Part shown: piece after piece, positions 1 to 64,000 of the stretch | Numbering within the stretch: the first letter of the stretch is position 1 | How the letters are laid out: each line of letters begins with the position of its first letter | IMG/VR virus record: IMGVR_UViG_3300044971_004534 | Direction: 5' to 3' (one strand) | Source of the DNA: a virus | DNA length: 64,000 nucleotides | Notes under the pieces: model-generated | Database searches by the model: none | Seen by the model: the letters and a program-made list of their open reading frames with translations, nothing else | Told to the model about the DNA's origin: nothing | Made by a program: the position numbers and the translations under genes

Positions 1-45
1 GAAGCAAAAGATTCTGCCAAAAAATCTCAAGAAGCTCCTAAGTAA
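1..45 (+). CDS. 3' end of an upstream gene (partial; ...EAKDSAKKSQEAPK*)
   Basis: Frame 1 is open from the window edge to TAA at 43-45. Too short to judge. Confidence 0.25.
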   Translation, partial: EAKDSAKKSQEAPK

Positions 46-1260
46 TTATTGTAAATCTTGTAAGTAATATTTTTTGCATTCTTCAGGGATGCAGGATGTA
101 TTATATTCTGTTAGCACCCAATGCCATAATCTTGGCTTTTTGTATTCCGCATAATCTCCGTAACCATCAGTTAATATGATAATTGCGTCATATTTTTTAA
201 TATTTTTATTTACGTAATCACTTATGCACTTAAATGATGTGCCGCCGTACCCAAAAAGATTTTTTGTTTTCTTATCTATTTTATGAACTGTTGTGTCAAA
301 ATTATATAAAAATACATTAAACTTATTTTCTGGGAATGAAGCAGCCGAAGCCATAAAAGCAGCACTCCAGTTAGAGCAAGATCCACTTGTGTCCATAAAA
401 ATATGAACATCTCTTTTTGTTATTGTTTCACACAGCGAATCTGTACTTGGTATAAAATAATCAGCTTGCCAGTCTCTTCTTCTTGGCTGCTCAAACCAAC
501 TCTCTTCCTGTACGTTTTGTGCATCAAATCTTTTTGATATTTTTCTTAACACATTTTGCCAATTTATTTTTCTTGAAGCTTCTTCTTCCTCTGCACTTAG
601 TGCTTTTTCAAGGTTTCCAGGCTCAGTTCCTGGAGCAGAGTATTTGTGCTTCAAATTTTTAATTAATTTCTGCAACTCTTTAGTATCAATGCCGTTTTGT
701 TTAAGCCAGTCGGTTATTCTTTTTAGTTGTTCATCTCCAAGATTGCCGATTTTTTCAAGCCAATCATGGTTTGATCCAGATGTAAACTGGTCCATGTCTA
801 TATCAGAATTGAGTATTTTTTTATAGTAATACTCGAAACATCTTCCAGATTCTAATGATTTATCTATTTTTTCTAGATAAACTGCGTTTTCAAGTACTGG
901 ACAATTTTCTGGATGAAAATCAAATTCATTTTTTAATATTTCATTAACGCATATGTCCATGCATACATTTTCTATCTTTGATACTTTATTATTTTTAGAA
1001 AATCTAGCTCCGTGATTTAATATAACATGCAGAAGTTCATGAGCAACAATAGCTGCCTTTTCTCTTGCAGACAATTTGTCCCAAAAATATGGATTATATG
1101 ATATGTAAAGAGGCTCTCTTGATCTAGTATTAAAATTTACGCAAGCCGTGGGAATAAAGTCACTTTCTACAAAATTAAATGACATTACTAGCTGAGAAAG
1201 TATCTTGCTTTTTTTGGCAAGTACGTTACTTATTTCTTTTTTCTCAAAAGAACCGTTCAT
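46..1260 (-). CDS. VWA-domain protein with N-terminal HExxH metallopeptidase-like domain (DUF2201-type partner of MoxR ATPases)
   Basis: 404-aa ORF. HELLH zinc motif (AIVAHELLHVILNH) in the N-half and a MIDAS-like DxSGS (FMDTSGSCS) in the C-half. Lies immediately downstream of a MoxR-like ATPase gene. Confidence 0.8.
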   Translation of the reverse strand: MNGSFEKKEISNVLAKKSKILSQLVMSFNFVESDFIPTACVNFNTRSREPLYISYNPYFWDKLSAREKAAIVAHELLHVILNHGARFSKNNKVSKIENVCMDICVNEILKNEFDFHPENCPVLENAVYLEKIDKSLESGRCFEYYYKKILNSDIDMDQFTSGSNHDWLEKIGNLGDEQLKRITDWLKQNGIDTKELQKLIKNLKHKYSAPGTEPGNLEKALSAEEEEASRKINWQNVLRKISKRFDAQNVQEESWFEQPRRRDWQADYFIPSTDSLCETITKRDVHIFMDTSGSCSNWSAAFMASAASFPENKFNVFLYNFDTTVHKIDKKTKNLFGYGGTSFKCISDYVNKNIKKYDAIIILTDGYGDYAEYKKPRLWHWVLTEYNTSCIPEECKKYYLQDLQ

Positions 1261-1265
1261 ATAAT

Positions 1266-2879
1266 TTATTTAATGAAGGAATAAATTTGCGCTTTTTCAT
1301 TTAACTTTATGTTATGAGCGCATCCGTGTTTTTCAACCTCAGGTATAATCAAGTGTCTATATATATTCATGTACGGACCTACTTGAACTTCTTCTCCTTT
1401 TATCATCAATCCATAGGATCTTTGTCTAATTGAGTCAATATTGCCATGCGTGCTGTAATTTATCATCTGTGCAGCTTTAGAGCTAATATTTTTCATGGAT
1501 TGGTCTTTTTCAATCATAGCTCGAATACGTCTATTTTTCAATGCGCTTTCAAGTATAGACAACATTTCGTTGGACTCTGAAATTTCTATAGGCTCATTAG
1601 ACTCACTAAAATTTAAGTTTGACCAGTCTGTCCATTTACTCATGGATCTCATGTTTGGATGTCTATTGCACCATTCTTGTACTCTAAAACTTAAGTATTC
1701 ATATCTCTTGCTGCACTGATATTCAAACTCTTTACTAGTCATTTCTTTGTTTGCAACTATCTTATAACCAGGCACGCATATCTTAATAATATTTTCTGCC
1801 CAATTTGACGCCGCCTTGTTATTGTTGATAGCTGATATGTTGGCAAGACAGGATATAATCTTTTTTTGCACATCATCAGGAACTTTTATGTCTTTTGAAA
1901 TTTTATTCAAAGAATTAGATGTATTTTTACTGTCATCGCACAGTTCTTCAATTTTAGACTCAGCCCATGTTCTCATATTTTCGTGTTGCATAAAACACGC
2001 AGCTAGCTGCTCTTCGTTCATTGCGTTTACACATGCTTCAAGAATAATGCCATTGGAAGTTTTGCCAATTGACATCATAATGCTGTCAAAGTTATTTAGT
2101 AAACTTTTAATTTTATTGATATCATTTTTTAGTGCAGCTTGAGCAAGCAAAGTTTTAAGGGTAACTGAATTTATAGAATCCTTAAATTCAGAAATATCTA
2201 TAGAGCTTGGCAGGACATCGGATGGATCTCCTCCGTTGTCCATTACGTCAATTGCGTACTCTACACGCCGAGGTGATATTTTGTCTTTTTCTTTTCTATC
2301 AAGTGATCCATACCATTCTGATATATTGTAAGCTTTTTCAGATCCGTACTTTTTGCTAAAAAAGTCTATGCATATATTATCTTTGATTTTGTATTGTAAA
2401 TGGAATCTGTCCATTTGGGCTGGATCTATCTTTTCAACATCATAAGTGTCCATCGTGTCTTCTGGATTGATTGCTGCCCAAACGCATTGTAGCTTAGGAA
2501 ATTTAATGCCATTAACAGATTTAAATTGTATAAGTTCCATTACTGCATTTCTTACTCTCTTAGGAGATCTGTTAAATTCATCAAAAAATAAAACTTTAAT
2601 TTCTTTTGGATTGATATACTCTGGCTTTACAAGCTTAATAACTGGTTCGCCATTATTTTCATACATTCTTGGGATGCCTAAAAAATCAATCCATGGGTCC
2701 ATGGTGGCTGCGCTAAAAGAAACATACTCTAGTTGCTGCTTTAACTTATTGTTTTCTATTACATTTTGTATAATTGAGGTTTTACCAACGCCGTGTTTTC
2801 CTTCGATAATAACATTGAGGCCGTTTTCGTATGCAAACTGTAGTTTTTTTGAAAGTTCGTATGATTCAATGTGTTTCAT
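1266..2879 (-). CDS. MoxR/AAA_5-like AAA+ ATPase with long C-terminal extension
   Basis: Walker A GKHGVGKTS and Walker B VLFFDEFNRS. Start moved to the MKHIESYEL ATG at 2879 because the longest ORF runs into the divergent neighbour. Confidence 0.8.
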   Translation of the reverse strand: MKHIESYELSKKLQFAYENGLNVIIEGKHGVGKTSIIQNVIENNKLKQQLEYVSFSAATMDPWIDFLGIPRMYENNGEPVIKLVKPEYINPKEIKVLFFDEFNRSPKRVRNAVMELIQFKSVNGIKFPKLQCVWAAINPEDTMDTYDVEKIDPAQMDRFHLQYKIKDNICIDFFSKKYGSEKAYNISEWYGSLDRKEKDKISPRRVEYAIDVMDNGGDPSDVLPSSIDISEFKDSINSVTLKTLLAQAALKNDINKIKSLLNNFDSIMMSIGKTSNGIILEACVNAMNEEQLAACFMQHENMRTWAESKIEELCDDSKNTSNSLNKISKDIKVPDDVQKKIISCLANISAINNNKAASNWAENIIKICVPGYKIVANKEMTSKEFEYQCSKRYEYLSFRVQEWCNRHPNMRSMSKWTDWSNLNFSESNEPIEISESNEMLSILESALKNRRIRAMIEKDQSMKNISSKAAQMINYSTHGNIDSIRQRSYGLMIKGEEVQVGPYMNIYRHLIIPEVEKHGCAHNIKLNEKAQIYSFIK

Positions 2880-2927
2880 AGGTATTTTTTTTCCTTCATA
2901 GTAATAATATCCATACTGGAGAAAGAT

Positions 2928-3518
2928 ATGCCAAATATTTTCAAAATAGAACAATTTAAGAACTTTGATGCCCCTGTTGGTTCTGTGCGAATCATAGGAC
3001 CCGGAGCCTCAAGGTCCATACCGATTAAGCAAACTGGCTACTCCATAAGATTGATGGACCTTTTGCAGGCCATTGCCGCTCAGCTTAAAAATTCTTTTAT
3101 GGAATCTAAAATTCACACTATAGACACCAGTCCAATTGCTGATGCAAAAGTGCTAGGATTGGCGAAGGTTGACATTCAGGGTGGTCCAGATGGGTATGTT
3201 GATAGGGAGTCTGGCAAAATTTATGTTGATGTAGAGAAGATTGTCAATCATGTAATGAATGGAATGTTTCCTCCAAATGTTCAGTTGCCCAATGAGGGGG
3301 CGTCTTTAGATCCTGATTTAAAAAAATCTATAGCTAAAAAAGTATACGAAGCCATTGCTCGCCAGGTCGCAGACACAGTTGCTCACGAGACTCACCATAA
3401 GAAAAGAACTATTTTAGACATAAGAGAAGGCAAGCCCGTTGACTACAACCCAGAAGCTGAGGCTGAATCTGCTGGAAGACAATTTGGGCAAAGCTTTTCT
3501 GCCCCCTCTCAGTTTTGA
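2928..3518 (+). CDS. hypothetical protein with C-terminal HExxH-like motif (AHETHH)
   Basis: ORF 2871..3518. Start placed at MPNIFKIEQ (ATG 2928), preceded by GGAGAAAG. HETHH motif near the C-terminus. Confidence 0.55.
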   Translation: MPNIFKIEQFKNFDAPVGSVRIIGPGASRSIPIKQTGYSIRLMDLLQAIAAQLKNSFMESKIHTIDTSPIADAKVLGLAKVDIQGGPDGYVDRESGKIYVDVEKIVNHVMNGMFPPNVQLPNEGASLDPDLKKSIAKKVYEAIARQVADTVAHETHHKKRTILDIREGKPVDYNPEAEAESAGRQFGQSFSAPSQF

Positions 3519-3546
3519 TATCACTTGGCGATGATGTCGGATATCA

Positions 3547-4101
3547 ATGAGTGTGTCCGAAGAGCACTCAGAAATTTTAAACCAGAAAATTGGTTCTTTC
3601 TCGCAGCATCGTGTTGCGTGTGAGAGGCTGTCTTGGCACAAATACTTTTTTGATCTTTCATATCTTGTTGCTGCTCGGTCTCCAGACGCTCAAACAAGGC
3701 ATGGAGCAGTAATCGTAGATAAAGAAAACAGGATTGTTTCTACTGGCTATAACGGATTCCCAGCCAACGGTCCTGATGAAATTTTGCCCAATGTTCGTCC
3801 AGAGAAGTATCCATACATAGTGCATGCAGAGATGAACGCCCTACTGTCGGCACGGTGCGATGTGCGTGGATACTCTGTGTACATCACTGGAATGCCGTGC
3901 AAAAATTGTCTTCTTCACCTGATTGGTGCTGGGATCTCAAAAATTTTTGCAGGCCATACCAAATTTCAAGAAGACCTTGAATCCATGATCGCAAAGGCTG
4001 TTCTGTGCGAGGTTTACGGTGTAGAAGTATACACCCATGCACAGGGTAGTCACGATAAAATCGTTCCCTGGGACCACAAGAAGTGGATTTCAGGGGCTTG
4101 A
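3547..4101 (+). CDS. dCMP deaminase (ComEB/dCMP_cyt_deam family)
   Basis: HAEMNAL zinc/catalytic motif and PCKNCLLHL second zinc motif. VIVDKENRIVSTGYNG core typical of dCMP deaminases. Confidence 0.85.
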   Translation: MSVSEEHSEILNQKIGSFSQHRVACERLSWHKYFFDLSYLVAARSPDAQTRHGAVIVDKENRIVSTGYNGFPANGPDEILPNVRPEKYPYIVHAEMNALLSARCDVRGYSVYITGMPCKNCLLHLIGAGISKIFAGHTKFQEDLESMIAKAVLCEVYGVEVYTHAQGSHDKIVPWDHKKWISGA

Positions 4102-4153
4102 CAGCATGACAAGTATACAGTATACTGTTGGTCCCCATTCGCAAGGAGGAAAC

Positions 4154-4999
4154 ATGGGTCTTGATAACGATAGGAAGTCGTTTTTGGTTGAAAAAATTAA
4201 GAAAGACATCTCTTTCATCAACACATCTTTGTTGACGACGGATCAGATGGTGGTTAGCTATGGTCGTTTGGTTGATCGTACTGCTAACAACAGCGTCAAT
4301 CATAAGACTATGGGCGTGGAGAATGTCATTTGGTTTACCGAGGAGGAAGAAAAAGAGTTTTTCTCTCTGTATGGTAGTGCTCGTGCTGACTTCATCCACA
4401 ATCAGAATGACATCGACATGGAGAAGATGCTTGAAGATGTCATGCGAATTCGCACTATTTTGATTTATCAGCACATGCCTATGGTGCAGGCATGGGTGCG
4501 CAGGCAGATGTCCAAGCGCTCCAAGAATAGGCACCATCTTACCATTGAAGATAAAAATAGCGAAGGGCTTCGTGTGCTCCTCAACTGCATCGACAGGTTC
4601 GATTGCAGCAAACAGACCAAGTTTTTGGGTTATCTCTTTAGAGCCTTGGACAATCTCGTCTTGAAGGACGTTAGGGACAATAAAAAGAGACAAAAAGACA
4701 TTGAGATGGACCTGGTTGATGTCTCTCATGTCAGAGATAGAGCTAGCGAGCTTTCCCCTGTCCTTGTTGAAGTCAAGGATATTTGGGAAGGATGCAGTGG
4801 CGACAATGGTGCTGCTGCCTTTCTGACTGATTTTGAAAGGTCTATCATCCTCCATGAGTTTGGCGATGATTTTGCCGATTTGGTACAGGATGAAAGGGCC
4901 AAGTCTTTGAATATTAACTTGGCCACCTTTAGAAAGAAGAGAAAGAATGCTATTCAAAAGATCAAAGAGGCAATCTTCTCGCGTCTTAATCTCCACTAG
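4154..4999 (+). CDS. sigma-70 family RNA polymerase sigma factor (divergent, phage-type)
   Basis: Region-2-like EGLRVLLNCIDRFDCSKQTKFLGYLFRALDNLVLKDVR and region-4-like FERSIILHEFGDD...LNINLATFRKKRKNAIQKIKEAI. Start chosen at ATG 4154 behind AAGGAGGA; ATG 4106 is an alternative. Confidence 0.7.
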   Translation: MGLDNDRKSFLVEKIKKDISFINTSLLTTDQMVVSYGRLVDRTANNSVNHKTMGVENVIWFTEEEEKEFFSLYGSARADFIHNQNDIDMEKMLEDVMRIRTILIYQHMPMVQAWVRRQMSKRSKNRHHLTIEDKNSEGLRVLLNCIDRFDCSKQTKFLGYLFRALDNLVLKDVRDNKKRQKDIEMDLVDVSHVRDRASELSPVLVEVKDIWEGCSGDNGAAAFLTDFERSIILHEFGDDFADLVQDERAKSLNINLATFRKKRKNAIQKIKEAIFSRLNLH

Positions 5000-5441
5000 A
5001 GATCAAGACTGCTATCATTTTGCTGGCAGCGATGTTCACGGAATAGGTGTTTTTGCAAAAAAAGACATTCAAAAGGGTGAAAAAATAGGAAAATTTCTTC
5101 ATCTAAGGAAGAAAGACAATTCTGATAAGATCAATAGGTTTGTCAGAGATGAACTTTGCAGGTTCATGAATCACAGTGACGAGCCTAATGTAATTCTTGT
5201 AATCAATGAAAATGGAGGGCTTGATGCTAAAGCCTTGCATAGATTACAAAAAAGTGAAGAACTTTTCATAAATTACAATGATGCTTTTCAGATGTTGATG
5301 GATAAATTTTTCCCTTTTTTCATCGATGTTCCAGTTCTTATTAGGACTAAAGAATTAAAAAATCACGGCGGTAATATCAATAGTCGTGGTCTTTTAGACG
5401 AAATAAAGAGAATCAAAGATGGCGTTTGGAGAAAAGTTTAA
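4947..5441 (+). CDS. SET-domain protein (putative lysine methyltransferase)
   Basis: GIGVFAKKDIQKGEKIG, RFMNHSDEPNV (NHS..PN) and ELFINYND (EL..Y) motifs. The start is uncertain: ATG 4947 overlaps the sigma gene by 53 nt. Confidence 0.7.
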   Translation: MLFKRSKRQSSRVLISTRDQDCYHFAGSDVHGIGVFAKKDIQKGEKIGKFLHLRKKDNSDKINRFVRDELCRFMNHSDEPNVILVINENGGLDAKALHRLQKSEELFINYNDAFQMLMDKFFPFFIDVPVLIRTKELKNHGGNINSRGLLDEIKRIKDGVWRKV

Positions 5442-6678
5442 TTTTAAAGATGTCGTATTTGATGGCAGAATTGACAAGGTAAACAGGAAGATATTTTTTG
5501 TTATATCTCGGATAGGTGGCGGGGAATATGCCTCTGTGGAAATGAGGCTACATCTGCCTGATCGTATTTCCGAAGACTTTGTGCCTTCTAATTTTGATAG
5601 AAATATAACATCAACATCTTATGGTGCAAAAGGTATTTGTTTTCATAGCAATTGTGGAACTATAAAAAGTCCACATTCAGTTGAAAGATTAACTAATTTT
5701 TTCTCTATTTCTTTAACAAATAGCTTTAGAAGTATTAGTAAGTATGAGACCTCAAGAGAAATTTCTCTATCTTCTGGTTTTCATTTGCATAAATTTCCTG
5801 ACAGAATGAGTAAGTGGTTCGGTCTATGGTGTTCTAAAAAGATAAAAGAAAGAATATATGGATTTATAAACCAGGGTTGCTCTTCTTTGTTAGCTTATTC
5901 AAAATTAGATGACCTGGAAAGGCAAAGGTTTTTTATCAGTGCTTTTTCAGCGAGTAACTGGGACAATTTAATGACATCGGATGCCATCAGCATTTTGCAT
6001 CACAGTAAAATGCCGTGCTCTTCTGAATTTAAAGCTGCTTTTGAATTGCCAGTTAGCAGAAAGTGTCTGCTTGACGCTTGCGTCATTGATGGCAAGCTTT
6101 TGTTTAGAAAAATGCTTATTAGTAAAGCTGAAAATTTTTGCATAGCGATAAGCGATAGCAAAGATAGTGGATTGTTCTCTGATGCTTTTCAGTATTATGA
6201 CAACTGGAAGTCTTATTTAGTAATGAGCGATTCTTCTAATGATCTTAATTTGGTTGAAAGGTGCATGCCTTTTATGAGGTATAACTTTTCTTTCTGCTAT
6301 CTAAATAACTTTCAGTACATACACCCAGACTCGAAAATAGAAAGTCATCTAGATTTCAAAACTGCGCTTTCTATCAGTTCTGCTATCGGTGAATTTTATC
6401 TAAGGAGCATGTCTGATATCGATATTTTTGAACTAAGGTGTAAGTTTAAAGACATATATGACCAGTACTTGCTTGACAGAGATGCTACTTTGTGTAAGAT
6501 ACACAAGTCTTACGCAAGTAAGGGCTCACTCTTTACGGGTACAATCTCTGACTTGAGGAAGTCTTTGCCCTCTTACTCGTCCGCTTGGTCAAATTATCTA
6601 GAAGAGGAAATTTTTGTGAAGGATAAACGTAAAGTGTCTAGTAACAATACTTTAGATGAAGAGATGGAACTTTTCTGA
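5419..6678 (+). CDS. hypothetical protein (419 aa)
   Basis: Long uninterrupted ORF in an AT-rich context, co-oriented with its neighbours. No motif recognised. Confidence 0.6.
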   Translation: MAFGEKFNFKDVVFDGRIDKVNRKIFFVISRIGGGEYASVEMRLHLPDRISEDFVPSNFDRNITSTSYGAKGICFHSNCGTIKSPHSVERLTNFFSISLTNSFRSISKYETSREISLSSGFHLHKFPDRMSKWFGLWCSKKIKERIYGFINQGCSSLLAYSKLDDLERQRFFISAFSASNWDNLMTSDAISILHHSKMPCSSEFKAAFELPVSRKCLLDACVIDGKLLFRKMLISKAENFCIAISDSKDSGLFSDAFQYYDNWKSYLVMSDSSNDLNLVERCMPFMRYNFSFCYLNNFQYIHPDSKIESHLDFKTALSISSAIGEFYLRSMSDIDIFELRCKFKDIYDQYLLDRDATLCKIHKSYASKGSLFTGTISDLRKSLPSYSSAWSNYLEEEIFVKDKRKVSSNNTLDEEMELF

Positions 6679-6718
6679 TCTTCTTCCCAAAAAACAACTT
6701 ACAAGCTATCTGAGTCAA

Positions 6719-7609
6719 ATGAAAGTCGCAACATGTCTATCATCATGTTTGGCGGCTTTTGCTGTTTCTATTCAGCCTGCTTGTTCTACACTTGATACTT
6801 GCCACGATGCATGGAGCGGAGATTTTGACGGTCGAAGAACAGCCAATCTGTCCGTTGCCATGCATCGTGGTGAGACGGTATATTTAAAACTGGATATCTA
6901 CTTTGAGGTTATTGTATGTGAAGTAAAGGGCATGGAGAATAAGTTAATCTTGACAAGCATTGATCCTGACAGAATTGACAGAGAGATTGAGTTGCTGCGT
7001 TCTTCTTTTGCTCCGATGCATGTTGATTTTATTTTTAATAGTGTCAATCCAGTTGTTGAAGAGGTATGTGCAAATAGCGTAGACGAAATAGAGTCCGTAT
7101 TGTCTGATAAAATTTCAGAAGTTATGAACAGAGATGGTCAAAAGCAGTGTGACGACAAAGCCTCGCACAATAAAGATGCTTGCAGTATGTTTTTTCAATT
7201 CTCTCTGGGTGAGAACTACGCAGGATTGAGTAAACTGCCATACTGGGAAGATTGTTCTGGAATCAGGATTTGTGGACCCATGCTTCATGACTATCTTTTG
7301 GCACACGAAGTAGGACACTATTTCGGATTGCAGCATACTTTCAGCGTCAATGGAGACAATGTCTCAGACACCCCAGACGGCCCTAGTGATCCAAGAATGA
7401 TTGGCACTCCAAATGATCCTAATCTCCATAATATTATGACATATGCTTCTAATGGAATTGCAAGAAGTTTTACAAGTGGTCAAATGGATTATATGAAAAA
7501 GTGCATGCTCGCTTTTAGATACAAAGAGCTGTACCTGAAGGTGGACAAAAATGCGATCAAAAAGCCTTTGTCTGAAACAGTTAAAGAAATCATTTTTGAT
7601 ATCAAGTAG
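6719..7609 (+). CDS. secreted zinc metalloprotease, M43 (pappalysin/cytophagalysin)-like
   Basis: HEVGHYFGLQHTF extended zincin motif and NIMTY Met-turn. Start at ATG 6719 gives the signal/lipoprotein-like N-terminus MKVATCLSSCLAAFAVSIQPACS. Confidence 0.75.
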   Translation: MKVATCLSSCLAAFAVSIQPACSTLDTCHDAWSGDFDGRRTANLSVAMHRGETVYLKLDIYFEVIVCEVKGMENKLILTSIDPDRIDREIELLRSSFAPMHVDFIFNSVNPVVEEVCANSVDEIESVLSDKISEVMNRDGQKQCDDKASHNKDACSMFFQFSLGENYAGLSKLPYWEDCSGIRICGPMLHDYLLAHEVGHYFGLQHTFSVNGDNVSDTPDGPSDPRMIGTPNDPNLHNIMTYASNGIARSFTSGQMDYMKKCMLAFRYKELYLKVDKNAIKKPLSETVKEIIFDIK

Positions 7610-8294
7610 TTTTGGTTTTTGTCTTATTGATAAATTCCATACATATATCAATTACTGAATTTTGATTTTCTTCGTCCATACGAAATGTTCTTGAAGAGCT
7701 TGAAAATAGGTTGGCATTTTTTGTATCCATAAACATAATAATTTGGTTATTATTTTTTTGAGCAGAAGATACAAGCATTTTGACGTATTCTTGAGATTCA
7801 GTCTCACTTAATCCTCTGCAGCAGTTGTCTATTACAAGACAGCAGTTTTGTATTGTTGAGTCATGAAGGTCTGCAAGTGGGATTGCGGCATTAGTTGCTA
7901 TTTCTCCATAAAAAAATAAATCGTCAACTACGCTATATCTTTCTGCTGGGTAGTATAGGATAGAATTTTTAATAGTTTTTTCTATTGATATTTTTGCTTG
8001 TATGGAAACTTTATTTGTCAACTTAGATGGTATGCCAAAAATTATAGGTTGTAAATCTGAAAAATTTGCCTCTATATTTATGTATCTATCAGTAGCAGAT
8101 TTTAAAATACCATTTTCTCCATGAAACAAATTCATTTGCCATGCATCAGATATAAGTTTTGCAAGATATGTTTTTCCGCAGTTATGATCTCCATATATGA
8201 AAAATTCATTATATGGATTACCATCCTGTTTTGTCAGGTTTATCAGGATATTCTTCCCAGTTTTATTTTTGAATTCAATTTTACTTATCTTCAT
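7602..8294 (-). CDS. P-loop NTPase (DnaA/Hda-like AAA+ core)
   Basis: Walker A YGDHNCGKTYL and Walker-B-like CCLVIDNCC. The arrangement resembles the DnaA/Hda ATPase module. Confidence 0.55.
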   Translation of the reverse strand: MKISKIEFKNKTGKNILINLTKQDGNPYNEFFIYGDHNCGKTYLAKLISDAWQMNLFHGENGILKSATDRYINIEANFSDLQPIIFGIPSKLTNKVSIQAKISIEKTIKNSILYYPAERYSVVDDLFFYGEIATNAAIPLADLHDSTIQNCCLVIDNCCRGLSETESQEYVKMLVSSAQKNNNQIIMFMDTKNANLFSSSSRTFRMDEENQNSVIDICMEFINKTKTKTT

Positions 8295-8670
8295 GGACTA
8301 TGTGATTACTAGGAACTACAACAACCATTTTCTTTAGGCTGTGTGGTTCTTTTGTCGTCACAATTCTTGTCTTAATTTCATCGTTTTGTGGTTTTGAAGA
8401 TACGCCATCAACTAAGTTTCCACAAAAATTCATCTTAACTTTATTTAAGATTTTTTCTTTTTCTTTTTGCTTCTGGAATACTTTTCTTATGTTCGATGGA
8501 AAAATGTTGTGAACTTTTTCATTCTTGTCTTTTATTACAAGTATGTAGCCTTTTGTTGCACTTGGTTTAATTAGTTGAAAAAGTCCGGTGACAAAATCAC
8601 CTATCTCTGTTAAACCAGAGATGTGCTTGTCTTTAAAACCGTTTTCTAAACCTTTAAGGTACCAATTCAT
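8281..8670 (-). CDS. hypothetical protein (N-terminus MNWYLK)
   Basis: 129-aa ORF overlapping the downstream gene by 14 nt (operon-like). Confidence 0.55.
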   Translation of the reverse strand: MNWYLKGLENGFKDKHISGLTEIGDFVTGLFQLIKPSATKGYILVIKDKNEKVHNIFPSNIRKVFQKQKEKEKILNKVKMNFCGNLVDGVSSKPQNDEIKTRIVTTKEPHSLKKMVVVVPSNHIVHEDK

Positions 8671-8748
8671 TATTAATTATTCTTTCTACATTGTGTCAAC
8701 TGATCAATCCCTCATGGATATATATACAAGCTAAAGGGATTTGTTCCT

Positions 8749-9228
8749 ATGGAAAAAAGACTAACAGAAATTGCAGTAAATTTAATGGGTGCTCATTTTT
8801 CATCCATGATCTCCATGGAAGGGCAAAAGAAGCATTGCAGTGCTATTGTCTATGACGGCGAGGTTATTGCAGTTGGCTTTAATAGACATAGGACTAGTCA
8901 AATTGCTTTCGAGTTTGGCTATCAATATGGAGAGTATCATGCCGAACTAGATGCGCTAATTCAGATTCACCATTTTGCCATGGATCTTGAAAAAGATAAA
9001 CTTTCTCTCATAAATTTTAGAATCAATAGATTTACTAACATAGGAATTTCTCGTCCATGCTCCAAGTGCATGAGATGGGCTGATGGACTTTTTTCTACAT
9101 TCATGTACACGGACGCTGATGGTGGTCTTGTTATCGAAGATTCACTTACCAAAGAACGTGTGAATGTTATGAATGCTTTTGATTTGCGCAAAAAATTAGG
9201 ATGGAAAGAGAGTGTGTGCCATGCTTGA
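8749..9228 (+). CDS. cytidine/deoxycytidylate deaminase-fold zinc protein (second, divergent copy)
   Basis: HAELDAL and PCSKCMRW motifs with the spacing typical of the CDA fold. The substrate cannot be assigned from sequence. Confidence 0.65.
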   Translation: MEKRLTEIAVNLMGAHFSSMISMEGQKKHCSAIVYDGEVIAVGFNRHRTSQIAFEFGYQYGEYHAELDALIQIHHFAMDLEKDKLSLINFRINRFTNIGISRPCSKCMRWADGLFSTFMYTDADGGLVIEDSLTKERVNVMNAFDLRKKLGWKESVCHA

Positions 9229-10009
9229 TGTGAAATCTTCAAAATATGCTGCTATGGTTTTTTCTCGTTCCGGCATGTGCAATGACTTCATTGCAAATCT
9301 CAGGCCAGAAGAGAACAACTTATTGCTTGCTTGTAGCGGCGGACCTGATAGTGCAGCCATGATCGGTATTGCAAGAGTTTTGCTGAATCGTGGTCTTATC
9401 AAAAAAGCTGATGTTGTTCACGTAAATCACAATCTAAGAGATGAGGCTATGCTTGATGCAGAGGTTTGTGAGAATCAAGCTAATATGTTTGGTCTTCCAT
9501 TCTTTTATTACGATGTATATCCATCTATGTCTAATAAAAATTTATATGAGGCTGGCAGGGAGCTGAGATATCAGATTCTTCAGCATCACGCTTTAAGGCA
9601 TAATAGTCATGTAATCATGACCGCTCATCATGCTGACGACATTGCAGAGACGGTTATGATGCATTTGGCAAGAGGTTGCGGAGCTAATGGTCTTTGTGGC
9701 GTCCATGAAAGAAACTCTTCTTTTGGTCACGTTGACGTTGTTCGCCCTCTCTTGAAGGCGAGGAAAAAGAAGCTAGAAGAACTCTGCGAAAAAGCGGGAA
9801 TCGAGTACTGCGTAGACAAATCAAATTTTAATACTGAAAAATCTAGAGCTTATATCCGGCACTCTGTAATCCCCATGCTGGAAAAACTAAATCCAGCTTT
9901 TGTTGAACATGTTGCAAAAACGGCAATGCTCATGCAGGGTATTGTCGAGAAAGATGAATATGGGAAAATTAATAGAACAAAAAAACACTCTTCGAGCATT
10001 AAAAGCTAA
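9221..10009 (+). CDS. tilS: tRNA(Ile)-lysidine synthetase, short form (PP-loop ATPase domain)
   Basis: PP-loop LLACSGGPDSAAM and HHADDIAETVMMHLARG motif. ATG 9221 overlaps the upstream stop (ATGCTTGA). About 263 aa, so it lacks the long C-terminal domains of E. coli-type TilS. Confidence 0.75.
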   Translation: MLDVKSSKYAAMVFSRSGMCNDFIANLRPEENNLLLACSGGPDSAAMIGIARVLLNRGLIKKADVVHVNHNLRDEAMLDAEVCENQANMFGLPFFYYDVYPSMSNKNLYEAGRELRYQILQHHALRHNSHVIMTAHHADDIAETVMMHLARGCGANGLCGVHERNSSFGHVDVVRPLLKARKKKLEELCEKAGIEYCVDKSNFNTEKSRAYIRHSVIPMLEKLNPAFVEHVAKTAMLMQGIVEKDEYGKINRTKKHSSSIKS

Positions 10010-10022
10010 TCAGGAAAGAATT

Positions 10023-11072
10023 ATGGATAACAAGTTTGAGCCAGACGTAAAACTTGACTTTTGCGACGTTCTTATAGTGCCAAAGTCAACAAGAGTTGGC
10101 AGCAGGAAAGAAGTTAATCTAAAAACTTCTCTTCAATTTAGAAAGGCTAGATTTTCTCTACCGTGTGTGCCAGTGTGTGCATCAAACATGGATGGAGTGG
10201 GGACCGTGTCTATGGGGCAAAAACTTGCCACGCATAGCATGCTTACTACTCTAACCAAATACACGACTATGAAAGTTTTTGAAGATCAGAACTATAAAAA
10301 GTCTGATTATATTTTTGGAACTTTTGGCTTAGACGATGACAGTAAGAGCATACTTTTTAATGAAAATTTAGAAAAATACTTTTCCACCATTTGCTTAGAT
10401 GTTGCTAATGGGTACATGGACAAATTTTTAGATTTTGTTTACGTGGTAAGAAAGCGTTGGCCAAACATGGGCATCCTCGCTGGCAACGTAGTTACTCCAG
10501 AGGGGGTTTACGAAACGGCTCGTGCCGGTGCAGACTTTGTTAAGGTAGGCATAGGCAGCGGGTCTGTCTGCACTACACGACGCGTTGCCGGTATCGGCTA
10601 TCCGCAGCTCTCTGCTCTACTTGAGTGTCGTTCTGCTGCTGAAGAAAGTGGATGTGGAGTAGTCAGTGATGGCGGCTGCGTGCATCCAGGAGACGTGTCA
10701 AAGGCATTTGCAGCAGGTGCGGAGATAGTCCTTCTTGGCGGCATGCTTGCTGGCCACGATGAAGGCGCCGATGACGGCGTATTCATAGATGACGGTGAAA
10801 AAAGAAGATTTGTTTTCTCGGGGTCTTCTTCTTCGCGTGCATTGAAAAAGATTGGAAACAACTCTAAATACAGAACTTCTGAGGGTCGAGTGGTAATCAT
10901 GGACGCCAAGGGTCCAGTTGAAGAAACCGTAAATCATATCCTGGGCGGACTTAGATCAACTTGCTCATACACAAATTGCTTCGACCTAAAGGATTTATTT
11001 ACTAATTCAAAGTTTATTCGTGTCAATAGACAACTTAATGAGTACTTCGAACATCACACAATAGGTGTTTAA
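10023..11072 (+). CDS. guaC: GMP reductase
   Basis: 349 aa from ATG 10023 (AGGAAAG upstream). The N-terminus MDNKFEPDVKLDFCDVLIVPKST parallels E. coli GuaC. GIGSGSVCTTR catalytic-Cys loop of the IMPDH/GMPR family, with no CBS insert. Confidence 0.85.
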   Translation: MDNKFEPDVKLDFCDVLIVPKSTRVGSRKEVNLKTSLQFRKARFSLPCVPVCASNMDGVGTVSMGQKLATHSMLTTLTKYTTMKVFEDQNYKKSDYIFGTFGLDDDSKSILFNENLEKYFSTICLDVANGYMDKFLDFVYVVRKRWPNMGILAGNVVTPEGVYETARAGADFVKVGIGSGSVCTTRRVAGIGYPQLSALLECRSAAEESGCGVVSDGGCVHPGDVSKAFAAGAEIVLLGGMLAGHDEGADDGVFIDDGEKRRFVFSGSSSSRALKKIGNNSKYRTSEGRVVIMDAKGPVEETVNHILGGLRSTCSYTNCFDLKDLFTNSKFIRVNRQLNEYFEHHTIGV

Positions 11073-11174
11073 GTCACATAGATGTTTTCGTGTCATCTCT
11101 GAGTTTTCAGGGATATATATGGGTGTGGCATAGCTGTGAATGTCGCCTGTTTTTGAGTAAAAAAGGAGCAAAAG

Positions 11175-11531
11175 ATGGAAGAACGTGAGAGTGAAAAAGT
11201 TACCAACGGCGACATTGAGTTTGCCATTTTTTTGGCCGAATCTGAAGACGCCAAAGAACAAAAAAAGTCATTCTTGACTCCTGGTAACATTTTTAGAATT
11301 TACCTCGAAACATCGTATGAAGATGATAACGAAGATTTTGAGGGAGGGGTCATTTATAATGTATACGCTTGCATTGACGGTATGTACTTTATGCTTGCAA
11401 CATTAGAAGACAAGGCGGATGCTATCAGATTCGCAGAAAACTCATGCATTCAGCTGGAAAAGAGCCTGAAGAAGCACATGATTGACTCTGTTTCCTCTAT
11501 CACTTTCAAAAAGGAAGATATCGATGAATAA
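11175..11531 (+). CDS. hypothetical acidic protein
   Basis: 118-aa ORF with AAGGAG 6 nt upstream of the ATG. Confidence 0.6.
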   Translation: MEERESEKVTNGDIEFAIFLAESEDAKEQKKSFLTPGNIFRIYLETSYEDDNEDFEGGVIYNVYACIDGMYFMLATLEDKADAIRFAENSCIQLEKSLKKHMIDSVSSITFKKEDIDE

Positions 11532-11685
11532 GACTGGAAGAAGAATGCTGAAAGTTCGCAAGAAGCGCAAGGAAAGAATTAAGGCTAAGCGCAAAGAGGC
11601 GATTATGCAGGCGCAAATGGAAAAGGAAGCAAGATCTCGTCGTAGAAAGAACTCCGCTAGTCAGGCTGGCAAGTCATCCATTTGA
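11524..11685 (+). CDS. small highly basic (Lys/Arg-rich) protein
   Basis: ATG 11524 overlaps the upstream stop (ATGAATAA). Encodes the 53-aa MNKTGRRMLKVRKKRKERIKAKRKE... Confidence 0.45.
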   Translation: MNKTGRRMLKVRKKRKERIKAKRKEAIMQAQMEKEARSRRRKNSASQAGKSSI

Positions 11686-12137
11686 TGAAGTGCTGATTGT
11701 GGCACGAACCAAGCCTTAGGTCTATCGTTATATGTTTTGGTTTCATGCTCATATCTTTCTGAGCCTCTGATCCAGCCGACAATCTTGTATTTGCAGCCGC
11801 TCCCGGTCACAAGCACGTAAATCTTGTGATCGGGATCGTCTTTTCTGAGTATTAAATCAAAATGGTCTTCACGTCTTGTTCTAACTTCATAATTTTTTAC
11901 GTCTGGAGTAGACCGAAATGTGTTTACCGTCAAGGCCTCATCGCTTCCTAGAAACTTTCTGAACGCTATTTCACCTCTTGCTCCAAGTAAATGATATTCT
12001 AAATTTTTTAAATTAGACGCCCCATGTTTGTCGTGCAGTCCAAGATCTTTAACTCCATTCATTCTTTTTTCAGCTAGGTCACATGCCTCGGCAAGTTCTT
12101 GCCTGCTCAAAGTGATGTACTTTGTGGTTTGATTCAC
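11661..12137 (-). CDS. putative PD-(D/E)xK-fold nuclease-like protein
   Basis: GARGEIAF ... PDVKNYEVRTRR resembles a D...E-x-K/R nuclease core. Start placed at GTG 12137, which lies 6 nt after a GGAGG. The longest ORF (GTG 12257) would cover a strong divergent promoter. Confidence 0.45.
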   Translation of the reverse strand: MNQTTKYITLSRQELAEACDLAEKRMNGVKDLGLHDKHGASNLKNLEYHLLGARGEIAFRKFLGSDEALTVNTFRSTPDVKNYEVRTRREDHFDLILRKDDPDHKIYVLVTGSGCKYKIVGWIRGSERYEHETKTYNDRPKAWFVPQSALHQMDDLPA

Positions 12138-12166
12138 TTGACACCTCCAGCATACCGTGGTATGAT
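12138..12166 (+). promoter_or_regulatory. sigma70-type promoter TTGACA-N17-TATGAT, 6 nt upstream of ATG 12173 (leaderless arrangement)
   Basis: TTGACA at 12138-12143, 17-nt spacer, TATGAT at 12161-12166, then actggc and the ATG. Confidence 0.6.
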
Positions 12167-12172
12167 ACTGGC

Positions 12173-12412
12173 ATGAACCAGATTGAGTCCATGCGTAAGA
12201 TGTTATCGTCAAAACAGCAGGTGTGGGTTCGTCATAATGCAAAGGGAAGAGCTCCACACCAGTCTAGGGCGCGTCTACTAGAGCTTCATGATACATATGC
12301 TATCATTAAGCCAATCAAGCACGGTGGTCGTATTGAAAAAGTCCCGGTAAATACGATAAAACTATGGCATAGCATGAATAATAAAATTGGTAATCGCAAT
12401 GAAAAGATATAG
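12173..12412 (+). CDS. hypothetical small protein (79 aa)
   Basis: The ATG sits 7 nt after the -10 hexamer. The ORF continues into the next gene with a 14-nt overlap. Confidence 0.5.
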   Translation: MNQIESMRKMLSSKQQVWVRHNAKGRAPHQSRARLLELHDTYAIIKPIKHGGRIEKVPVNTIKLWHSMNNKIGNRNEKI

Positions 12413-13268
12413 CCCTTGGGTATTTTTCAATAAGTCAGCAAAAATATCTGAATCGAATTTAGAATTAAATACATGGAAAAATGCTTTTAGTAGATATGTA
12501 ACCACTTACATTATTGATGAAGACAAGGGTAAATTTGATAACGACAACATAGAGTCTTCAATATCTAATATATTAAGGTATTCAGGAGTAGATACTCCAT
12601 CCTTTTTATGTTCTTTACATTTTGGAGAATCTCTTTTTCCAAAAGAGTCTTTTAATTTTTTACGGAATTATGGTTTAAAAAGAATCTTAGTTTTAACAAG
12701 CGAAGGAATCACAGAAGGCATATATAAAGAAATATCTCTTGGTTTTTTTGACTTCATATTGATAGATTCTGTAAGTGAGCATTTTGGCATGAAAAGCATA
12801 ATTCATGATATAAATCCATTTATGGAAGTTAGGGTGTATGATAACTTAAAAGTAAATGTAACAACTGATCAAGAACATGAATGGAAAATAATTGTAGATA
12901 AAACGGACAGTAATGATGTCGTATTAAAAAATCAAATTAAGAATATGAGTGCATTGGGCATGAATGGTTCGCTAGACAGTGTGTCTGAGATTGATATTTC
13001 AAAGCCGATTAATGGATGGATAGTTCTGCCTCAAATGGCAGATAGAATTATGACTATGAAAAAAGCAGTAGTTCTTAACGAAAGTGGAGAACGTGTTTTT
13101 GTGCCTACAGAAGTTTATAATAACATAAATTGCTGCATAGCGTATAATTCATTGCAAGATATAAAAAATTGGTCGATAAATGACAGAAGAGAAATGAATA
13201 AGACATTTAAATGTTCTGATATTTCAGATTTTGGAATAAAAATGCTTTCTATAATTCATGGGAGTTAA
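12399..13268 (+). CDS. hypothetical protein
   Basis: 289-aa ORF from ATG 12399. No motif recognised. Confidence 0.6.
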   Translation: MKRYSPWVFFNKSAKISESNLELNTWKNAFSRYVTTYIIDEDKGKFDNDNIESSISNILRYSGVDTPSFLCSLHFGESLFPKESFNFLRNYGLKRILVLTSEGITEGIYKEISLGFFDFILIDSVSEHFGMKSIIHDINPFMEVRVYDNLKVNVTTDQEHEWKIIVDKTDSNDVVLKNQIKNMSALGMNGSLDSVSEIDISKPINGWIVLPQMADRIMTMKKAVVLNESGERVFVPTEVYNNINCCIAYNSLQDIKNWSINDRREMNKTFKCSDISDFGIKMLSIIHGS

Positions 13269-13269
13269 T

Positions 13270-14163
13270 ATGAGAGAAATTATATGGTCAGTTTGTAGTG
13301 GAGATTCCTGTCTTGCTTTGCAGGGTTTTGTTCGCTCATTAAGAGCTGCTGGTAATCAAAATGAATTTATCGCTTGGTCTGATTTTGATATTGCTGGGGC
13401 AACAAGCATACCGCTTGACGCTTCCATAAAGTTTGACCCGAATGGCATGTGGAAATTTGATTATTTGAATAAATTGCATGAAATGTACCCTGATGCGATA
13501 CTTTCTTATTTTGGTGCTCATCACTACATGATTTATAACTTTGCACAATCATTTAATGACTTTATGGGCAATGAGCAATGTGTATCATTTTTAGAATCTA
13601 ATCTTATGGGAGACAACTTGCAAAGAAACAGCTGGAACGAAGTGAATGTGCTTCAATTTTCTGATGCTGTTAGAAGTTTTGGGAATCTTTCAAGTAGTTG
13701 TTATAATTTGAATGCAAATCACTTTTTTGTCAAACCAGATTTTGTAAAAGATTTTTATCAAATGACAAAAATGGCTTCTGAACATTTAAGAAAAAGAAAC
13801 ATCAAAATCAATGATGAAATGGTGCTTTCTGTAATTATGAACACAAGCATGCAAGATAAAGAAAAATATTTGCTTTCTAGCAACACTAATTTTTATGGAA
13901 TGGACATCACTGGAGTTTTCTCTGAAAAATTACCAGACGGAACTGAGTGGACCTCAGAAGAATATTTTACAGGCATCAAGAGCCAGGTAAATCCTAAATT
14001 AGTATTTTGTCCTCTCAATAGGCATAATCTAAAAAACTTGGGCAGACAACATCTTGGAAAAAGAATATCAAATGCCGTTGTTGGTCAACCAGTGAACAAA
14101 GGCTGCGGTGCTTGTCAAAGATCAAAGCCTCAGCTTAAAGAGGGTGAGCAGGTCAATTCTTAG
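13270..14163 (+). CDS. nucleotide-diphospho-sugar-transferase-like protein, paralogue of 47209..48021 (DxD not conserved)
   Basis: The N-terminal IIWSV..G...LQ..V.S.R..G and WKFDYL blocks are shared with the 47209 gene. Where that copy has FIDSDHYF this one has YFGAHHYM. GGGAG precedes ATG 13270. Confidence 0.5.
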   Translation: MREIIWSVCSGDSCLALQGFVRSLRAAGNQNEFIAWSDFDIAGATSIPLDASIKFDPNGMWKFDYLNKLHEMYPDAILSYFGAHHYMIYNFAQSFNDFMGNEQCVSFLESNLMGDNLQRNSWNEVNVLQFSDAVRSFGNLSSSCYNLNANHFFVKPDFVKDFYQMTKMASEHLRKRNIKINDEMVLSVIMNTSMQDKEKYLLSSNTNFYGMDITGVFSEKLPDGTEWTSEEYFTGIKSQVNPKLVFCPLNRHNLKNLGRQHLGKRISNAVVGQPVNKGCGACQRSKPQLKEGEQVNS

Positions 14164-14197
14164 TATATAATATTACCTTATGACAGGAGTAAATAAA

Positions 14198-14557
14198 ATG
14201 ATAATAAAAAGTTTTTTAACCATACAAAATCAGCTTCGCATTCTTCACTGGCAGACAACTTCTTATGCAGAGCATAAGGCGTTGGGCAATGCCTATGAAG
14301 ACCTTGATGGTCTAGTTGATTCATTTGTAGAAGTTTTTGCTGGTTCTGACAGATCTATATTAGAGGTAGGTTCTTTTGAGTGCAAGTGTCACTCAATAGA
14401 TTCCGTTACCCCACTTGACTTCATGAACAGTGTTGAGAAATTCATATCTGAAAGTCTTTCAGACGCTATTCCAGAAGAAAGAACTGATTTGCACAACATC
14501 AAGGATGAGATGTTGGCTTTAGTTAACAAAACAAAATACTTGCTTAACCTGAAATAA
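14198..14557 (+). CDS. hypothetical protein, possibly Dps/ferritin-like four-helix bundle
   Basis: LRILHWQTTSYAEHKALGNAYEDLDGLVDSFVE resembles the Dps helix A/B pattern. AGGAG lies 9 nt upstream of ATG 14198. Confidence 0.4.
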   Translation: MIIKSFLTIQNQLRILHWQTTSYAEHKALGNAYEDLDGLVDSFVEVFAGSDRSILEVGSFECKCHSIDSVTPLDFMNSVEKFISESLSDAIPEERTDLHNIKDEMLALVNKTKYLLNLK

Positions 14558-14655
14558 TTTATGTGTAAAGAAAAAGAAGATAAAGAAAATTTTCCAAGAG
14601 ATTTTGCTATTCCTGTCATCGACAAGTGCTCGTCGGATATAGATATAGAAGACTA

Positions 14656-14742
14656 GGACAGATGTCCGAGTGGTTGAAGGAGCAGCATTGGAAATGCTGT
14701 GTACGGGAAACCGTACCGTGGGTTCGAATCCCACTCTGTCCG
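14656..14742 (+). tRNA. tRNA-Ser (anticodon GGA), type II with long variable arm
   Basis: Manual fold: GGACAGA/TCTGTCC acceptor, anticodon stem CAGCA/TGCTG with loop TTGGAAA, variable arm TGTACGGGAAACCGTACC, T-arm GTGGG-TTCGAAT-CCCAC, discriminator G. No encoded CCA. Confidence 0.9.
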
Positions 14743-14755
14743 TTGAAGGAGTTTT

Positions 14756-14947
14756 ATGAGCAAGAAGAAGATCACCGCATTGGCAAGTTTAGAAGTACAT
14801 TGGGTTGACAAAGCAGATTACTTCAACAAGGATGAGGCTTTCTTTTTGCCCATACCAGACGAAATTATAAACCATCTGGAATGGAAAGATGGAGACGAGC
14901 TCGTTCTTGACATTAAAGATGGCAAAATTGTAATTAATAAAAAATAA
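14756..14947 (+). CDS. AbrB/MazE/SpoVT-type DNA-binding domain protein
   Basis: IPDEIINHLEWKDGDELVLDIKDGKIVI matches the swapped-hairpin AbrB pattern. GAAGGAG lies upstream of the ATG. Confidence 0.6.
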   Translation: MSKKKITALASLEVHWVDKADYFNKDEAFFLPIPDEIINHLEWKDGDELVLDIKDGKIVINKK

Positions 14948-14978
14948 GGTACATTCATGCTATTATAGAATTAATGGT

Positions 14979-15305
14979 ATGCGCAGGTTATTTTATTTAT
15001 TAGATAATTTAATAAAAACAGCATCAACATCTCACTCTGTATCTAGATTTCACTCAGCTGTTTTAAAAGCTGGTAAATCTAATTCGTCTAGAAAAAGCCT
15101 TGAGATAAAGTTGCATCACAGACAGGCTTCTGGTAAAGTAACTGTGGATGTTTACGAGTACACTAAATCTGGTCACAAACATAGGCGTTATGAGCTTGAA
15201 AATATATCAAAGCCTATGTTCGCAAAGCTTGAAAAAATGATATCTTCCGGTAGTTGGGGAATGTTCTTTGCCGTTGTGAACAAGCACAGGATACAAGAAG
15301 ACTAA
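14979..15305 (+). CDS. hypothetical basic protein
   Basis: 108-aa ORF. TAGAAT lies 7 nt upstream of the ATG. Confidence 0.45.
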   Translation: MRRLFYLLDNLIKTASTSHSVSRFHSAVLKAGKSNSSRKSLEIKLHHRQASGKVTVDVYEYTKSGHKHRRYELENISKPMFAKLEKMISSGSWGMFFAVVNKHRIQED

Positions 15306-17812
15306 ATTTCAGCCAATGCATCTGGTGCAGTTCCAAATGTATTTCTTCTTAGTGCACTCATATGTTTGAGAGCATTCCATTTTTCTTGTCTAATTCTTGC
15401 AATCTGCTCTCTGGCATCAACTGCCGTTGATGTGGCAGCTTTCTTCTCTGCTTCAGTGAGGTTCTGTATCTTTTCTGCTATCTTTTTCTTTTCCTGAAGT
15501 AGATTGTAGAACTTTCTGTCTAAGGTGTTGTCAGCAATCATATATGTGACGTTGATAGATTTTTTAGAGCTGATACGATAGAACCTACCCAAAGACTGGT
15601 CGTCGTCGCTTGGAGACCAGTCAAAGTCATTGACAATTACATCTGTTAATATGTTTGGAAAGTCAAGACCTGTACCTCCCGCATCTATACTTATCACAAT
15701 CGCCATATAATCAGATAGTGGCGATTTGAATTCAGATATAAGAGATTGTCTTTCTGTTCTGTTTTGCCCACCATAAATGGCAGCTGCTTTTTTATTTTTT
15801 CCTGGATACATAGATTGCAGTTCTAAGTTTAGCTGTCTTTGTATTTCTTTCAGAGAATCGGAATGTGCGGTAAATATACCAACTTTATGCCCCTGTTCCA
15901 TAATAGAAATAGCTAAAGCTACCGTATTCGGAACTTTGCTCATAGCAATTTTTTCTCTTATTTTGCTCATTTCTTGAGCAGTTGGTCTTTCTTTATTTTT
16001 TACTCCCTGTAAAACACTTTCAATTTCGTCAGAAGACAAAGATATTGGGCTTTCATTAATATTCATATCAGGTATATTTGGATTGACTTCTTTCTTACTT
16101 CTTCTTATGTAGACGCCTTGGTCTGTAAGCAAGTCTCTAATCATATCTGCTTTTTGAAAACTTTCATCCTCATCATCAGAAGATTCAAAGCGCTTTTTGA
16201 ATTCAGCATAATCCATATTTCCAAGTCCATGATTAATGGCTTGTAGCTGATTTAGCAAGTCTCTTGGCTTATTCGCAACGATAGTAGCAGAAGCCCCCCA
16301 TACGAATGGAATGTGCTTAGTTACCTCTTGTACATTGAAGGTTCTATGGCTATTTTTATGTTTTAAGAAACCATTTGCGTTTTTGTTTTCTGGATTTCCA
16401 TTTTTAACCATATGGATTTCATCTAATATGCATACTTTGAATTTTCCATTTTTTGCATAATTTATTAATGTTTCTGTCACCACTTCTCTTAACGGCTTTG
16501 CAGATCCGTCAGATGTCGCAACAGCAGAATCTTCTTCAAAAAGCTGATAGGGCAAAACTGTCCATTTAGATGGTGCTTGCCAATTTTCAGATATATCAGC
16601 ATCAGAAGCTCCTGTGATTTTCTGGATTTCTACAACAAGTTGTGGTACCACAGCATTTTTAGTTATAATAAGACATCCAGGACCACTTTTGGACATTCTA
16701 ATATCAGCTGCAACTATACATTGAATAGTTTTTCCTACACCTACTTCATCTCCTAGTAAAGCACTTTGTCTTGAATATAAGAACTGTATGCCCTTTACTT
16801 GTGCTGGGAAAAACTTTTTATCTTCTTCTGGAATATCTAAATGCCTGAAGAACATTTTTTCATATTGTGAAACGAGTTCTAAAAATTCCTTATTGGTTTT
16901 GAATCCATCTAATTGTCCGTCTATTCTGGTTTTCTGTATTTTCTTTTTTCTGGCGAGTTCGTCTATCAAGGCCCCCATTGCTGTTGTATTGAAATTGTTT
17001 TTCTCAAGCATGGTTTGTAAAGACTTTAATTCTCTGTAGTCGCATCTTAAGTAATAAGTAGTTCTCATGCTGTTTTTTATCACAGCTACTTTATATTGTG
17101 GTTCGTTATTGTTTGCACTATCTGTCTTGTTTGGGAAAAGAAAAGATATTACATTATCCATTTCTTGTGCAACTACGGATGGATCTCTGCTCCCCTGATT
17201 TGCAGTTATTTTCATAATCCAGTTTGGATAATCTGAAACTTCAGCAAGAACCATGGGATTTACATATCCTTCTCTATCCTCAGGTGCATTATTTACAATT
17301 GGAGTCAATGGCGATACGTCAAACCTGCTTGCCAGAAGAGCATTAACAAATTGTCTTATCAGATTTCTTGTAACACTAGATATAATGTATGTATTGTCTC
17401 CAACTGGAGCAACTTTATTCTCAAATATTCTTTTAACTATACTGTAAAATATTGCACTAAACTTGTCGGTACCGGTGCTTCTATCTTGCGTCTTGATAGT
17501 CAAGTCTCCAAATTTATCAAAAGACACTACTTTTATAATTGTGTCTTCATTATTTCTAGTGGACTGAGGAACATCAAATACTGTGGTATCATGTGATCGT
17601 AGGCCAATCTCTGTCAGTATGTTTTCTACTGCCATCTTATATTGAAAATTAGATTGCATAGTCTTTCTTGATCCAAATGAGGTAGTCATGATCAATGGTA
17701 TTTTTGCAGCTGCAGCTTTATGAGCAAATCTGCAAAATTCGTCTGGAGCAACCCCAATAAGGGTTATGAAAAGATTTCCCAATCTGTCGATATTAAATGT
17801 GTACGTACTCAT
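15302..17812 (-). CDS. SNF2/RAD54-family helicase with about 330-aa N-terminal domain of unknown function
   Basis: Motif I LGDEVGVGKT, motif II ILDEIHMVKN, C-terminal helicase motif DAGGTGLDF. Confidence 0.85.
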   Translation of the reverse strand: MSTYTFNIDRLGNLFITLIGVAPDEFCRFAHKAAAAKIPLIMTTSFGSRKTMQSNFQYKMAVENILTEIGLRSHDTTVFDVPQSTRNNEDTIIKVVSFDKFGDLTIKTQDRSTGTDKFSAIFYSIVKRIFENKVAPVGDNTYIISSVTRNLIRQFVNALLASRFDVSPLTPIVNNAPEDREGYVNPMVLAEVSDYPNWIMKITANQGSRDPSVVAQEMDNVISFLFPNKTDSANNNEPQYKVAVIKNSMRTTYYLRCDYRELKSLQTMLEKNNFNTTAMGALIDELARKKKIQKTRIDGQLDGFKTNKEFLELVSQYEKMFFRHLDIPEEDKKFFPAQVKGIQFLYSRQSALLGDEVGVGKTIQCIVAADIRMSKSGPGCLIITKNAVVPQLVVEIQKITGASDADISENWQAPSKWTVLPYQLFEEDSAVATSDGSAKPLREVVTETLINYAKNGKFKVCILDEIHMVKNGNPENKNANGFLKHKNSHRTFNVQEVTKHIPFVWGASATIVANKPRDLLNQLQAINHGLGNMDYAEFKKRFESSDDEDESFQKADMIRDLLTDQGVYIRRSKKEVNPNIPDMNINESPISLSSDEIESVLQGVKNKERPTAQEMSKIREKIAMSKVPNTVALAISIMEQGHKVGIFTAHSDSLKEIQRQLNLELQSMYPGKNKKAAAIYGGQNRTERQSLISEFKSPLSDYMAIVISIDAGGTGLDFPNILTDVIVNDFDWSPSDDDQSLGRFYRISSKKSINVTYMIADNTLDRKFYNLLQEKKKIAEKIQNLTEAEKKAATSTAVDAREQIARIRQEKWNALKHMSALRRNTFGTAPDALAEI

Positions 17813-17841
17813 TATTTATATTTTTCGAGGACTTTCGGTCC

Positions 17842-18600
17842 ATGACCTCCATATTTACCATATTAACTGCAAGCTATAACAATATTTCGTATCTTGAACA
17901 ATGGATGAACAGTATTTTATTACAAGATTACAGGCCTTTACGTGTTTCTTTCGTTGATGACTGCAGCACAGACGGGACAGATCAAAATTTTCATAAATAT
18001 GCTCAAAAATTGGCCAACAAAGACATACAAGTAGAATACGTAAAAAACAGCAAAAGACTTTTTTATGGAAATTGCTTAAAGGTTGCTTACGACATGTCTA
18101 AAGGCGATTTTTTTGGCTCTCTTGATGCTGATGATGGATTAACCCCAGATGCGGTATCTTCGGTCATGGAACAATATAATAAATATCCTCATATTGGGTA
18201 TGTGTATACTCAGTTCAAAATGTGTGATATTCATTTGAATCCAATTAAGCGAGGATTTAGTTCATGTCCTCCACATGGTAGCAGTCTATTAAACGAAGGT
18301 AAGCGCAATAAGCATTGCTATAGTCATTTTAGAACTTTTTCTAATAGAATAGAAAGATTGGAAAAAATATGGGCAAAAGACCTTAAATGTGCGGTGGATA
18401 AATATATGGGATATAGGCTAGAGGAGCTTGCTGACGGCTTATTCCTTGATAGGGAATGCTACCTGTGGAGGACGGGCAGAAAAGACTCTATAGGGCATAC
18501 AGAGCCATCTAGGGCGCAATGGACTAAAGTTATGATGGAAGCCCGTAAGAGAAGAGCAATGTGGAAACTTAGTCCTAGACCTATTTTACATATAAAATGA
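17842..18600 (+). CDS. glycosyltransferase family 2
   Basis: FTILTASYNN...FVDDCSTDGT and LDADD motifs. ATG 17842 is divergent from the SNF2 gene. Confidence 0.8.
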   Translation: MTSIFTILTASYNNISYLEQWMNSILLQDYRPLRVSFVDDCSTDGTDQNFHKYAQKLANKDIQVEYVKNSKRLFYGNCLKVAYDMSKGDFFGSLDADDGLTPDAVSSVMEQYNKYPHIGYVYTQFKMCDIHLNPIKRGFSSCPPHGSSLLNEGKRNKHCYSHFRTFSNRIERLEKIWAKDLKCAVDKYMGYRLEELADGLFLDRECYLWRTGRKDSIGHTEPSRAQWTKVMMEARKRRAMWKLSPRPILHIK

Positions 18601-20957
18601 AGATTTCTGTTATAACTACACTTTTTAATTATAAGTGTTATATTTTAGAGTGCGTTAAGAGTGTAATATCTCAGGATTTTACAGATCTTGAAATGATTAT
18701 CGTAGATGACGGTTCTTCTGATGGTGGACCAGAATATGTAGAAAGAAAATTTCAAAACGATCCAAGAGTAAAATTAGTTCGTCTATCTAAAAATTATGGA
18801 TATTCTGTTGCTAAAAATGTTGGCATAGCTATGTCTAGCGGAGATTTTATATGTATGCTTGATGCTGACGACATGTTAATGCCAAGCTCCCTGTCCAAGC
18901 GTTATAATAAAATAAAAGAAGGTTTTGACCTGGTTCATGGTTGGGCGTATAATTTTTCAAAAAATAGAAGATGGGAAAATGAATTAAGAAAAAAATGGAT
19001 TGATAATAAAAAGCCAGTTTACCAATGGAAGAATATACATCCGCAATGTGTTCTTTTAAGAAAAAACATTCACAATCTAGTTGGTCTTTATGATGAAGAC
19101 TTAAGATGTAAAAGTGATAGAGAGATGTGGGCTAGAATATACAATCATGGGTTTAAGATAGGATTTATTGACGAACCAGTTGCTCTTTACAGGCAGCATG
19201 GTGATCAAATGCATAAGAGTCCTTGGAAAATAAAGAATAACAAAAGGTTGAGTAGCGAGCTTCTCAGTCTTGTCGAAATAAGAAAGACTGATTTGTCGGA
19301 ATGCAAAATATTATCTAATTATAATTGGAAAGAAAAAATATTGAGTAAGCAAAAATTAAATAATACAGATGCGGAACCTATTGCTAGAGAAAATCCAGCT
19401 GATCTTTATCCAGAAGAGTTTTTTTCAAAGAGGACAAAAGATAAGCACAATTGGGGTGTCGCGATGGGGAAATATTTAGCAATGAAACTTGGCTCTTCTT
19501 CCATGATAGATTGGGGCTGCGGAATAGGCTCGCTTATATCTGGAGCAAAAGAGCAGGGTGTCAATAAAGTGTTGGGGATTGAGGTGGGTTATGAGGCGGC
19601 AAAGCCTTATTTGGTTGAAAATATAAAGCAAGATGTAATGTACGGAAATGCTGCTGAAAAGAGTGATTTTGGCAAATTTGACACTGCAGTATCGGTAGAG
19701 GTTGCAGAACACCTTTTACCAGAACAAGCAGACATGTTTTGTGAAAATATTGCCAATAGCTCTTCTCGCATGATAGTGATTACTGCGGCAAGACCAGGAC
19801 AAGAGGGTGTTTATCATTTTAATTGTCAGCCAAAAGAGTATTGGATAAATAAAATACAAAAATTTGGTTTCTTATACAGATCAGATCTATCTGAAAAAAT
19901 ATCAAAAGGATGGAAAGACAATGTGCCAGGAATACCTTCCTATCTTACGCAGAACGTAATGGTGTTCAAGATAGATAGTAAATGCCCCGAAGACATAAAA
20001 AAAAAGATAAGCAATAAGTTTTTAGCTCAAGATTCAATTAGAATAAGTTTTGACTTACCAGACAATGACTCAAGTGGTAAACATAAGTTTTTTCAAAGAG
20101 TAAGAGAAAACATATCTGATTTTGGTTGTAAGATTGTCAGTTCGCATGAAAAATCAGACATACATTTTTACATCAATAATCCTAATAAAAAATCAATAGT
20201 CAACATAAAAAGACTCGATGGCGTATACTTTGACGGAACTCATGGTACAAAAGTTAGAAATGCTGGCATATTGCATTCTATGAAAGTTTCTGATGGAATA
20301 ATATACCAGAGCAAGTATTGCAAAGATTACGCTTGTAAGATACTTAATTTTAATTCAAATAAGCCTAATGCAATAATATACAATGGATGTGATCCTAGAG
20401 AATTTTTAGTAGAGCCAAAGGACATAGGTTTTCCATACTTTTTAGCTTTATGTAAATGGCGTAGACATAAAAGGCTAAAAGAGTCAGTGGATGGCTTCCT
20501 GAGGGCTGAAATAAACGGAGTAAAGCTAGTTGTTTGTGGTCCACCAGACTATCATGTTTCCCATCCAAGTATAATATATGCTGGAGATTTGCATAGAGAA
20601 GAATTAGCTAGATATATTGCTGGCTGTATTGGTACTGTTCATCTTGCATGGATAGATTGGTGTCCAAATTCAGTAGTAGAGAGCGTAGTGGCTGGCAAGC
20701 AGGTTATTCACACTAATTCTGGAGGCACATCAGAGATAGTAAAACATAGAGGTTACATCGTAAATGATAAAGTTTGGCATGGAGAGCAGGCAAGTCCAAA
20801 AAATCCACCAGACATTAGTATTGATGAAGTTGCAAATGCTTACATAAACAGTTATAAAAATCCAATTTCAAATTTTGAGTATGACGATCTTTTGATATCA
20901 AATTCTTCTAAAAAATATGTAGAGTTTGGAATTTCGGTTTTGAGGAATAAAAAATGA
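18597..20957 (+). CDS. three-domain fusion: GT2 glycosyltransferase, SAM methyltransferase, GT4-like glycosyltransferase
   Basis: N-terminal VITTLFNY...IIVDDGSSDG plus MLDADD. Middle IDWGCGIGSL...VSVEVAEHL (class I MTase motifs I and post-II). C-terminal ...VVESVVAGKQVIHTNSGGTSEIV (GT4 E-x7-E region). Confidence 0.8.
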   Translation: MKISVITTLFNYKCYILECVKSVISQDFTDLEMIIVDDGSSDGGPEYVERKFQNDPRVKLVRLSKNYGYSVAKNVGIAMSSGDFICMLDADDMLMPSSLSKRYNKIKEGFDLVHGWAYNFSKNRRWENELRKKWIDNKKPVYQWKNIHPQCVLLRKNIHNLVGLYDEDLRCKSDREMWARIYNHGFKIGFIDEPVALYRQHGDQMHKSPWKIKNNKRLSSELLSLVEIRKTDLSECKILSNYNWKEKILSKQKLNNTDAEPIARENPADLYPEEFFSKRTKDKHNWGVAMGKYLAMKLGSSSMIDWGCGIGSLISGAKEQGVNKVLGIEVGYEAAKPYLVENIKQDVMYGNAAEKSDFGKFDTAVSVEVAEHLLPEQADMFCENIANSSSRMIVITAARPGQEGVYHFNCQPKEYWINKIQKFGFLYRSDLSEKISKGWKDNVPGIPSYLTQNVMVFKIDSKCPEDIKKKISNKFLAQDSIRISFDLPDNDSSGKHKFFQRVRENISDFGCKIVSSHEKSDIHFYINNPNKKSIVNIKRLDGVYFDGTHGTKVRNAGILHSMKVSDGIIYQSKYCKDYACKILNFNSNKPNAIIYNGCDPREFLVEPKDIGFPYFLALCKWRRHKRLKESVDGFLRAEINGVKLVVCGPPDYHVSHPSIIYAGDLHREELARYIAGCIGTVHLAWIDWCPNSVVESVVAGKQVIHTNSGGTSEIVKHRGYIVNDKVWHGEQASPKNPPDISIDEVANAYINSYKNPISNFEYDDLLISNSSKKYVEFGISVLRNKK

Positions 20958-21895
20958 TTAGTCATGTTATTTTGCACTATAACAGGCCGTGGCTTTTAAA
21001 AGCTCATATATGTTTATTAAAATTATTTTGTCCATCAGTATCTGAAATTGTTATAGCAGACGATGGCTCTGATAAGAGAGTTTTAGACTTAGTACAATCA
21101 TTTGGAGCTGATCATGTATATGTACAGAGTAATCATCGTTTTGAGTGGGGTAAAAGTTCTGCATCTAATACTTTGATGAGTGGTATAAAAAAATGCAAAA
21201 ACAAGTATATTAGTTTTTCTGAGGATGATTTTTTTGTGTGCCCGAATGGTATAGATGATAGCTCTTTTTATAATAATGGAGAGTATCCAAATTCAAAAAT
21301 ATCTGGTGGTGTAGATCCATTTGCAGATTGTCTTTTTTTGTTTAAAAGTCAAAAGGCCATAATGATTCAGCCTTCTAGGGACGCTAATGGATGGAAGGGT
21401 GTTCCATGTACTGGTAAAAATAGATCAAATCAACTGCAATGGTGTCAAATGGATCACGTTAAAAAGACTAGATTTTATTACAGTAATTGGCCTTGGGTCA
21501 TGCCAGCTACGATTGCAAAACACTTAGACATACCTAAGGACTCTGGCATGTGGACAGTTGAAAGTCATTTAAACAAATGGATGGCAAAAAACTTTGGTAC
21601 TGGCAATTGGAACTGGTGTGCCAGCAAGAGAATGTTTGTTCATGTTGGTCTGCCATTTTCCAAAAAAGATATGAGATATTCTGAAAAAACAGAAAAATCT
21701 ATGATAAGGAATGAGCAATCAAAAGCATTTGCAGACTCAATAGGTCAAAGAGAAGCTTTTTCCAATATAGATGATTTTAATAAAATATTTTTAAATAAGT
21801 GGTTAGAGAAAAAAGTAGATATATCCATAAGCGACCTCTCAACAATTGGAATAAAGAATACTTTTTCAAAATTTGCATCAGAGGTAATGGCTTGA
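20954..21895 (+). CDS. glycosyltransferase-like protein (GT-A fold, GT2-like)
   Basis: VILHYNRP...IVIADDGSD and SEDDFF motifs. ATGA overlap with the upstream gene. Confidence 0.55.
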   Translation: MISHVILHYNRPWLLKAHICLLKLFCPSVSEIVIADDGSDKRVLDLVQSFGADHVYVQSNHRFEWGKSSASNTLMSGIKKCKNKYISFSEDDFFVCPNGIDDSSFYNNGEYPNSKISGGVDPFADCLFLFKSQKAIMIQPSRDANGWKGVPCTGKNRSNQLQWCQMDHVKKTRFYYSNWPWVMPATIAKHLDIPKDSGMWTVESHLNKWMAKNFGTGNWNWCASKRMFVHVGLPFSKKDMRYSEKTEKSMIRNEQSKAFADSIGQREAFSNIDDFNKIFLNKWLEKKVDISISDLSTIGIKNTFSKFASEVMA

Positions 21896-22791
21896 ATATA
21901 GATTATGTAGTTCTTCATTGGAATAGGCCATATTTTGCTGAAGCTAATGTAAAATTGGCCAAAATGTATTTTCCATTTATAAGAAACTTTATTTTACTAG
22001 ATGATGGCTCAAGACAGGAGTGCGTTGATGCATTAAAGCCTAACTTTGACATTGTTTTTCAAAATGGCAAGAATCGTAATGAATGGAAAAAAGGAAGTGT
22101 TGGTAGATTGTTTGAGTCTTTTTTTAAGCAGTCTGATGCAGATTTTATTATTTTTACAGAAGACGATTTTTTCCCATGCACATCTTATTTTGATGATACT
22201 AGTACAGACAATACACTAATATCTCCCGATGTATTATTTTCAAAAGATACATGTTTCAAAGACTTGACAAATAAAATAGAAAAAATAAACACCCCATTCT
22301 TTTACCTCCAATTGGCAAAGTCAAATTATGGATGGAAGTGTTTAGAGACTTATGAGTACAGTGATGACTTTTTAAGAGTGGTTCCACAGCCAGAAAAAAG
22401 AATATATAGCAACTGGCCTTGGCTAATGGGCAAGTCTGTATTTAAAAAATGCATGCACACTCTAGGAGAAATCCCAATATGGCAAATGGAAAACATCGTT
22501 GATAAAAATATAAAGAATATCAATAGAATGAAACCATTGTGTGTAAGACAAAAAATGTTTATACACGTCGGATTCATCTGTACAACTAGAAGAGACCAAT
22601 TTAAATCAATAGGGAAATTTAATCAAAATAGATTAAATGGATCAAGTGCTTTTAGCGGCGAAAATCAAGAAAGTCTTGACGCGATAAGAGATGAGTACAT
22701 AGAAAAGTACTTGAATGGCAGTGCAATTAATATTGAGGATCTTTTTATTAAGGGCCTTCATTACGCCCTTAAAGGTTTTATTGCTGCGTAG
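21892..22791 (+). CDS. glycosyltransferase-like protein, tandem paralogue of 20954..21895
   Basis: VVLHWNRP...ILLDDGSR, TEDDFF and SNWPW blocks are shared with the preceding gene. A TTG start at 21892 (TTGA overlap, GAGGT upstream) is proposed because no in-frame ATG lies downstream of the overlap. Confidence 0.5.
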   Translation: MNIDYVVLHWNRPYFAEANVKLAKMYFPFIRNFILLDDGSRQECVDALKPNFDIVFQNGKNRNEWKKGSVGRLFESFFKQSDADFIIFTEDDFFPCTSYFDDTSTDNTLISPDVLFSKDTCFKDLTNKIEKINTPFFYLQLAKSNYGWKCLETYEYSDDFLRVVPQPEKRIYSNWPWLMGKSVFKKCMHTLGEIPIWQMENIVDKNIKNINRMKPLCVRQKMFIHVGFICTTRRDQFKSIGKFNQNRLNGSSAFSGENQESLDAIRDEYIEKYLNGSAINIEDLFIKGLHYALKGFIAA

Positions 22792-23182
22792 GAACTTCTT
22801 GTACTACGCCAGCAAGCGGTATTGGTTGGCTTATTGGCTGCCATCCAGAAAGCAAGTTGCTATCTTTTGGCTTGCCTCCAACTTCCGTATTTACTGCAAC
22901 GGTTACATGGGGCTTGCGTCCGTCTTTGATATCATATCCCTGCACTCCTACAGCTATCACCTTTTCGTCCTTGGCCCATTCTGATGCTGTTAGATTGATA
23001 ATTTTACCTACGTCTTTTTTATTTTTAGCAGGCCCCATGTTTATGGTCATGTGATGCGCATAGATCTTCCATCCTTTTGGAATGAAAGTGCTCATTCTTT
23101 CAATGAGCATTTGATGACTTGCTTGGTCTAGCAAGATTCCAGTATATGAAACTGTGGAGTTGGCTTTTTTGTACCAATTCAT
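22778..23182 (-). CDS. 2H-phosphoesterase superfamily protein (two HxT motifs)
   Basis: 135 aa from MNWYKK. AHHMTI (H44-x-T46) and PHVTVA (H92-x-T94) form the paired H-x-T/S signature of 2H cyclic/RNA phosphodiesterases. The longest ORF would run over tRNA-Gln. Confidence 0.6.
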   Translation of the reverse strand: MNWYKKANSTVSYTGILLDQASHQMLIERMSTFIPKGWKIYAHHMTINMGPAKNKKDVGKIINLTASEWAKDEKVIAVGVQGYDIKDGRKPHVTVAVNTEVGGKPKDSNLLSGWQPISQPIPLAGVVQEVPTQQ

Positions 23183-23260
23183 GTCGTATAATTTTATTTC
23201 ACTATTGCGGCTATTCTTTCCTCTCTTATTGCTGCTCTGGATACGATATAAGTAGAGTAT

Positions 23261-23331
23261 TGCCCCGTGATGTAACGGTAGCATCGGAGCCTTTGAAGCT
23301 TTTTGTCTTGGTTCGAATCCAAGCGGGGCAG
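23261..23331 (+). tRNA. tRNA-Gln (anticodon UUG)
   Basis: Manual fold: TGCCCCG/CGGGGCA acceptor (U1:A72, G73 as in bacterial tRNA-Gln), anticodon loop CTTTGAA, T-arm CTTGG-TTCGAAT-CCAAG. Confidence 0.9.
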
Positions 23332-23335
23332 TTTT

Positions 23336-23731
23336 ATGAGTAAGAATGATCTTTCAAAAATTGAATTTATATTTCCAAAACTTCTTCAAATTTGGGATAA
23401 AGCACCAGATGCAAGACCTGCGTCTATGTCTAACGTAAAAAAAGCACACGATCTTTGGGAATGGTGTGATGAAAGATCTATGGATTTTGAAGATCTTGAA
23501 ACATACTTAAGTATGTTTATTGTAGAAAAAATGTCTAAGTTTTTTACAATTTGCGTAACAGTAAAAAACGGTATACAAGAAGTTAAAAATATAGATGAAA
23601 ATATATCCGTTTCTGGATTCAATATTATATCTTCAATGTCTGAGTTGGTAAAAGCATCTGACAATATTATGCAAATTAAAAGCAGTCCTATTGAAATTAT
23701 AAAAAGAACTGTTCTTAATTCTGCTAGATGA
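23336..23731 (+). CDS. hypothetical protein
   Basis: ATG lies 4 nt (TTTT) after the tRNA-Gln 3' end. 131-aa ORF. Confidence 0.55.
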   Translation: MSKNDLSKIEFIFPKLLQIWDKAPDARPASMSNVKKAHDLWEWCDERSMDFEDLETYLSMFIVEKMSKFFTICVTVKNGIQEVKNIDENISVSGFNIISSMSELVKASDNIMQIKSSPIEIIKRTVLNSAR

Positions 23732-24001
23732 TTAGCGGAGCCTTAAAACATGCACGCACATTTCTGATCTTCTCGGGAAAGCTTCGATATGTTTTTTTAT
23801 TTCTATAAAATTAACATTCTCTATTAGTTCTTGATTGTTTAATGTTTTTTCTAGCAAAGAATTAAATTCTTTTACTACTTCGTTTTCAGCATCTTGTTTT
23901 AACGCCTCTTTCCACAAAGATATATCCCATCCAAATATTTTACTTATTCCAAGCTGGGGTAGCGAGTCAAGGTTGTTCGATAAAGAGTTGTAGGAAAGCA
24001 T
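23732..24001 (-). CDS. hypothetical protein (start uncertain)
   Basis: The ORF is open to 24193 but there overlaps the + strand ORF 24006..24617. The internal ATG at 24001 avoids the clash. Confidence 0.35.
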   Translation of the reverse strand: MLSYNSLSNNLDSLPQLGISKIFGWDISLWKEALKQDAENEVVKEFNSLLEKTLNNQELIENVNFIEIKKHIEAFPRRSEMCVHVLRLR

Positions 24002-24005
24002 ATTT

Positions 24006-24617
24006 ATGCAGAAGAATATAGTATATAATTCAGAAAAATTTGAAAAGTTCTTTGCTGAACCTTTTGATTTTTCATCTCGAATTTCTCTGGAAAAGCATAT
24101 TATACAATCAGTGGGACATGAATTAATAACTCCAGAAGAAAGATCAAAAATAATATTAAAGACTTCTTTTATGCGATCAGAATCTGGAGGCATAGTTACA
24201 TACCAAGGTGGTCATCCAGTCCGTAAATTTGTTACAAAATTGATGCAAATAATGAGATCTTTAGAGCCAGAAAATGTTCTTTTCTGGATGAATCATTTAC
24301 AGTCTGATGAAGTTAATCGTAGTACCTTGCAAAGATGCTGGAGGTCTTCCATAATGCGCATGAGTGAAAATTGGCAGACTCATGCATTTCGTGTTTGGAG
24401 TTTCCCTACAGGCCAAAAATGGCAGTCTTTTAATTGCGTTATAATATTGCCTAGTCGTGATGTATCAGAATCTTATAAACATCTTGATGGTGCTTTAAAC
24501 AATTTTGGATTTTCTAGCTCTACTGGGTTTGTGAGAAGAAATAAGCATGGTTTGCCTCCTTTTTGCATGCACTTGAACATGGATTTATTGAATGAATGTA
24601 TCATAGAGATGAAATGA
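24006..24617 (+). CDS. hypothetical protein (start uncertain)
   Basis: 203-aa ORF. Its first 60 codons overlap the alternative long form of the minus-strand ORF. Confidence 0.45.
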   Translation: MQKNIVYNSEKFEKFFAEPFDFSSRISLEKHIIQSVGHELITPEERSKIILKTSFMRSESGGIVTYQGGHPVRKFVTKLMQIMRSLEPENVLFWMNHLQSDEVNRSTLQRCWRSSIMRMSENWQTHAFRVWSFPTGQKWQSFNCVIILPSRDVSESYKHLDGALNNFGFSSSTGFVRRNKHGLPPFCMHLNMDLLNECIIEMK

Positions 24618-24632
24618 TGGATATATAAAGAT

Positions 24633-25235
24633 ATGAGCACTCAAAATTCAAATCAAAAAAACCATAATAGCATAAGCAAGAAAAGTCATAAAAATATTAT
24701 GCAAAAAAATCTATCACATTGGAGCAAGCATTATCAGAATTCGTATCCAAACTCCAATTCTACTTACAATGTTTATCCACACAGCTGGAAAGACTCTGAA
24801 GAGAAAACAGAAAAAATTGATTTAGGCTTTGACGGTTGGGAGTTCAATCTAACAACTAACTCTTGGACATGTAAAATAGATGGAATACGAAACTTTGCTG
24901 ATAGCGGCGTAAATATTTTAATATCTGCAAAGATAAACTCTGGCAGTATGAACAGTTTTTTTCATGTGCTTTTATCTAATAATACAGCTAGTCCCAGTGA
25001 GGATGTTCAGCAAGACTTTGATGACAATAGCATCGAAGTCAGATTAACAATCAAGTCTGCAGACGAAGACTATAAGAAATGGTTTAAAAATTGGAATATT
25101 AATCAAGAAGGAATGTCTTTGACTTTTAACTCAAAAGACAACGGGCCTATCATTGAAAGCCTATCTTCTATAAATCAAATTATAGAAAAAATTAAAGGGA
25201 GATTAATCCTTGAAAAACTCTCACAAAGAAAATAA
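24633..25235 (+). CDS. hypothetical Asn/Ser-rich protein
   Basis: 200-aa ORF. Confidence 0.55.
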   Translation: MSTQNSNQKNHNSISKKSHKNIMQKNLSHWSKHYQNSYPNSNSTYNVYPHSWKDSEEKTEKIDLGFDGWEFNLTTNSWTCKIDGIRNFADSGVNILISAKINSGSMNSFFHVLLSNNTASPSEDVQQDFDDNSIEVRLTIKSADEDYKKWFKNWNINQEGMSLTFNSKDNGPIIESLSSINQIIEKIKGRLILEKLSQRK

Positions 25236-25263
25236 GATAGATAAATACGCTTTTAAAATATGG

Positions 25264-25341
25264 ATGAGCGGCTTTGTCGTTGGTGTAATTTTAACTTTTT
25301 CTTTTGTCAGCTTAGTGCTAATGTTAAATTCAGCACACTAA
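25264..25341 (+). CDS. possible 25-aa single-pass membrane peptide
   Basis: Encodes MSGFVVGVILTFSFVSLVLMLNSAH. Below the ORF-track cutoff and found by eye in the gap between convergent genes. Confidence 0.25.
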   Translation: MSGFVVGVILTFSFVSLVLMLNSAH

Positions 25342-25689
25342 TCAAAAAGCCATCTTACGCATTTGCTCTATAAGAGCTGGCCCAGATGCCAAAGTTTTAA
25401 CGTATACATTCTTTTGATTGCTGTTATTTTGGAAAAAATTAACTGCTTCTAATAAGGCATTTCTTAAAGTAGATATTGCTTCTATGTTTTCTTTATTTTC
25501 AGATTCTTCTAAAAAACACAGCCATGGATTATTATAGGTTTTTGGAGTACCGCCACTAAATTGCTTATCAGCAGATAGCCTTTTTCCAGAGCTATTTAGT
25601 GTATCAATCAACTTTCTGCATTCTTCTGCAATGCTTTTTAATTGATTTTCTGATACCTTTTTAAAATTATTAGAAACAATCTTGATCAT
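25342..25689 (-). CDS. hypothetical protein
   Basis: 115-aa ORF upstream of, and co-oriented with, the GT25 gene. Confidence 0.55.
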   Translation of the reverse strand: MIKIVSNNFKKVSENQLKSIAEECRKLIDTLNSSGKRLSADKQFSGGTPKTYNNPWLCFLEESENKENIEAISTLRNALLEAVNFFQNNSNQKNVYVKTLASGPALIEQMRKMAF

Positions 25690-25708
25690 AACTTGATTTT
25701 ACCCACAT

Positions 25709-26326
25709 TTATCTAATATTCCTATAATCCTTAAATGTATTTTCTATGTCAGAGTGATCTGCTCTTTGCCATGCTAGGTGTGGTCTAAATCCATAGCATG
25801 GCATATGTTTTTGCAAAAATGCCAAATGAAGATCTGCTGGTTTTGTAAATATTACATTATCGCTAAATCTTTCCATAATTTTTTCTAATGCCGTTCTTTT
25901 AATTGCATAACAATGAGTTGTATATGTTTTTCTTAACTTATGGACATGCCTATTTATCATCATTATTGGATTATGCCTATGACTGCCTCCAAAATATAGC
26001 ATTTGCCAATCCTTTGGCACCATTGGGTAGTATTCTTGAAATCTTTTTCCTAAGTTTCTGTCAAATTCTACATCATCTTCCATAATCAAAGCTGTTTTTA
26101 TTGTTTTGTCTGCTAGGATCATCTCAAATACCTTGCGGTGCGACATGCAGCATCCAGCTGCCCCAGGCTTTAACTCCCCTATGTTTGTAAGGGTGCTTCC
26201 ATCAATTGCGTCTACAAATTGAACGTTTAATTGAAATTCAGAAAATATCTGTTCACATCTTGCCCTTCTGTCTTGTCTTCTTGGCAAGTTTATGCAATAC
26301 ATTTTATTAAAATCTCTTAATAACAT
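25709..26326 (-). CDS. glycosyltransferase family 25 (LOS/LPS beta-1,4-galactosyltransferase-like)
   Basis: YCINLPRRQDRR...VDAIDGS and IMEDDVEF motifs. Close paralogue of 45539..46153. Confidence 0.75.
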   Translation of the reverse strand: MLLRDFNKMYCINLPRRQDRRARCEQIFSEFQLNVQFVDAIDGSTLTNIGELKPGAAGCCMSHRKVFEMILADKTIKTALIMEDDVEFDRNLGKRFQEYYPMVPKDWQMLYFGGSHRHNPIMMINRHVHKLRKTYTTHCYAIKRTALEKIMERFSDNVIFTKPADLHLAFLQKHMPCYGFRPHLAWQRADHSDIENTFKDYRNIR

Positions 26327-26359
26327 ATAATTATTTTGTCGAAAAAATACAATATTACC

Positions 26360-27103
26360 ATGACTAAATATTTAATTAATTATGCAGCTAAGGGAACTAA
26401 TTGTTCTGCAAACCACCCAAATGGCGGTTATTTTAACGCACAAATATTAAACAGTAAAACTGGCAAGGAAGTTGCTGGATTTGATCACGTAATAAGTTAC
26501 GGGAAACATTCGTTGTCAACTGATTTTGTAAACAGGCACGAAAAACATTTCCAATACACCAGAGGCGCAGGATACTGGGCCTGGAAGCCTCAAATATGTC
26601 TAGATGCTTTAGATAAAATAAGTAATGGTGACATATTGATGTATTCTGATTCTGGATGTCATTTTGTTCACTCTATGAGCCCTGTTTTTGAAAGATTGGA
26701 AAATGCAAAAAGTAATGTTTTGTGTTTCAATATAGCTCAGATCGAAAAAGATTGGAACAAGAGAGATTGCTTCGTGAGTTTAAATTGTGATTCCCCAGAA
26801 TATACGGATACAAAACAAATTATGAGCACTTTCTTGCTATGCAAAAAAAACGATTTTGCTTATCATATAATTAATGAGTGGCAAAGGCTTGTGAGTGATT
26901 TTCATATGGTGTCCGATGAATTTTTATCTCCTAGTAAAACTCCTAATTATCCATCTTTTAAAGAGCATAGGCATGATCAGTCGCTATTGAGCTTAGTATG
27001 CAAAAAAAATTCGGTATCGATGATGGAAGATATCACTGAATGGGGAGATCCGCATTTGAGAGGCACTCCTCAGATTGTAGCCCATACAAGAAGGACGGAT
27101 TAA
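26360..27103 (+). CDS. hypothetical island protein (possible glycan-modifying enzyme)
   Basis: GYWAWKPQ and MYSDSGCHF blocks. The family is not securely recognised. ATG 26360 is preferred over TTG 26336. Confidence 0.45.
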   Translation: MTKYLINYAAKGTNCSANHPNGGYFNAQILNSKTGKEVAGFDHVISYGKHSLSTDFVNRHEKHFQYTRGAGYWAWKPQICLDALDKISNGDILMYSDSGCHFVHSMSPVFERLENAKSNVLCFNIAQIEKDWNKRDCFVSLNCDSPEYTDTKQIMSTFLLCKKNDFAYHIINEWQRLVSDFHMVSDEFLSPSKTPNYPSFKEHRHDQSLLSLVCKKNSVSMMEDITEWGDPHLRGTPQIVAHTRRTD

Positions 27104-27871
27104 ATGAAAATTGATAAGGTCATACATGCTTCAGACGACAAAGCTTTTTATTTAGATTTTTGGCCCATAGTTTCTAAAATATGGAAGAAAAAGTTCCAAG
27201 TTGAACCAGTTCTTTTGTATTTTGGTAATGGAAATCCGTCTACAGAATTTGGCACAGTTATTAAAATGCCTATTATCCCAGGTGTTCCAGTAAATACTCA
27301 GTGTCAAATATCTCGTTACTGGATTCCTTCAACCGATCTTGACGCAACTTGGATGACATCGGATATTGATATGTTGCCAATATCAAGACATTATTTTCTA
27401 GGATGGCCTTTAGATGTTCCTGATGACAAGTGGCTTCATCTTAATGCGGACCCAGGAGAGCACCACCCCAATATTGTTTATCTATGCTGCTACAACGTAG
27501 CCAAAGGAAGAACTTTTAAGGAAATTTTAGAATTGCCAGAAAGTTTTGAAGAATTTGTAAAAAAAGAATTCTGGAAAGAAAATAGTCACAATTATACTCC
27601 AAATGGTCTTTCGCATGCCTTGCCTCATTGGGGAGCAGATGAGATGTGGTCTAGTAGAATGTTAAATAGATTTTTAGATCAATCAAGAATAGTTCGTCAA
27701 TTTAGAGATTGTGGGCCTCACGGATGCCATAGAATTGATCGATTGAACTGGGAATGGGATGAATCAAAAGTAATCTCCGAAGATTACTATGATTGTCATG
27801 CAATTAGGCCATATTCAAAACATAAAGACTCAATTGACAAGCTAACTAACCTAATACTTAAAAATGTTTAA
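27104..27871 (+). CDS. hypothetical island protein with DxD-like motif (SDIDMLP)
   Basis: 255-aa ORF that starts directly after the upstream stop. Confidence 0.45.
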   Translation: MKIDKVIHASDDKAFYLDFWPIVSKIWKKKFQVEPVLLYFGNGNPSTEFGTVIKMPIIPGVPVNTQCQISRYWIPSTDLDATWMTSDIDMLPISRHYFLGWPLDVPDDKWLHLNADPGEHHPNIVYLCCYNVAKGRTFKEILELPESFEEFVKKEFWKENSHNYTPNGLSHALPHWGADEMWSSRMLNRFLDQSRIVRQFRDCGPHGCHRIDRLNWEWDESKVISEDYYDCHAIRPYSKHKDSIDKLTNLILKNV

Positions 27872-28616
27872 TTTTTCTATAGAATATAATGACCTTGTTT
27901 GGGGTGATAGGTTTTCAAGCATCCCAGGAGTAAAGTTTTTAAAAATTGATGATGCTCTTAATTTTATCAAAAACAACAGCTCAAAAATCAATATAGTAAC
28001 TCATAATGGAGACATAGCGGTGGATGAAAAGTTTACACCATATGCTAACAAGTTTCCAAAATGGTATGGTCAAAATATTGTTACCGGATCTCCAAAATTT
28101 TCTCCAATTCCGATAGGATTAGAGAATGACTATGTTGCGAACTCGGTTGAAAAAAAGCACATGCTTGTTAGACTTTCTAATGAGCGTAGCTATATAATGC
28201 CTAGTAAAATGCTTTATATAAATCACAACATAGGAACAAATCCAGGCGAAAGAAATAAACCATATCATTTATTTGCTACCAGTAATTGGTCTACTGTTGA
28301 GCATAGTGGTGGATTCAGCTATCAAGAGCATTATTACTCCAAAATATTGGATCATTTTTTTATGCTTAGTCCACCAGGAAACGGCATAGATTGTCACAGA
28401 ACTTGGGAGATATTATATCTTAAAAGAATTCCCATACTAAAAAGAGTTGGAAGACTAGAAGAGCTTTATTCTGGACTTCCGGTAGTGTTTATTGATAATT
28501 ACGAAGAAATATCTGAAGAATTTTTACGTAATAAGTATGATGAAATTTTTAACAAACCATTTAATTTTAATAAACTAAAATTTACATATTGGCAAAACTT
28601 AATAGAGCATTCATAA
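27864..28616 (+). CDS. exostosin (GT47)-like glycosyltransferase
   Basis: FMLSPPGNGIDCHRTWEILYLKRIPI resembles the exostosin C-terminal motif. Confidence 0.45.
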   Translation: MFNFSIEYNDLVWGDRFSSIPGVKFLKIDDALNFIKNNSSKINIVTHNGDIAVDEKFTPYANKFPKWYGQNIVTGSPKFSPIPIGLENDYVANSVEKKHMLVRLSNERSYIMPSKMLYINHNIGTNPGERNKPYHLFATSNWSTVEHSGGFSYQEHYYSKILDHFFMLSPPGNGIDCHRTWEILYLKRIPILKRVGRLEELYSGLPVVFIDNYEEISEEFLRNKYDEIFNKPFNFNKLKFTYWQNLIEHS

Positions 28617-29245
28617 TGAGAATACAATCATATCAGGACATGCTTGAGAATTGGTCTATTAGCAGATATGGTCCCGGCTTTCACGGAGACTTAAGAATGA
28701 TAGAGTGCGTTCATGATATTATAAAATCATGTGATTATTTTATAGAAACAGGTACTAATTTAGGAAATACTCTTTTTTTTGTGTCTCGTAATTTTGATAT
28801 ATTTTGTTACTCTTGCGAGATCTCAGATGCCACTCCAGAGTATGTAAAATACAAAGATAATGTGTGCTTTAGAAAAGAAACATCTCCTCAATTTTTAATG
28901 AATATCGTTAATGAAAACCCTGAAATAGTAGAAAAAAAATGCTTTTTTTATTTAGATGCTCATAGCGATACCCAGTCTGTTTGGCAGGAAGAAATAAAAT
29001 TTATTCTACAATCATTTAAAAATTTTTGTATTATAATAGACGACTTTAATATTAATAATATTTTATTTTCTCATAATGGCTACAGTACAAAAGAATTATT
29101 TAGCATTACTAGCAATGCAAGAGTCAAAGTTTATTCGCCTTCATATAGTGAGTCAACTTCTAATTTTCATTCGCTAACAGGTTGGGTTTTGGTTACTAAT
29201 AGAAATGATTTAAAATTTATAAATGTGAAAGAAATAAATGAATAG
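28616..29245 (+). CDS. possible CmcI/class I methyltransferase-like protein
   Basis: FIETGTNLGNT and FYLDAHSDT blocks. TAATG overlap with the upstream gene. Confidence 0.4.
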   Translation: MRIQSYQDMLENWSISRYGPGFHGDLRMIECVHDIIKSCDYFIETGTNLGNTLFFVSRNFDIFCYSCEISDATPEYVKYKDNVCFRKETSPQFLMNIVNENPEIVEKKCFFYLDAHSDTQSVWQEEIKFILQSFKNFCIIIDDFNINNILFSHNGYSTKELFSITSNARVKVYSPSYSESTSNFHSLTGWVLVTNRNDLKFINVKEINE

Positions 29246-29816
29246 AAAAATATCAGAAAAAGAAAGTTTTGAATTTTGGTTTAATAACTCAGAGTTTGAT
29301 GAACATGATCAATTTGGATCAAAGTATTATGTTAATGATTTTTACAACAAGATAGTTTCTAAGCTAGATGTTCCCAAAGATGGACTTATAGTGGTTGCTG
29401 GAACTCATAAAGCGGTTTCTTTCAATATCCTGTGTGAAATGTTTGGTAGCGAGAGATGTGTTGGTTTAGATTTATACAATCCTTCAGGGCATGATAGGGT
29501 TCTCATTAAGGACTGCTTATCGCTATCTGACTCTGATGATATACCCATAGCATTCGCGCATAACGATGTTGGCAGTCTTTCTCACACCCCAGATGTGAAG
29601 ATACATACTCACAGGTGGCTAACAAAAAATATCGTTCGAGGTGGATACTTAATGGGTAACAATAATTTAAATAGAGCAAAATTTAAATTTGAAGAATATA
29701 TGATTGATAATGGATTTAATAATACTAATTTTTCAGATTTAGATGCAAGCATATTCGATGTATCTTCTTTCCCAAAAGAAAGAATAGAAGGATACATGCT
29801 CTCAAGGAAGAGATAA
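29238..29816 (+). CDS. hypothetical protein, weak Rossmann/methyltransferase-like
   Basis: LIVVAGTHKAVSF...CVGLDLYNP. ATGAATAG overlap with the upstream gene. Confidence 0.35.
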   Translation: MNRKISEKESFEFWFNNSEFDEHDQFGSKYYVNDFYNKIVSKLDVPKDGLIVVAGTHKAVSFNILCEMFGSERCVGLDLYNPSGHDRVLIKDCLSLSDSDDIPIAFAHNDVGSLSHTPDVKIHTHRWLTKNIVRGGYLMGNNNLNRAKFKFEEYMIDNGFNNTNFSDLDASIFDVSSFPKERIEGYMLSRKR

Positions 29817-29818
29817 AT

Positions 29819-30454
29819 ATGAATGATACAAATTTCGACACCTCTTTTACTCAGCTTGTTTCTTATCCTCGAACTGGTAGTCATTATGTAAGAATAGTTA
29901 TTGAGGATTGTACAGGGTCTCCATGTGCTCCAACTTCTTTTCTAGGAAATGAAGGCGTAAAGCCATGGGGTTTTCATCTTCATGATAGAATTGTTGGTAA
30001 AGGAGATGAGGGTGTGGTGTCTGGATTTGACAAAGTTATCTATTTGTATAGAAACCCGGTTGACACCATCTTTTCGCACATTAAATATCAAGGTACGGAA
30101 GATTGGATTTCAATAGCTAGCGAATATAAAATGCATTTGCTAAGATGGTTGCACAACCACTCTGACTGTAAAAGTGTTTTAGTTAAAAATTATGATGACA
30201 TATTAAGAAATCCAGTTCGTCACTTTAATGATATTCTTAATTATATTAATTTTGAAGTAGACAAGAATAGACTGTCAACGGCCATAGGAAGAACAACAAT
30301 TGGCAGAGTAAAGGCGTTAACGGACAAGATTGACAACAAAGTAGTCAGCGATAGTCATTTTGACGGAAAATACGTGATAGACAAATCTGTTTTTATTTCA
30401 AATCATGGTGAAGAAATACATAAAATGTTTGATGGAATTTATACTTATGAGTGA
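29819..30454 (+). CDS. sulfotransferase
   Basis: 5'-PSB-like SYPRTGSHYVR and KVIYLYRNPVDTIFSH (the RNP.D..S block of PAPS-dependent sulfotransferases). Confidence 0.7.
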   Translation: MNDTNFDTSFTQLVSYPRTGSHYVRIVIEDCTGSPCAPTSFLGNEGVKPWGFHLHDRIVGKGDEGVVSGFDKVIYLYRNPVDTIFSHIKYQGTEDWISIASEYKMHLLRWLHNHSDCKSVLVKNYDDILRNPVRHFNDILNYINFEVDKNRLSTAIGRTTIGRVKALTDKIDNKVVSDSHFDGKYVIDKSVFISNHGEEIHKMFDGIYTYE

Positions 30455-31388
30455 ATATAAAATAATAAATTTTATTGACGAAAATATCAGTCATGCTAAA
30501 ACCTGGAAACACGGCAGCATTATGTGCGGCTGTCGTGTTGGCGAAGAAAATATTGGCAAATATTACACTCCCCCAAAAAATATATGGGTAAAAAAGCAAA
30601 AAAGATTTCATAAAAATGAAATAGACAGCGGAATATCAGTTTTTACCGATCAGACATTTTGCACAGTAAAGAATTATGAATCAGATTTTAAAGTTGCTTT
30701 AATATTAGAGCCTCCTATAGAAGCAAGAGGCGCTTATGAAAAAATATTAGACTATGAAAACGACTTTGATTTTATTTTTACTTTTGAAAAACGATTGCTT
30801 GAGCGAAACAGTGAGAAGTATAAGTTTATGCCCGCAGACTTTGTGACACTACAAGACGAAGTACACAGTATAAAAGAGAAAAATAAGCATTTATCCATGG
30901 TGTATTCTGGAATGCGTGGTCATAATAGGGATCTTAGACATGAAGTGGCAAACGTTTTTAAAAATAATATAGACCTTTATGGAAGCGGTAGCCCAAAAGG
31001 ACATCTAGATTTAAAGTCAGATAGTCTTGTTGACTACAGATTTTCTATAGTTATAGAAAATTCCACTCCATTTGATTACTATTTTACAGAAAAAATACTA
31101 GATTGTTTTATTGTTGGGAATATTCCAATATATAATGGAACTAAATCAATTGATAAATTTTTTGATAAACGTGGTTTTTTTACATGGTCATCATTAGAAG
31201 AGCTTAAATCTATTTTAGATAGATTGTCGGAAGAAGAATATTTAAAAATGCTACCTTTTATAAAAACCAATTATGAGCTAGCTAAAAAATATGTAAGTGC
31301 AGATGACGTTATGACAGAATTAATATATTCATGTTTTGAAAATCCGACGACAAATACTATGGAAAAATATATTTACCAATGGAGATAG
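30447..31388 (+). CDS. GT10-like (alpha-1,3/4-fucosyltransferase family) glycosyltransferase
   Basis: YRFSIVIENSTPFDYYFTEKILDCFIVGNIPIYNG matches the GT10 ENS...Y.TEK...P.Y signature. ATG 30447 overlaps the upstream stop by 8 nt. Confidence 0.7.
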   Translation: MSEYKIINFIDENISHAKTWKHGSIMCGCRVGEENIGKYYTPPKNIWVKKQKRFHKNEIDSGISVFTDQTFCTVKNYESDFKVALILEPPIEARGAYEKILDYENDFDFIFTFEKRLLERNSEKYKFMPADFVTLQDEVHSIKEKNKHLSMVYSGMRGHNRDLRHEVANVFKNNIDLYGSGSPKGHLDLKSDSLVDYRFSIVIENSTPFDYYFTEKILDCFIVGNIPIYNGTKSIDKFFDKRGFFTWSSLEELKSILDRLSEEEYLKMLPFIKTNYELAKKYVSADDVMTELIYSCFENPTTNTMEKYIYQWR

Positions 31389-31389
31389 T

Positions 31390-32094
31390 ATGAAAATTTT
31401 ATATTATGATACGCAAAAGTATCCATTCAGAGATTTATTGCAAACAGTTTATAGCACAGATTTAACTAGCTTAGATACTGATGATGCTAAAAAGAACTTA
31501 ACTTTAGGCAATGACACTAAAACTTCTTTACACAAAGAGTTCTATAAAAAAATAGATGCTGGTTGGCCTGAGTTTATGGACTTGTACAAATCTTTCATAT
31601 CAAACGTCATACATCCTATGTTTGAAGATGACATTTTGATATATCAAAAAACTCCTGGAATTAGATTTTGCAGACCTGGGGCTAAAGCTGTATATAAATG
31701 GCATTCTGATGGAGATAAGGATCACAAGCATCCTCTAGGAGAAGTAAATATATTTTTGCCGCTCACTAAATGTTTTGATACTAATTCTGTATGGTTTGAG
31801 ACAATACCTGGAATGGGCGATTGGCGTCCTTTAGACATTGATTACGGTCAATTTTATATAGGATATTGGAATCAATGCAGACACGGAAATAAAGAGAATT
31901 CAACAGGCAAGACTAGGGTAAGTTTTGATTTCAGGGTAATTCCAGGATTTGCATACGATGAAAATTGTGATTTACAAAGCTGTACTACAAAGCAGCGATT
32001 TATCGTTGGAAGCTATTATGAAAAAGTTACTCGAGAAAAAACTCCATCCATGTACGATCCTGTAGAAAACGCAAAACTTGGAGCAGCATGTTAG
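31390..32094 (+). CDS. 2OG-Fe(II) oxygenase-like protein
   Basis: H-x-D (WHSDGD) ... H (CRHGN) ... R-x-S (TRVSFDFR) triad pattern. GGAG upstream of ATG 31390. Confidence 0.45.
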   Translation: MKILYYDTQKYPFRDLLQTVYSTDLTSLDTDDAKKNLTLGNDTKTSLHKEFYKKIDAGWPEFMDLYKSFISNVIHPMFEDDILIYQKTPGIRFCRPGAKAVYKWHSDGDKDHKHPLGEVNIFLPLTKCFDTNSVWFETIPGMGDWRPLDIDYGQFYIGYWNQCRHGNKENSTGKTRVSFDFRVIPGFAYDENCDLQSCTTKQRFIVGSYYEKVTREKTPSMYDPVENAKLGAAC

Positions 32095-32771
32095 ACCCAA
32101 ATGATTATGAATCTTGGCTGCTTCGTCATACCATGGATCAGTATGATCTTAAAGATCCATGGGAGGTAGTTGAAACTTTTGAAAACATCATTGCCAGCTA
32201 CGCTGGTAGTAGATATGCAGTATCTGTTGACAATTGTACAGACGCTATGTTTTTGTGTCTTAAATATCTTAATGCAAATGGTATAATAGAAATACCAAAA
32301 AGAACATATGTTTCTGTGCCATGCACAATTATAAATGCAGGATGTCAGGTTAAATTCAGTGACATAAGCTGGAGTGGTGCATATCAGCTTTTGCCATATC
32401 CAGTTTATGATTCAGCTACTAGGATGAAGAGGGGTATGTACGTAGAGGATTCATATTATTGTTTATCTTTTCATAGGAGAAAGCATATTCCTATAGGTAA
32501 GGGCGGAATGATATTGACTAATGACAAAAAAGCCTACGAATGGTTTAAAGTAGTTAGATACGAAGGCAGGCATATGGATCGTCTATACAAAGATGATCAT
32601 TTTGATGCAATTGGATGGAATATGTACATGACTCCAGAGCAAGCTGCAAAAGGTATATTTTTGTTCGATAAACACGTAAAGGATGACAATCAAGATCTTG
32701 AGACATCTGGAATACACAAAGATCTTTCTTTGTACCCGATTTTTACAAAATCTAATGACCGAGGAACTTAA
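32088..32771 (+). CDS. DegT/DnrJ/EryC1-like PLP-dependent sugar aminotransferase/dehydratase, short form
   Basis: VDNCTDAMFLCL and SFHRRKHIPIGKGGMILTND (the SF..K....GG...T.D Lys block). Only 227 aa compared with about 370 for typical members. Confidence 0.5.
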   Translation: MLDPNDYESWLLRHTMDQYDLKDPWEVVETFENIIASYAGSRYAVSVDNCTDAMFLCLKYLNANGIIEIPKRTYVSVPCTIINAGCQVKFSDISWSGAYQLLPYPVYDSATRMKRGMYVEDSYYCLSFHRRKHIPIGKGGMILTNDKKAYEWFKVVRYEGRHMDRLYKDDHFDAIGWNMYMTPEQAAKGIFLFDKHVKDDNQDLETSGIHKDLSLYPIFTKSNDRGT

Positions 32772-32776
32772 GTGCT

Positions 32777-33526
32777 ATGTTTTCAAAAAAAGATGTAATA
32801 AAAAAAATATTATTAACTGCTAGTGCAAGCAAAGAAGGTCACATACCTAGTGCTCTCTCTATATTAGATTTGCTTTACGTCATATATAGAGATTATGTAT
32901 CTGTAGAAAAAGGTAGATTTGTTTTATCAAAAGGTCATGCGTCTATTGGCCTTTATGCAATACTTGATTATTTTAATATGCTTGAAGAAGATATTGGTAA
33001 TTTTTGCAAATTTGATTCCAAGCTTGGAGGCCATCCTTCATGTAGGCTAAAAAACGTAGAGTGCTCTACTGGTTCTCTTGGTCATGGTTTTCCTTTTGCG
33101 CTTGGCTTAGCAATGAGTCAAAAAATACAGGGCTCAAATAAGAAAATATTTACTATCATAGGAGATGGTGAGGCTAACGAGGGCACTATATGGGAAACTG
33201 CTTTGCTTGCCAGTCATCACAAGGTCGGCAATCTTTGCTGCATATTAGATCATAATCATTCTACAGACAGAGCTTTAGATATTGGAGACATGATTAAAAA
33301 ATTTAAATCATTTGGATGGATTTGCAGCAAAGTACATGGTCACGATCTTGTTAAGATATCAAAAGTTCTTGCAAAGTCAGATGTAGAAAAGCCACATTTC
33401 GTGCTAGCTCATACGATAAAAGGCAAGGGTATAAAATGTATGGAAAGCAATCCAGAGTGGCACCATAAGTCTCCAACTGCCAGCGACTGTGAGAATATAA
33501 TCAAGGAATTATATGACAGCATCTAA
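32777..33526 (+). CDS. transketolase, N-terminal (ThDP pyrophosphate-binding) subunit
   Basis: GHIPSALSILDLL, GSLGHGFPFALGLA and IIGDGEANEGTIWE motifs. Confidence 0.85.
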   Translation: MFSKKDVIKKILLTASASKEGHIPSALSILDLLYVIYRDYVSVEKGRFVLSKGHASIGLYAILDYFNMLEEDIGNFCKFDSKLGGHPSCRLKNVECSTGSLGHGFPFALGLAMSQKIQGSNKKIFTIIGDGEANEGTIWETALLASHHKVGNLCCILDHNHSTDRALDIGDMIKKFKSFGWICSKVHGHDLVKISKVLAKSDVEKPHFVLAHTIKGKGIKCMESNPEWHHKSPTASDCENIIKELYDSI

Positions 33527-34358
33527 AAGCTTAATTATTAATACCAGAGAATATGGAATGTTCTCTAGTTTGTTTCAAATTATAGATAATCTAAAATTCT
33601 GTGAAATGAACAACATGAAACCAATATTGAATATTGGTGAAAAGTTTCTTTACCGCGATGGGCCGGAAAATCCATGGACTCATTATTTTAAGCCCATCAA
33701 TGACGGCAAGCCCGAGGGCGAAGTGTTTGAGGTTTCTCAGCTTACCACTACTGCTAACTTCTTTTTAGAAAACTATATAATGGCTCAGCCTTCGATTCAT
33801 GATTACCGATTAAAACTCTGGAACATGATAGCGGACAGAGACGATCTTCTTGCGCATCGTCAAGAAATAAAGTCGATGCTAGATAAGTACGTAAAACCAC
33901 TGCCAGTTATAACTGAAGAAGTGCAAAAATTTGCCAAAAAGAATTTTAAAGGTAACAGTGTATTGTCTGTTCACATAAGAAGTACAGATTATAAATTTGT
34001 CAACTTACCTTTGCTTATAGATAGAATTGATAAGATACAAAAGCAGAACAATTATAAGAAAATATTTGTTGCTTCTGATAGCTTAGAGGCAATTATGGGA
34101 ATTTATAATGCTTTTCCTAATGTGTGTTATTACGAAACAGGTCTAAGGTGTGAAAAGATTGATTCTCCAAAGCCTTTGTGTCATATTGTTTTTGGTCAAG
34201 ATAAAATAAAGCACGGGAGAGATGCTATCATAGAGTGCTTGCTTCTCTCTAAAGGAAAAGAGATAGTTTGTATCAACTCAAATGTTGCTGGTATGGCATG
34301 TTATTTAAATCCACAAATGAAAATACACTTAATGTGGAGGCAAATTCATGGGGGATAA
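33513..34358 (+). CDS. fucosyltransferase-like protein (GT11/GT23/O-FucT superfamily)
   Basis: LSVHIRSTDYKF (HxRxxD) and KIFVASDS blocks. Confidence 0.4.
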   Translation: MTASKSLIINTREYGMFSSLFQIIDNLKFCEMNNMKPILNIGEKFLYRDGPENPWTHYFKPINDGKPEGEVFEVSQLTTTANFFLENYIMAQPSIHDYRLKLWNMIADRDDLLAHRQEIKSMLDKYVKPLPVITEEVQKFAKKNFKGNSVLSVHIRSTDYKFVNLPLLIDRIDKIQKQNNYKKIFVASDSLEAIMGIYNAFPNVCYYETGLRCEKIDSPKPLCHIVFGQDKIKHGRDAIIECLLLSKGKEIVCINSNVAGMACYLNPQMKIHLMWRQIHGG

Positions 34359-34992
34359 AATGGAAGCAATTGAAATATCTGAAATTATTGATAATTTAAA
34401 ACAAAAAAGAGGATCGTTTCATTCATCTCCATGTCAGACTGATGAAGAGTTTTTAGTCATTGCTGACATAGTGCAAAAGTGTAATCATTTGCATGGAGAG
34501 TTTGCCGAAATAGGAGCCTACGAAGGTTTTACTAGTGAATTTATTTTGCGTTTAAAAAACAAAGACAAGGCCATATTTTTATGTGACACTTTCGAAGGAC
34601 TTGCAGATGTTGGCGATGAAGATAAGTCATTGTGCATTCCTAATGGACTTTTAAGGGTAGACTTTCAGCGATTTAATTCTACAAATGATTTTTGCAATAA
34701 CCAAAATGTTTTTATTATTAAAGGTTACTTCCCAGAATCAGCAACAGAAGAAATGAATCGGTCTAGATATGCTTTTGTTCACATAGATACAGACACATAT
34801 TTATCAACTTTAAAAAGCCTAGAATACTTCTATCCGAAAATGGTAAATGGAGGTATTATAATAGTTCATGATTACAGAAATCATACGGGAACATTGGGGG
34901 TAAAAAAAGCAGTAGATAGCTTTATGATCGATAAAGAAGATGCTCTTTCAACTAGAGGTGATACAACTCAAGGAATTATTACGAAGATATAA
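34348..34992 (+). CDS. TylF/macrocin-type O-methyltransferase
   Basis: FAEIGAYEGFTS and FVHIDTDTYLSTLKSLEYFYPKMVNGGIIIVHDY. Confidence 0.6.
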   Translation: MGDKMEAIEISEIIDNLKQKRGSFHSSPCQTDEEFLVIADIVQKCNHLHGEFAEIGAYEGFTSEFILRLKNKDKAIFLCDTFEGLADVGDEDKSLCIPNGLLRVDFQRFNSTNDFCNNQNVFIIKGYFPESATEEMNRSRYAFVHIDTDTYLSTLKSLEYFYPKMVNGGIIIVHDYRNHTGTLGVKKAVDSFMIDKEDALSTRGDTTQGIITKI

Positions 34993-34993
34993 T

Positions 34994-35872
34994 ATGAGAA
35001 AACAATTTGTAAAATCAATGAAAGAAATACTGTATGGAAATGATAAGTCCATACTTTTGCTTGGAGACATAGGCGTATTTGGTTTTAGAGAAGAGCTCAA
35101 AAATATACCAGACCGAGCATACAATATAGGCATACTTGAGCAGGCAACCGTTAGTTTAGCCGCTGGAATGGCTCGTGGAGGATTGATACCCTTCATACAC
35201 ACTATAGCTCCATTTATGGTTGAAAGAGCTTTAGAACAAATTAAGGTAGACTTTGGTTATCAAGAATTGAACGGCAATTTGATCAGTGTGGGTGCTTCTT
35301 ATGATTATGCTGGATTAGGATGCACTCATCATTGCCCAGGAGACATTCAAGCTCTTATGAGTATACCAAATATTAATATATTTGTGCCAGGGTCTTCTCA
35401 AGAGTTTGACATTTTATTGAAGCATTTTTACTTACAATCTATACCTAAATACTTTAGGTTAAGTGAGCATGAAAATCAGCAAACATATCACTGCAGTCCA
35501 GGAAGTGCTACCGTGTTGAAAAATGGAACATTAGCGACAATAGTAGTTTATGGTCCGATGTGTGACAGCGTTTTAAAGGCATGCGAAAATATTGATGTGT
35601 GTATATTGTACTATAATTCCATTTTGCCTTTTGATGGCAGTACACTTGTAAATAACTTTAATGAAACAATCATAGTGTGCGAGCCTTTTTATTGTGGTTC
35701 AACCAATTACCTTATAAATAATGCTCTAAAAAATAAAAAATATAGCATATCTAACATAGGAGTTCCGCGCCATTTCCTTCATAATTATGGCGATAAAAAG
35801 CAGCACGATCAACATTTAATGCTTGATGTAGAAGGTATAAGAAAGAGAGTAGAAGAATGCTTGAAATTATAA
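34994..35872 (+). CDS. transketolase, C-terminal (pyrimidine-binding) subunit
   Basis: YNIGILEQATVSLAAGMARGGLIPFIHTIAPFMVERALEQI. ATG 34994 follows the upstream TAA. Confidence 0.8.
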   Translation: MRKQFVKSMKEILYGNDKSILLLGDIGVFGFREELKNIPDRAYNIGILEQATVSLAAGMARGGLIPFIHTIAPFMVERALEQIKVDFGYQELNGNLISVGASYDYAGLGCTHHCPGDIQALMSIPNINIFVPGSSQEFDILLKHFYLQSIPKYFRLSEHENQQTYHCSPGSATVLKNGTLATIVVYGPMCDSVLKACENIDVCILYYNSILPFDGSTLVNNFNETIIVCEPFYCGSTNYLINNALKNKKYSISNIGVPRHFLHNYGDKKQHDQHLMLDVEGIRKRVEECLKL

Positions 35873-36894
35873 ATGAAGAATGCTCTAAAATAGTAGAGAA
35901 AATAGATTTTTCAAAGTTAAGAGGAAAAAGAATACTAATAACTGGGGCTTCAGGTATTGTCGGTGTGTATATGCTTTCGTGCCTTCAGGAGGTAAAAAAG
36001 AAATACAACATAGATATTTTTTGCTGGGTTAATAATGATATTGAATCAGTTTTCCAGCCTTTGTTCAAAGACTGTGCAATCATAAAGGGAGACATTTGTG
36101 ATGACAAATTGCTAGATGCTGTTTTTTCAGATTTATGTGAAAACCATTTAAGTGGATTTGATTTGATTATACACGCTGCTGGTTATGCTCAGCCTAACAA
36201 ATTTTTAGAAAACAAGGTCAAAACTATACAGCTAAATACAACTTCAACAGTGAAGTTATTTAACATGCTTAACAAGGGTGGATCTTTTGTTTTTATGAGC
36301 ACAAGTGAGCTGTACAGTGGAATAGATCATGACAACATATCTGAAGCTGACATAGGAACTTCCTCTACAAACCATCCCAGATCTTGCTATATAGAGGGGA
36401 AGAGATGCGGAGAAGCTATATGTCATGCATTTTGCAATGAAGATGCAAAAGTAAAAATTATTAGATTAAGTTTAGCGTATGGTCCTGGAACAAAGAAAAA
36501 TGATCAAAGAGTTTTGAATTCTCTTTTTCAAAAAGCATTTGAAAATGGTAAAATTAATTTGCTTGATAGTGGATCTTCAATGAGAACATATGGATACATA
36601 TCTGATATTATAGAAATGATATGGAATATATCTCTCTTTGGTAAAGAGATTGTGTATAACGTTGCAGGCGAATCAAGAACGACAATCTTAGATTTGGCAA
36701 AACAAATTGCTGGTCTTACAAATGTAGAGTTAACAGCTCCGCAAGATGATGCATCTCAGTTGGCTGGTGTGCCAAAAAATGTTAATTTAAGTTTGCAAAG
36801 ATACTGCAGTGAATTTAGTAAGCCAAATTTTGTATCTTTAGAGGATGGACTCAAAAAGACCATGGAGTGGCAGAGAGGAATTTATGTCAAATAA
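35857..36894 (+). CDS. NAD-dependent sugar epimerase/dehydratase (extended SDR)
   Basis: ILITGASGIVGVY glycine-rich loop and YIEGK catalytic YxxxK. Confidence 0.8.
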   Translation: MLEIINEECSKIVEKIDFSKLRGKRILITGASGIVGVYMLSCLQEVKKKYNIDIFCWVNNDIESVFQPLFKDCAIIKGDICDDKLLDAVFSDLCENHLSGFDLIIHAAGYAQPNKFLENKVKTIQLNTTSTVKLFNMLNKGGSFVFMSTSELYSGIDHDNISEADIGTSSTNHPRSCYIEGKRCGEAICHAFCNEDAKVKIIRLSLAYGPGTKKNDQRVLNSLFQKAFENGKINLLDSGSSMRTYGYISDIIEMIWNISLFGKEIVYNVAGESRTTILDLAKQIAGLTNVELTAPQDDASQLAGVPKNVNLSLQRYCSEFSKPNFVSLEDGLKKTMEWQRGIYVK

Positions 36895-37801
36895 GATAAC
36901 CGCAGAGGACATATCAAACATACTTGGGTTTGAGATCTCAGAACTCACAGCCAAAATGGTTGAGAATTTTGATTTACAATATGAAAATCTCACAGAAAAA
37001 GAAATGGATGACTACCTCATTAGGGTTACGGATGTTCTTACTGGAGATATAGTAAAAAGCGGATCTCATCGTATAGATGACTGGGAAAAAGGTTGGGGAG
37101 AAAATCTTGAGCTATACAGGAAGACTCGTGATATAAATGCACTTATACCAAAGTATCACTGTAAGAATAGGTTTGTTAGATGGATGGGCAATATAGTTAA
37201 TCCTATTACTCCGGCATTTGACTACAAGATACACATATGCTTTATAGACGCTATATTGCATCATTATCTAAAAGATGGCTACGGGAGTGTATATGAGTTT
37301 GGCTGCGGTCCTGGCTATCACCTTTTGAGGCTTCGGGAATCTCGTCCAGATTTGAATCTTACAGGCCTAGACTGGGCTACTTCCTCTCAGGAATTGATTG
37401 CCGAGATAAGCAAGTCTCTGTCAAAACCAATAGGGGCTCACAGGCTTGATTTCTTTAAGCCAGACTATAGTTTTGACATAGATCCAAATAGTATTGCGTA
37501 TACAGTTGCTGCTCTTGAGCAAACAGGAAGTAACTATGTTAAGTTCGTTGATTACTTACTTGACAAAAAGCCAAGCCTGTGCATCAATATGGAGCCTATT
37601 GCAGAATTGCTAGATGATTCTAGTCTGATAGACAATCTTTCTATAAAATACTTCAGAAAAAGAAATTATCTGCATGAGTATTTGATACATCTTGAATGGC
37701 TTGAAAGCATTGGCAAGATAAAGATTATAGATAAGAGAAGAATTTGGAGCGGAAGCTACTTTATAGAGGGTCACTCTCTCGTAGTGTGGAAGCCTCTTTA
37801 A
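36884..37801 (+). CDS. class I SAM-dependent methyltransferase
   Basis: VYEFGCGPGYHLLRL motif I and LTGLDWA motif II. GAGAGGAA upstream of ATG 36884. Confidence 0.6.
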   Translation: MSNKITAEDISNILGFEISELTAKMVENFDLQYENLTEKEMDDYLIRVTDVLTGDIVKSGSHRIDDWEKGWGENLELYRKTRDINALIPKYHCKNRFVRWMGNIVNPITPAFDYKIHICFIDAILHHYLKDGYGSVYEFGCGPGYHLLRLRESRPDLNLTGLDWATSSQELIAEISKSLSKPIGAHRLDFFKPDYSFDIDPNSIAYTVAALEQTGSNYVKFVDYLLDKKPSLCINMEPIAELLDDSSLIDNLSIKYFRKRNYLHEYLIHLEWLESIGKIKIIDKRRIWSGSYFIEGHSLVVWKPL

Positions 37802-38701
37802 TTAGCTGCCCAATATATCATTCATAATAATTTTTATTGGATTATAATGATTGAGATATAAATCTTTTGAATGATCAAGACTATAGTCTTTAAGTGATTT
37901 ATTGCTGTTAATAATTTGTTTAATGCGTTCTATTTCTCTGCCGTCGTACTCTATGTATTCGCAAGCGTTCGGATAGAACTTTTCTATATCTCTATGGCCG
38001 TTGTAAATTGGAATGGTGTTACACAAAACTGCATCAATAAATTTTTCACTTATATTACCACTTATTGAAGAATTTTCTAAACATATTGTATATTTATAGT
38101 CAATGATGCCGTGCATTTTATTTGCGAGTGGACCCTTGTATCTTTGATCATTTAAGTTCCAAGATCTACCATACATATCAAAATCTATATCTGAGTTTAA
38201 TAGTTTTGTAACAAGATCTTTTCTTTTGTTATAGTTTGTAAATGATCTTGAATCATATGGAGCATTAGAAACTATAATAGACAACTGTTTACTTTTTTCA
38301 ATAGGCTTTTTAATAACTTCTCTAGTCGTTCCTGGAACGCAATTAATTTCTCCACTTCCATCTGGATTCGCATTATATAGCCTATGTGTTCCTAGCAAGG
38401 GAGACCATATTGTTCTACCGCTTTGATATTTTTCTGGCTGATACGTCACTATCTTTTTACAGTAGTTGAGCATATTTTTATCAAAATTTTCAGACCAATA
38501 TGGCTCTATTACAATTCCATACGTGCATTCTTGATTAATTCTATATCTGCTGTTGTCAACAGAATTTAATATAACCAAGTGCGTATAATCGTCTTGGTAG
38601 GTTAAATTGTCACTGTATAATCCATCTATATTCCATATGTCATTAATAAAGGCATATATATTATAATCACTATTCCAGTATGCTACAAATTTTATCTTCA
38701 T
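37802..38701 (-). CDS. GT10-like glycosyltransferase (divergent)
   Basis: YKYTICLENSSISGNISEKFIDAVLCNTIPIYNG. Confidence 0.55.
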   Translation of the reverse strand: MKIKFVAYWNSDYNIYAFINDIWNIDGLYSDNLTYQDDYTHLVILNSVDNSRYRINQECTYGIVIEPYWSENFDKNMLNYCKKIVTYQPEKYQSGRTIWSPLLGTHRLYNANPDGSGEINCVPGTTREVIKKPIEKSKQLSIIVSNAPYDSRSFTNYNKRKDLVTKLLNSDIDFDMYGRSWNLNDQRYKGPLANKMHGIIDYKYTICLENSSISGNISEKFIDAVLCNTIPIYNGHRDIEKFYPNACEYIEYDGREIERIKQIINSNKSLKDYSLDHSKDLYLNHYNPIKIIMNDILGS

Positions 38702-38705
38702 TTTA

Positions 38706-39338
38706 TTAAGGCTTACCTTGTATTTCGCTTTGATATTTACCGTTTTGAGAACCTTGTGTTATGAATCCAGGCTCATACCAGTAGACTGTTGTATTTAGTT
38801 TAATAAATCTGTAATTTAAATCCCAATCTATGGGTAAATATGCTCTCGTTTCTTTCATGTCTTCATATATCTTTCTTGCAGCTAATGGGTGTATCATCAT
38901 GCTGTCTGTGCATTTAGATTTTAGTCTGTTATTGTTCTTTACAAATCCTTGTCCATCAACCTTTAAGCCACAGCATGTTCCAAAAAAGCAAAACTCCCAG
39001 TCTTCAGGTATTGAATTAAAATTGTGGACAAAATTATCAAGTTCTGATGGATTGAATATTACGTCATCTTCTAGAATCATTGCAGGCTCTCCGCTATCTG
39101 CTATCTTTTTAAAAGTTCTAAATTGCTTATGTATTAGAGACCTGTTGCCATTATTGATTTCTACTTTAGGAAAATCTTCTGGTAGTATATTTTTTTCTTC
39201 CATCGTAGAAAAATGTATTTCACTATGTTCAAACATAACTATTTCAAGATCTTCAACAAAATTACATTGCATAATTAATTCAATCACATTGTTCAATCTC
39301 TCTTTAAAACCCTTGCGGTGCATCAAATATACCTTCAT
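38706..39338 (-). CDS. GT25-like glycosyltransferase (divergent)
   Basis: MILEDDVIF block and overall length and pattern like the other two GT25 genes. Sits upstream of a GT10-like gene, as at 45539/44757. Confidence 0.5.
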   Translation of the reverse strand: MKVYLMHRKGFKERLNNVIELIMQCNFVEDLEIVMFEHSEIHFSTMEEKNILPEDFPKVEINNGNRSLIHKQFRTFKKIADSGEPAMILEDDVIFNPSELDNFVHNFNSIPEDWEFCFFGTCCGLKVDGQGFVKNNNRLKSKCTDSMMIHPLAARKIYEDMKETRAYLPIDWDLNYRFIKLNTTVYWYEPGFITQGSQNGKYQSEIQGKP

Positions 39339-39459
39339 ATGCTTGCCTCCTTAAGTGCATAATTTATAATACAATTTTTTATCATATAACATTAGTTAAT
39401 AATTGATAATTTTATTATTTATCGATAAATATGACGAAATAGTTGTACAAGAGAGTTTT

Positions 39460-40293
39460 ATGATCCTATCTATATTGGTTCCAGGCAAAAATGATAATTT
39501 TAGATATAATGGTTCAAAAACCATAGAGTTTAACATACATCAAACATTAGATAATATAGAAAAATCTAAGATAAAAGACGTAGAGCTTGTGTTGTGCGAT
39601 TGGGGCAGTGAAGTAAAAATTATTGATAAAATATCAAACAAAAGAAAAAATTTTAAATGCGTATATGTACCTCCAGATATAGCAAAAAAATATAATGGAC
39701 AAGCTAATTACTCTATAGTGCATCCCATCAATACAGCTTTTAGAAATAGCTCTGGAAAATATGTATGTTTTTGGGATTCTGATTGTTTTGTTTTACTAGA
39801 TAGTTTTTTAAAGTTATATGAATTTGTTCAGCAAATGGAATCTACCCAAGATATGCATTTTTATTGGGGTTCTAGATTTAATATCCCGTATGAACAGTAT
39901 AACGAAATGCAGTCGCATAGTGAATTAGTTGCAAAAATAAAAAGTGGAATACAGGTTTATCATGACAAGATAGCTGGCGGTGGTAAATTTATGGGGGCTT
40001 CAATATCTTTACTTATGAATAGGCATCTCTGGGAAGACAGTACGGGTTGGTATGAAAATTTGCCTTATTGGGGCTGGCAAGACATTGAATTTCATCATCG
40101 TTTGATGAAAAGATATAGCTATGGTGGAGATCTAGAGGATTGGGGTATGCAATTTTTCCATCTTTTACAGCCAGCAAAAAATGATGGAAACAAAAATAAA
40201 CACTTAATGAATCCATCAATAAACGCAACTTTTTTTAGAGCTAATCCGCCAAGTTGGGGTTTAGCAAATGAGAAATTGGAGATAATAGAATGA
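39460..40293 (+). CDS. GT2-like glycosyltransferase
   Basis: LSILVPGKND, LVLCDWGS and WDSDCF blocks. GAGAG upstream of ATG 39460. Confidence 0.5.
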   Translation: MILSILVPGKNDNFRYNGSKTIEFNIHQTLDNIEKSKIKDVELVLCDWGSEVKIIDKISNKRKNFKCVYVPPDIAKKYNGQANYSIVHPINTAFRNSSGKYVCFWDSDCFVLLDSFLKLYEFVQQMESTQDMHFYWGSRFNIPYEQYNEMQSHSELVAKIKSGIQVYHDKIAGGGKFMGASISLLMNRHLWEDSTGWYENLPYWGWQDIEFHHRLMKRYSYGGDLEDWGMQFFHLLQPAKNDGNKNKHLMNPSINATFFRANPPSWGLANEKLEIIE

Positions 40294-41195
40294 ATACTTT
40301 AATTACAGGCGGCAGAGGTCTTTTGGGCAGTGCATTTAATTTTGGACATAAGCCTTCTAAGGAAGAACTGAACTGTTTGCAATATGATAATTTAAGAAGC
40401 TATATAAAAAATAATAGCATAGACTCTATTGTGCACGCAGCAGCAAGAGTAGGTGGGGTAAAAGCAAATACGGATTTCGTTTACGATTTTTTTGCTGATA
40501 ATATTTCTATGAGCGTTAATGTAATGAACGCGTGTAGAGAATTTGAAATAAAGAGGGCAATTTTTATTGTTTCCACATGCGCATTTCCAGTGAGTGCCCC
40601 TTTACCCCTTGCTGAATCGTCTTTGCATTGTGGAGAGCCACATCATACTAATTTCGGATATGCATATGCAAAGAGGATGCTTGAGGTTGGTTCAAGAGCG
40701 CTCAGACAACAGTATGGAATAAACAGTTCATGTGTAATACCATGCAATTTATATGGTGAGCATGACAGTTATAATTTACAGAGTGGGCACGTTATTCCTA
40801 GTCTTGTGCATAAATGTTGGATAGCCAAAAATACCAACTCAACACTTGAAATATGGGGAAGTGGTAAGGCGGAAAGAGAATTTATATATGTAAACGATTT
40901 TGCTAGCATTATAGACAAGCTTATAAATGAAAAACCATATATCCCAGAAACAATGATCATATCTCCAGGAATTACTTATACTATTGAGGAAATAGTTCAT
41001 CATATAGTAAAAATATTTAAATTTGAAGGTAAAGTTTTCTTTGATAAGAGTAAGCCAGAGGGAATAATGAAGAAAAATTCTAATAACTCTATTTTTAGAA
41101 AATATTTTGAAGACTTCAAGTTTACAGATTTAGATACAGGTCTTTCTAATTCTATAGAATATTTTGTAAAAAACTATGATACATTGAGAAAGTAA
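40290..41195 (+). CDS. fcl: GDP-L-fucose synthase (GDP-4-keto-6-deoxymannose 3,5-epimerase/4-reductase)
   Basis: LITGGRGLLGSA, HAAARVGGVKAN, STCAFP and NFGYAYAKRM (YxxxK), in the order typical of Fcl/GMER. Confidence 0.8.
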   Translation: MNTLITGGRGLLGSAFNFGHKPSKEELNCLQYDNLRSYIKNNSIDSIVHAAARVGGVKANTDFVYDFFADNISMSVNVMNACREFEIKRAIFIVSTCAFPVSAPLPLAESSLHCGEPHHTNFGYAYAKRMLEVGSRALRQQYGINSSCVIPCNLYGEHDSYNLQSGHVIPSLVHKCWIAKNTNSTLEIWGSGKAEREFIYVNDFASIIDKLINEKPYIPETMIISPGITYTIEEIVHHIVKIFKFEGKVFFDKSKPEGIMKKNSNNSIFRKYFEDFKFTDLDTGLSNSIEYFVKNYDTLRK

Positions 41196-41201
41196 AATTT
41201 A

Positions 41202-42143
41202 ATGAAAACTCTTGTAACGGGTGGTGCTGGATTTATTGGTTCTAACTTAGTTGATGCATTAATCAAAAATGGCCATGAAGTCACAGTTATAGATAATGAA
41301 TCATCTGATGCTCATGATCATTTTTATTGGAATTCAGAAGCAAAAAATTACAAGTATGATATAAACGACTACGAATCAGTTCTGAGACTATACGAAGGTG
41401 TCGATACTGTTTTTCACTTGGCAGCAGAAGCTCGAATTCAGCCATGCATAGTCGATCCATTGAAGGCAGTAAAGGCAAATATGCTTGGCACAGCGACGGT
41501 GCTTCAGTGCTCTCGTGTATGTGGAGTAAGGCGTGTTATATACTCTTCTACCTCATCAGCATATGGTCTCAGTAACACCCCACCTCTTGTTGAAACGATG
41601 CCAAATGACTGTCTTAACCCCTATTCAGTCACCAAAACAGGTGGAGAAGAGTTGTGTAAAATGTACTCTAAACTTTACGGTTTAGAAACAATCATTTTTA
41701 GATATTTTAATGTGTATGGTGAGCGTCAGCCATTGCGTGGGCAGTATGCTCCGGTCATAGGGATATTTCTTCGTCAAAGATCTGCTGGTCAACCAATGAC
41801 GATTGTAGGGGATGGGGAGCAACGGCGAGATTTTACGCATGTCAGTGACGTAGTAGAGGCAAATATTCATGCTCTATCTTTTGTTGCTCCAGAATACAAT
41901 GTCATCGAAAAAGGCTCTTGTAAAACTTATACTGGATGGGAATGGGGTCAAGTATATAACATAGGTACTGGGAAAAATCATTCTATTAATGAAATAGCTT
42001 CACTTATGGGTGGACCTATATCTCACATTCCGCCGCGCCTTGGTGAATCCAGGATAACTTTAGCAGATTCAGGTAAGGCCCTAGCGCAATTGGGATGGAA
42101 GCCAAAAGTACGCCTTGAAGATTGGATACTCAAAAATAGATAA
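41202..42143 (+). CDS. NAD-dependent nucleotide-sugar 4-epimerase/dehydratase (extended SDR)
   Basis: LVTGGAGFIGSNLVDAL and YSVTKTGGE. Confidence 0.8.
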   Translation: MKTLVTGGAGFIGSNLVDALIKNGHEVTVIDNESSDAHDHFYWNSEAKNYKYDINDYESVLRLYEGVDTVFHLAAEARIQPCIVDPLKAVKANMLGTATVLQCSRVCGVRRVIYSSTSSAYGLSNTPPLVETMPNDCLNPYSVTKTGGEELCKMYSKLYGLETIIFRYFNVYGERQPLRGQYAPVIGIFLRQRSAGQPMTIVGDGEQRRDFTHVSDVVEANIHALSFVAPEYNVIEKGSCKTYTGWEWGQVYNIGTGKNHSINEIASLMGGPISHIPPRLGESRITLADSGKALAQLGWKPKVRLEDWILKNR

Positions 42144-42152
42144 AGAGAAAAA

Positions 42153-42872
42153 ATGACACATATACCCACACAGCCTCCAGAATGGTATGAGCATCCGCAG
42201 ATCAAATACATGAAAAATATTGATCGAAATCTTTCCAGTATAGATCAATTTTATGCAGTAAAATCTTTTGACTGGTCTGGAGAAAGAGTGCAAGTAGATT
42301 TGTTTTGCGAATTATTAAAAACTATAAAAAGTGACGTACCAAGTATGATTGAACTTGGAAGTGCTGGTGTTGGAGGCTCTTTTTATTCTGTTTTATTTGA
42401 AAAATGGTTTGATAAAAAGTGTATGATTATTAATGTAGATCCAAGAAAAGAAATGTTAGAAGAAGTAAAAACTTATTGGAAAGATTTGCATTTAACGCAA
42501 GCAAAATTTTATCATGGATATGTGGGTGTTCCAAAGCACTACCAAGCTTTGCCAGACTTTAAGACTGATCAAACGCCATTTTTGAAAATAAATAATATGT
42601 TTGAAGAAAATAAAATAACCAAGTTAGACATACTTCATGCCGACATTCAAGGATCAGAGATCTCGGTATGCGAAGAGATGAAGTCTGATGGACTACTTGA
42701 TAGGGTTAGGTATTTTTTTATAAGCACTCATTCAGGAGAGGGCATAAACACATACTATCCTTGTATGGATATTTTTTCTTCAAGCTTAAATTGTAAATTT
42801 CACTTTTCTGATCCATTGAATGGTGGATGGGGTGATGGCTTAATAGTTGTTGAAAATTTGTCATGGGAGTAA
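42153..42872 (+). CDS. FkbM-family methyltransferase-like protein
   Basis: IELGSAGVGGS and ILHADIQGSEISV blocks. Confidence 0.55.
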   Translation: MTHIPTQPPEWYEHPQIKYMKNIDRNLSSIDQFYAVKSFDWSGERVQVDLFCELLKTIKSDVPSMIELGSAGVGGSFYSVLFEKWFDKKCMIINVDPRKEMLEEVKTYWKDLHLTQAKFYHGYVGVPKHYQALPDFKTDQTPFLKINNMFEENKITKLDILHADIQGSEISVCEEMKSDGLLDRVRYFFISTHSGEGINTYYPCMDIFSSSLNCKFHFSDPLNGGWGDGLIVVENLSWE

Positions 42873-42875
42873 AGA

Positions 42876-43484
42876 ATGAAAAAAGAAACTTTAGATTTAT
42901 GGTATAAAAATAATGACGTTCATGATTTTCTACATGTTCATGATTTGTCTCGTGAAAGTTTGATAGTCGATATCGGCAGCTACAAGGGTAGTTGGCTTCA
43001 CCATATGAATAAACTCTATGGCTGTAAGTGCATAGGAGTAGAACCTGTCACTGATTATTTTAAAGAATCTTTAAAATTAGAATTTAACAACAAATGTGAA
43101 ATTCATGATTTTGGTTTAACAGTAGATGCTTCTGATAAGGTAAGAATGTCTTTTGACGAAGATGCATCTTCTATGGTAAAAGAGATTGATTTGAAGAAAA
43201 GCGTTGTTGTTAACACTGTAAATGCAAAAGAGTTTTTTCAAAGAATTCAAGAGCCAATAGACGTTTTACAAATCAATGCAGAAGGGCTAGAGTATTCTCT
43301 TATCCCATACATGCATGAAAATAATCTATTTGCTCCCGTAAAATTTGTGCAAATTCAGTTTCATGACATAAGTCCCGATTGTCAAAGATCCATGTATGCT
43401 TGTATAGATTTGGTAGAAAAAAGTGGATTTAATACGAAGTTTGAATATCCATTTGTTTGGTATGGTGCAGAAAGGAAGAAGTGA
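42876..43484 (+). CDS. FkbM-family methyltransferase-like protein
   Basis: VDIGSYKGSW and VLQINAEGLEYSLI blocks. Confidence 0.55.
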   Translation: MKKETLDLWYKNNDVHDFLHVHDLSRESLIVDIGSYKGSWLHHMNKLYGCKCIGVEPVTDYFKESLKLEFNNKCEIHDFGLTVDASDKVRMSFDEDASSMVKEIDLKKSVVVNTVNAKEFFQRIQEPIDVLQINAEGLEYSLIPYMHENNLFAPVKFVQIQFHDISPDCQRSMYACIDLVEKSGFNTKFEYPFVWYGAERKK

Positions 43485-43984
43485 TGCAATCTTATTCTCA
43501 ATCTGGTCAAGACGGTTATGCTTTAGAAAAATCTGGCGGTAAAACAAACGGTTTTTATATAGAAATAGGAGCTCATCATCCAATTGAAAATAGTAATTCT
43601 TTGATGCTTGAGAGACTTGGATGGAATGGTATAAGCTTTGAAATATCAGATATTTCAGCTTCTTGGGAAGCTCATAGAAAAAATAAAATTATTATATGTG
43701 ATGCAACAGATTATGATTTTGTGAGCTGTTTTTTATCTAATAATGTTCCACAAGAAATAGATTATTTATCTTTAGATATTGACGGAGCAACTTTAGATTG
43801 TTTAAAAAAACTACCTTTACACTCTTATGTTTTTAAAGCAATAACTATAGAGCACGACGAATATCATAGAGGTAGTGATGTCAAAAACGCAATGAGAGAA
43901 ATACTTAACTCACACGGATATGTTTTAGATAGGCCTGATGTTGCAAATAATGGATTTGTGTATGAAGACTGGTGGATTCATTAA
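43484..43984 (+). CDS. FkbM-family methyltransferase-like protein
   Basis: SQSGQDGY, YIEIGAHHP and YLSLDIDGATLDCL blocks. TGATG overlap with the upstream gene. Confidence 0.55.
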   Translation: MQSYSQSGQDGYALEKSGGKTNGFYIEIGAHHPIENSNSLMLERLGWNGISFEISDISASWEAHRKNKIIICDATDYDFVSCFLSNNVPQEIDYLSLDIDGATLDCLKKLPLHSYVFKAITIEHDEYHRGSDVKNAMREILNSHGYVLDRPDVANNGFVYEDWWIH

Positions 43985-44760
43985 ACTCTAATCCATCTTG
44001 ATGGACATAAGTCTTTAGTGCATTCATCATGGTTGGGATGTACATCTCTGTGTGGCCATCTGTTGCCAAACCAGTTTTGTGGATAAAATACCTTTTCAGC
44101 TCTTCCTAGCCATGATGCCCACCAGCTAAAACTACTATTTGCCATTATGACATTTTTGCATTTTGACATTAGATACATAGAGGGTAGTGGGGGAAGATCG
44201 ACCATGGTGTAATCTCTTCCGCTAAAAACGTTTCTACACCATCCTAGATCATCAGAAAATACCAAGACTCTACCTATTTCTCCCATTTTTGACAAGCACA
44301 TATCGTAATGGTCTAGTCCGTATTGAGGGTATACGTCTGGATATTTTAAATAGTCTGTTCTTCTTATATGTATTGCGGTATTTAAATTACCATCCAAAAA
44401 ACATTTATATTTACCATCATAAAGCTTTTTCGTAGCCTCTACAGTATTTGTGTCAAATGAAAAGCATCTTCTGACTTCATCTTCTGCAGATAAAAAGTAT
44501 TTTTCTGATTGAAAATATCCGTCTAAATGCGTATTGTCTGCAAGACTTTCAATGCCACTATCATAATTAAATCTTCTCTCCACAAAAGACTTAGAACATC
44601 TTTTTTGTATTTTAGAAACGCCCTTGAGCTTTAACCCATGTAAGTGGCTATCATCTCCTACATAATATGGCTGTACTCCAAGTCTTTTTGCAACTGCTAT
44701 TGCAGTTGCAATTTGGAACATATTGTTACCCGTTCTCCCGTAAAGTTCTACTGTTATCAT
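43981..44760 (-). CDS. GT11 alpha-1,2-fucosyltransferase
   Basis: ELYGRTGNNMFQIATAIAVA (G..GNQMFQ motif) and AIHIRRTDYL (HxRRxD motif). Confidence 0.8.
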   Translation of the reverse strand: MITVELYGRTGNNMFQIATAIAVAKRLGVQPYYVGDDSHLHGLKLKGVSKIQKRCSKSFVERRFNYDSGIESLADNTHLDGYFQSEKYFLSAEDEVRRCFSFDTNTVEATKKLYDGKYKCFLDGNLNTAIHIRRTDYLKYPDVYPQYGLDHYDMCLSKMGEIGRVLVFSDDLGWCRNVFSGRDYTMVDLPPLPSMYLMSKCKNVIMANSSFSWWASWLGRAEKVFYPQNWFGNRWPHRDVHPNHDECTKDLCPSRWIRV

Positions 44761-45542
44761 CTGAACATTTTCTCCACTATTTGATGTATGCCATCTGGTG
44801 ATTTGAAGTTTAAATTTTGAGCAATTTGTATGTTTTTTATAACAGCATGCTTTCTGCTCTCATATTCTTGCTCAAAATTAAAGCCGTTTTTTATGTGCAT
44901 AAAGTCTTTTAGCCATATTATGCCTGCTGGTTCAAAAATATTATATACTTTTTTTGTACCCCAATATATTGGTATTGTGCCAGTTAAAAAACAGTCTAAA
45001 ATCTTTTCTGTAAAGTATGTATCTATGCAGCTATTCTCCATGGCAACTGAAAATCTATAATCTCTAAGTCCATCTATTTTTGCATTTAACGAGTTTGGTC
45101 TACCGTGACCATAAAGATCTACTGATGAACTAAGCTCATTGGCAATATCTTGTCTGTATTGGTGTCCAGAGCACATCACCTTAGAAGAAGCAATCATACT
45201 TATGTTTTTTGTTTTTTCATATATGCGTTGATCATCTTTTTCTATCCATGCAGGCACGCATGGATGTATTTGTATTAAATGATTTTTAATATTCAATTTA
45301 TCGCAATGTGATATTACTGCATCATATGGTACTTTTCTGTGCTCTACAGCATTGTATATGTCTGGCTCTATTGCTCTTGGCTCAAGTAACCAAAGAGCCT
45401 TTTTTGCTTGCTGGTTAAATTTATTAATTCTATTTACAGATACTATTAAATTGGCATCATCGGGGCTAGAATTTATCCAGTTATGATGTTCTAGGGGCTG
45501 TAGAAAATAGTCCCAATCTATGAATACTTTAACTTTGCTCAT
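44757..45542 (-). CDS. GT10-like glycosyltransferase
   Basis: YRFSVAMENSCIDTYFTEKILDCFLTGTIPIYWG. Paralogue of 30447..31388. Confidence 0.7.
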   Translation of the reverse strand: MSKVKVFIDWDYFLQPLEHHNWINSSPDDANLIVSVNRINKFNQQAKKALWLLEPRAIEPDIYNAVEHRKVPYDAVISHCDKLNIKNHLIQIHPCVPAWIEKDDQRIYEKTKNISMIASSKVMCSGHQYRQDIANELSSSVDLYGHGRPNSLNAKIDGLRDYRFSVAMENSCIDTYFTEKILDCFLTGTIPIYWGTKKVYNIFEPAGIIWLKDFMHIKNGFNFEQEYESRKHAVIKNIQIAQNLNFKSPDGIHQIVEKMFR

Positions 45543-46153
45543 TTTAAGAAATCGTACTTTCTATGTCCACCTTCAATGTCAGACCAGCCTTCTCTCTGCC
45601 ATGCTAAGTGGTGGCAAAATCCATAGCACGGAATTCTTTTTTGTATTTTATGAAGATGTACATCTGCTGGCAAGTTAAATATGTTACTATCAGAAAACTG
45701 CTCCATGAGCGTGTTGACTGCATTTTGATTTATAGCGTAACAATGAGTTGTAAAGGTCTTTCTTAATTTATGTACATGCTCATTTATTTTTTTAGGTGGC
45801 TCATTATGAGAGCCCCCGAAAAACAGCAAGTTCCAATCTTCTGGTACATTTTTGTAGTATTTTGAAAAAAGTTCTTTGAATCTTGGATGAAATTCTATGT
45901 CGTCTTCAAGAACTAAAACTTTTTGCAAACTTCTATCATGAAACATTTTTTCATATATTTTTTTGTGCGACAGACAGCATCCAGCAGCCCCTGGCTTAAG
46001 TCCTTTTGTGTCTGCGACCATAGAACCATCAACAGCTTCTAAAAACTCTACATTCATTCCGTGTTTGCGAAATATTTGCTCACACTCTGATTTTCTATCA
46101 GTCCTGCGTGCTAAATTTATGCAATATATTTTATTAAAATCTGAAATTTCCAT
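45539..46153 (-). CDS. glycosyltransferase family 25
   Basis: YCINLARRTDRK...LEAVDGS and VLEDDIEF. Long collinear identity with 25709..26326. Confidence 0.75.
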   Translation of the reverse strand: MEISDFNKIYCINLARRTDRKSECEQIFRKHGMNVEFLEAVDGSMVADTKGLKPGAAGCCLSHKKIYEKMFHDRSLQKVLVLEDDIEFHPRFKELFSKYYKNVPEDWNLLFFGGSHNEPPKKINEHVHKLRKTFTTHCYAINQNAVNTLMEQFSDSNIFNLPADVHLHKIQKRIPCYGFCHHLAWQREGWSDIEGGHRKYDFLK

Positions 46154-46158
46154 ATCGT

Positions 46159-47082
46159 TTATTGTATTTTATGAGAATTTGCTCCATGAAATTCTAAAAC
46201 TTTTTGTTCTTGGACTTTTAAAAATTCTTCAAACATCTTGACTAACTTTCTTTTGTCATTTAAGTTTAAGTGTATAAAATAGTTTCTAGTTTTTAAGCCT
46301 TTATTCCTAACCGGGAGCGGGGTAGCTTTTTCATTGCTTGGATGCCAAAAGTGAAACATTTCAATAGGTGGATTATTGCAGCCATAAAATTTAGTAAATA
46401 ACTCTATTTTATCAACAAAAAATTGATCTTCAATAGAGTAAGCCCAAAAATAGTATGGATCAAATCCTCCAATATTATTAAACAAATCTCTTTTAATTAC
46501 AAGAGATCCACCTGGAGCACCAGGTTTTCCCTGATGAAATGAATTTGGTTGAGAAATTGCTTGTTCTATAGTCATCTGACCAGAAAATATTTTGTTTGTT
46601 ATATCTTCATTTAAATAGTTAACTCTTCTGCCATTAAATGATTGTGCAACTTCTCTACCCTTCATATTGTGTCTTAATTCTGACCAAAAATTATTGGGAA
46701 TCCAAAGATCAACATCATGAAAATGTACATATTTGGAATCATGAATAAAGCTGCCAATATTCATGCTCAAGCATTTATTAAATAAATCTTTTTCTTTGGG
46801 TATAAAAACATAGTCAACATCATTTTCAGAACACATGTCAAGAGCTTCTTTACTATCTCCGTGTTCTACAACAACTAGTCTATGAGAGTTTTCGCTATTC
46901 TTTACTGAATTCTTCCAGCTTTGCATCACATTATGTAAATGCTTTTGTCTGCCACATTTTGGAATTACAGTCAAAAAATCATAATATGATCTTGGAGCGC
47001 ATTTGTACCTGCATCTTTCAATTCTTTCAAGAACGTTGCTTTTATTTCCAATAAAATTGTCTAATAAAAATTGTATGTTCAT
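46159..47082 (-). CDS. GT2/GT7-like (beta-4-galactosyltransferase-like) glycosyltransferase
   Basis: LVVVEHGDS, FHDVDLWIP and YYFWAYSIEDQFF blocks. Start set at ATG 47082 because the longer TTG form would include a terminator hairpin. Confidence 0.55.
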   Translation of the reverse strand: MNIQFLLDNFIGNKSNVLERIERCRYKCAPRSYYDFLTVIPKCGRQKHLHNVMQSWKNSVKNSENSHRLVVVEHGDSKEALDMCSENDVDYVFIPKEKDLFNKCLSMNIGSFIHDSKYVHFHDVDLWIPNNFWSELRHNMKGREVAQSFNGRRVNYLNEDITNKIFSGQMTIEQAISQPNSFHQGKPGAPGGSLVIKRDLFNNIGGFDPYYFWAYSIEDQFFVDKIELFTKFYGCNNPPIEMFHFWHPSNEKATPLPVRNKGLKTRNYFIHLNLNDKRKLVKMFEEFLKVQEQKVLEFHGANSHKIQ

Positions 47083-47101
47083 ATTTTGTATATCGTCATT
47101 G

Positions 47102-47130
47102 TAAAAATAACCGCTGCCTTGCGGCAACGG
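47102..47130 (-). terminator. intrinsic terminator (8-bp stem, GCAA tetraloop, U-tract)
   Basis: The minus strand reads CCGTTGCC-GCAA-GGCAGCGG followed by TTATTTTT, downstream of the 47209..48021 gene. Confidence 0.6.
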
Positions 47131-47208
47131 ATAAAAAGGGGTAGGGGGCGAAAATTTGACAAGATGTTACGCCCATAGCATCTTGGTTAGTAGAGTCAGC
47201 TGCAGGAA

Positions 47209-48021
47209 TCACGAGTACTTTCTGTCTGGATTCCTCTTCATGATCTCTCTGCCCATACTTACAAGCGCATTTTTACTTCTCATAGCATGCACGATAGCAG
47301 GATCTACAACTGACTCTTTGTGAGTCATATATTCAACAAATTTCCACGGCATACCTTGTGGTATTTTATCTTTTAAGGCCCCGGTCCATTCACTTGCCCA
47401 TATGTCCATGTATTTTTTGTGAAGCCTATTTTCATAATACATACTGAACATATGAGATAGTATCCCTATCGGAACCTCTTCTGGTAAATTAAGGCCCAAT
47501 CTTCCTTGATATTGTCTAAAATTATTGACGACCAATCTGGCTTGTTTGGCAAATTGTTTTTTACATATCCAGAATCCACCATTTGTATTGTACATCGTTT
47601 TTTGCGTAACTCCAAAGTTCTTCCACATATTGGTCATATTGTCATTTTTTACACCCCACCAGTCTCCTCTCATGGTTGATGAATCGTTAAGTGGACTTTC
47701 TAAGAAGCTGTGCCATAAGTCATCACCAATAATGTCTGAAAAATCCAGTCTAGGTTTTCTTACGAAATAATGGTCACTATCTATAAATACAAAAATATCA
47801 TAATCTAGCTCTGCTACCTTAACAAGATAGTCAAACTTCCAGTATTGTGTTTGATCCATGTTTATGTCTTTAATCATTGCTTTTGATTTACATCCATGAA
47901 GTGGTTCATCACAGTAGACCAGTACATCATGCTCTATACCACAGTTTCTCATGCTTTGAACGAGAGACTGAAGCATGTAGCGATATTCTCCCCACGCTAC
48001 TGACCATATTAAAGTTTTCAT
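47209..48021 (-). CDS. GT8-like nucleotide-diphospho-sugar transferase
   Basis: FVFIDSDHYF DxD block. Paralogue of 13270..14163. Confidence 0.5.
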   Translation of the reverse strand: MKTLIWSVAWGEYRYMLQSLVQSMRNCGIEHDVLVYCDEPLHGCKSKAMIKDINMDQTQYWKFDYLVKVAELDYDIFVFIDSDHYFVRKPRLDFSDIIGDDLWHSFLESPLNDSSTMRGDWWGVKNDNMTNMWKNFGVTQKTMYNTNGGFWICKKQFAKQARLVVNNFRQYQGRLGLNLPEEVPIGILSHMFSMYYENRLHKKYMDIWASEWTGALKDKIPQGMPWKFVEYMTHKESVVDPAIVHAMRSKNALVSMGREIMKRNPDRKYS

Positions 48022-49073
48022 GATTTCACCTCTATATTCTGATTCGCAAGTGCAAGCAAATTACTCCATTTGGCAAGAGCCTTTTCTTTGTTGCACCACA
48101 CGTCTTTTGCATACTCACTGGCCTTTTTCCCCATAGCAATTCTTTTGTCGTAGTCGCATATTTCTTTGGCGTAAACTCTTGCTTCCTCTAAATTATTCCA
48201 CAGGAACCCGCATTCTTTGTCAATTATCATATTAGGAAAATTCCATTTATATGGAGCAATTACTGGCGCTCCAGTAAGCTGACTTTCCATAATCGCCCTA
48301 CTTTGATTCTCAATAAATTTAAAATTGCAATTATATAAAAATACATCTAGGTCTGCAAACCATTCTTGAGTAGGCATGGCATTGGATGCATATAGTCTCC
48401 ATTTTGAATTAAAATTATGCCAGTTGTAAATTTCGGACAACTTGTCTGACCATCCAAGAATAGAAAATTCGCATTCTACACCATCACAAACTTGTTCATA
48501 AAAAATGGGGAAGTTGTCTCCAAATTTCATAGGATCATCCCTAGATACTTTGCCAAAGACTGTTTTGTTTCTGCGTTCTCTTTTTGTAAACGGCCACATA
48601 TCTGCTTCAAAATAATTTTCTATAATGAATGTTTTTTGCAACTTGTTTTGTGCTGACACATCTTTGTGCATAACAGATCTGTGAAAGGGAGAAGTGTAAG
48701 CAACAACATCTATTTGATTTTTTTTGATTGCATTTAGTTCTTCTGGAGTATGCCACATCATGTCGTTGGACCATATCATTTTAAGTCCAGATTCTTTGAT
48801 AAAGTTTATTTTCTGAAAGTCTGAGAAAATTCTGAAATTGCAATTAGCATAAGCAAATCCTTGCATCTTTTTTGGCAAATCACTCATCAGACAATACTTT
48901 ATCCCCAACTTGTCTAAAAAATCAGTATTATGCTTTTCTCTCAATCGGAATTCATCATTTGGCACACATGTTATATTGTGTGTATCTTTCAGCAATACAA
49001 GAAGTTCTTTCAGTCTTGTGTCTGCACCACCAAGATCAGATATCCACTGGAATACATATAAATTGTCTTTCAT
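48018..49073 (-). CDS. GT4/GT1-like (GT-B fold) glycosyltransferase
   Basis: The N-terminal ...DLGGADTRLKELL and C-terminal ESQLTGAPVIAP pattern resembles GT4. ATGA overlap with the downstream gene. Confidence 0.55.
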   Translation of the reverse strand: MKDNLYVFQWISDLGGADTRLKELLVLLKDTHNITCVPNDEFRLREKHNTDFLDKLGIKYCLMSDLPKKMQGFAYANCNFRIFSDFQKINFIKESGLKMIWSNDMMWHTPEELNAIKKNQIDVVAYTSPFHRSVMHKDVSAQNKLQKTFIIENYFEADMWPFTKRERRNKTVFGKVSRDDPMKFGDNFPIFYEQVCDGVECEFSILGWSDKLSEIYNWHNFNSKWRLYASNAMPTQEWFADLDVFLYNCNFKFIENQSRAIMESQLTGAPVIAPYKWNFPNMIIDKECGFLWNNLEEARVYAKEICDYDKRIAMGKKASEYAKDVWCNKEKALAKWSNLLALANQNIEVKS

Positions 49074-49126
49074 GTACTATTTATCGGTTTCTAGGTAAAT
49101 GTTTTAATTGGTCGAAGTAATGTTAT

Positions 49127-49789
49127 ATGGAAAATCATATTACATTTACAACAACGGCGATGGCGCGTCCAGAAATATTGGAGCAAACATATAGTAATTT
49201 TCAAGTTTGCTTAGATGTAGATATGAAAGAGTACAATTTAAGAATAAACATTGACCCGTTGCCAAAGGCAAGAAAAGTTGATCAAGTAGTAAATGTCGCA
49301 AAAAAGTTTTTTAAACATGTTGATTTTAATATTTCAGCAAATGCAAATTTCCCTAGTGCAGTTAAGTGGTGCTGGAGCGAATTGAGCACAAAGTATGTAT
49401 TTCATCTTGAGGATGACTGGGAGCTTACTAGGCGCATCTTGTTGTCAGATTTATACAATATGTTAGAAAACGCTCCAGAAATGAATCAAGTTCTACTTCG
49501 ACCATACCACGAAACTCACAAGGTAAGTTTAGTTCCTGGTTTATTAAGAAGTGATGTGGCTATGTTTCTATCTAGACATATGATTCTAAATAAAAATCCT
49601 GAAAAACAAATTCATTCAAATGAACACTGCGGAAAAGACGGAGACCCTGGATTTGATGCGAACAAAGTAATAGTGTATCCAGAAGACGTATGTTTAAGAG
49701 ACATTGGCAGAGTATGGATAAAGTCTCAGCCAGTTATTCGTCCTGGACCTGACTTTATATCTTGGGAAAAGAAAAAAGACATTTACTGA
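49127..49789 (+). CDS. hypothetical protein, possible GT-A-like (HLEDDWEL)
   Basis: 220-aa ORF. Only a weak EDD motif. Confidence 0.4.
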   Translation: MENHITFTTTAMARPEILEQTYSNFQVCLDVDMKEYNLRINIDPLPKARKVDQVVNVAKKFFKHVDFNISANANFPSAVKWCWSELSTKYVFHLEDDWELTRRILLSDLYNMLENAPEMNQVLLRPYHETHKVSLVPGLLRSDVAMFLSRHMILNKNPEKQIHSNEHCGKDGDPGFDANKVIVYPEDVCLRDIGRVWIKSQPVIRPGPDFISWEKKKDIY

Positions 49790-50793
49790 ACAACTTCAGA
49801 TGTTGACACGTTTTCTTTATGTCCAGAAAACTGAATGTTTACCAATTCTGTTCTTTCTCTTATAGCGTCATCTACAAATCTTTGCATGTCATATAGAGTT
49901 GCAAAATCAACTAGATTGCCGTCAAGTATGACCTTAAATACACCCACTGACTGGAGAACGTCACACTTGTTGATGACTAAATCTGTGCATCCAGAAATAC
50001 GGATAGACTCAATGAGCTTGTCAATATTTAACCAATTGACCATTCTTTTTCTGCCAGTAGTAGATCCAAATTCTTCTCCAGCACTGATAATTTTATCAAG
50101 CACCTTATCTTCCCACAAAGACTCAGGGAATAATGGATCTACTCCACTTTTAGTGTCGTATATTTTAGCAACTCCAATAAGTCGTCTAATTTTTTGTGGA
50201 GAAAAGCCAAGAGAGCATGCGCCATAAGGCATGGTTGTGCTGCTTGTAACGAAGGGATAGCAGCCATGATCTATATCGAGCCATACACTTTGAGCGCCTT
50301 CGCATAAAACTTTACCTTCAAGTACTCCATCCCAGATATATTCTTTTGGTAAAAAGTCTTTTACTCTAAGTCCTTTGCGAAGCATTTTGTCTGCGTAGCA
50401 CGGAGCTATTCCCTGACCTGTAGTGCCAAGGCTCTTTTTTAGATTATTTAAATCGAAGGAAATGTGCTCTTCCGTTATGACATGTGCATTTGGAGAAACT
50501 TTAACAAGCGAAGTATTAAAACCGGCTTCATTGAGATAATTAATTTCATCAAAAAATTTCTTTACATTAATTACACATCCAGGGCCTATGATACACTTCT
50601 TGTTCTTGAAAATACCAGAAGGTATCATATGGGTTTTATATTTTTTATCATTGACGTACACCGTATGCCCAGCATTTGGACCACCATTCCATCTGCATAC
50701 GCAATCATATTTGTCCGCAAGTGCATTTGCTATCTTTCCTTTTCCTTCATCTCCCCATGATAGTCCATAAATAACGTCAACAAATTTGATCAT
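49783..50793 (-). CDS. purA: adenylosuccinate synthetase, short (about 336 aa, archaeal-length) form
   Basis: WGDEGKGKI P-loop, NGGPNAGHTV, GTTGQGIAPCYADK, GSTTGRKRMVNW and the NKCD guanine-specificity-like motif. Confidence 0.85.
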   Translation of the reverse strand: MIKFVDVIYGLSWGDEGKGKIANALADKYDCVCRWNGGPNAGHTVYVNDKKYKTHMIPSGIFKNKKCIIGPGCVINVKKFFDEINYLNEAGFNTSLVKVSPNAHVITEEHISFDLNNLKKSLGTTGQGIAPCYADKMLRKGLRVKDFLPKEYIWDGVLEGKVLCEGAQSVWLDIDHGCYPFVTSSTTMPYGACSLGFSPQKIRRLIGVAKIYDTKSGVDPLFPESLWEDKVLDKIISAGEEFGSTTGRKRMVNWLNIDKLIESIRISGCTDLVINKCDVLQSVGVFKVILDGNLVDFATLYDMQRFVDDAIRERTELVNIQFSGHKENVSTSEVVQ

Positions 50794-50897
50794 CTCGAAC
50801 CTTTCTTAAACATTTTGTATATGAACTTAAAAGACATGTGCCCAATTGCAAATGCAACGGCTAAAACGGTGATCATTGTCCATGTGTTATCGCTCAT
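50790..50897 (-). CDS. 35-aa single-pass membrane peptide
   Basis: Encodes MSDNTWTMITVLAVAFAIGHMSFKFIYKMFKKGSR. The ATG lies 4 nt (UUUU) after the tRNA-Asn 3' end, and the stop overlaps the purA ATG (ATGA). Confidence 0.45.
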   Translation of the reverse strand: MSDNTWTMITVLAVAFAIGHMSFKFIYKMFKKGSR

Positions 50898-50901
50898 AAA
50901 A

Positions 50902-50974
50902 CTCTCCGAACTGGGATCGAACCAGTGACATGCGAGTTAACAGCTCGCCGCTCTACCTGCTGAGCTATCGGAGA
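50902..50974 (-). tRNA. tRNA-Asn (anticodon GUU)
   Basis: The reverse complement folds as TCTCCGA/TCGGAGA acceptor, anticodon loop CTGTTAA, T-arm ACTGG-TTCGATC-CCAGT, discriminator G. Closely parallels E. coli tRNA-Asn. Confidence 0.9.
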
Positions 50975-50978
50975 AAAA

Positions 50979-51068
50979 CGGATAGAGAGGGATTCGAACC
51001 CCCGGATGGTTTCTTGAACCATCGGCGGTTTAGTAAACCGCAGCCTTAAACCACTCGGCCATCTATCC
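50979..51068 (-). tRNA. tRNA-Ser, type II, with unusual anticodon ACU (A34)
   Basis: The reverse complement is GGATAGA-TG-GCCG..GGCT-GCGGT-TTACTAA-ACCGC-(21-nt variable arm)-GGGGG-TTCGAAT-CCCTC-TCTATCC-G. It aligns position by position with bacterial tRNA-Ser, and loop positions 34-36 read ACT. Confidence 0.8.
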
Positions 51069-51095
51069 ATGCCATGTATATCGGCTGCAGATCAA

Positions 51096-51623
51096 TCACA
51101 AGCCCGGAGGATTGTATGTTTGTTCGTATTCTTTTTTTGCAATTCTGTAGTATGCGCCTTCGCCCTCTTTTACAAGGTAGTCTCCTGGTTTGAGAATCAT
51201 GTCTTCGCCCCAAGAAGCCTTAAAAGTTACGGGCTCTTTGCCAGTATATTCGGCAACCATGCGTGGATTTTGCTCTGGGACAACATCCTCTCCTATTTTC
51301 CCTTGATACATTTTAGAAAACTTTGCTTGCTTAATTACATACTTTTCAGCACTGGGTCCACTCATCACAATATCGCCATTTTGTGCAGTGTTTTCTGTTT
51401 CCTTGCCGTCTGACGTAACAGTTACCACTTTGAGAGATTCTTGATCATTAACGCCATAGCTCATTGGGGGCATGCCATCAATGGCCCCATTGTTAATCTT
51501 GAAGAAAGAATATCTGCGAGCTTGTTTGCGAGTGGGTAAAAAATCAAGATTTGACGCAACCTCATTGATGCTTATGCCTGTATTTTCTCCGTCTTGCGAT
51601 TGCGATAGTTTGTACCAATTCAT
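51096..51623 (-). CDS. hypothetical protein with PGDY(L/G)-type C-terminal motif (N-terminus MNWYK)
   Basis: 175-aa ORF with AGGAG upstream. LKPGDYLVKEGEGAYYRI resembles the PGDYG-domain family (tentative). Confidence 0.5.
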   Translation of the reverse strand: MNWYKLSQSQDGENTGISINEVASNLDFLPTRKQARRYSFFKINNGAIDGMPPMSYGVNDQESLKVVTVTSDGKETENTAQNGDIVMSGPSAEKYVIKQAKFSKMYQGKIGEDVVPEQNPRMVAEYTGKEPVTFKASWGEDMILKPGDYLVKEGEGAYYRIAKKEYEQTYNPPGL

Positions 51624-51725
51624 GAGTGATCTCCTAAGTAGTAAAAATATTTACAAAATTTTCATTAACTATACCTTGCGACATGTATTACTTAAATATA
51701 TCTCCGAAATATTTTTGGAGGTTTC

Positions 51726-51929
51726 ATGAAAAACTTAAAAATATACTACATAATCGCTTCTGCAATTTCTATCATACTTGTTTTGCTAAAATTAACTGGA
51801 TTAGTTGATATCGGATGGACTTGGATTATATGTCCACTCATTGCTCCATTTGTCGCAACTTTCTTTGCAGTAGCATTTGTTATGTGCGCAGCAATATGTA
51901 TGGCTTTTTTGTTCTTGCTTTTTAGATAA
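51726..51929 (+). CDS. small two-span membrane protein
   Basis: GGAGG upstream. Two hydrophobic segments (IIASAISIILVLL and FVATFFAVAFVMCAAICMAFLFLLF). Confidence 0.6.
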   Translation: MKNLKIYYIIASAISIILVLLKLTGLVDIGWTWIICPLIAPFVATFFAVAFVMCAAICMAFLFLLFR

Positions 51930-51975
51930 CATTTGCATTAGCAGGATATCAATTAAAAATAAAGAACATATATTT

Positions 51976-52467
51976 ATGAACTTTAAATTTAACAAACAAC
52001 AATGGATGCGCATTGGGCACCAACTTGGTTGGCTGAAGAAGGCTGATTTAAATGCTGATGATCAAAAAATGATGGAACAAATCATGAAGGCAGAGCCAAT
52101 TCGTACCAAACAACCGTCTGACAAACTTATTCGTGATGCAGAAATCGTTGTTCAAGACGCCATGGAAAATTTACTGCATATTTCTCATGAGCTGGGCGAT
52201 GTATTGAGTGGAAATATTGCTGCCGATGACAACGTTGTTAGCATGACACGTGCTCTTGAGGAAGATTACAGATACGTCATGCAAGAACTGCCAAGCAAGC
52301 CTTTGCAATTTGCGCAAGGATTAAAAGAAGTTGTAAATCAAGCTTTGTTTCATCTTGATACGCTCACAGAGTCCATGAATCGCCATAATCTGGCGAAGAG
52401 TTCTTTAATAAACGATATTCGAAAAGATCTCATCTTTGGACGCAGAATATTGGAAAATGTAATTTAA
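51976..52467 (+). CDS. hypothetical protein
   Basis: 163 aa from MNFKFNKQQW. Confidence 0.55.
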   Translation: MNFKFNKQQWMRIGHQLGWLKKADLNADDQKMMEQIMKAEPIRTKQPSDKLIRDAEIVVQDAMENLLHISHELGDVLSGNIAADDNVVSMTRALEEDYRYVMQELPSKPLQFAQGLKEVVNQALFHLDTLTESMNRHNLAKSSLINDIRKDLIFGRRILENVI

Positions 52468-53094
52468 TTACTTTAAGTAACCTGCAAGTGCTTTGTGTAT
52501 TCTTGCTGGTATTTTTCTGTGAGTATGTACTCTAAAATTTGGCGGCATTAGTGAGAGTATGTATCTGCTTGTCATTGGATCTCTACGGAAAGCCCAGAAC
52601 TTTTGTTCCTGTTCCATAATCCAATGAGAATATATGTAAATATTTGCTCTACGTGCATATCCATGTAGATTGATTGGAAGCCTAAACTTCTTGGCAACTC
52701 TGCACGCCCTTATCTCGCAATCTCTTTCCATTTCCCTTACGATATAAAATGCTTTTTCTAGTCTTTTCTTTTGTATTTTTTCTCTAGAAAACCACTTATC
52801 AATATAGATAAGGGCAGAATCAGATTGTTTGTATATTTTTGACTTATCAAGCCACTGTAGGAAGTGTGCATATTCATGCACTAGAGATTCAAGCCACAAG
52901 TTATTTTTTCTTGCTACTCTGATAACGCGTTCATCTTCAGAGAAATATGCGCTACTGGTATAGCCGCCGCACTGGACAGTAGCACCTTGACCCCATATGA
53001 GTCTCATTTTGTACTCAGCAAGATGTCTTTTTATGTGCTTTATAAAACTTTTTACGGATTTATATTTTGCTATGTGCTCACTTTTTGTTAGCAT
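52468..53094 (-). CDS. hypothetical HExxH zinc-metallopeptidase-like protein
   Basis: ESLVHEYAHFLQW motif. Confidence 0.5.
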   Translation of the reverse strand: MLTKSEHIAKYKSVKSFIKHIKRHLAEYKMRLIWGQGATVQCGGYTSSAYFSEDERVIRVARKNNLWLESLVHEYAHFLQWLDKSKIYKQSDSALIYIDKWFSREKIQKKRLEKAFYIVREMERDCEIRACRVAKKFRLPINLHGYARRANIYIYSHWIMEQEQKFWAFRRDPMTSRYILSLMPPNFRVHTHRKIPARIHKALAGYLK

Positions 53095-53224
53095 ACAAAC
53101 GCCTCCCTGTCTATATGTCGATCAAAGCTTGCCCAAGAGCAGCACTTATTATTACTTTTTTATGCACTGTTGCACCTTGGGCAGGAAAAATTAAAAAACG
53201 TAGATAAATAACATGGGAGTTTTT

Positions 53225-53620
53225 ATGGAAAATGAATCTTTAGAAAAATCAGCGAATTTAGACCGATGGTTTAAAGAAAAATGGGTAGATATTTCCCGCA
53301 AAGACAAGCACGGGAAGCACCCTCCATGTGGTAGATCGGACGCTTCTAAGGGCTCATATCCAAAATGCCGTCCCTCTAAGAAAGTATCCAAGAAGACCCC
53401 TTCCACATCGCGTGGGATGTCTAAAAAGACTAAAGAAAAGGCTGTTAGGCAAAAAAGACAGGCTGAACAGGCTCCCAGAGTCGATAAGAAGCCTCACATG
53501 ACATCTCATCATGATTTAAAAAAGAAAAAAGCTTCCTCTGAAGTCCGTATGACTAAAGAGGCTTGGTTGGAAATAGGCCTAACGGCGGGGTGGCTAAATG
53601 AACAAAGTAATTCAGAATGA
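53225..53620 (+). CDS. hypothetical basic protein
   Basis: GGGAG lies 5 nt upstream of ATG 53225; ATG 53213 is an alternative. W..EKWVDI...PCGR...YPKCRP cysteine/proline pattern. Confidence 0.55.
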   Translation: MENESLEKSANLDRWFKEKWVDISRKDKHGKHPPCGRSDASKGSYPKCRPSKKVSKKTPSTSRGMSKKTKEKAVRQKRQAEQAPRVDKKPHMTSHHDLKKKKASSEVRMTKEAWLEIGLTAGWLNEQSNSE

Positions 53621-53720
53621 AGACAAAGTCTGTCCTACAACAGAAAAGTTAAAATTTTTCTTTTGGTTTTGGACTGGATGGACTCTTGCTCTAATGTCGT
53701 GCAATAGTATAATGCACTGA
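53598..53720 (+). CDS. possible 40-aa hydrophobic peptide
   Basis: Encodes MNKVIQNEDKVCPTTEKLKFFFWFWTGWTLALMSCNSIMH. Its stop overlaps the next ATG (TGATG). This call competes with the promoter interpretation of the same DNA. Confidence 0.25.
   Translation: MNKVIQNEDKVCPTTEKLKFFFWFWTGWTLALMSCNSIMH
53686..53713 (+). promoter_or_regulatory. sigma70-type promoter TTGCTC-N16-TATAAT, 6 nt upstream of ATG 53720 (leaderless arrangement)
   Basis: Consensus -10 TATAAT at 53708-53713, followed by gcactg and the ATG. Confidence 0.55.
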
Positions 53721-53950
53721 TGTTTGGTATTAAAGTATCTGGTTACGACATTAACGGGGAACCGCTCCTGCTTGCTGATGGCATCAAAGGTGAGGGGAGA
53801 AAAATTCTTATTTTTTCAACCAAAGAAGCGGCTGAAAAAGACTGTCGTGAGATGAACTCCATCAGAGCACGGATGAAGACTCCCACCAACTACGAAGTGA
53901 TTAAGATTAAAAAAGAGTGGATTGAGGGGATGCCAGTAGAGTATCTGTAA
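53720..53950 (+). CDS. hypothetical protein (76 aa)
   Basis: ORF that starts 7 nt after the -10 hexamer. Confidence 0.55.
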   Translation: MFGIKVSGYDINGEPLLLADGIKGEGRKILIFSTKEAAEKDCREMNSIRARMKTPTNYEVIKIKKEWIEGMPVEYL

Positions 53951-53984
53951 TGTTTGTGAAAACATGAAAAGTTTTCTACAGCAC

Positions 53985-54012
53985 TTGACAGAGCGTACAA
54001 ACTGTGTATAGT
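53985..54012 (+). promoter_or_regulatory. sigma70-type promoter TTGACA-N16-TATAGT
   Basis: Consensus -35 at 53985-53990 and TATAGT at 54007-54012, about 140 nt upstream of the 54151 gene. Confidence 0.55.
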
Positions 54013-54150
54013 ACATGCACAAGGCCGTTACTGACGTTCATGTAACGCCTCTTGTGTCAGGGACTTGCAGTATTTTCAGCCGTTACCGAATCTACTGCCA
54101 CACTGATACGAATCAAAAAGTGCCTGCTGTACTTTAGGAGAGTAAGCTCA

Positions 54151-54759
54151 ATGGTCAAGTTTATCGCCACTCAGGATCTCAAGTCTGCCAACATCGGCAA
54201 GTCTATGACTCTGTATGAAATGTACGAGTACATTAGAGCGCACCGGGTTGAGCTTGCTGCCATGAAAAGACAAGCAGCAAATACTCGAGTTGAGTTGGAG
54301 CATTTGGTCGCAGAGATGACTTACAAGGTCGCCTCTGTGGATTGCTCCAAAAAGGCAAACAGGCTGAGAGTTTCCTTGGACGAACTTGTGAAAAACATTC
54401 GTGCCATTGAATCGTGTTCAAAAGAGATTGGTGGTCTTGACGATCAGGCAAAGTCTAAGTCTGCCAAGAAAGACGGGAAAAAGCCTTTCAGAGAATGTGT
54501 TGAGCAGTTTGTTCAGCTCAAGGGTTCTGAGCCTTTTGAGCCCACTGAAGTTGCAAGATTTGTTGCTGAATCTAGAGGGCAAGAGCTTACTAATTCTCTT
54601 AGAGTGTTTACTCACCGGATCATCAAGGACTTTGTTCTTGAGAAGCGAATCATTCAGCTTGCTCACGGCTTGTACGAAAGTTCTAGTGCCGTGAATCTTT
54701 TCTCCGAATCTGACACTTCTGTTTCGCTTGAGGATGCTGCAAAAGCAAATTGCGCTTAA
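54151..54759 (+). CDS. hypothetical protein
   Basis: 202 aa from MVKFIATQDL. AGGAG upstream. Confidence 0.55.
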   Translation: MVKFIATQDLKSANIGKSMTLYEMYEYIRAHRVELAAMKRQAANTRVELEHLVAEMTYKVASVDCSKKANRLRVSLDELVKNIRAIESCSKEIGGLDDQAKSKSAKKDGKKPFRECVEQFVQLKGSEPFEPTEVARFVAESRGQELTNSLRVFTHRIIKDFVLEKRIIQLAHGLYESSSAVNLFSESDTSVSLEDAAKANCA

Positions 54760-54809
54760 ATTAAAAAGAATATTGCCTTCGTTGTTTTGCTTGTTGTCGA
54801 TATAGGTGG

Positions 54810-55028
54810 ATGAACGACACACAAAGCAACGAAGGCGATATTATTTCTGTATTAGAACAGATTGACTACATACTTCAAAACCTGGATGTTGTACCACTTC
54901 CAGGGCATGTTGTGGCAACTTTATGTCAGTCTAGAAGATACATACAGTATTTAGAAACTGAAGTTCTTAAAAACATGCAACAGCCAATTCAGCACGAAGC
55001 AGAGTTGGTCGAAAAAAACGAAAACTAA
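54810..55028 (+). CDS. hypothetical protein
   Basis: 72-aa ORF. Confidence 0.5.
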   Translation: MNDTQSNEGDIISVLEQIDYILQNLDVVPLPGHVVATLCQSRRYIQYLETEVLKNMQQPIQHEAELVEKNEN

Positions 55029-55048
55029 AAATTAGATGGAGATTTATT

Positions 55049-55399
55049 ATGTCAGATCATATAGTGAAATTAGATAACGACAATTTTGAAAAACAGGTTT
55101 ATCAAAGTGATTTACCTTATTTTGTGCAATTCAGCACTCCATGGTGCGCCCCATGCAGAACATTTGCGCCAATAATGCTATCTCTTGCTGAGCAGTTTGA
55201 CGGCAAGTGCAGGTTTGGGAAAGTTGACGCGGAAGAAAATATGGATTTGGCTTACAGGTTCAATATTGTCTCGGTTCCCACTATGATTATTTTTCATAAA
55301 GATAAAATAGTTGATAGAATCAACGGCTTGATTGGAAGAGAAAACGTTGTCGCCAAGATCGAAAATGCGCTTCAGTCTGCTTCATCTGAGAGAGTTTAA
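55049..55399 (+). CDS. trxA: thioredoxin
   Basis: WCAPC active site within FSTPWCAPCRTFAP. Length and VPT cis-Pro region are typical. GGAG upstream. Confidence 0.85.
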   Translation: MSDHIVKLDNDNFEKQVYQSDLPYFVQFSTPWCAPCRTFAPIMLSLAEQFDGKCRFGKVDAEENMDLAYRFNIVSVPTMIIFHKDKIVDRINGLIGRENVVAKIENALQSASSERV

Positions 55400-55407
55400 T
55401 AATCTAT

Positions 55408-56403
55408 ATGCAAAAAACAGCAGTTATTACAGGAGTGAATGGCCAAGATGGTTCTTACCTTTCTGAGCTATTGCTTTCAAAAGGCTATAAAGTAATAGGA
55501 CTTAAGCGTAGGACTTCCACGATTAATACGTCAAGAGTTGACCATCTAATGTCTAACTCAGATTTTCAATTACGATATTATGATCTTCAAGATGGGCCTT
55601 GTATCACTCATTTACTCAATACGTACCGTGTAGATGAGCTGTACAACTTGGCTGCTCAATCTCATGTAGGTGTATCTTTTGAGATCCCGGAGTACACCTC
55701 GTATGGAATTTGCCAGGGAACAATAAAGATACTAGAAGCAATACGCTCTTCAAGTCCGCACACAAAGTTCTATCAGGCTTCTTCTTCTGAGATGTATGGA
55801 GACAGCACTGATTATGATGACAATCAGGCTTTCAATGAGGAAAGTCGAATGCTTCCGGTATCTCCGTATGCATGCTCTAAATTGCACGCACACCACATGA
55901 CTCGTGTTTATCGTAATGCCTATGGGATGCATGCTTCTTCAGGAATACTTTTTAATCACGAAAGTCCGCGTCGTGGAGAAACTTTTGTAACACGAAAGAT
56001 TACGATGGCTGCTGCGAAGATTAAACTTGGGAAGCAAAGAAAGTTGAGTCTAGGAAATTTGGATGCCCAAAGAGACTGGGGTCATGCCGCTGACTACGTA
56101 GAAGCGATGTGGTTAATGCTACAGCAGTCCACTGGAGATGATTACGTGGTTGCAACGAATGAAACTTACACGGTCAGAGATTTCTTAAAAGTAGTTTTTG
56201 ACTATGCTGGACTAGGAGATTACAACCAATATGTCGTAATAGATCAGCGTCTTTTTAGGCCTAATGAAGTTCCTTTCTTGAAGGGAAACCCAGCAAAGGC
56301 CATATCAAGATTGGGGTGGAAGCCGAAGCATAGCATGGAGTCTCTTGCAAAGAGCATGTTTGATGAAGATCTAAAACTTTTAACAGAAAAGGTTTCAATA
56401 TGA
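55408..56403 (+). CDS. gmd: GDP-mannose 4,6-dehydratase
   Basis: VITGVNGQDGSYLSELLLSKGY, YACSKLHAH (YxxxK) and LFNHESPRRGETFVTRKI, all hallmark Gmd blocks. Confidence 0.9.
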   Translation: MQKTAVITGVNGQDGSYLSELLLSKGYKVIGLKRRTSTINTSRVDHLMSNSDFQLRYYDLQDGPCITHLLNTYRVDELYNLAAQSHVGVSFEIPEYTSYGICQGTIKILEAIRSSSPHTKFYQASSSEMYGDSTDYDDNQAFNEESRMLPVSPYACSKLHAHHMTRVYRNAYGMHASSGILFNHESPRRGETFVTRKITMAAAKIKLGKQRKLSLGNLDAQRDWGHAADYVEAMWLMLQQSTGDDYVVATNETYTVRDFLKVVFDYAGLGDYNQYVVIDQRLFRPNEVPFLKGNPAKAISRLGWKPKHSMESLAKSMFDEDLKLLTEKVSI

Positions 56404-56801
56404 GTAAGAAAAAAGATAGTTCAAAGAAGAGCGGGGGAAAGAAGCAGTCCAAGAAAGATGTGAAGAAGGAAAAGAAGTCGGCAAAGAAGACTGAGCCTAA
56501 GCCAATGAAGCCACAATTTGTGTGGCCAAAAGACGAGCCTGCCATGAAGAAAGATCCAGTCGTTTCTGAAGAAGTAAAAGAAGAGACTCTTCATCCAGAA
56601 GAAGCAGGTTTTGCGTCTTTTGAAGAGCCAAAGCTAAATGGCACTGAAACTCCGTTTGTATTTACAAGTCATGTTTCAGTGAGTACTTCTGCTAATTTTG
56701 ATCACGTGAAAGAAAAAGCAGCAAATTTTGCTGAAAAAACTCAGAATGACATCAAGAAAATGTGGAAGACTTTCATCAGAAAGATGAAGGGGTTGGCTTG
56801 A
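56400..56801 (+). CDS. hypothetical protein with Lys-rich N-terminal tail
   Basis: ATGA overlap with the gmd stop. N-terminus MSKKKDSSKKSGGKKQSKKDVKKEKKSAKK. Confidence 0.55.
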   Translation: MSKKKDSSKKSGGKKQSKKDVKKEKKSAKKTEPKPMKPQFVWPKDEPAMKKDPVVSEEVKEETLHPEEAGFASFEEPKLNGTETPFVFTSHVSVSTSANFDHVKEKAANFAEKTQNDIKKMWKTFIRKMKGLA

Positions 56802-56833
56802 TTAAAGTATTTTGAGCCATAGGCTTTCGCCTT

Positions 56834-57019
56834 ATGCATGCATACTTGTATAAATTTGCAGTCCCGCTGGTAAGCTTACTTACGGTGGCTGCAATTTTTA
56901 TTTACATTCAAAGTAAAAAACAAAAAAATACATTTTCAAGTAATGATGCACTGAAAAAAGCGCAAACGCTTGAGGACATTAAAAAAATAGAAAAAGCCCT
57001 TTACGATGGAGAGGGCTAA
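56834..57019 (+). CDS. small single-pass membrane protein
   Basis: FAVPLVSLLTVAAIFIYI hydrophobic segment. Confidence 0.45.
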   Translation: MHAYLYKFAVPLVSLLTVAAIFIYIQSKKQKNTFSSNDALKKAQTLEDIKKIEKALYDGEG

Positions 57020-57044
57020 TCTCTAAAAATTTGTCTCTCACGCA

Positions 57045-57073
57045 TTGACAAGAGTATAGCACAGTGCTATGCT
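57045..57073 (+). promoter_or_regulatory. sigma70-type promoter TTGACA-N17-TATGCT upstream of csrA
   Basis: TTGACA at 57045-57050 and TATGCT at 57068-57073. A 5' UTR hairpin GAAAGC-ACGGT-GCTTTC lies at 57080-57096. Confidence 0.6.
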
Positions 57074-57118
57074 ACTTATGAAAGCACGGTGCTTTCAACA
57101 CTCTAGCCAAGGAAGGTT

Positions 57119-57304
57119 ATGCAAAAAGAAAAAAAGGTTTTGGTAGTTTCTAGAAAAGTCGGTGAAGTGGTCGTGATTGGAGAGCCCACCAACCCTCTCG
57201 GTGAAGTCGAAATCGTGAAGGTTGAGGGTGGAAAGGTCAGAATCGCGTTCCGCTTTCCAGAAGACGTGAAAATCAATCGTGAAGAAGTTGCGCTGACTAA
57301 GTAA
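57119..57304 (+). CDS. csrA: carbon storage regulator CsrA/RsmA homologue
   Basis: LVVSRKVGEVVVIG...VKVEGGKVRIAFRFPEDVKINREEV is collinear with CsrA (LILTRRVGE..IG...V.G..VRIG..AP..V.VHREE). 61 aa. AAGGAAGG RBS. Confidence 0.8.
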   Translation: MQKEKKVLVVSRKVGEVVVIGEPTNPLGEVEIVKVEGGKVRIAFRFPEDVKINREEVALTK

Positions 57305-57323
57305 TCTTTTTCACTCAGCATTT

Positions 57324-57363
57324 AAAGGCTGTACACAAAAATGTGTGCAGCCTTTATCTTTTT
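57324..57363 (+). terminator. intrinsic terminator after csrA
   Basis: 14-bp stem AAAGGCTGTACACA / TGTGTGCAGCCTTT (one G-U pair), AAAA loop, followed by ATCTTTTT. Confidence 0.7.
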
Positions 57364-57400
57364 ACCACGCTCATGGATATTAACCAATACGGAGATATCC

Positions 57401-58045
57401 ATGGGAGCGAACGATCCAACTACCGCTTACATCATAATTGAACACTCTGACGGCAAGTATTATTCTTATCGTGAAAGCGTTGATCATTTCAAAGTAGCAG
57501 AGGAAACCAGAAGCAAGTCTGGTCTTAAAAAAGTTTCAGAAACACTGCTAGATGAAGACTGCGATCTATCAAGTCTTCCAAACAACACTTATATTGTATT
57601 AAATGTTAATTCAAAGCAGTCTTGTGGAAACGCAAGAAGCACCGATTTGATGATCGATATGTGGGGAGAAAAGTGCGAAGAGTACGAATCATTGTGCTCT
57701 GCCTGCATAGCTTGGACTATTTATGAATCAACGGGCACTGTTCCCTTGACTAGTGAAGTTTCAGAAAAAATCCAAGCACTAAAAAGAAATTCATCTTCAA
57801 CTTCAAAGGCTGCAAACATATCTCACTGGAACTGCAGGCTCGTTAGAAAATTCTATGAAGAATCTGACGAATACTACGTTGCGGTCTATGAGGTTTACTA
57901 TGACGAAAATGGTGATCCTATTTTACGTACTGAAGAGCCAGTTCATGTTGACGGCAGCACTGTAAAAGAAGTTGAGAAATATCTCAAATTGATCAAAAAG
58001 GCAATGAAAAAGCCTGTACTGGATGATTCTATTTTTAACAAGTGA
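57401..58045 (+). CDS. hypothetical protein
   Basis: 214 aa from MGANDPTT. GGAG upstream. The longer ORF would begin inside the terminator. Confidence 0.55.
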   Translation: MGANDPTTAYIIIEHSDGKYYSYRESVDHFKVAEETRSKSGLKKVSETLLDEDCDLSSLPNNTYIVLNVNSKQSCGNARSTDLMIDMWGEKCEEYESLCSACIAWTIYESTGTVPLTSEVSEKIQALKRNSSSTSKAANISHWNCRLVRKFYEESDEYYVAVYEVYYDENGDPILRTEEPVHVDGSTVKEVEKYLKLIKKAMKKPVLDDSIFNK

Positions 58046-58052
58046 GGAAAAT

Positions 58053-58511
58053 ATGGCTATTACTTTTGGTTATTCTATACTTTATGGCGTTGGTAACAAG
58101 GTAACTGAATCAAATGCAGAAGGATCTACATATGTAGATTTTTCGTATACATCTCCACTTTCTTTCACTGGAGCACTGGAGCATCCTGTTCCAACAAATG
58201 AGGGGATTTATACACCCACCGTTGGACATTCGTATCCTAACGTAGTTTTTATGGGAGTTGCTGACGGGTTCTGGGTGCACAGGGTGTTTCTTGATGGACA
58301 TCTTGTCCAGACTTTCACATTCATGGATCAGCATTTTACGATACCAATACAGTTCGATTTTGTTGAAAGCGTTGCTATGCAGATTTCTCCAACAAACGGT
58401 GGAATTGGCTGTGCAACTGCTGACTGTGACGTTCCTGGGCCTGCAAGCTTAATTACTCTTTGCGCCAGTGCAGCACTAATTTTTAACAAGAGAAAAAGAT
58501 GTTCTCTGTAA
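58053..58511 (+). CDS. hypothetical protein with PEP-CTERM-like C-terminal anchor
   Basis: C-terminus DVPGPASLITLCASAALIFNKRKRCSL, that is a P-x-P motif, a hydrophobic helix and a basic cluster. GAGGA upstream of ATG 58053. Confidence 0.5.
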   Translation: MAITFGYSILYGVGNKVTESNAEGSTYVDFSYTSPLSFTGALEHPVPTNEGIYTPTVGHSYPNVVFMGVADGFWVHRVFLDGHLVQTFTFMDQHFTIPIQFDFVESVAMQISPTNGGIGCATADCDVPGPASLITLCASAALIFNKRKRCSL

Positions 58512-58549
58512 ATCTAACGGGTGTCAAGCCTACTGTCGATAAATAATAC

Positions 58550-58672
58550 ATGGAACCAATTTTACAATTATCTATCATATTTGTTTTAGGAGCACTTGGT
58601 TTTACTATTATCTTGAACGAAGTTCCAAGAAGCATGGTAAAGAGTAGGCAAAAGAAAGCAAAAAAGAAATGA
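58550..58672 (+). CDS. 40-aa single-pass membrane peptide
   Basis: Encodes MEPILQLSIIFVLGALGFTIILNEVPRSMVKSRQKKAKKK. Its stop overlaps the next ATG (ATGA). Confidence 0.45.
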   Translation: MEPILQLSIIFVLGALGFTIILNEVPRSMVKSRQKKAKKK

Positions 58673-59022
58673 AAGTAATTATAGCTGGATCTAGAAGCAT
58701 AACTGACAAAGATGTCGTGAATCAAGCAATTAAGGATTCAGGTTTTAAAATTACAGAAATTCTTTGTGGATGTGCAAAAGGTGTTGATGATCTCGGTAGA
58801 CAATATGGTGAGCAAAACAAGATTTTGGTGACTGAATATCCACCTAATTGGCACAAGTATGGCAACGCCGCTGGCATCATGCGAAACATTGTGATGGCAA
58901 AGAAGTGCGACGCCTTAATAGCGGTGTGGGATGGAAAGTCTAGGGGTACTAAGCACATGATTGAGTGCATAGAAAAATTAAAATTACCACTTTATGTAAA
59001 AGATATGTCACATGGACAGTGA
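58669..59022 (+). CDS. SLOG-fold DUF2493-family protein
   Basis: MKVIIAGSRSITD...ILCGCAKGVDDLG...NAAGIMRNIVMAKKCDALIAVWDGKSRGTKHMIE matches the DUF2493 (GGA.G.D ... RN..M ... G..GT) pattern. Confidence 0.7.
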   Translation: MKVIIAGSRSITDKDVVNQAIKDSGFKITEILCGCAKGVDDLGRQYGEQNKILVTEYPPNWHKYGNAAGIMRNIVMAKKCDALIAVWDGKSRGTKHMIECIEKLKLPLYVKDMSHGQ

Positions 59023-59503
59023 GAAAGAAAAAAAGAATAATAGCCTCTCTAAGGCACTGTCTGAAATAGGAGAACTGCAGGAGCAGAGCAAATCTCAATA
59101 TGCTGCTAATGCAGATGCTTGGTGGAACAATCTGTCATATGATGACAAGTTGAAGGCTTTTTACTCAGTGTGTTCAAGGATACACAAAGGCGATTTCATT
59201 GAAGGAAAATCCTACCGGGGTGTTTTGTACGATATTTTTGATTTTGGACTGGATTCGTATAGCATAGGCATGATGTGTGGATATTTAGAGATACACAACT
59301 CAATTGTCCCAGAAAGGAATCAAAAAATGCAAGACATCGCCTCACAGTTTATAGCCAACTTTCCAACAGAGGAAATCCCTCCAAGCGTTTTTGGTCTATG
59401 GCAGCAGTGGATTGTTCACGGAGGAGTCCCAAATGGATGGAGTGAAGAACAGGCTTATTACATGTTTAAGGAATTTGAAAAAAACGGTAATGAAGAAAAG
59501 TAA
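59012..59503 (+). CDS. hypothetical protein
   Basis: 163-aa ORF overlapping the upstream gene by 11 nt. Confidence 0.55.
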   Translation: MDSEKEKKNNSLSKALSEIGELQEQSKSQYAANADAWWNNLSYDDKLKAFYSVCSRIHKGDFIEGKSYRGVLYDIFDFGLDSYSIGMMCGYLEIHNSIVPERNQKMQDIASQFIANFPTEEIPPSVFGLWQQWIVHGGVPNGWSEEQAYYMFKEFEKNGNEEK

Positions 59504-59521
59504 TCTCAAAAGGAGAAACAC

Positions 59522-59689
59522 ATGAACAGCACAGAAATGACAACAAAAAAAGAAATGAATGCAGAAGAGCTAAGAGCTATTATTCGTGAAGCACTGAATA
59601 AGTTGGAAAATGCTCCGAATCATATTTTTACTACTTCAAAGCACGCAATATTTATATACGAGCTTGAGAAGATTTTGCGCAAGGCTTGA
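59522..59689 (+). CDS. hypothetical 55-aa protein
   Basis: AAGGAG lies 6 nt upstream of the ATG. Below the ORF-track cutoff and found by eye. Confidence 0.45.
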   Translation: MNSTEMTTKKEMNAEELRAIIREALNKLENAPNHIFTTSKHAIFIYELEKILRKA

Positions 59690-59698
59690 TATTAGTTC

Positions 59699-59851
59699 AT
59701 GAAATACATCAAGCAGCTAGTGATAGCTCGAAAAATAAAACCATTTGAAATGGTGATGTCTATTACAGATTTGGTGATAGACGGATTCTTGGCTATGATG
59801 ATTGTTTTAATATTGATCGCAACGATTAGTTGGATTGCTAATCATTTTTGA
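59699..59851 (+). CDS. 50-aa single-pass membrane peptide
   Basis: Encodes ...DGFLAMMIVLILIATISWIANHF. Found by eye. Confidence 0.35.
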   Translation: MKYIKQLVIARKIKPFEMVMSITDLVIDGFLAMMIVLILIATISWIANHF

Positions 59852-59872
59852 AGCACTGTTACTAAAAGTACA

Positions 59873-60424
59873 ATGGAAACTCGTAACATAATAGATCACT
59901 ATGCATACTGGAACGATGACGCTATTAGAGCTGATCTTGATGATAAGCGTTTTAACTATTCAGTTGTGTGCTGCAATATTGGGAACGATTTTAATATTGC
60001 AACCGTTATTCGCAACGCTAATGCGTTTCTTGCGAAAGAAGTCGTAATTTATGGCAACAAAAAGTACGATAGGCGTGGGACTGTTGGAACGCATCACTAC
60101 ACCAATTTTCGTCATGTTAAGTCTGTTGACGATCTTTCTGCTTATTTTTGCTCACTGGGGGGAGTACATGATGTCGAAAGAGTCCAAATCATCGGAATAG
60201 ATAATGTGGGTCATTCGGAAAACATCAATGATTTTTCATTTGACCCATCAGTTTACTATGTGATGATTTTCGGTCAGGAGCAAATAGGCATCCCGACAGA
60301 AGTTCTTGAGATGTGCGATCATGTCCTCTACATTCCTCAGTACGGGTCTGTGAGGAGTATTAATGTGGGGTCTGCCAGCGCAATCGCCATGAATGCCTAC
60401 TGTGCCTCTTGCGCGCTTGTGTAA
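59873..60424 (+). CDS. SpoU/TrmH-family (SPOUT) RNA 2'-O-methyltransferase
   Basis: NIATVIRNANAF, MIFGQEQIGIP and YIPQYGSVRSINVGSASAIAM motifs. Confidence 0.75.
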   Translation: METRNIIDHYAYWNDDAIRADLDDKRFNYSVVCCNIGNDFNIATVIRNANAFLAKEVVIYGNKKYDRRGTVGTHHYTNFRHVKSVDDLSAYFCSLGGVHDVERVQIIGIDNVGHSENINDFSFDPSVYYVMIFGQEQIGIPTEVLEMCDHVLYIPQYGSVRSINVGSASAIAMNAYCASCALV

Positions 60425-60449
60425 TCTACAAAAAAGTACCATACACCCC

Positions 60450-60478
60450 TTGACAGACCCGTTCTCCTGCACTACCTT
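60450..60478 (+). promoter_or_regulatory. promoter-like TTGACA-N17-TACCTT, 6 nt upstream of ATG 60485 (leaderless arrangement)
   Basis: Consensus -35 but a weak -10. Same spacing to the ATG as at 12173, 53720 and 62088. Confidence 0.4.
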
Positions 60479-60484
60479 CCGTGC

Positions 60485-60745
60485 ATGAGCATTGAGACAG
60501 TCTTCAAGCGCATGACCGCCAAGGGGTACAGTTTTTCCGTTGGCACCATGGATGGAAATTTTGCAAAATTAATTTTGCCTGCGATGCACATTACTGGAGG
60601 AACAGTAATGATCCCCATGTGGGTCAAGTCGCAGAACGAAAAGGAAGTCGTGTGTGTTCTAGGGTCTGAGCCAACAGAGTCTCACCCTGAGCAAAAAATC
60701 CCAAGAAGTTATTTTAGCAGCATCGTTTCATTGCCCAAGCCATGA
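60485..60745 (+). CDS. hypothetical protein
   Basis: 86-aa ORF. Confidence 0.5.
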   Translation: MSIETVFKRMTAKGYSFSVGTMDGNFAKLILPAMHITGGTVMIPMWVKSQNEKEVVCVLGSEPTESHPEQKIPRSYFSSIVSLPKP

Positions 60746-61224
60746 GTAGACCATACACTTCATCTGAATGGCTTGTGCGTGGCAGGGAACTTCTTGCCCA
60801 AAAGTCTTCTGTTCAACCAAATGGTTGTATTGTGTGGAACGGATATGTCCACAAGACCTGTGGATACGGTGTGCAGAAGTTTATGGGCATGCCAAGGGAT
60901 GTTCGTCGCATCGCCCTTATGTGTGCAGGTATGCCACACGCAAAAGGAGTTGTGATGCCGTCTTGCGGCAATCGCCTTTGCATTAATCCCAGTCATCTTG
61001 TGCTTGTGAACAGGCAGACTTGGAGAGAGCGAAGGTTCCCAACCGTTTTTCCTATTGGTGCTGGAGAGAAAAATGGCAGAGCTGTTTTGAATGAAAAACT
61101 TGTTCAAAAGATGAGAGATGAAAGGACTGGAGGCAAGAAAGTTTCCATGCTTGCCTTGGAGTACGGGGTGTGCGAAAGCACCGTGAGAGACATCATTAGC
61201 AAAAATCTCTGGAAGCATTGCTAG
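60742..61224 (+). CDS. HNH_3-like homing-endonuclease-type protein with degenerate active site plus C-terminal HTH-like tail
   Basis: NGCIVWNGYV..CGYG...CGNRLCINPSHLVLVN resembles the HNH_3 scaffold, but the usual H.CDN is PSCGN. C-terminal ALEYGVCESTVRDIISKNLW. ATGA overlap upstream. Confidence 0.55.
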   Translation: MSRPYTSSEWLVRGRELLAQKSSVQPNGCIVWNGYVHKTCGYGVQKFMGMPRDVRRIALMCAGMPHAKGVVMPSCGNRLCINPSHLVLVNRQTWRERRFPTVFPIGAGEKNGRAVLNEKLVQKMRDERTGGKKVSMLALEYGVCESTVRDIISKNLWKHC

Positions 61225-61233
61225 GAGAACAGC

Positions 61234-62022
61234 ATGAGCACTGAAAACGAAGAGCCGTTCGGAATCGAAGTGACCACCAGTCCTCTTGAAGGAATGGTTG
61301 ACGGTGACAAAATCTCTGACTGGATGGAGCGCAGGGAGGAAAAGGCGGGCGTCAAAGAACTGATTGATATTCTTTCCAATCGTGCTTTCGCCGCCATGCG
61401 TTCCTACAAGAGAGAGAACAATAGCGACATGCCTTGTCATGCCGCTTGTTACTACAGTGGGGGTGTGGCTTTCATTTCTCCCGTGAAGATTGAAAGCGTG
61501 GAGGATAAGGAAAAGTTCTTTGAGGCGTCTTCAGAGATTGCTTACGAGGTTGGCCGTCAGTACGATGACCAGCCTATCATTGTCACTTTTACTTCAACCG
61601 CTTGGTCTTGCTTTTTCCGCAAGGAAGCCATCAGGGATATCGAAATGGCGATTTCCAAGGTTGACGCAAAAATGGACCCCAAGAAGGCGAACGAAGCAAA
61701 AGCATTCCTTTTGAACGAAATTGTTGATTCCTACGGAAGCATGGAAAATGTTCCCGAAGATCACCCCTTGGTGGGCAAGATGGATTTGATGCTTTTTTCA
61801 GCTCACTTCTTGTCTATGGATGGACCCATTCAGGTCACAAAAACAAGCTTGACAAACCGAGAAGTTTTTTCTGAATTGGATGATGAGCAGAAGATGATGC
61901 TTGATGTCTACATGGTCACGGACATGCCTCGTAACCGGATTAACTTTGATGTGAGTGAATACGAACCCGTGTCCTATAAAAAGGGCGATTTTGGGAACAG
62001 CGAATTTACTCTGGGTGCCTAA
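61234..62022 (+). CDS. hypothetical protein
   Basis: 262-aa ORF with AGGAG upstream. Confidence 0.55.
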   Translation: MSTENEEPFGIEVTTSPLEGMVDGDKISDWMERREEKAGVKELIDILSNRAFAAMRSYKRENNSDMPCHAACYYSGGVAFISPVKIESVEDKEKFFEASSEIAYEVGRQYDDQPIIVTFTSTAWSCFFRKEAIRDIEMAISKVDAKMDPKKANEAKAFLLNEIVDSYGSMENVPEDHPLVGKMDLMLFSAHFLSMDGPIQVTKTSLTNREVFSELDDEQKMMLDVYMVTDMPRNRINFDVSEYEPVSYKKGDFGNSEFTLGA

Positions 62023-62075
62023 AAAAAGTTTGAGAAAAACATTCGCTTTCACTACCACTCAGGCCCGTCTTGGTG

Positions 62076-62081
62076 TATGAT
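62076..62081 (+). promoter_or_regulatory. -10-like TATGAT, 6 nt upstream of ATG 62088
   Basis: Same TATGAT-N6-ATG arrangement as at 12161. No convincing -35. Confidence 0.3.
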
Positions 62082-62087
62082 ACAATC

Positions 62088-62288
62088 ATGGAAAGCACAG
62101 ATTCGATTACAGCCATCTCCACTCAATCCGACTTGCTCCGTGCTTCGTTAGATATTTCCATGGGGGCAAACAAAGGATGGGTGCTGGTGGGAAAAAGCGG
62201 CAGAAAATATGACTTGCATGAACTTCTTGAAGCAGTGAACAAGATGATTGAGGGGGTTCTTCCCCACTATGAGCCTGAAGACAAGTGA
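62088..62288 (+). CDS. hypothetical protein (66 aa)
   Basis: This is the first ATG of the ORF whose track start is a TTG at 62070. Confidence 0.45.
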   Translation: MESTDSITAISTQSDLLRASLDISMGANKGWVLVGKSGRKYDLHELLEAVNKMIEGVLPHYEPEDK

Positions 62289-62295
62289 CGAACAC

Positions 62296-62598
62296 ATGAA
62301 GGTAGCCAAAGTAAAAGTCAAGACTGTCCCGCATGAAGGAAAAAGACTTCCTTTCGGTATTTTTTCTTTCAGGGTTGTCGTAGACGCAAGCAAGGAAAGC
62401 TTGCTTCACGAAGCGTTTTCCAATCTGCATAGTCATCTTCATGAAACAGGTCGTGGTTTTCACAAGAGTGGTGGCAGTGTTAGTGTTGAATTCAGGTGTC
62501 AGGGTGCAATTCGCAAAACAAAGATCATTGAGCATTTCATTTCAATGTTAAAAGACTGCAAGATTCAGCATTCAATCGACGGAAAGTTTGAAAGATAA
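62296..62598 (+). CDS. hypothetical protein
   Basis: The MKVAKVKVKT start follows the upstream stop. The longest form overlaps the previous gene. Confidence 0.45.
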   Translation: MKVAKVKVKTVPHEGKRLPFGIFSFRVVVDASKESLLHEAFSNLHSHLHETGRGFHKSGGSVSVEFRCQGAIRKTKIIEHFISMLKDCKIQHSIDGKFER

Positions 62599-62600
62599 AA

Positions 62601-63518
62601 ATGAGCAAAAACATTGAACAACTCGTAGCGGAAAATGAACTTCTCAAGAAGCGCATAGACATCATGCGCTACATCATGGTTGAACAAAATGAAGAAGATT
62701 CTTTCTATGATGATCGCCGCCTGAAGGCGCTTGGTGAGTCACGGAAAGACTACAGCAAATTCGTTTTCAGGTATCGCAGTGCAGACTGGAAGTTCTGTTT
62801 CCGTTGGGATAGTGACGAAGGATGCGGTCTTGATAATGAAGGCAACATCCATACGTGGAAGGGTAACGTCTTTGGCATTCACACCCTGAAGGTCGATGGA
62901 GCCAAGAAGGTTGTGTGCAACGGAGACACGGAAAAGAACAATTTTATTGCTTGCTTGACCGATGACGGCAGCGTTGTCTGCATCAACATCGAAGAGGATG
63001 GTGAAGAAAAGTCTCGCTTTGTTGTTGACGAGCCAAATTCATTCACGAACATACTCATGTGTAGGGAACACGCCATTCTTGAGAAGAAGAACGGGGATGT
63101 CGTTATCTTTGACGGAAAAACTTCTACTCCAGTGAATAGGATTAAGTCCTTCTTCAAGAGCAAGCATGGCTCTGGAGACAGGCTTTCATACGCGCACATC
63201 CTGACGGAAGACAACAAACTTTATGTCGTCAGCTACGGGCTGAAATCTTACTGCTCAGTCAATCGCTTCGTCAATTTGTTCGGTGGCGATGTCATGGGCG
63301 TAAATGATCTAGGCAAGGTGTTTAGCACGGAAGATGGCGTTGCTGTCATTCCTCGTACTTTAAAATTGACCCACAAGCAGTATCTTTACGTTGCGAAAAA
63401 GTTCTACTGGATCAAGTCGTCCGAATTCCCCAGTTCCGTTCGCAACACGAATGAGTACAGGGAGATCCGCAAGACTCAGCGAGCAAAGCGCTTGCTTGGC
63501 AAACTTTATTTAGATTGA
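62601..63518 (+). CDS. hypothetical protein
   Basis: 305-aa ORF. Confidence 0.55.
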   Translation: MSKNIEQLVAENELLKKRIDIMRYIMVEQNEEDSFYDDRRLKALGESRKDYSKFVFRYRSADWKFCFRWDSDEGCGLDNEGNIHTWKGNVFGIHTLKVDGAKKVVCNGDTEKNNFIACLTDDGSVVCINIEEDGEEKSRFVVDEPNSFTNILMCREHAILEKKNGDVVIFDGKTSTPVNRIKSFFKSKHGSGDRLSYAHILTEDNKLYVVSYGLKSYCSVNRFVNLFGGDVMGVNDLGKVFSTEDGVAVIPRTLKLTHKQYLYVAKKFYWIKSSEFPSSVRNTNEYREIRKTQRAKRLLGKLYLD

Positions 63519-63519
63519 C

Positions 63520-63858
63520 ATGAACTACAAGGATCTACAATACCGTCTACGCTGCCATACCAAGCGCACAGATCTTCCCTCTGATGTTCTGCGGGACATT
63601 GGTGAGGCGTATGCAGAGATCGCAGATCTTTCCAAACGCATCATAGACATACAGGTTTTGTACGAACGCTTGATAGAGGTCGAGCTAGCTGCTTCTTTGG
63701 AGCGTGACGAGGCGAGGCGTGAGTTGTGCAGGAATGAGGCAATCATCCGTTTGCAACGGCATCGTGTCCATAGAGACAGCGAAGATGTCGTGGGTCTGGC
63801 AAAGGAGATAGCGGTTGAGCGCGGATGGGACTGCTTCAAGGAGAACGCGGATGTTTGA
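63520..63858 (+). CDS. hypothetical protein
   Basis: 112-aa ORF starting 2 nt after the upstream stop. The antisense ORF 63525..63902 is judged a shadow. Confidence 0.5.
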   Translation: MNYKDLQYRLRCHTKRTDLPSDVLRDIGEAYAEIADLSKRIIDIQVLYERLIEVELAASLERDEARRELCRNEAIIRLQRHRVHRDSEDVVGLAKEIAVERGWDCFKENADV

Positions 63859-63873
63859 AAGAGGAAACTACGA

Positions 63874-64000
63874 ATGAGCAATCTTTCAAAGCCTGTTAAC
63901 ACACGTTATTACAAGCCTCTAGAAAATCCAACCCGATACCCTCTTGAGTTGTGTTCTGACCATCATATTTGCCTATGGTCGGAGGATGGAAAATTCAAGT
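63874..64000 (+). CDS. hypothetical protein, 5' partial at window edge
   Basis: GAGGAAA upstream of ATG 63874. The frame is open to the end of the window. Confidence 0.4.
   Translation, partial: MSNLSKPVNTRYYKPLENPTRYPLELCSDHHICLWSEDGKFK

Follow-up and report, generated by a model that had tools for sequence, protein, structure and literature searches.

The locus raises the question whether a phage genome encodes a set of enzymes that would shift nucleotide pools from G and C towards A and T. The initial annotation of the window (the whole stretch of 64,000 nucleotides that was analysed) had proposed such a function from a GMP reductase (GuaC), an adenylosuccinate synthetase (PurA) and a dCMP deaminase, all acting in the same direction in an AT-rich virus. 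The window derives from an uncultured lake-water phage with a genome of about 400 kb and about 36% GC; its own GC content is 36.4% overall, so that the virus is indeed AT-rich. A megablast search of the region against deposited phages gave no match. Open reading frames are present at the three positions assigned to the enzymes, and alignment revealed no missing catalytic residue in GuaC, PurA or the dCMP deaminase. Table 1 gives an overview of these genes and of further features of the region.

Table 1 Features of the window discussed in the text
Feature	Coordinates	Strand	Evidence
dCMP deaminase, 184 aa	3547..4101	+	PF00383, phrog_174, PDB match, zinc motifs
CDA2, second CDA-fold zinc deaminase	8749..9228	+	motifs, AF2 fold
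Truncated TilS-like PP-loop ATPase (context gene)	9221..10009	+	PF01171, 158.8 bits
GuaC, E. coli-type GMP reductase, 349 aa	10023..11072	+	profiles, alignment, signature loops
Terminator-like hairpin and T run	11125..11156	+	consensus scan only
Minimal adenylosuccinate synthetase PurA, 336 aa	49783..50793	-	Pfam, PDB matches, residues, AF2 model

Identity of the three annotated enzymes

The guaC product carries the Pfam IMPDH/GMPR domain (211.5 bits), and the NCBIfam GMP reductase model PRK05096 is the top-scoring model of the IMPDH/GMPR family (353.9 bits, residues 5-344). The scores lie below the curated equivalog cut-offs of NCBIfam (353.9 vs. 397 bits for PRK05096, 329.3 vs. 492 bits for TIGR01305), while an end-to-end alignment shows 44-45% identity to E. 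coli GuaC. A comparison set beforehand for distinguishing GuaC from IMPDH came out in favour of GuaC. The CBS (Bateman) subdomain, present in GuaB as an insert of about 120 aa, is absent from this TIM-barrel protein, and the flap is short as in E. coli GuaC, without the DRY element or the Arg-Tyr dyad of IMPDH. The loop GIGSGSVCTTR keeps Cys186 and Thr188, Glu289 is found in the motif SEGR, and SDGGC contains the Asp of SDGG that binds ribose; the GMSS motif has a Ser where a Met is expected. The protein is thus predicted from its sequence to convert GMP and NADPH to IMP and NH3.

The 336-aa PurA matches Pfam Adenylsucc_synt (PF00709) in two stretches with 299.8 bits (cut-off 27). Because two segments corresponding to E. 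coli residues 157-206 and 361-397 are missing, it stays below the NCBIfam purA equivalog cut-offs (290.3 vs. 402 bits for PRK01117, 273.3 vs. 395.6 bits for TIGR00184). Its best sequence match in the PDB is a bacterial PurA (4m0g, 222 bits). In E. coli numbering, the catalytic residues D13, K16, N38 and H41 are kept, as are T128/T129, R143, Q224, T239, T300/T301, R303 and R305 of the IMP and aspartate site. The guanine-specificity site is present as NKCD, a (N/T)KxD motif with K331 and D333, together with a C-terminal F-S-G (S-x-G). D13, K16 and H41, which lie in the P-loop GDEGKGK and the motif NAGHT, are D15, K18 and H43 in the numbering of the phage protein and do not vary across 16 family members. 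The AF2 model (pLDDT 83) matches PurA structures, and with the minimal PurA of Pyrococcus horikoshii (5k7x) it gives a TM-score of 0.78 both ways. These features predict the formation of adenylosuccinate from IMP, aspartate and GTP. An identical PurA is also present on metagenome contigs.

P. horikoshii PH0438 (5k7x, 2d7u) has the same reduced architecture, with about 337 aa, and the phage protein aligns to it without a large gap. By sequence, however, the phage protein is nearer to bacterial PurA than to the archaeal minimal form (222 vs. 141 bits and 290 vs. 168 bits), and its size reduction therefore looks independent of the archaeal one.

The dCMP deaminase was recognised by Pfam dCMP_cyt_deam_1 (PF00383, 68.8 bits) and by phrog_174, a dCMP deaminase family (127 bits), and it did not reach the NCBIfam ComEB equivalog (58 vs. 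219). Its closest solved structure is human dCMP deaminase (DCTD, 2w4l, 90.5 bits). The zinc motifs HAE and PCxxC occur as VHAEMNA and PCKNC, and the predicted reaction is the deamination of dCMP to dUMP.

Both purine genes are under purifying selection, with pN of about 0.09-0.10 at a saturated pS of about 0.75. Compared with a relative, pN and pS amount to 0.085 and 0.755 for guaC and to 0.098 and 0.74 for purA. Furthermore, all ten differences between guaC and its counterpart on a 99.5%-identical virome contig (10/10) are located at third codon positions.

CDA2 and the guaC transcription unit

A likely fourth member of the set, missed in the initial annotation, is encoded upstream of guaC. 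This protein, designated CDA2, has the zinc motifs YHAE and PCSKC, which are invariant in 18 homologues, and no sequence match was found in Pfam, PHROGs or the PDB, neither with the single sequence nor with a profile. Its AF2 model (pLDDT 87.7) shows a CDA fold, with tetrameric cytidine deaminases and blasticidin-S deaminase as the nearest structures (TM 0.5-0.6), and its Atlas (language-model) features point towards viral dCMP_cyt_deam_1-like clusters. CDA2 was placed by fold and language-model features only, its sequence family being unclassified, and its substrate is probably a cytosine nucleoside or nucleotide.

CDA2, the TilS-like gene and guaC follow each other in this order on the same strand. 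The ATG of the TilS-like gene overlaps the end of CDA2, including its stop codon, by 8 nt, and an AGGAAAG element resembling a ribosome-binding site is located 5 nt 5′ of the guaC ATG. The terminator-like hairpin, 53 nt 3′ of the guaC stop codon, is likely to mark the end of this transcription unit. Two runs labelled RNA-Seq contain small pieces of the sequence, which probably represent DNA.

The TilS-like protein contains the SGGxDS motif and matches the catalytic domain of Aquifex TilS with 91.6 bits. The idea that it belongs regularly to the module was rejected, since the cluster of other relatives does not contain it. The GuaC gene of the distant relative L011, for example, has no TilS-like neighbour, and the 266-aa gene upstream of it is unrelated.

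Gene order in related phages and occurrence of GuaC

In the window genome the genes are dispersed (at 3.5 kb, 8.7-11 kb and 50 kb) and not adjacent. The short PurA is encoded on 505 contigs in IMG/VR, and linkage was counted in those 32 of the fetched loci that extend 6 kb or more to either side of this gene. An IMPDH/GMPR-family gene lies just upstream of the short PurA gene in 27 of the 32 loci, and in 25 of the 32 both such a gene and a cytosine-type (CDA-fold) deaminase gene are found near it. In 31 loci the partner of PurA is a clear E. coli-type GuaC with up to 61% identity to the E. coli protein; the two genes of these pairs lie 1.2 kb apart in the median, and in 26 cases they are on the same strand. 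By comparison, guaC (113 kb) and purA (4,405 kb) are unlinked in E. coli. In 35 of 84 related loci, no more than 10 kb separate the short PurA gene from a gene for a CDA2 homologue.

Genes for ribonucleotide reductase (RNR) or ThyX often adjoin this neighbourhood of GuaC, short PurA and cytosine-type deaminase. ThyX is encoded about 2.5 kb upstream of PurA in 12 loci, and L011 carries ThyX and RNR on one 40-kb contig. Another locus (L031) combines RNR, dCMP deaminase, an IMPDH/GMPR-family gene of the clade-i type and PurA inside 11 kb. Most related contigs show these families in physical clusters, so that their co-occurrence goes beyond chance, and genes standing side by side in dozens of related phages probably work together. 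The proposed cooperation of the enzymes thus gains support from gene order in the relatives.

The neighbourhood varies in some lineages. In a low-GC sister clade the neighbour of PurA is an IMPDH-derived, CBS-less enzyme, exemplified by L031 7430-8539, with the signatures ADGGIR and YRGMAS, and there the linkage could reflect control of the IMP branch point. In some relatives PurA is encoded beside a cytidylyltransferase-like gene, with no GuaC gene within 10 kb, and the 735-kb phage LR756501 has PurA and no GuaC. Neither the window nor any of 90 related loci yielded a PurB gene, and the nearest relative searched, G002 (223.6 kb, about 55% complete according to CheckV), has no RNR, ThyA, ThyX or PurB gene in the part that was searched.

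The presumed rarity of GuaC in viruses holds for deposited phages, where 72 of 50,697 records gave any match, but not for the uncultured aquatic phages of IMG/VR. The few cultured phages with full-length GuaC include Stenotrophomonas phages CM1 and RAS14, Xanthomonas phages Xoo-sp13 and XacN1 and Caulobacter phage Cr30, whose proteins are 38-42% identical to the window GuaC. In Cr30, genes for a dCMP deaminase and RNR are located near guaC. Unlike the window phage, Cr30, RAS14 and XacN1 have no PurA homologue. The fetched stretches of these three phages have GC contents of 37.8% (Cr30), 43.3% (RAS14) and 50.0% (XacN1), while their hosts have about 65-67% GC. The cultured phages encoding GuaC are thus far more AT-rich than their hosts, and from this analogy the host of the window phage may likewise differ from it in nucleotide balance, and a matching of pools to genome composition may be the purpose of the enzyme set.

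A possible route from G and C to A and T nucleotides

We consider it reasonably probable that the genes form a nucleotide-interconversion set that makes A and T nucleotides for an AT-rich genome out of G and C nucleotides, including PurB of the host and the action of CDA2 on a cytosine compound. GuaC would reduce GMP to IMP, and the minimal, GTP-dependent PurA would convert IMP to adenylosuccinate, from which host PurB would release AMP; kinases and ribonucleotide reductase would then lead from AMP to dATP. In parallel, the dCMP deaminase would supply dUMP as substrate of thymidylate synthesis, and CDA2 would be a second deaminase, probably acting on a cytosine compound. As a net result, G and C nucleotides recovered from the RNA and DNA of the host would become A and T precursors. 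The G-to-A shunt is incomplete without the host, since no PurB gene was found in the window or the related loci.

The first two enzymes of this purine route are those of the E. coli GuaC-PurA-PurB pathway (guaC b0104, purA b4177, purB b1131), in which GMP is converted via IMP to adenylosuccinate. The differences are that the genes are phage-encoded, that PurB is absent and that PurA is the minimal form. For pyrimidines, the same logic, in which a nucleotide that the host has in excess is turned by dCMP deaminase and thymidylate synthase into one required by an AT-rich phage, is found in T4 (Cd), in roseophages R2C and R7L and in Limnohabitans phage DC31, and the window dCMP deaminase belongs to the same family as the Cd proteins of this pyrimidine arm. 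The two enzymes have been tied to the GC gap between phage and host (PMC11981692, PMC12195039). In contrast to these systems, relatives of the window phage also link a purine arm of GuaC and PurA to the deaminase.

Two other identities of the purine enzymes were weighed and rejected. The 336-aa protein could be a PurZ-type enzyme for 2-aminoadenine (Z) DNA, as phrog_1211 is labelled '2-aminooxy adenylosuccinate synthetase', the protein is short like PurZ, and PurZ structures match its AF2 model. Indeed, PurZ and PurZ0 of Z-genome phages (phiVC8, S-2L, Archimedes) are likewise short, phage-borne PurA homologues with the same fold, whose reaction sequence is finished by host PurB. However, PurZ has Ser for Asp13, uses dGMP and makes 2-aminoadenine, whereas the window enzyme has Asp13 and the residues for IMP, aspartate and GTP. 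Ser replaces Asp13 in all 147 phage PurZ/PurZ0 proteins, and Asp13 is conserved in 99% of PurA (PMC12884076). PurZ of phiVC8 differs at D13, T300, R303, K331 and D333, with Ser at position 13 and F/N at positions 331/333 when aligned to the window PurA, which keeps NKxD and S-G. The NCBIfam PurZ model (NF038379) gave 101.8 bits against a cut-off of 300, compared with 290 bits for the purA model, PurZ entries of the PDB reached at most 69 bits vs. 222 bits for PurA, and a GMP reductase would deplete the guanylate precursor. On the basis of Asp13, NKxD and the model scores we regard a PurZ identity as almost certainly wrong. An IMPDH, or an IMP-to-GMP function together with the adjacent PP-loop ATPase, is suggested by the resemblance of this gene pair to guaB-guaA and by the IMPDH-like signatures of the low-GC sister clade; paired with PurA, such an enzyme would regulate the branch point at IMP instead of feeding a G-to-A shunt. 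The alignment led us to reject an IMPDH identity, the window protein having GuaC signatures, no CBS subdomain and no Arg-Tyr dyad over an end-to-end match with E. coli GuaC; moreover, the PP-loop protein is of the TilS type and not of the GMP-synthase type, and it is missing from the cluster in other relatives. This reading is therefore very improbable.

Other readings accept the enzymes and assign them a different purpose. GuaC and PurA might simply boost purine salvage, raising the AMP and ATP that a very large phage needs for energy, for making RNA and for packaging its DNA, and would then not have been selected for composition matching. The chemistry would be identical, and relatives with PurA beside the cytidylyltransferase-like gene, as well as LR756501, have PurA without a neighbouring GuaC gene. 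Nevertheless, we think this rather unlikely, because it leaves unexplained both the recurrent linkage to cytosine-type deaminases, ThyX and RNR and the strong AT-richness of the cultured GuaC phages relative to their hosts. Takeover of the host or counter-defence is less likely still: GMP and GTP, lowered by GuaC and by the GTP use of PurA, would reduce ppGpp or guanine signalling, or PurA would restore adenylates after an ATP-degrading defence. The chemistry is compatible with this, and the guaC operon does contain a gene not obviously related to DNA precursors (TilS-like), but a linked defence or anti-defence gene was not found, and the constant partners in the module are DNA-precursor enzymes. 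At a similarly low level of probability, the pair of GuaC and minimal PurA could work on deoxynucleotides, leading from dGMP via dIMP and succinyl-dAMP to dAMP, with host PurB catalysing the last step. Ribonucleotide substrates are nevertheless favoured, because GuaC has retained the Asp of SDGG that binds ribose and PurA its Arg303. If the deoxynucleotide route were true, guanine of host DNA would be recycled straight to dATP, bypassing ribonucleotide reductase, as a purine mirror of dCMP deaminase; PurZ provides a precedent for a phage PurA homologue accepting deoxynucleotides.

While reshaping of the pyrimidine pool is already known for phages that have dCMP deaminase and thymidylate synthase and a genome much richer in AT than that of the host, we found no earlier description of a matching purine arm; the searched literature contained neither a description of a phage GuaC and PurA pair nor comments on GuaC of Cr30 or phiYS40. 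A purine arm of GuaC and a stripped-down PurA extends across hundreds of uncultured aquatic phage contigs, in physical linkage with genes for cytosine deaminases, ThyX and RNR. For annotation, the PHROG label of the short PurA family is a warning, as it wrongly implies a Z-base genome. For biochemistry, the phages provide an adenylosuccinate synthetase that has been minimised in nature, together with a small deaminase family that is new. The conversion of G and C into A and T nucleotides proposed here would explain how AT-rich phages live off GC-rich nucleotide supplies.

GMP reductase, deaminases and the apparent guaC operon

The guaC reading frame codes for 349 amino acids, with a sequence resembling a ribosome-binding site (AGGAAAG) preceding its ATG, and the same product is called on independent contigs. 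Two E. coli-type GMP reductase equivalogs were the top family models (353.9 and 329.3 bits over the whole length); since these scores stay below the NCBI cut-offs, the protein represents a diverged member of the GMP reductases. IMPDH models reached about 167 bits and covered the C-terminal half only. IMPDH hydrolyses its covalent intermediate by means of an Arg-Tyr dyad in the flap. Alignment with E. coli GuaC and GuaB revealed a flap as short as that of GuaC and lacking this dyad, the absence of the CBS subdomain, and a retained Cys186/Thr188 catalytic loop, Glu289 and SDGG ribose site. One deviation is the GMSS motif of the window lineage, with Ser instead of Met. Because of the missing CBS subdomain, the GuaC-type flap and the GuaC catalytic residues, an identity as IMPDH was rejected, and the alignment thus bears out the GuaC assignment of the initial annotation.

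Two deaminases are encoded nearby. The dCMP deaminase was assigned by Pfam, PHROGs and its closest solved relative, human DCTD, and keeps both zinc motifs. The second protein, CDA2, has no sequence-family match in Pfam, PHROG or PDB. It bears HAE and PCxxC motifs, is confidently predicted to adopt the cytidine-deaminase fold and resembles viral dCMP_cyt_deam_1-like clusters in language-model features. Its family is compact (about 123–159 aa), with invariant QKKH, H-x-E and KPCxxC in an alignment of the homologues (A2). CDA2 is apparently the first gene of an operon with the TilS-like gene and guaC: its stop codon and the ATG of the TilS-like gene overlap by 8 nt, 13 nt separate the TilS-like stop codon from guaC, and a terminator-like hairpin follows shortly 3′ of guaC. 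The translationally coupled TilS-like protein is truncated to the catalytic domain; its gene is kept in the close relative G002 but missing where GuaC and PurA cluster in more distant relatives. Locus L067, from a distant relative, carries a C5 cytosine DNA methylase about 2 kb downstream of its CDA2 homologue. A SET-domain protein is found near the nucleotide genes in both the window and L067, and the left end of the window encodes a MoxR-type ATPase with its partner.

Coordinates of features in the window and in related phage loci (L numbers, fetched with flanks)
Feature	Window (strand)	Related loci
DUF2201 metallopeptidase/VWA-like partner	46-1260 (-)	
MoxR-type AAA ATPase	1266-2954 (-)	
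dCMP deaminase	3547-4101 (+)	
SET-domain (lysine methyltransferase-like) protein	4947-5441	L067:6848-7384
CDA2	8749-9228 (+)	L061:8916-9287, L067:12590-12967
TilS-like PP-loop ATPase	9221-10009 (+)	
GuaC	10023-11072 (+)	
PurA	49783-50793 (-)	
IMPDH/GMPR subfamily of the low-GC group		L031:7430-8539, L011:7528-8631
Calcineurin-like metallophosphoesterase		L011:8606-9289
'Ser/Thr phosphatase family' gene (Caulobacter phage Cr30)		L110:5016-5825
Cytidylyltransferase-like (PF01467) gene		L030:11219-11674, L032:11005-11448

A minimal adenylosuccinate synthetase

The window PurA comprises 336 aa, about 95 residues fewer than bacterial PurA, and lacks the segments corresponding to residues 157-206 and 361-397 of the E. 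coli enzyme. All residues checked (D13, K16, N38, H41, T128/T129, R143, Q224, T239, T300/T301, R303, R305, K331, D333 and the C-terminal S-G) are kept and are invariant in 16 family members. The AlphaFold model (pLDDT 83) matches PurA structures, and the minimal Pyrococcus PurA fits it with a TM of 0.78 both ways; this archaeal enzyme (5k7x), whose structure was determined in the fully ligated state with both GTP and IMP, has the same reduced architecture. As the sequence is nearer to bacterial than to archaeal PurA, the reduction in the phage looks independent. An exhaustive search yielded many short relatives (330–370 aa, 40–53% identity), followed by PurAs of normal length.

When a phage encodes a short PurA homologue, it is usually PurZ, which belongs to phages with 2-aminoadenine genomes. 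According to a 2026 study (PMC12884076), all 147 phage PurZ/PurZ0 carry Ser in place of Asp13, while 99% of PurA keep Asp, the residue that the window protein also has at this site. In the phiVC8 PurZ aligned here, position 13 is likewise Ser, and T300, R303, K331 and D333 are not kept either. NCBIfam scores (purA 290 bits vs. PurZ 102 bits) and PDB sequence scores (PurA 222 bits vs. PurZ ≤69 bits) also favour PurA, and on the basis of these residues and scores a PurZ identity was rejected. The Asp13-containing protein is nevertheless taken in by phrog_1211 ('2-aminooxy adenylosuccinate synthetase'), and pipelines that rely on PHROG labels would mistakenly assign a Z-base genome to the window phage and its relatives.

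Linkage of the genes in related phages

With an alignment of short PurAs 505 IMG/VR contigs were found; 84 loci were analysed, each with at most 10 kb of flanking sequence around PurA. An IMPDH/GMPR-family gene lies within 10 kb of PurA in 54 of the 84 loci, and the flanks contain a CDA2 homologue in 35, dCMP deaminase in 23 and RNR in 14. ThyX occurs in 12 loci, none of which has GuaC within 10 kb. In 32 loci the sequence extends 6 kb or more to both sides of PurA; 27 of these possess an IMPDH/GMPR gene, always upstream, and 25 a CDA-fold deaminase as well. GuaC is rare in deposited phages, and its co-location with PurA is therefore far beyond chance.

In the mid-GC group (mean 37.8% GC), which takes in the window phage, the partner of PurA is an unmistakable GuaC in 31 loci (61% identity to E. 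coli GuaC in L067), at a median gap of 1.2 kb and on the same strand in 26 of 31, with a CDA2 homologue usually just downstream. The window phage is unusual, its genes being spread across 47 kb. In 23 loci of the low-GC group (mean 28.8% GC) PurA is accompanied by an IMPDH-derived enzyme of about 368 aa without CBS and without the dyad Arg. This subfamily shows IMPDH-like ADGGIR and YRGMAS signatures, an insert of about 19 aa before ADGG and 'EDY' at the place of the Arg-Tyr dyad; judged from its sequence, it may be either a reductase or a dehydrogenase. It is always found near short PurA, dCMP deaminase and RNR (e.g. L031), and it shares a contig with ThyX, as in L011.

A calcineurin-like metallophosphoesterase recurs near GuaC/PurA in L011, where it lies between the two genes, and in 20 other loci, and a phosphatase family gene lies near guaC of Cr30; the recurring enzyme might supply nucleoside monophosphates. 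In L030 and L032, without GuaC within 10 kb, short PurA is directly followed by a PF01467 gene that may encode an adenylyltransferase acting on NMN or pantetheine phosphate.

Genome composition and distribution

At 36.4% GC overall, climbing to 46% toward the right end, the window DNA is AT-rich. Its genes are tightly packed in phage style and include those for a sigma-70-like protein and an SNF2 helicase as well as an extended glycosyltransferase island. An identical PurA protein is encoded on metagenome contigs as long as 301 kb. The 7.6-kb stretch with the deaminase and guaC genes is present in lake-water metagenomes of considerably more than 12 studies and, at 99.5% identity, on a virome contig of 53.8 kb, where all 10 differences in guaC are at third codon positions. 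Compared to an 84–87% identical relative, guaC and purA show pN of about 0.09–0.10 and pS of about 0.75, with synonymous sites saturated.

Cr30, RAS14 and XacN1 possess GuaC but not PurA, whereas the 735-kb phage LR756501 has a near-full-length PurA but no GuaC. Accordingly, the linked pair seems restricted to aquatic phages that are uncultured. The GC content of Caulobacter, Stenotrophomonas and Xanthomonas is about 65–67%; the fetched stretches of Cr30 (37.8%), RAS14 (43.3%) and XacN1 (50.0%) are strikingly AT-rich relative to these hosts, and Cr30 has dCMP deaminase and RNR close to guaC. By analogy, this AT-richness would fit the idea of composition matching.

A PurB homologue was not found in the window, related records and 90 related loci, so that the host would supply the last step. 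Each part of the module belongs to a known enzyme family, and for pyrimidines the idea has already been published (PMC11981692, PMC12195039); no earlier description of the linked purine arm, of the minimal PurA or of the new deaminase family seems to exist in the searchable literature. The gene set noticed in the initial annotation was confirmed, and the proposed conversion of G/C nucleotides into A/T precursors for an AT-rich virus is the best-supported reading of its chemistry, strengthened by synteny. The purpose inferred for the gene set is to match nucleotide pools to genome composition.

What the first reader, a model, noticed from the sequence alone, without database searches (positions are those of the whole stretch)
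17842..49789. About 32 kb of back-to-back glycan-building genes with no transporter, polymerase or lipid-carrier step
Between 17842 and 49789 almost every ORF carries a sugar-chemistry signature.
- Roughly 16-20 glycosyltransferase-like proteins from at least seven family types: GT2 at 17842, 18597 and 39460; GT4-like at the 18597 C-terminus and 48018; GT25 at 25709, 38706 and 45539; GT10 at 30447, 37802 and 44757; GT11 at 43981; exostosin-like at 27864; GT8-like at 47209.
- Six to eight methyltransferases, a sulfotransferase, SDR epimerase/dehydratases, a DegT-like PLP enzyme, a 2OG-oxygenase-like protein and a split transketolase.

Read by eye, none of these proteins has a multi-span hydrophobic profile. 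I see no Wzx/Wzy, no Wzm/Wzt, no WbaP/WecA-type initiating phosphoglycosyltransferase and no ligase. Cellular O-antigen and capsule loci require those membrane steps, so this looks like a self-contained cytoplasmic glycosylation factory.

The flanking genes (sigma factor, SNF2 helicase, HNH, tRNAs, ORFans) are viral in character. The closest analogy is therefore the virus-encoded glycosylation machinery of chloroviruses and mimiviruses. To my knowledge that has not been described at this scale for a bacteriophage. Possible targets are virion proteins (capsid decoration or fibres) or host LOS/LPS core remodelled from the inside.
Basis: partly seen in the sequence, partly recalled or inferred. 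Interest (0 to 1): 0.85.

Follow-up and report, generated by a model that had tools for sequence, protein, structure and literature searches.

The report
Huge-phage sugar-coat gene island
An uncultured virus of bacteria with a genome of about 400 kb carries a 32-kb block of soluble sugar-building enzymes, a much larger version of the unexplained "LPS gene clusters" known from ocean cyanophages, and one of its enzymes is related to the enzyme a green-alga virus uses to decorate its own shell.

Summary
Between 17797 and 49789, 17-18 of about 40 ORFs are glycosyltransferases from at least eight family types: GT2, GT4-like, GT10, GT11, GT23-like, GT25, GT114 and GT-A GT6/GT8-like. The block also has three SDR enzymes, a split transketolase, a short DegT-like enzyme, a sulfotransferase, a 2OG-oxygenase-like protein and 3-6 methyltransferases. 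No polytopic membrane protein, phosphoglycosyltransferase, flippase, polymerase or ABC exporter occurs in the window or in 15 kb beyond it.

The island is not a chimera. It is identical in at least 22 independent assemblies (contigs up to 406 kb) and fully collinear in a relative at about 76% amino-acid identity.

New points:
- GDP-mannose dehydratase lies outside the island (55408-56403) and pairs with a fucose synthase-like gene inside it.
- ORF 27864-28616 is a clear homologue of chlorovirus A075L (GT114, capsid-glycan xylosyltransferase).

Clusters of this kind are published for cyanomyoviruses (P-SSM2, S-SSM7, S-SCSM1, S-SCSM2R), and a deposited huge phage (LR756502) holds at least 11 GTs in about 30 kb. 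"Self-contained" is overstated, and a missing transporter is not diagnostic.

I read it as a large new member of a known but functionally untested kind. The acceptor (virion protein or host envelope) is unresolved.

The parts
13258..14163 (+). GT-A-like paralogue of 47209-48021. It lies left of the SNF2 helicase, outside the stated island.
   Evidence: blastp gives 26% identity, E 3e-31, to 47209-48021. It is conserved in the relative R1.
17797..18600 (+). GT2 glycosyltransferase
   Evidence: Pfam Glycos_transf_2, 1.4e-19
18597..20957 (+). 786-aa three-part enzyme: an N-terminal GT2 domain, a methyltransferase-like middle and a GT-B (GT1/GT4-like) C-terminus.
   Evidence: Pfam: GT2 3.4e-32; Methyltransf_23 1.8e-4; Glyco_trans_1_4 2.9e-4. 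The nearest solved structure for the N-terminus is chondroitin synthase K4CP.
20954..22791 (+). Two paralogous GT2-like ORFs, 20954-21895 and 21799-22791.
   Evidence: Pfam GT2 3.7e-6 for the first ORF. The two share 26% identity, E 2e-24.
22778..25689 (.). Interruption of the island: five ORFs with no sugar signature, plus tRNA-Gln(ttg) at 23260-23332.
   Evidence: No Pfam, PHROG or PDB assignment apart from phrog_36523 (unknown function), which matched 22778-23284. tRNA. These ORFs are only about 60% identical in the relative.
25709..26326 (-). GT25 glycosyltransferase
   Evidence: Pfam Glyco_transf_25, 9e-18. It is 54% identical to 45539-46153.
26336..27103 (+). Member of a conserved family of unknown function (motifs RGAGYWxWKP and HRHDQS). 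Possible transferase.
   Evidence: 5229 representative clusters match. No Pfam, NCBIfam or PHROG hit; the only PDB profile match is a weak, partial one to phosphodiesterase MJ0936 (E 0.006).
27104..27871 (+). GT-A fold transferase of retaining type, with an invariant SDIDM motif.
   Evidence: AlphaFold pLDDT 96.3. Foldseek top matches are LgtC (GT8), BoGT6a and glycogenin, TM about 0.5.
27864..28616 (+). GT114 glycosyltransferase, a homologue of chlorovirus PBCV-1 A075L (beta-xylosyltransferase acting on fucose of the capsid glycan).
   Evidence: Profile E 6e-53 over the full length against PDB 8avq/8q8i/8asa. Single-sequence E 5e-28. D50, R130 and R179 align with catalytic Asp73, Arg158 and Arg208 (PMC11571054).
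28589..29816 (+). Two unassigned ORFs, 28589-29245 and 29238-29816. The first is fused to a 49127-like domain in huge phage LR756508.
   Evidence: No hits. The fusion is ORF L027:22461-23819.
29819..30454 (+). Sulfotransferase
   Evidence: Pfam Sulfotransfer_1, 27.4 bits against a cut-off of 22
30405..31388 (+). GT10 fucosyltransferase-like enzyme
   Evidence: Pfam Glyco_transf_10, 6.5e-7
31336..32094 (+). 2OG-Fe(II) oxygenase-like protein of the 'sporadic carbohydrate cluster' type. Weak support.
   Evidence: NCBIfam TIGR04324, 1.6e-7 and 31 bits, below the cut-off
32088..32771 (+). Short (227 aa) DegT/PseC-like PLP enzyme that keeps the SFHxxK motif.
   Evidence: Pfam DegT_DnrJ_EryC1, 4.8e-20. 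NCBIfam PseC/LegC partial matches.
32777..33526 (+). Transketolase-like N-terminal (ThDP-binding) subunit
   Evidence: Pfam Transketolase_N, 5.7e-30
33513..34358 (+). Fucosyltransferase-superfamily protein (NodZ/FUT8/O-FucT-like) with an HIRSTDY motif.
   Evidence: Of 20 family members, 11 hit NodZ and 8 hit FUT8_N_cat; best E 1.8e-6.
34348..34992 (+). TylF-type sugar O-methyltransferase
   Evidence: Pfam TylF, 9.3e-16
34940..35872 (+). Transketolase-like C-terminal (pyrimidine-binding) subunit
   Evidence: Pfam Transket_pyr, 2.8e-15
35857..36894 (+). SDR NDP-sugar dehydratase/epimerase
   Evidence: Pfam Epimerase, 8.3e-33. No equivalog match in NCBIfam.
36845..37801 (+). Possible class I methyltransferase. 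Weak support.
   Evidence: Pfam Methyltransf_25, E 0.009. GCGPG motif read in the sequence.
37802..38701 (-). GT10 fucosyltransferase-like enzyme
   Evidence: Pfam, 4.6e-10. Homologues are kept next to the GT114 gene in distant relatives L021 and L022.
38706..39338 (-). Divergent GT25-like enzyme
   Evidence: Pfam E 0.004. hhalign probability 98% against the 45539 and 25709 families.
39403..40293 (+). GT2 glycosyltransferase
   Evidence: Pfam Glyco_tranf_2_2, 6.3e-9
40290..41195 (+). GDP-L-fucose synthase (Fcl/GMER)-like SDR
   Evidence: NCBIfam GDPFucSynFcl, 1.8e-57 and 195 bits, below the equivalog cut-off of 500
41202..42143 (+). UDP-hexose 4-epimerase-like SDR
   Evidence: NCBIfam galE, 2.2e-44. 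Nearest solved structures are GalE, then WbgU and UXS.
42153..43984 (+). Three FkbM-type methyltransferase ORFs: 42153-42872, 42876-43484 and 43457-43984.
   Evidence: Pfam Methyltransf_21: 2.5e-4 (borderline), 4.2e-6 and 3.8e-6
43981..44760 (-). GT11 (alpha-1,2-fucosyltransferase family)
   Evidence: Pfam, 4.2e-16
44757..45542 (-). GT10 fucosyltransferase-like enzyme
   Evidence: Pfam, 8.4e-13. It is 35-41% identical to genes in the cyanomyovirus clusters.
45539..46153 (-). GT25 glycosyltransferase
   Evidence: Pfam, 1.8e-21
46159..47127 (-). GT2-like glycosyltransferase
   Evidence: Pfam Glyco_tranf_2_2, 5.7e-7
47209..48021 (-). GT-A fold transferase, GT6-like, with a DSDHYF motif.
   Evidence: AlphaFold pLDDT 96.6. 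Foldseek against ABO GTA/GTB gives E 3e-8, TM about 0.45. BFVD matches are phage and giant-virus GT-A proteins.
48018..49073 (-). GT4-like GT-B transferase. Modest support.
   Evidence: Pfam Glyco_trans_1_4, E 0.005. The family profile hits MshA, BshA and TreT at E 7e-4.
49127..49789 (+). Unassigned ORF, conserved in relatives and fused to a 28589-like domain in LR756508.
55408..56403 (+). GDP-mannose 4,6-dehydratase (Gmd), 5.6 kb outside the island. It supplies the substrate for the Fcl-like enzyme.
   Evidence: NCBIfam gmd equivalog, 417.7 bits against a cut-off of 415. Pfam 1e-116.

Best explanation
The island is a vertically inherited, membrane-independent glycan assembly line of an uncultured huge tailed phage (contigs up to 406 kb).

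**Shown from sequence**
- It converts host GDP-mannose to GDP-L-fucose (Gmd at 55408 plus the Fcl-like enzyme at 40290).
- It interconverts UDP-hexoses (GalE-like enzyme at 41202).
- It encodes a further sugar-modification module: split transketolase, short DegT-like enzyme, SDR, 2OG-oxygenase-like protein and TylF methyltransferase.
- It encodes 17-18 soluble glycosyltransferases. Five belong to fucosyltransferase families, and one is a GT114 enzyme whose chlorovirus homologue adds xylose to fucose.
- It also encodes O-methyltransferases and a sulfotransferase.

**Inferred**
- These enzymes build a fucose-rich, methylated and sulfated oligosaccharide in the infected cell's cytoplasm.
- They draw on host nucleotide-sugar pools.
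- My preferred acceptor is one or more phage virion proteins (capsid, decoration or fibre). That would make this the phage counterpart of chlorovirus and mimivirus virion glycosylation and of mycobacteriophage capsid glycosylation.

**Likelihoods.** I put the general mechanism (cytoplasmic nucleotide-sugar plus GT assembly, GDP-fucose centred) at about 0.85. The virion-protein acceptor is about 0.45, which is the confidence entered here.
For: - **Enzyme assignments:**
- **No polytopic membrane protein, phosphoglycosyltransferase, flippase, polymerase or ABC exporter.** None occurs in the window, in 10 kb to the left, in 5 kb to the right, or in the 57-kb homologous region of a relative.
- **Real and viral.** Identical proteins in the same order occur on at least 22 independent contigs from JGI, ENA and Logan. 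Flanks match phage families.
- **Stable part of the lineage.** Every island gene is collinear in IMG/VR contig 3300042326_002445. Mean identity is 76%, against 74% for flanking genes.
- **Conserved core.** A core of GT114 + GT10 + GT25-like genes persists in the most distant relatives, L021 and L022; L021 also carries Gmd and Fcl. Huge phage LR756508 holds GT25 x2 + GT10 + Fcl + Gmd but no GT114 homologue. Peripheral modules come and go in L019.
- **Link to a capsid-glycan enzyme.** A075L, the homologue of ORF 27864, is a soluble enzyme that builds the glycan core of a viral capsid protein (PMC11571054). Only 2 of 50,697 GenBank phage records carry a homologue.
- **Precedents.** In the precedents I am aware of (not a systematic survey), soluble multi-GT sets of lytic viruses whose function has been tested, other than DNA glucosylation, decorate virions. 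Examples are chloroviruses and mimiviruses (PMC9614988, PMC4691112) and mycobacteriophages (Freeman 2023, as cited in PMC12619734). The 385-kb jumbo phage XacN1 has virion glycoproteins (PMC5852040).
- **Possible acceptors nearby.** Two giant Ser/Gly-rich ORFs (2617 aa; the second listed at about 3931 aa and seen only in part) lie about 18 kb from the island.
Against: - No virion protein, glycosylation site or expression timing could be examined.
- About 320 kb of the genome is unseen and could hold membrane steps.
- GT25, GT10 and GT11 are classic LOS/O-antigen families.
- The homologous cyanophage clusters are interpreted in the literature as host-surface modifiers (PMC1079782, PMC7824862, PMC9602691), although this has never been tested.
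- GT specificity is for the glycan end, not the aglycone, so the A075L homology does not prove a protein acceptor.
- The host is unknown (one search gave no clue).
Confidence: 0.45

Rival explanations
1. Host-envelope remodelling. The soluble GTs extend a host lipid-linked acceptor (lipid A-core or an Und-PP-linked intermediate) at the cytoplasmic face. Host MsbA, Wzx or ABC machinery then exports the product. This changes the infected cell's surface, for example to block superinfection, alter grazing or sedimentation, or keep progeny from re-adsorbing to debris.
For: - GT25 x3, GT10 x3 and GT11 are families typical of LOS outer cores and Lewis-type O-antigens (established knowledge).
- LOS-type synthesis needs no dedicated PGT, Wzx or Wzy, so their absence fits.
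- The homologous cyanomyovirus clusters are interpreted this way: S-SSM7, P-SSM2, S-SCSM1 and S-SCSM2R (PMC1079782, PMC7824862, PMC9602691, PMC12801897).
- GT10 is 35-41% identical to genes in those clusters.
Against: - Never demonstrated for any lytic phage cluster of this type.
- The island is as conserved as core flanking genes. It does not show the variability that Iyer et al. used as their argument for O-antigen diversification.
- About 35 genes is a heavy investment for exclusion.
- The GT114 homologue's only characterised relative works on a capsid glycan.
Confidence: 0.33
2. The product is not attached to a virion or envelope polymer. It would be either a soluble or secreted glycoconjugate or glycosylated small molecule, or a hypermodification of phage DNA by sugars.
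For: - Iyer et al. propose secondary-metabolite-like sugar clusters in cyanophages (PMC7824862).
- The split transketolase, DegT-like, TylF and FkbM enzymes resemble deoxysugar tailoring in natural-product pathways (established knowledge).
- Phage GTs can build glycans on DNA (Pyle 2024, as cited in PMC12619734).
- A dCMP deaminase lies at 3547-4101.
Against: - No aglycone-building genes (PKS, NRPS or similar) and no hydroxymethylase for hmC/hmU occur in the window.
- To my knowledge, five fucosyltransferase-family genes and a sulfotransferase have no precedent on DNA.
- Seventeen GTs are far more than any known DNA or small-molecule glycosylation system uses.
Confidence: 0.1
3. Artefact: host or other cellular DNA joined to phage DNA by misassembly, or a cellular O-antigen/capsule locus misread as viral.
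For: - GC content is slightly lower in the island (0.341) than in the flanks (0.369 and 0.412).
- The enzyme families are of cellular type.
Against: - The same junctions and identical proteins occur in at least 22 independent assemblies.
- The island is collinear in diverged relatives held as IMG/VR viral contigs.
- A phage tRNA gene and ORFans sit inside the island.
- The best bacterial homologue of the GT114 gene is only 39% identical.
- Megablast against phages finds nothing, so the island is not a known contaminant.
Confidence: 0.02

Closest known systems
'LPS' or 'cell-wall synthesis and modification' gene clusters of large T4-like cyanomyoviruses: P-SSM2, S-SSM7, S-SCSM1, S-SCSM2R
   Same: - Both are carried by lytic tailed phages.
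- Both mix Gmd/Fcl or other SDR nucleotide-sugar enzymes with GT2, GT10, GT11, GT25 and NodZ-type GTs, methyltransferases and 2OG oxygenases.
- Neither has a transporter or polymerase.
- The genes are directly homologous: GT10 35-41% and GT25 about 28% identical (PMC1079782, PMC9602691, PMC12801897, PMC7824862).
   Different: - Size: about 32 kb with about 35 sugar genes and 17-18 GTs in one locus. The comparison points are about 13 kb in S-SSM7, a 15-gene main cluster in P-SSM2, and 13 GTs genome-wide in S-SCSM2R.
- It adds a GT114 (A075L-type) enzyme, a sulfotransferase, a split-transketolase module and a GT2-MTase-GT-B fusion.
- It sits in an unrelated, roughly 400-kb uncultured phage lineage.
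- It is conserved and collinear across relatives rather than sporadic.
Virus-encoded capsid and fibril glycosylation of chloroviruses (PBCV-1 A075L, A064R, A111/114R, GMD A118R, GMER A295L) and mimiviruses
   Same: - Both use soluble virus-encoded GTs and a virus-encoded GDP-fucose route.
- ORF 27864 is a homologue of A075L (GT114) with conserved catalytic residues.
- Both have a multidomain GT-methyltransferase enzyme, fucose-centred chemistry and sugar O-methylation (PMC11571054, PMC9614988).
   Different: - The host is a bacterium, not a eukaryote.
- Attachment to a virion protein is not shown here.
- Apart from GT114 and Gmd/Fcl, homology to the other chlorovirus enzymes was not tested.
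- GT114 identity (about 38% over the aligned part) is no higher than to scattered bacterial homologues. No specific virus-to-virus transfer is implied.
Glycan regions in deposited huge-phage genomes of the LR7565xx series (LR756502, 642 kb; LR756508, 484 kb)
   Same: - LR756502 at 434-474 kb holds GT11 x4, GT2 x3, GT6, GT17, GT114 x2, four SDRs, three DegT, methyltransferases and UGD.
- LR756508 holds a roughly 10-kb core of GT25 x2, GT10, Fcl and Gmd.
   Different: - These records carry no annotation, and I found no paper analysing these regions.
- Their gene order and content differ.
- The present island has more GTs.
Mycobacteriophage virion glycosylation (Freeman et al. 2023) and XacN1 virion glycoproteins
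   Same: Phage-encoded soluble GTs in a lytic phage modify capsid and tail proteins in the cytoplasm. This is the only experimentally shown role for non-DNA GTs of lytic phages that I know of (cited in PMC12619734; PMC5852040).
   Different: Those systems have 2-4 GTs, no nucleotide-sugar pathway and no sequence relationship tested here.
Cellular LOS core-extension gene sets and Wzx/Wzy- or ABC-dependent O-antigen and capsule loci
   Same: They share GT families (GT2, GT4, GT10, GT11, GT25) and nucleotide-sugar enzymes. LOS sets likewise lack a dedicated flippase or polymerase.
   Different: This island has no initiating phosphoglycosyltransferase, Wzx, Wzy, Wzm/Wzt or WaaL. It is located in a phage genome.

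Membership tests
Phage-borne nucleotide-sugar + multi-GT clusters ('LPS/CWSM clusters' of jumbo and cyanomyoviruses) | Lies in the genome of a tailed phage | tested here: inconclusive
   Flanks hit phage families, including a sigma factor, phrog_1314 and an HNH endonuclease. Contigs run from 160 to 406 kb, and relatives are IMG/VR viral contigs. No capsid, terminase or tail gene lies in the readable stretch, so hallmark genes were not seen.
Phage-borne nucleotide-sugar + multi-GT clusters ('LPS/CWSM clusters' of jumbo and cyanomyoviruses) | Several GT families clustered with 1-4 SDR epimerase/dehydratases | tested here: met
   17-18 GT ORFs of at least 8 family types, 3 SDRs in the island and Gmd nearby
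Phage-borne nucleotide-sugar + multi-GT clusters ('LPS/CWSM clusters' of jumbo and cyanomyoviruses) | Homology of member genes to those of the cyanophage clusters | tested here: met
   GT10 is 35-41% identical to S-SRM01, S-T4, S-SM2 and S-SSM7 genes. The S-SSM7 hit lies inside its annotated cluster. GT25 is 28% identical to its cyanophage counterparts.
Phage-borne nucleotide-sugar + multi-GT clusters ('LPS/CWSM clusters' of jumbo and cyanomyoviruses) | No export, polymerase or initiating membrane enzyme in the cluster | tested here: met
   The rest of the genome was not readable.
CAZy GT114 (A075L family), for ORF 27864-28616 only | Full-length sequence homology to A075L | tested here: met
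   Profile E 6e-53 covering residues 3-248 of 250. Single-sequence E 5e-28.
CAZy GT114 (A075L family), for ORF 27864-28616 only | Catalytic base Asp73 and phosphate-binding Arg158/Arg208 conserved | tested here: met
   D50, R130 and R179 align with them and are invariant in five relatives (residues from PMC11571054).
CAZy GT114 (A075L family), for ORF 27864-28616 only | Inverting transfer of xylose from UDP-Xyl to O4 of L-fucose | not testable with these tools
   Needs an enzyme assay. No UDP-glucose dehydrogenase or clear UXS lies in the window, so the donor may differ.
Chlorovirus/mimivirus-type autonomous virion glycosylation | Virus-encoded soluble GTs plus a virus-encoded GDP-fucose pathway | tested here: met
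Chlorovirus/mimivirus-type autonomous virion glycosylation | Glycan covalently attached to a major virion protein | not testable with these tools
   No virion gene is in reach. It needs glycoproteomics.
Wzx/Wzy- or ABC-transporter-dependent O-antigen/capsule locus | Initiating phosphoglycosyltransferase (WbaP/WecA type) | tested here: not met
   No such Pfam hit and no polytopic ORF
Wzx/Wzy- or ABC-transporter-dependent O-antigen/capsule locus | Flippase plus polymerase, or Wzm/Wzt exporter, and a ligase | tested here: not met
   None in the window or in 15 kb beyond it
LOS-type core extension by soluble GTs on lipid A-core | GT25 and related soluble GTs, no dedicated flippase | tested here: met
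   Three GT25-type ORFs. This is compatible with the model but not specific to it.
LOS-type core extension by soluble GTs on lipid A-core | Acceptor is host lipid A-core | not testable with these tools
   The host is unknown. It needs LPS analysis of infected cells.
Phage DNA glycosylation systems | Hydroxymethyl-pyrimidine synthesis gene accompanying the GTs | tested here: not met
   No thymidylate-synthase-like hydroxymethylase in the window. Only a dCMP deaminase is present. The rest of the genome is unseen.

The most novel reading that the evidence does not exclude
A roughly 400-kb bacteriophage lineage coats its own virion proteins with a complex, fucose-cored, methylated and sulfated glycan. 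The glycan is made entirely by phage enzymes in the bacterial cytoplasm. It uses the same enzyme type (GT114/A075L plus Gmd/GMER) that chloroviruses use for their capsid glycan. Autonomous 'giant-virus style' virion glycosylation would then also exist among viruses of bacteria. The cyanophage 'LPS clusters', unexplained for twenty years, would be virion-glycan clusters too.
Probability: 0.35. Interest if true: 0.8.

Novelty: new member of a known kind. Interest (0 to 1): 0.45.

Why it matters
Large lytic phages have been known since 2005 to carry clusters of sugar-building genes with no export machinery. Their role has never been tested.

This island is the richest example I could document, with 17-18 glycosyltransferases and about 35 sugar genes. 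It is stably inherited in a widespread lineage of huge phages.

It also supplies a concrete, testable link to a system whose function is known. One gene is a clear homologue of the chlorovirus enzyme A075L, which builds the capsid glycan.

If the acceptor proves to be a virion protein, the cyanophage clusters would need re-reading. Autonomous virion glycosylation would extend from giant eukaryotic viruses to phages, with consequences for adsorption, grazing, particle stickiness and immune recognition.

If the acceptor is the host envelope, this would be the most elaborate case of surface reprogramming by a lytic phage.

Tried and rejected
- **Megablast** of 1-40000 against GenBank phages found no match. 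tblastn with the SNF2 helicase and the 786-aa GT gave only partial hits below 33% identity. There is no cultured relative.
- **Family searches for unassigned ORFs.** PHROGs and NCBIfam on the island ORFs lacking a Pfam hit assigned no function (the only hit was phrog_36523, unknown function, for 22778-23284). phmmer of 17 unassigned ORFs against PDB sequences found nothing.
- **Local hhalign** of eight unassigned or weakly assigned families against 16 assigned island families confirmed only 38706 as GT25-like. The guesses that 28589 and 29238 are methyltransferases, and that 26336 and 49127 are GTs, remain unsupported. A first all-against-all attempt timed out.
- **ORF 26336.** A profile of 41 homologues against PDB gave no meaningful hit.
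- **Host inference.** Bacterial GT114 homologues reach only 39% identity and are scattered over many phyla. This gave no clue to the host.
- **Promoter and terminator scans** over 17000-56500 gave counts equal to shuffled sequence. There is no operon or timing information.
- **Rfam** found only the four tRNAs.
- **The 2617-aa neighbouring ORF** has no PDB hit.
- **Moraphage lineage (PMC12619734).** Considered but not established. Those genomes are at most 307 kb, and no shared marker could be compared.
- **Rejected ORF.** The minus-strand ORF 3884-4996 is an antisense artefact of the sigma-factor gene at 4037-4999.
- **Not possible.** The remaining roughly 320 kb of the genome could not be read, because look-ups are limited to proteins of the window and 10-kb flanks.

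Full report
**Setting**

The window has a GC content of 0.32-0.46 and four tRNA genes. Genes are tightly packed, and many overlap start-to-stop by 4 bp.

The genes to the left of the island are:
- a DUF2201 metallopeptidase/VWA protein;
- a MoxR-like AAA ATPase;
- a dCMP deaminase;
- a sigma-70-family factor;
- a SET-domain protein;
- an M43 peptidase;
- TilS;
- a GMP-reductase/IMPDH-like enzyme;
- a DUF5856 protein;
- an SNF2 helicase.

The genes to the right are adenylosuccinate synthetase, a PGDYG protein, DUF5872, thioredoxin, GDP-mannose 4,6-dehydratase, CsrA, a SLOG-family protein, a SpoU methylase and an HNH endonuclease. Several of these match phage protein families.

Exact-protein look-ups place the same genes on many independent metagenome contigs. 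The longest are 406,003, 301,112, 281,172 and 240,300 bp. The source is therefore very probably an uncultured huge tailed phage. No capsid, terminase or tail gene lies in the part I could read. Nothing in GenBank phages is close at the DNA level, and protein hits are below 33% identity.

**Checking the observation**

Pfam supports the following:
- GT2 at 17797, 18597 (N-terminus), 20954, 39403 and 46159;
- GT25 at 25709 and 45539;
- GT10 at 30405, 37802 and 44757;
- GT11 at 43981;
- a sulfotransferase at 29819;
- a DegT-type enzyme at 32088;
- transketolase halves at 32777 and 34940;
- a TylF methyltransferase at 34348;
- SDR enzymes at 35857, 40290 and 41202;
- FkbM methyltransferases at 42153-43984.

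I could add six assignments.
- **38706-39338** is a divergent GT25 (profile-profile probability 98%).
- **21799-22791** is a paralogue of the GT2-like 20954 ORF.
- **33513-34358** belongs to the NodZ/FUT8/O-FucT fucosyltransferase superfamily. Of 20 homologues, 11 hit NodZ, with a best E of 1.8e-6.
- **27104-27871 and 47209-48021** gave AlphaFold models with pLDDT about 96. Their best structural matches are retaining GT-A enzymes: LgtC (GT8), bacterial and human GT6, and glycogenin. TM-scores are about 0.45-0.55. This supports the fold but not family membership.
- **48018-49073** is weakly GT4-like.

Methyltransferases are fewer than claimed: three are robust and three weak.

A Kyte-Doolittle scan found no genuine ORF with two or more hydrophobic spans in the island. 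Outside it, the only real one in the window is a 67-aa ORF at 51726-51929. The same holds for 10 kb to the left, 5 kb to the right and the homologous 57 kb of a relative.

Two corrections apply. The run is broken at 22778-25689 by five ORFans and a tRNA-Gln gene. Functionally linked genes also lie outside the stated range: a GT-A paralogue at 13258-14163 and Gmd at 55408-56403.

**The most informative single gene**

ORF 27864-28616 was read by eye as exostosin-like and has no Pfam hit. It matches the solved structures of chlorovirus PBCV-1 A075L over its full length (profile E 6e-53; single sequence 5e-28).

A075L is a soluble inverting beta-xylosyltransferase. It adds xylose to O4 of L-fucose in the N-glycan core of the major capsid protein Vp54, and it founded CAZy family GT114 (PMC11571054). 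Its catalytic Asp73 and phosphate-binding Arg158 and Arg208 align with D50, R130 and R179 of the phage protein. These residues are invariant in five relatives.

Only two of 50,697 GenBank phage records carry a homologue: a 642-kb uncultured huge phage and a marine single-cell virus fragment. Bacterial homologues are at most 39% identical and scattered across phyla.

**Pathway reading**

- Gmd passes NCBI's equivalog threshold (417.7 against 415 bits).
- 40290-41195 is Fcl-like (1.8e-57, below the equivalog cut-off).
- 41202-42143 is closest to UDP-hexose 4-epimerases.

With five fucosyltransferase-family genes (GT10 x3, GT11, NodZ-like) and a GT114 enzyme whose relative acts on fucose, the chemistry is centred on GDP-L-fucose.

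The stretch 31336-37801 encodes a 2OG-oxygenase-like protein, a short DegT-like enzyme, a split transketolase, a TylF methyltransferase, an SDR and a possible methyltransferase. It looks like a tailoring route to a second, modified sugar. I cannot name the product.

No sugar-1-phosphate nucleotidyltransferase or sugar kinase is present. The system must draw GDP-mannose and UDP-sugars from the host, so it is not self-contained.

**Is it real, and how does it evolve?**

The island's genes occur in the same order, with identical proteins, on at least 22 contigs from three assembly sources.

In IMG/VR contig 3300042326_002445 (223.6 kb) every island gene is present and collinear. Mean identity is 76%, against 74% for flanking genes. 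The only difference is a 1.6-kb insertion that adds two more GT-like ORFs.

Another relative (L019) lacks the 28589-32771 stretch and the TylF gene, and it has the right-hand part rearranged. The most distant relatives keep only a core of GT114, GT10 and a GT25-like gene, in one case alongside Gmd and Fcl.

The pattern is a conserved core with a changeable periphery, inherited with the phage. A chimera or recent host capture is effectively excluded.

**Comparison with what is known**

The kind is not new.
- P-SSM2 was reported in 2005 with 24 'LPS' genes in two clusters (PMC1079782).
- A 2021 survey described such clusters in jumbo cyanophages, with 1-4 SDRs and at least eight GT families. It proposed host-surface diversification (PMC7824862).
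- S-SCSM1 carries Gmd, Fcl and three fucosyltransferase types (PMC9602691).
- S-SCSM2R has 22 such genes including 13 GTs, said to be perhaps the highest number in a marine phage (PMC12801897).
- The S-SSM7 cluster that I fetched is about 13 kb. It is annotated with a 2OG oxygenase, three epimerases, a GT10-like transferase 35% identical to 44757-45542, a methyltransferase, three GT11 and a GT25.

Among deposited but unannotated huge phages:
- LR756508 has a roughly 10-kb core of GT25 x2, GT10, Fcl and Gmd.
- LR756502 has, within about 30 kb, GT11 x4, GT2 x3, GT6, GT17, GT114 x2, four SDRs, three DegT, methyltransferases and a UDP-glucose dehydrogenase.

The present island is larger than any of these. 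It also combines features I did not find reported together in a phage: GT114, a sulfotransferase, a split transketolase and a GT2-MTase-GT-B fusion. It remains an expanded member of the same kind.

**What it most likely does**

The general mechanism rests directly on the assignments: cytoplasmic synthesis of activated sugars followed by stepwise transfer by soluble GTs, with methylation and sulfation. I rate it at about 0.85.

The acceptor is inferred. I favour phage virion proteins at about 0.45, for four reasons.
1. In the precedents I am aware of (not a systematic survey), soluble multi-GT sets of lytic viruses with a tested function, apart from DNA glucosylation, decorate virions. This covers chloroviruses and mimiviruses (PMC9614988, PMC4691112), mycobacteriophages (Freeman 2023, cited in PMC12619734) and the glycoproteins in jumbo phage XacN1 (PMC5852040).
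2. The conserved core includes the homologue of a capsid-glycan enzyme.
3. The island is conserved like a core module rather than varying like a moron.
4. Two giant Ser/Gly-rich ORFs lie about 18 kb away as conceivable acceptors.

The main rival, at about 0.33, is extension of host lipid-linked glycans followed by export through host machinery. It fits the GT25/GT10/GT11 families and the published reading of the cyanophage clusters. It also shows why missing transporter genes are not diagnostic.

A soluble metabolite or DNA modification is unlikely (about 0.1). An assembly artefact is effectively excluded.

**Limits**

- About 320 kb of the genome could not be read, so 'no membrane step anywhere' is untested.
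- The host is unknown.
- Expression timing is unknown, because promoter and terminator scans were at chance level.
- Five island ORFs in the sugar-gene blocks (26336, 28589, 29238, 36845, 49127), besides the five ORFans of the 22778-25689 gap, remain unassigned or only weakly assigned.

**Verdict**

The island is a new and unusually large member of a known but functionally unexplained kind, with a useful new lead in the A075L/GT114 homologue. Interest is moderate.

Noticed in passing
L001:11661-21215 (just left of window position 1): Two adjacent giant ORFs have no Pfam domain. One is 2617 aa. The other is about 3931 aa and only partly seen. The 2617-aa protein is 14.7% Ser and 9.1% Gly and has no PDB sequence match. 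They could be virion fibre or ejected proteins, or glycosylation targets.
   Followed up: partly
window 15302-17812 (-): The SNF2 helicase is only 89% identical between the window and IMG/VR contig 3300011113_000718. The genes on both sides are 97-100% identical. This suggests a local recombination or diversification hot spot.
   Followed up: no
window 50978-51069 (-): ARAGORN calls a 92-nt tRNA-Ser with anticodon ACT. An A at the wobble position is unusual. Rfam confirms a tRNA (53.6 bits), but the anticodon call was not checked.
   Followed up: no
window 26336-27103 (+): This protein belongs to a very large family: 5229 clusters at 50% identity, 217 of them at E<=1e-30. The family has conserved RGAGYWxWKP and HRHDQS motifs but no match in Pfam, NCBIfam or PHROGs and only a weak, partial PDB match (E 0.006). 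It is a candidate unrecognised sugar-transferase family.
   Followed up: partly
L027:22461-23819 (LR756508.1, about 316.5-317.9 kb): A single 453-aa ORF in another huge phage fuses homologues of window ORFs 28589-29245 and 49127-49789. In the window these two lie 20 kb apart. The fusion hints that they work together.
   Followed up: no
window 3547-11072 and 49783-50793; about 57.1 kb: The phage carries an unusual set of host-like genes: dCMP deaminase, a SET-domain protein, TilS (tRNA-Ile lysidine synthetase), a GMP-reductase/IMPDH-like enzyme, adenylosuccinate synthetase and a 61-aa CsrA homologue.
   Followed up: no
window 60000-64000: GC content rises to 0.46, against 0.34 in the island. 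This region has no counterpart in the 57-kb stretch of the relative that I could assemble, which ends at about window position 60.7 kb.
   Followed up: no
window 3884-4996 (-): A 370-aa minus-strand ORF overlaps the sigma-factor gene at 4037-4999 (+). It has an implausible composition and is not called in any public assembly. It is an antisense artefact.
   Followed up: yes
L106 (LR756502.1, 434010-474519): A deposited but unannotated 642-kb huge phage has a roughly 30-kb glycan region. It holds a strong GT6 (4e-44), GT17, four GT11, two GT114 copies, a C-methyltransferase and UDP-glucose dehydrogenase. An MgtC-family membrane protein sits at the region's edge.
   Followed up: partly
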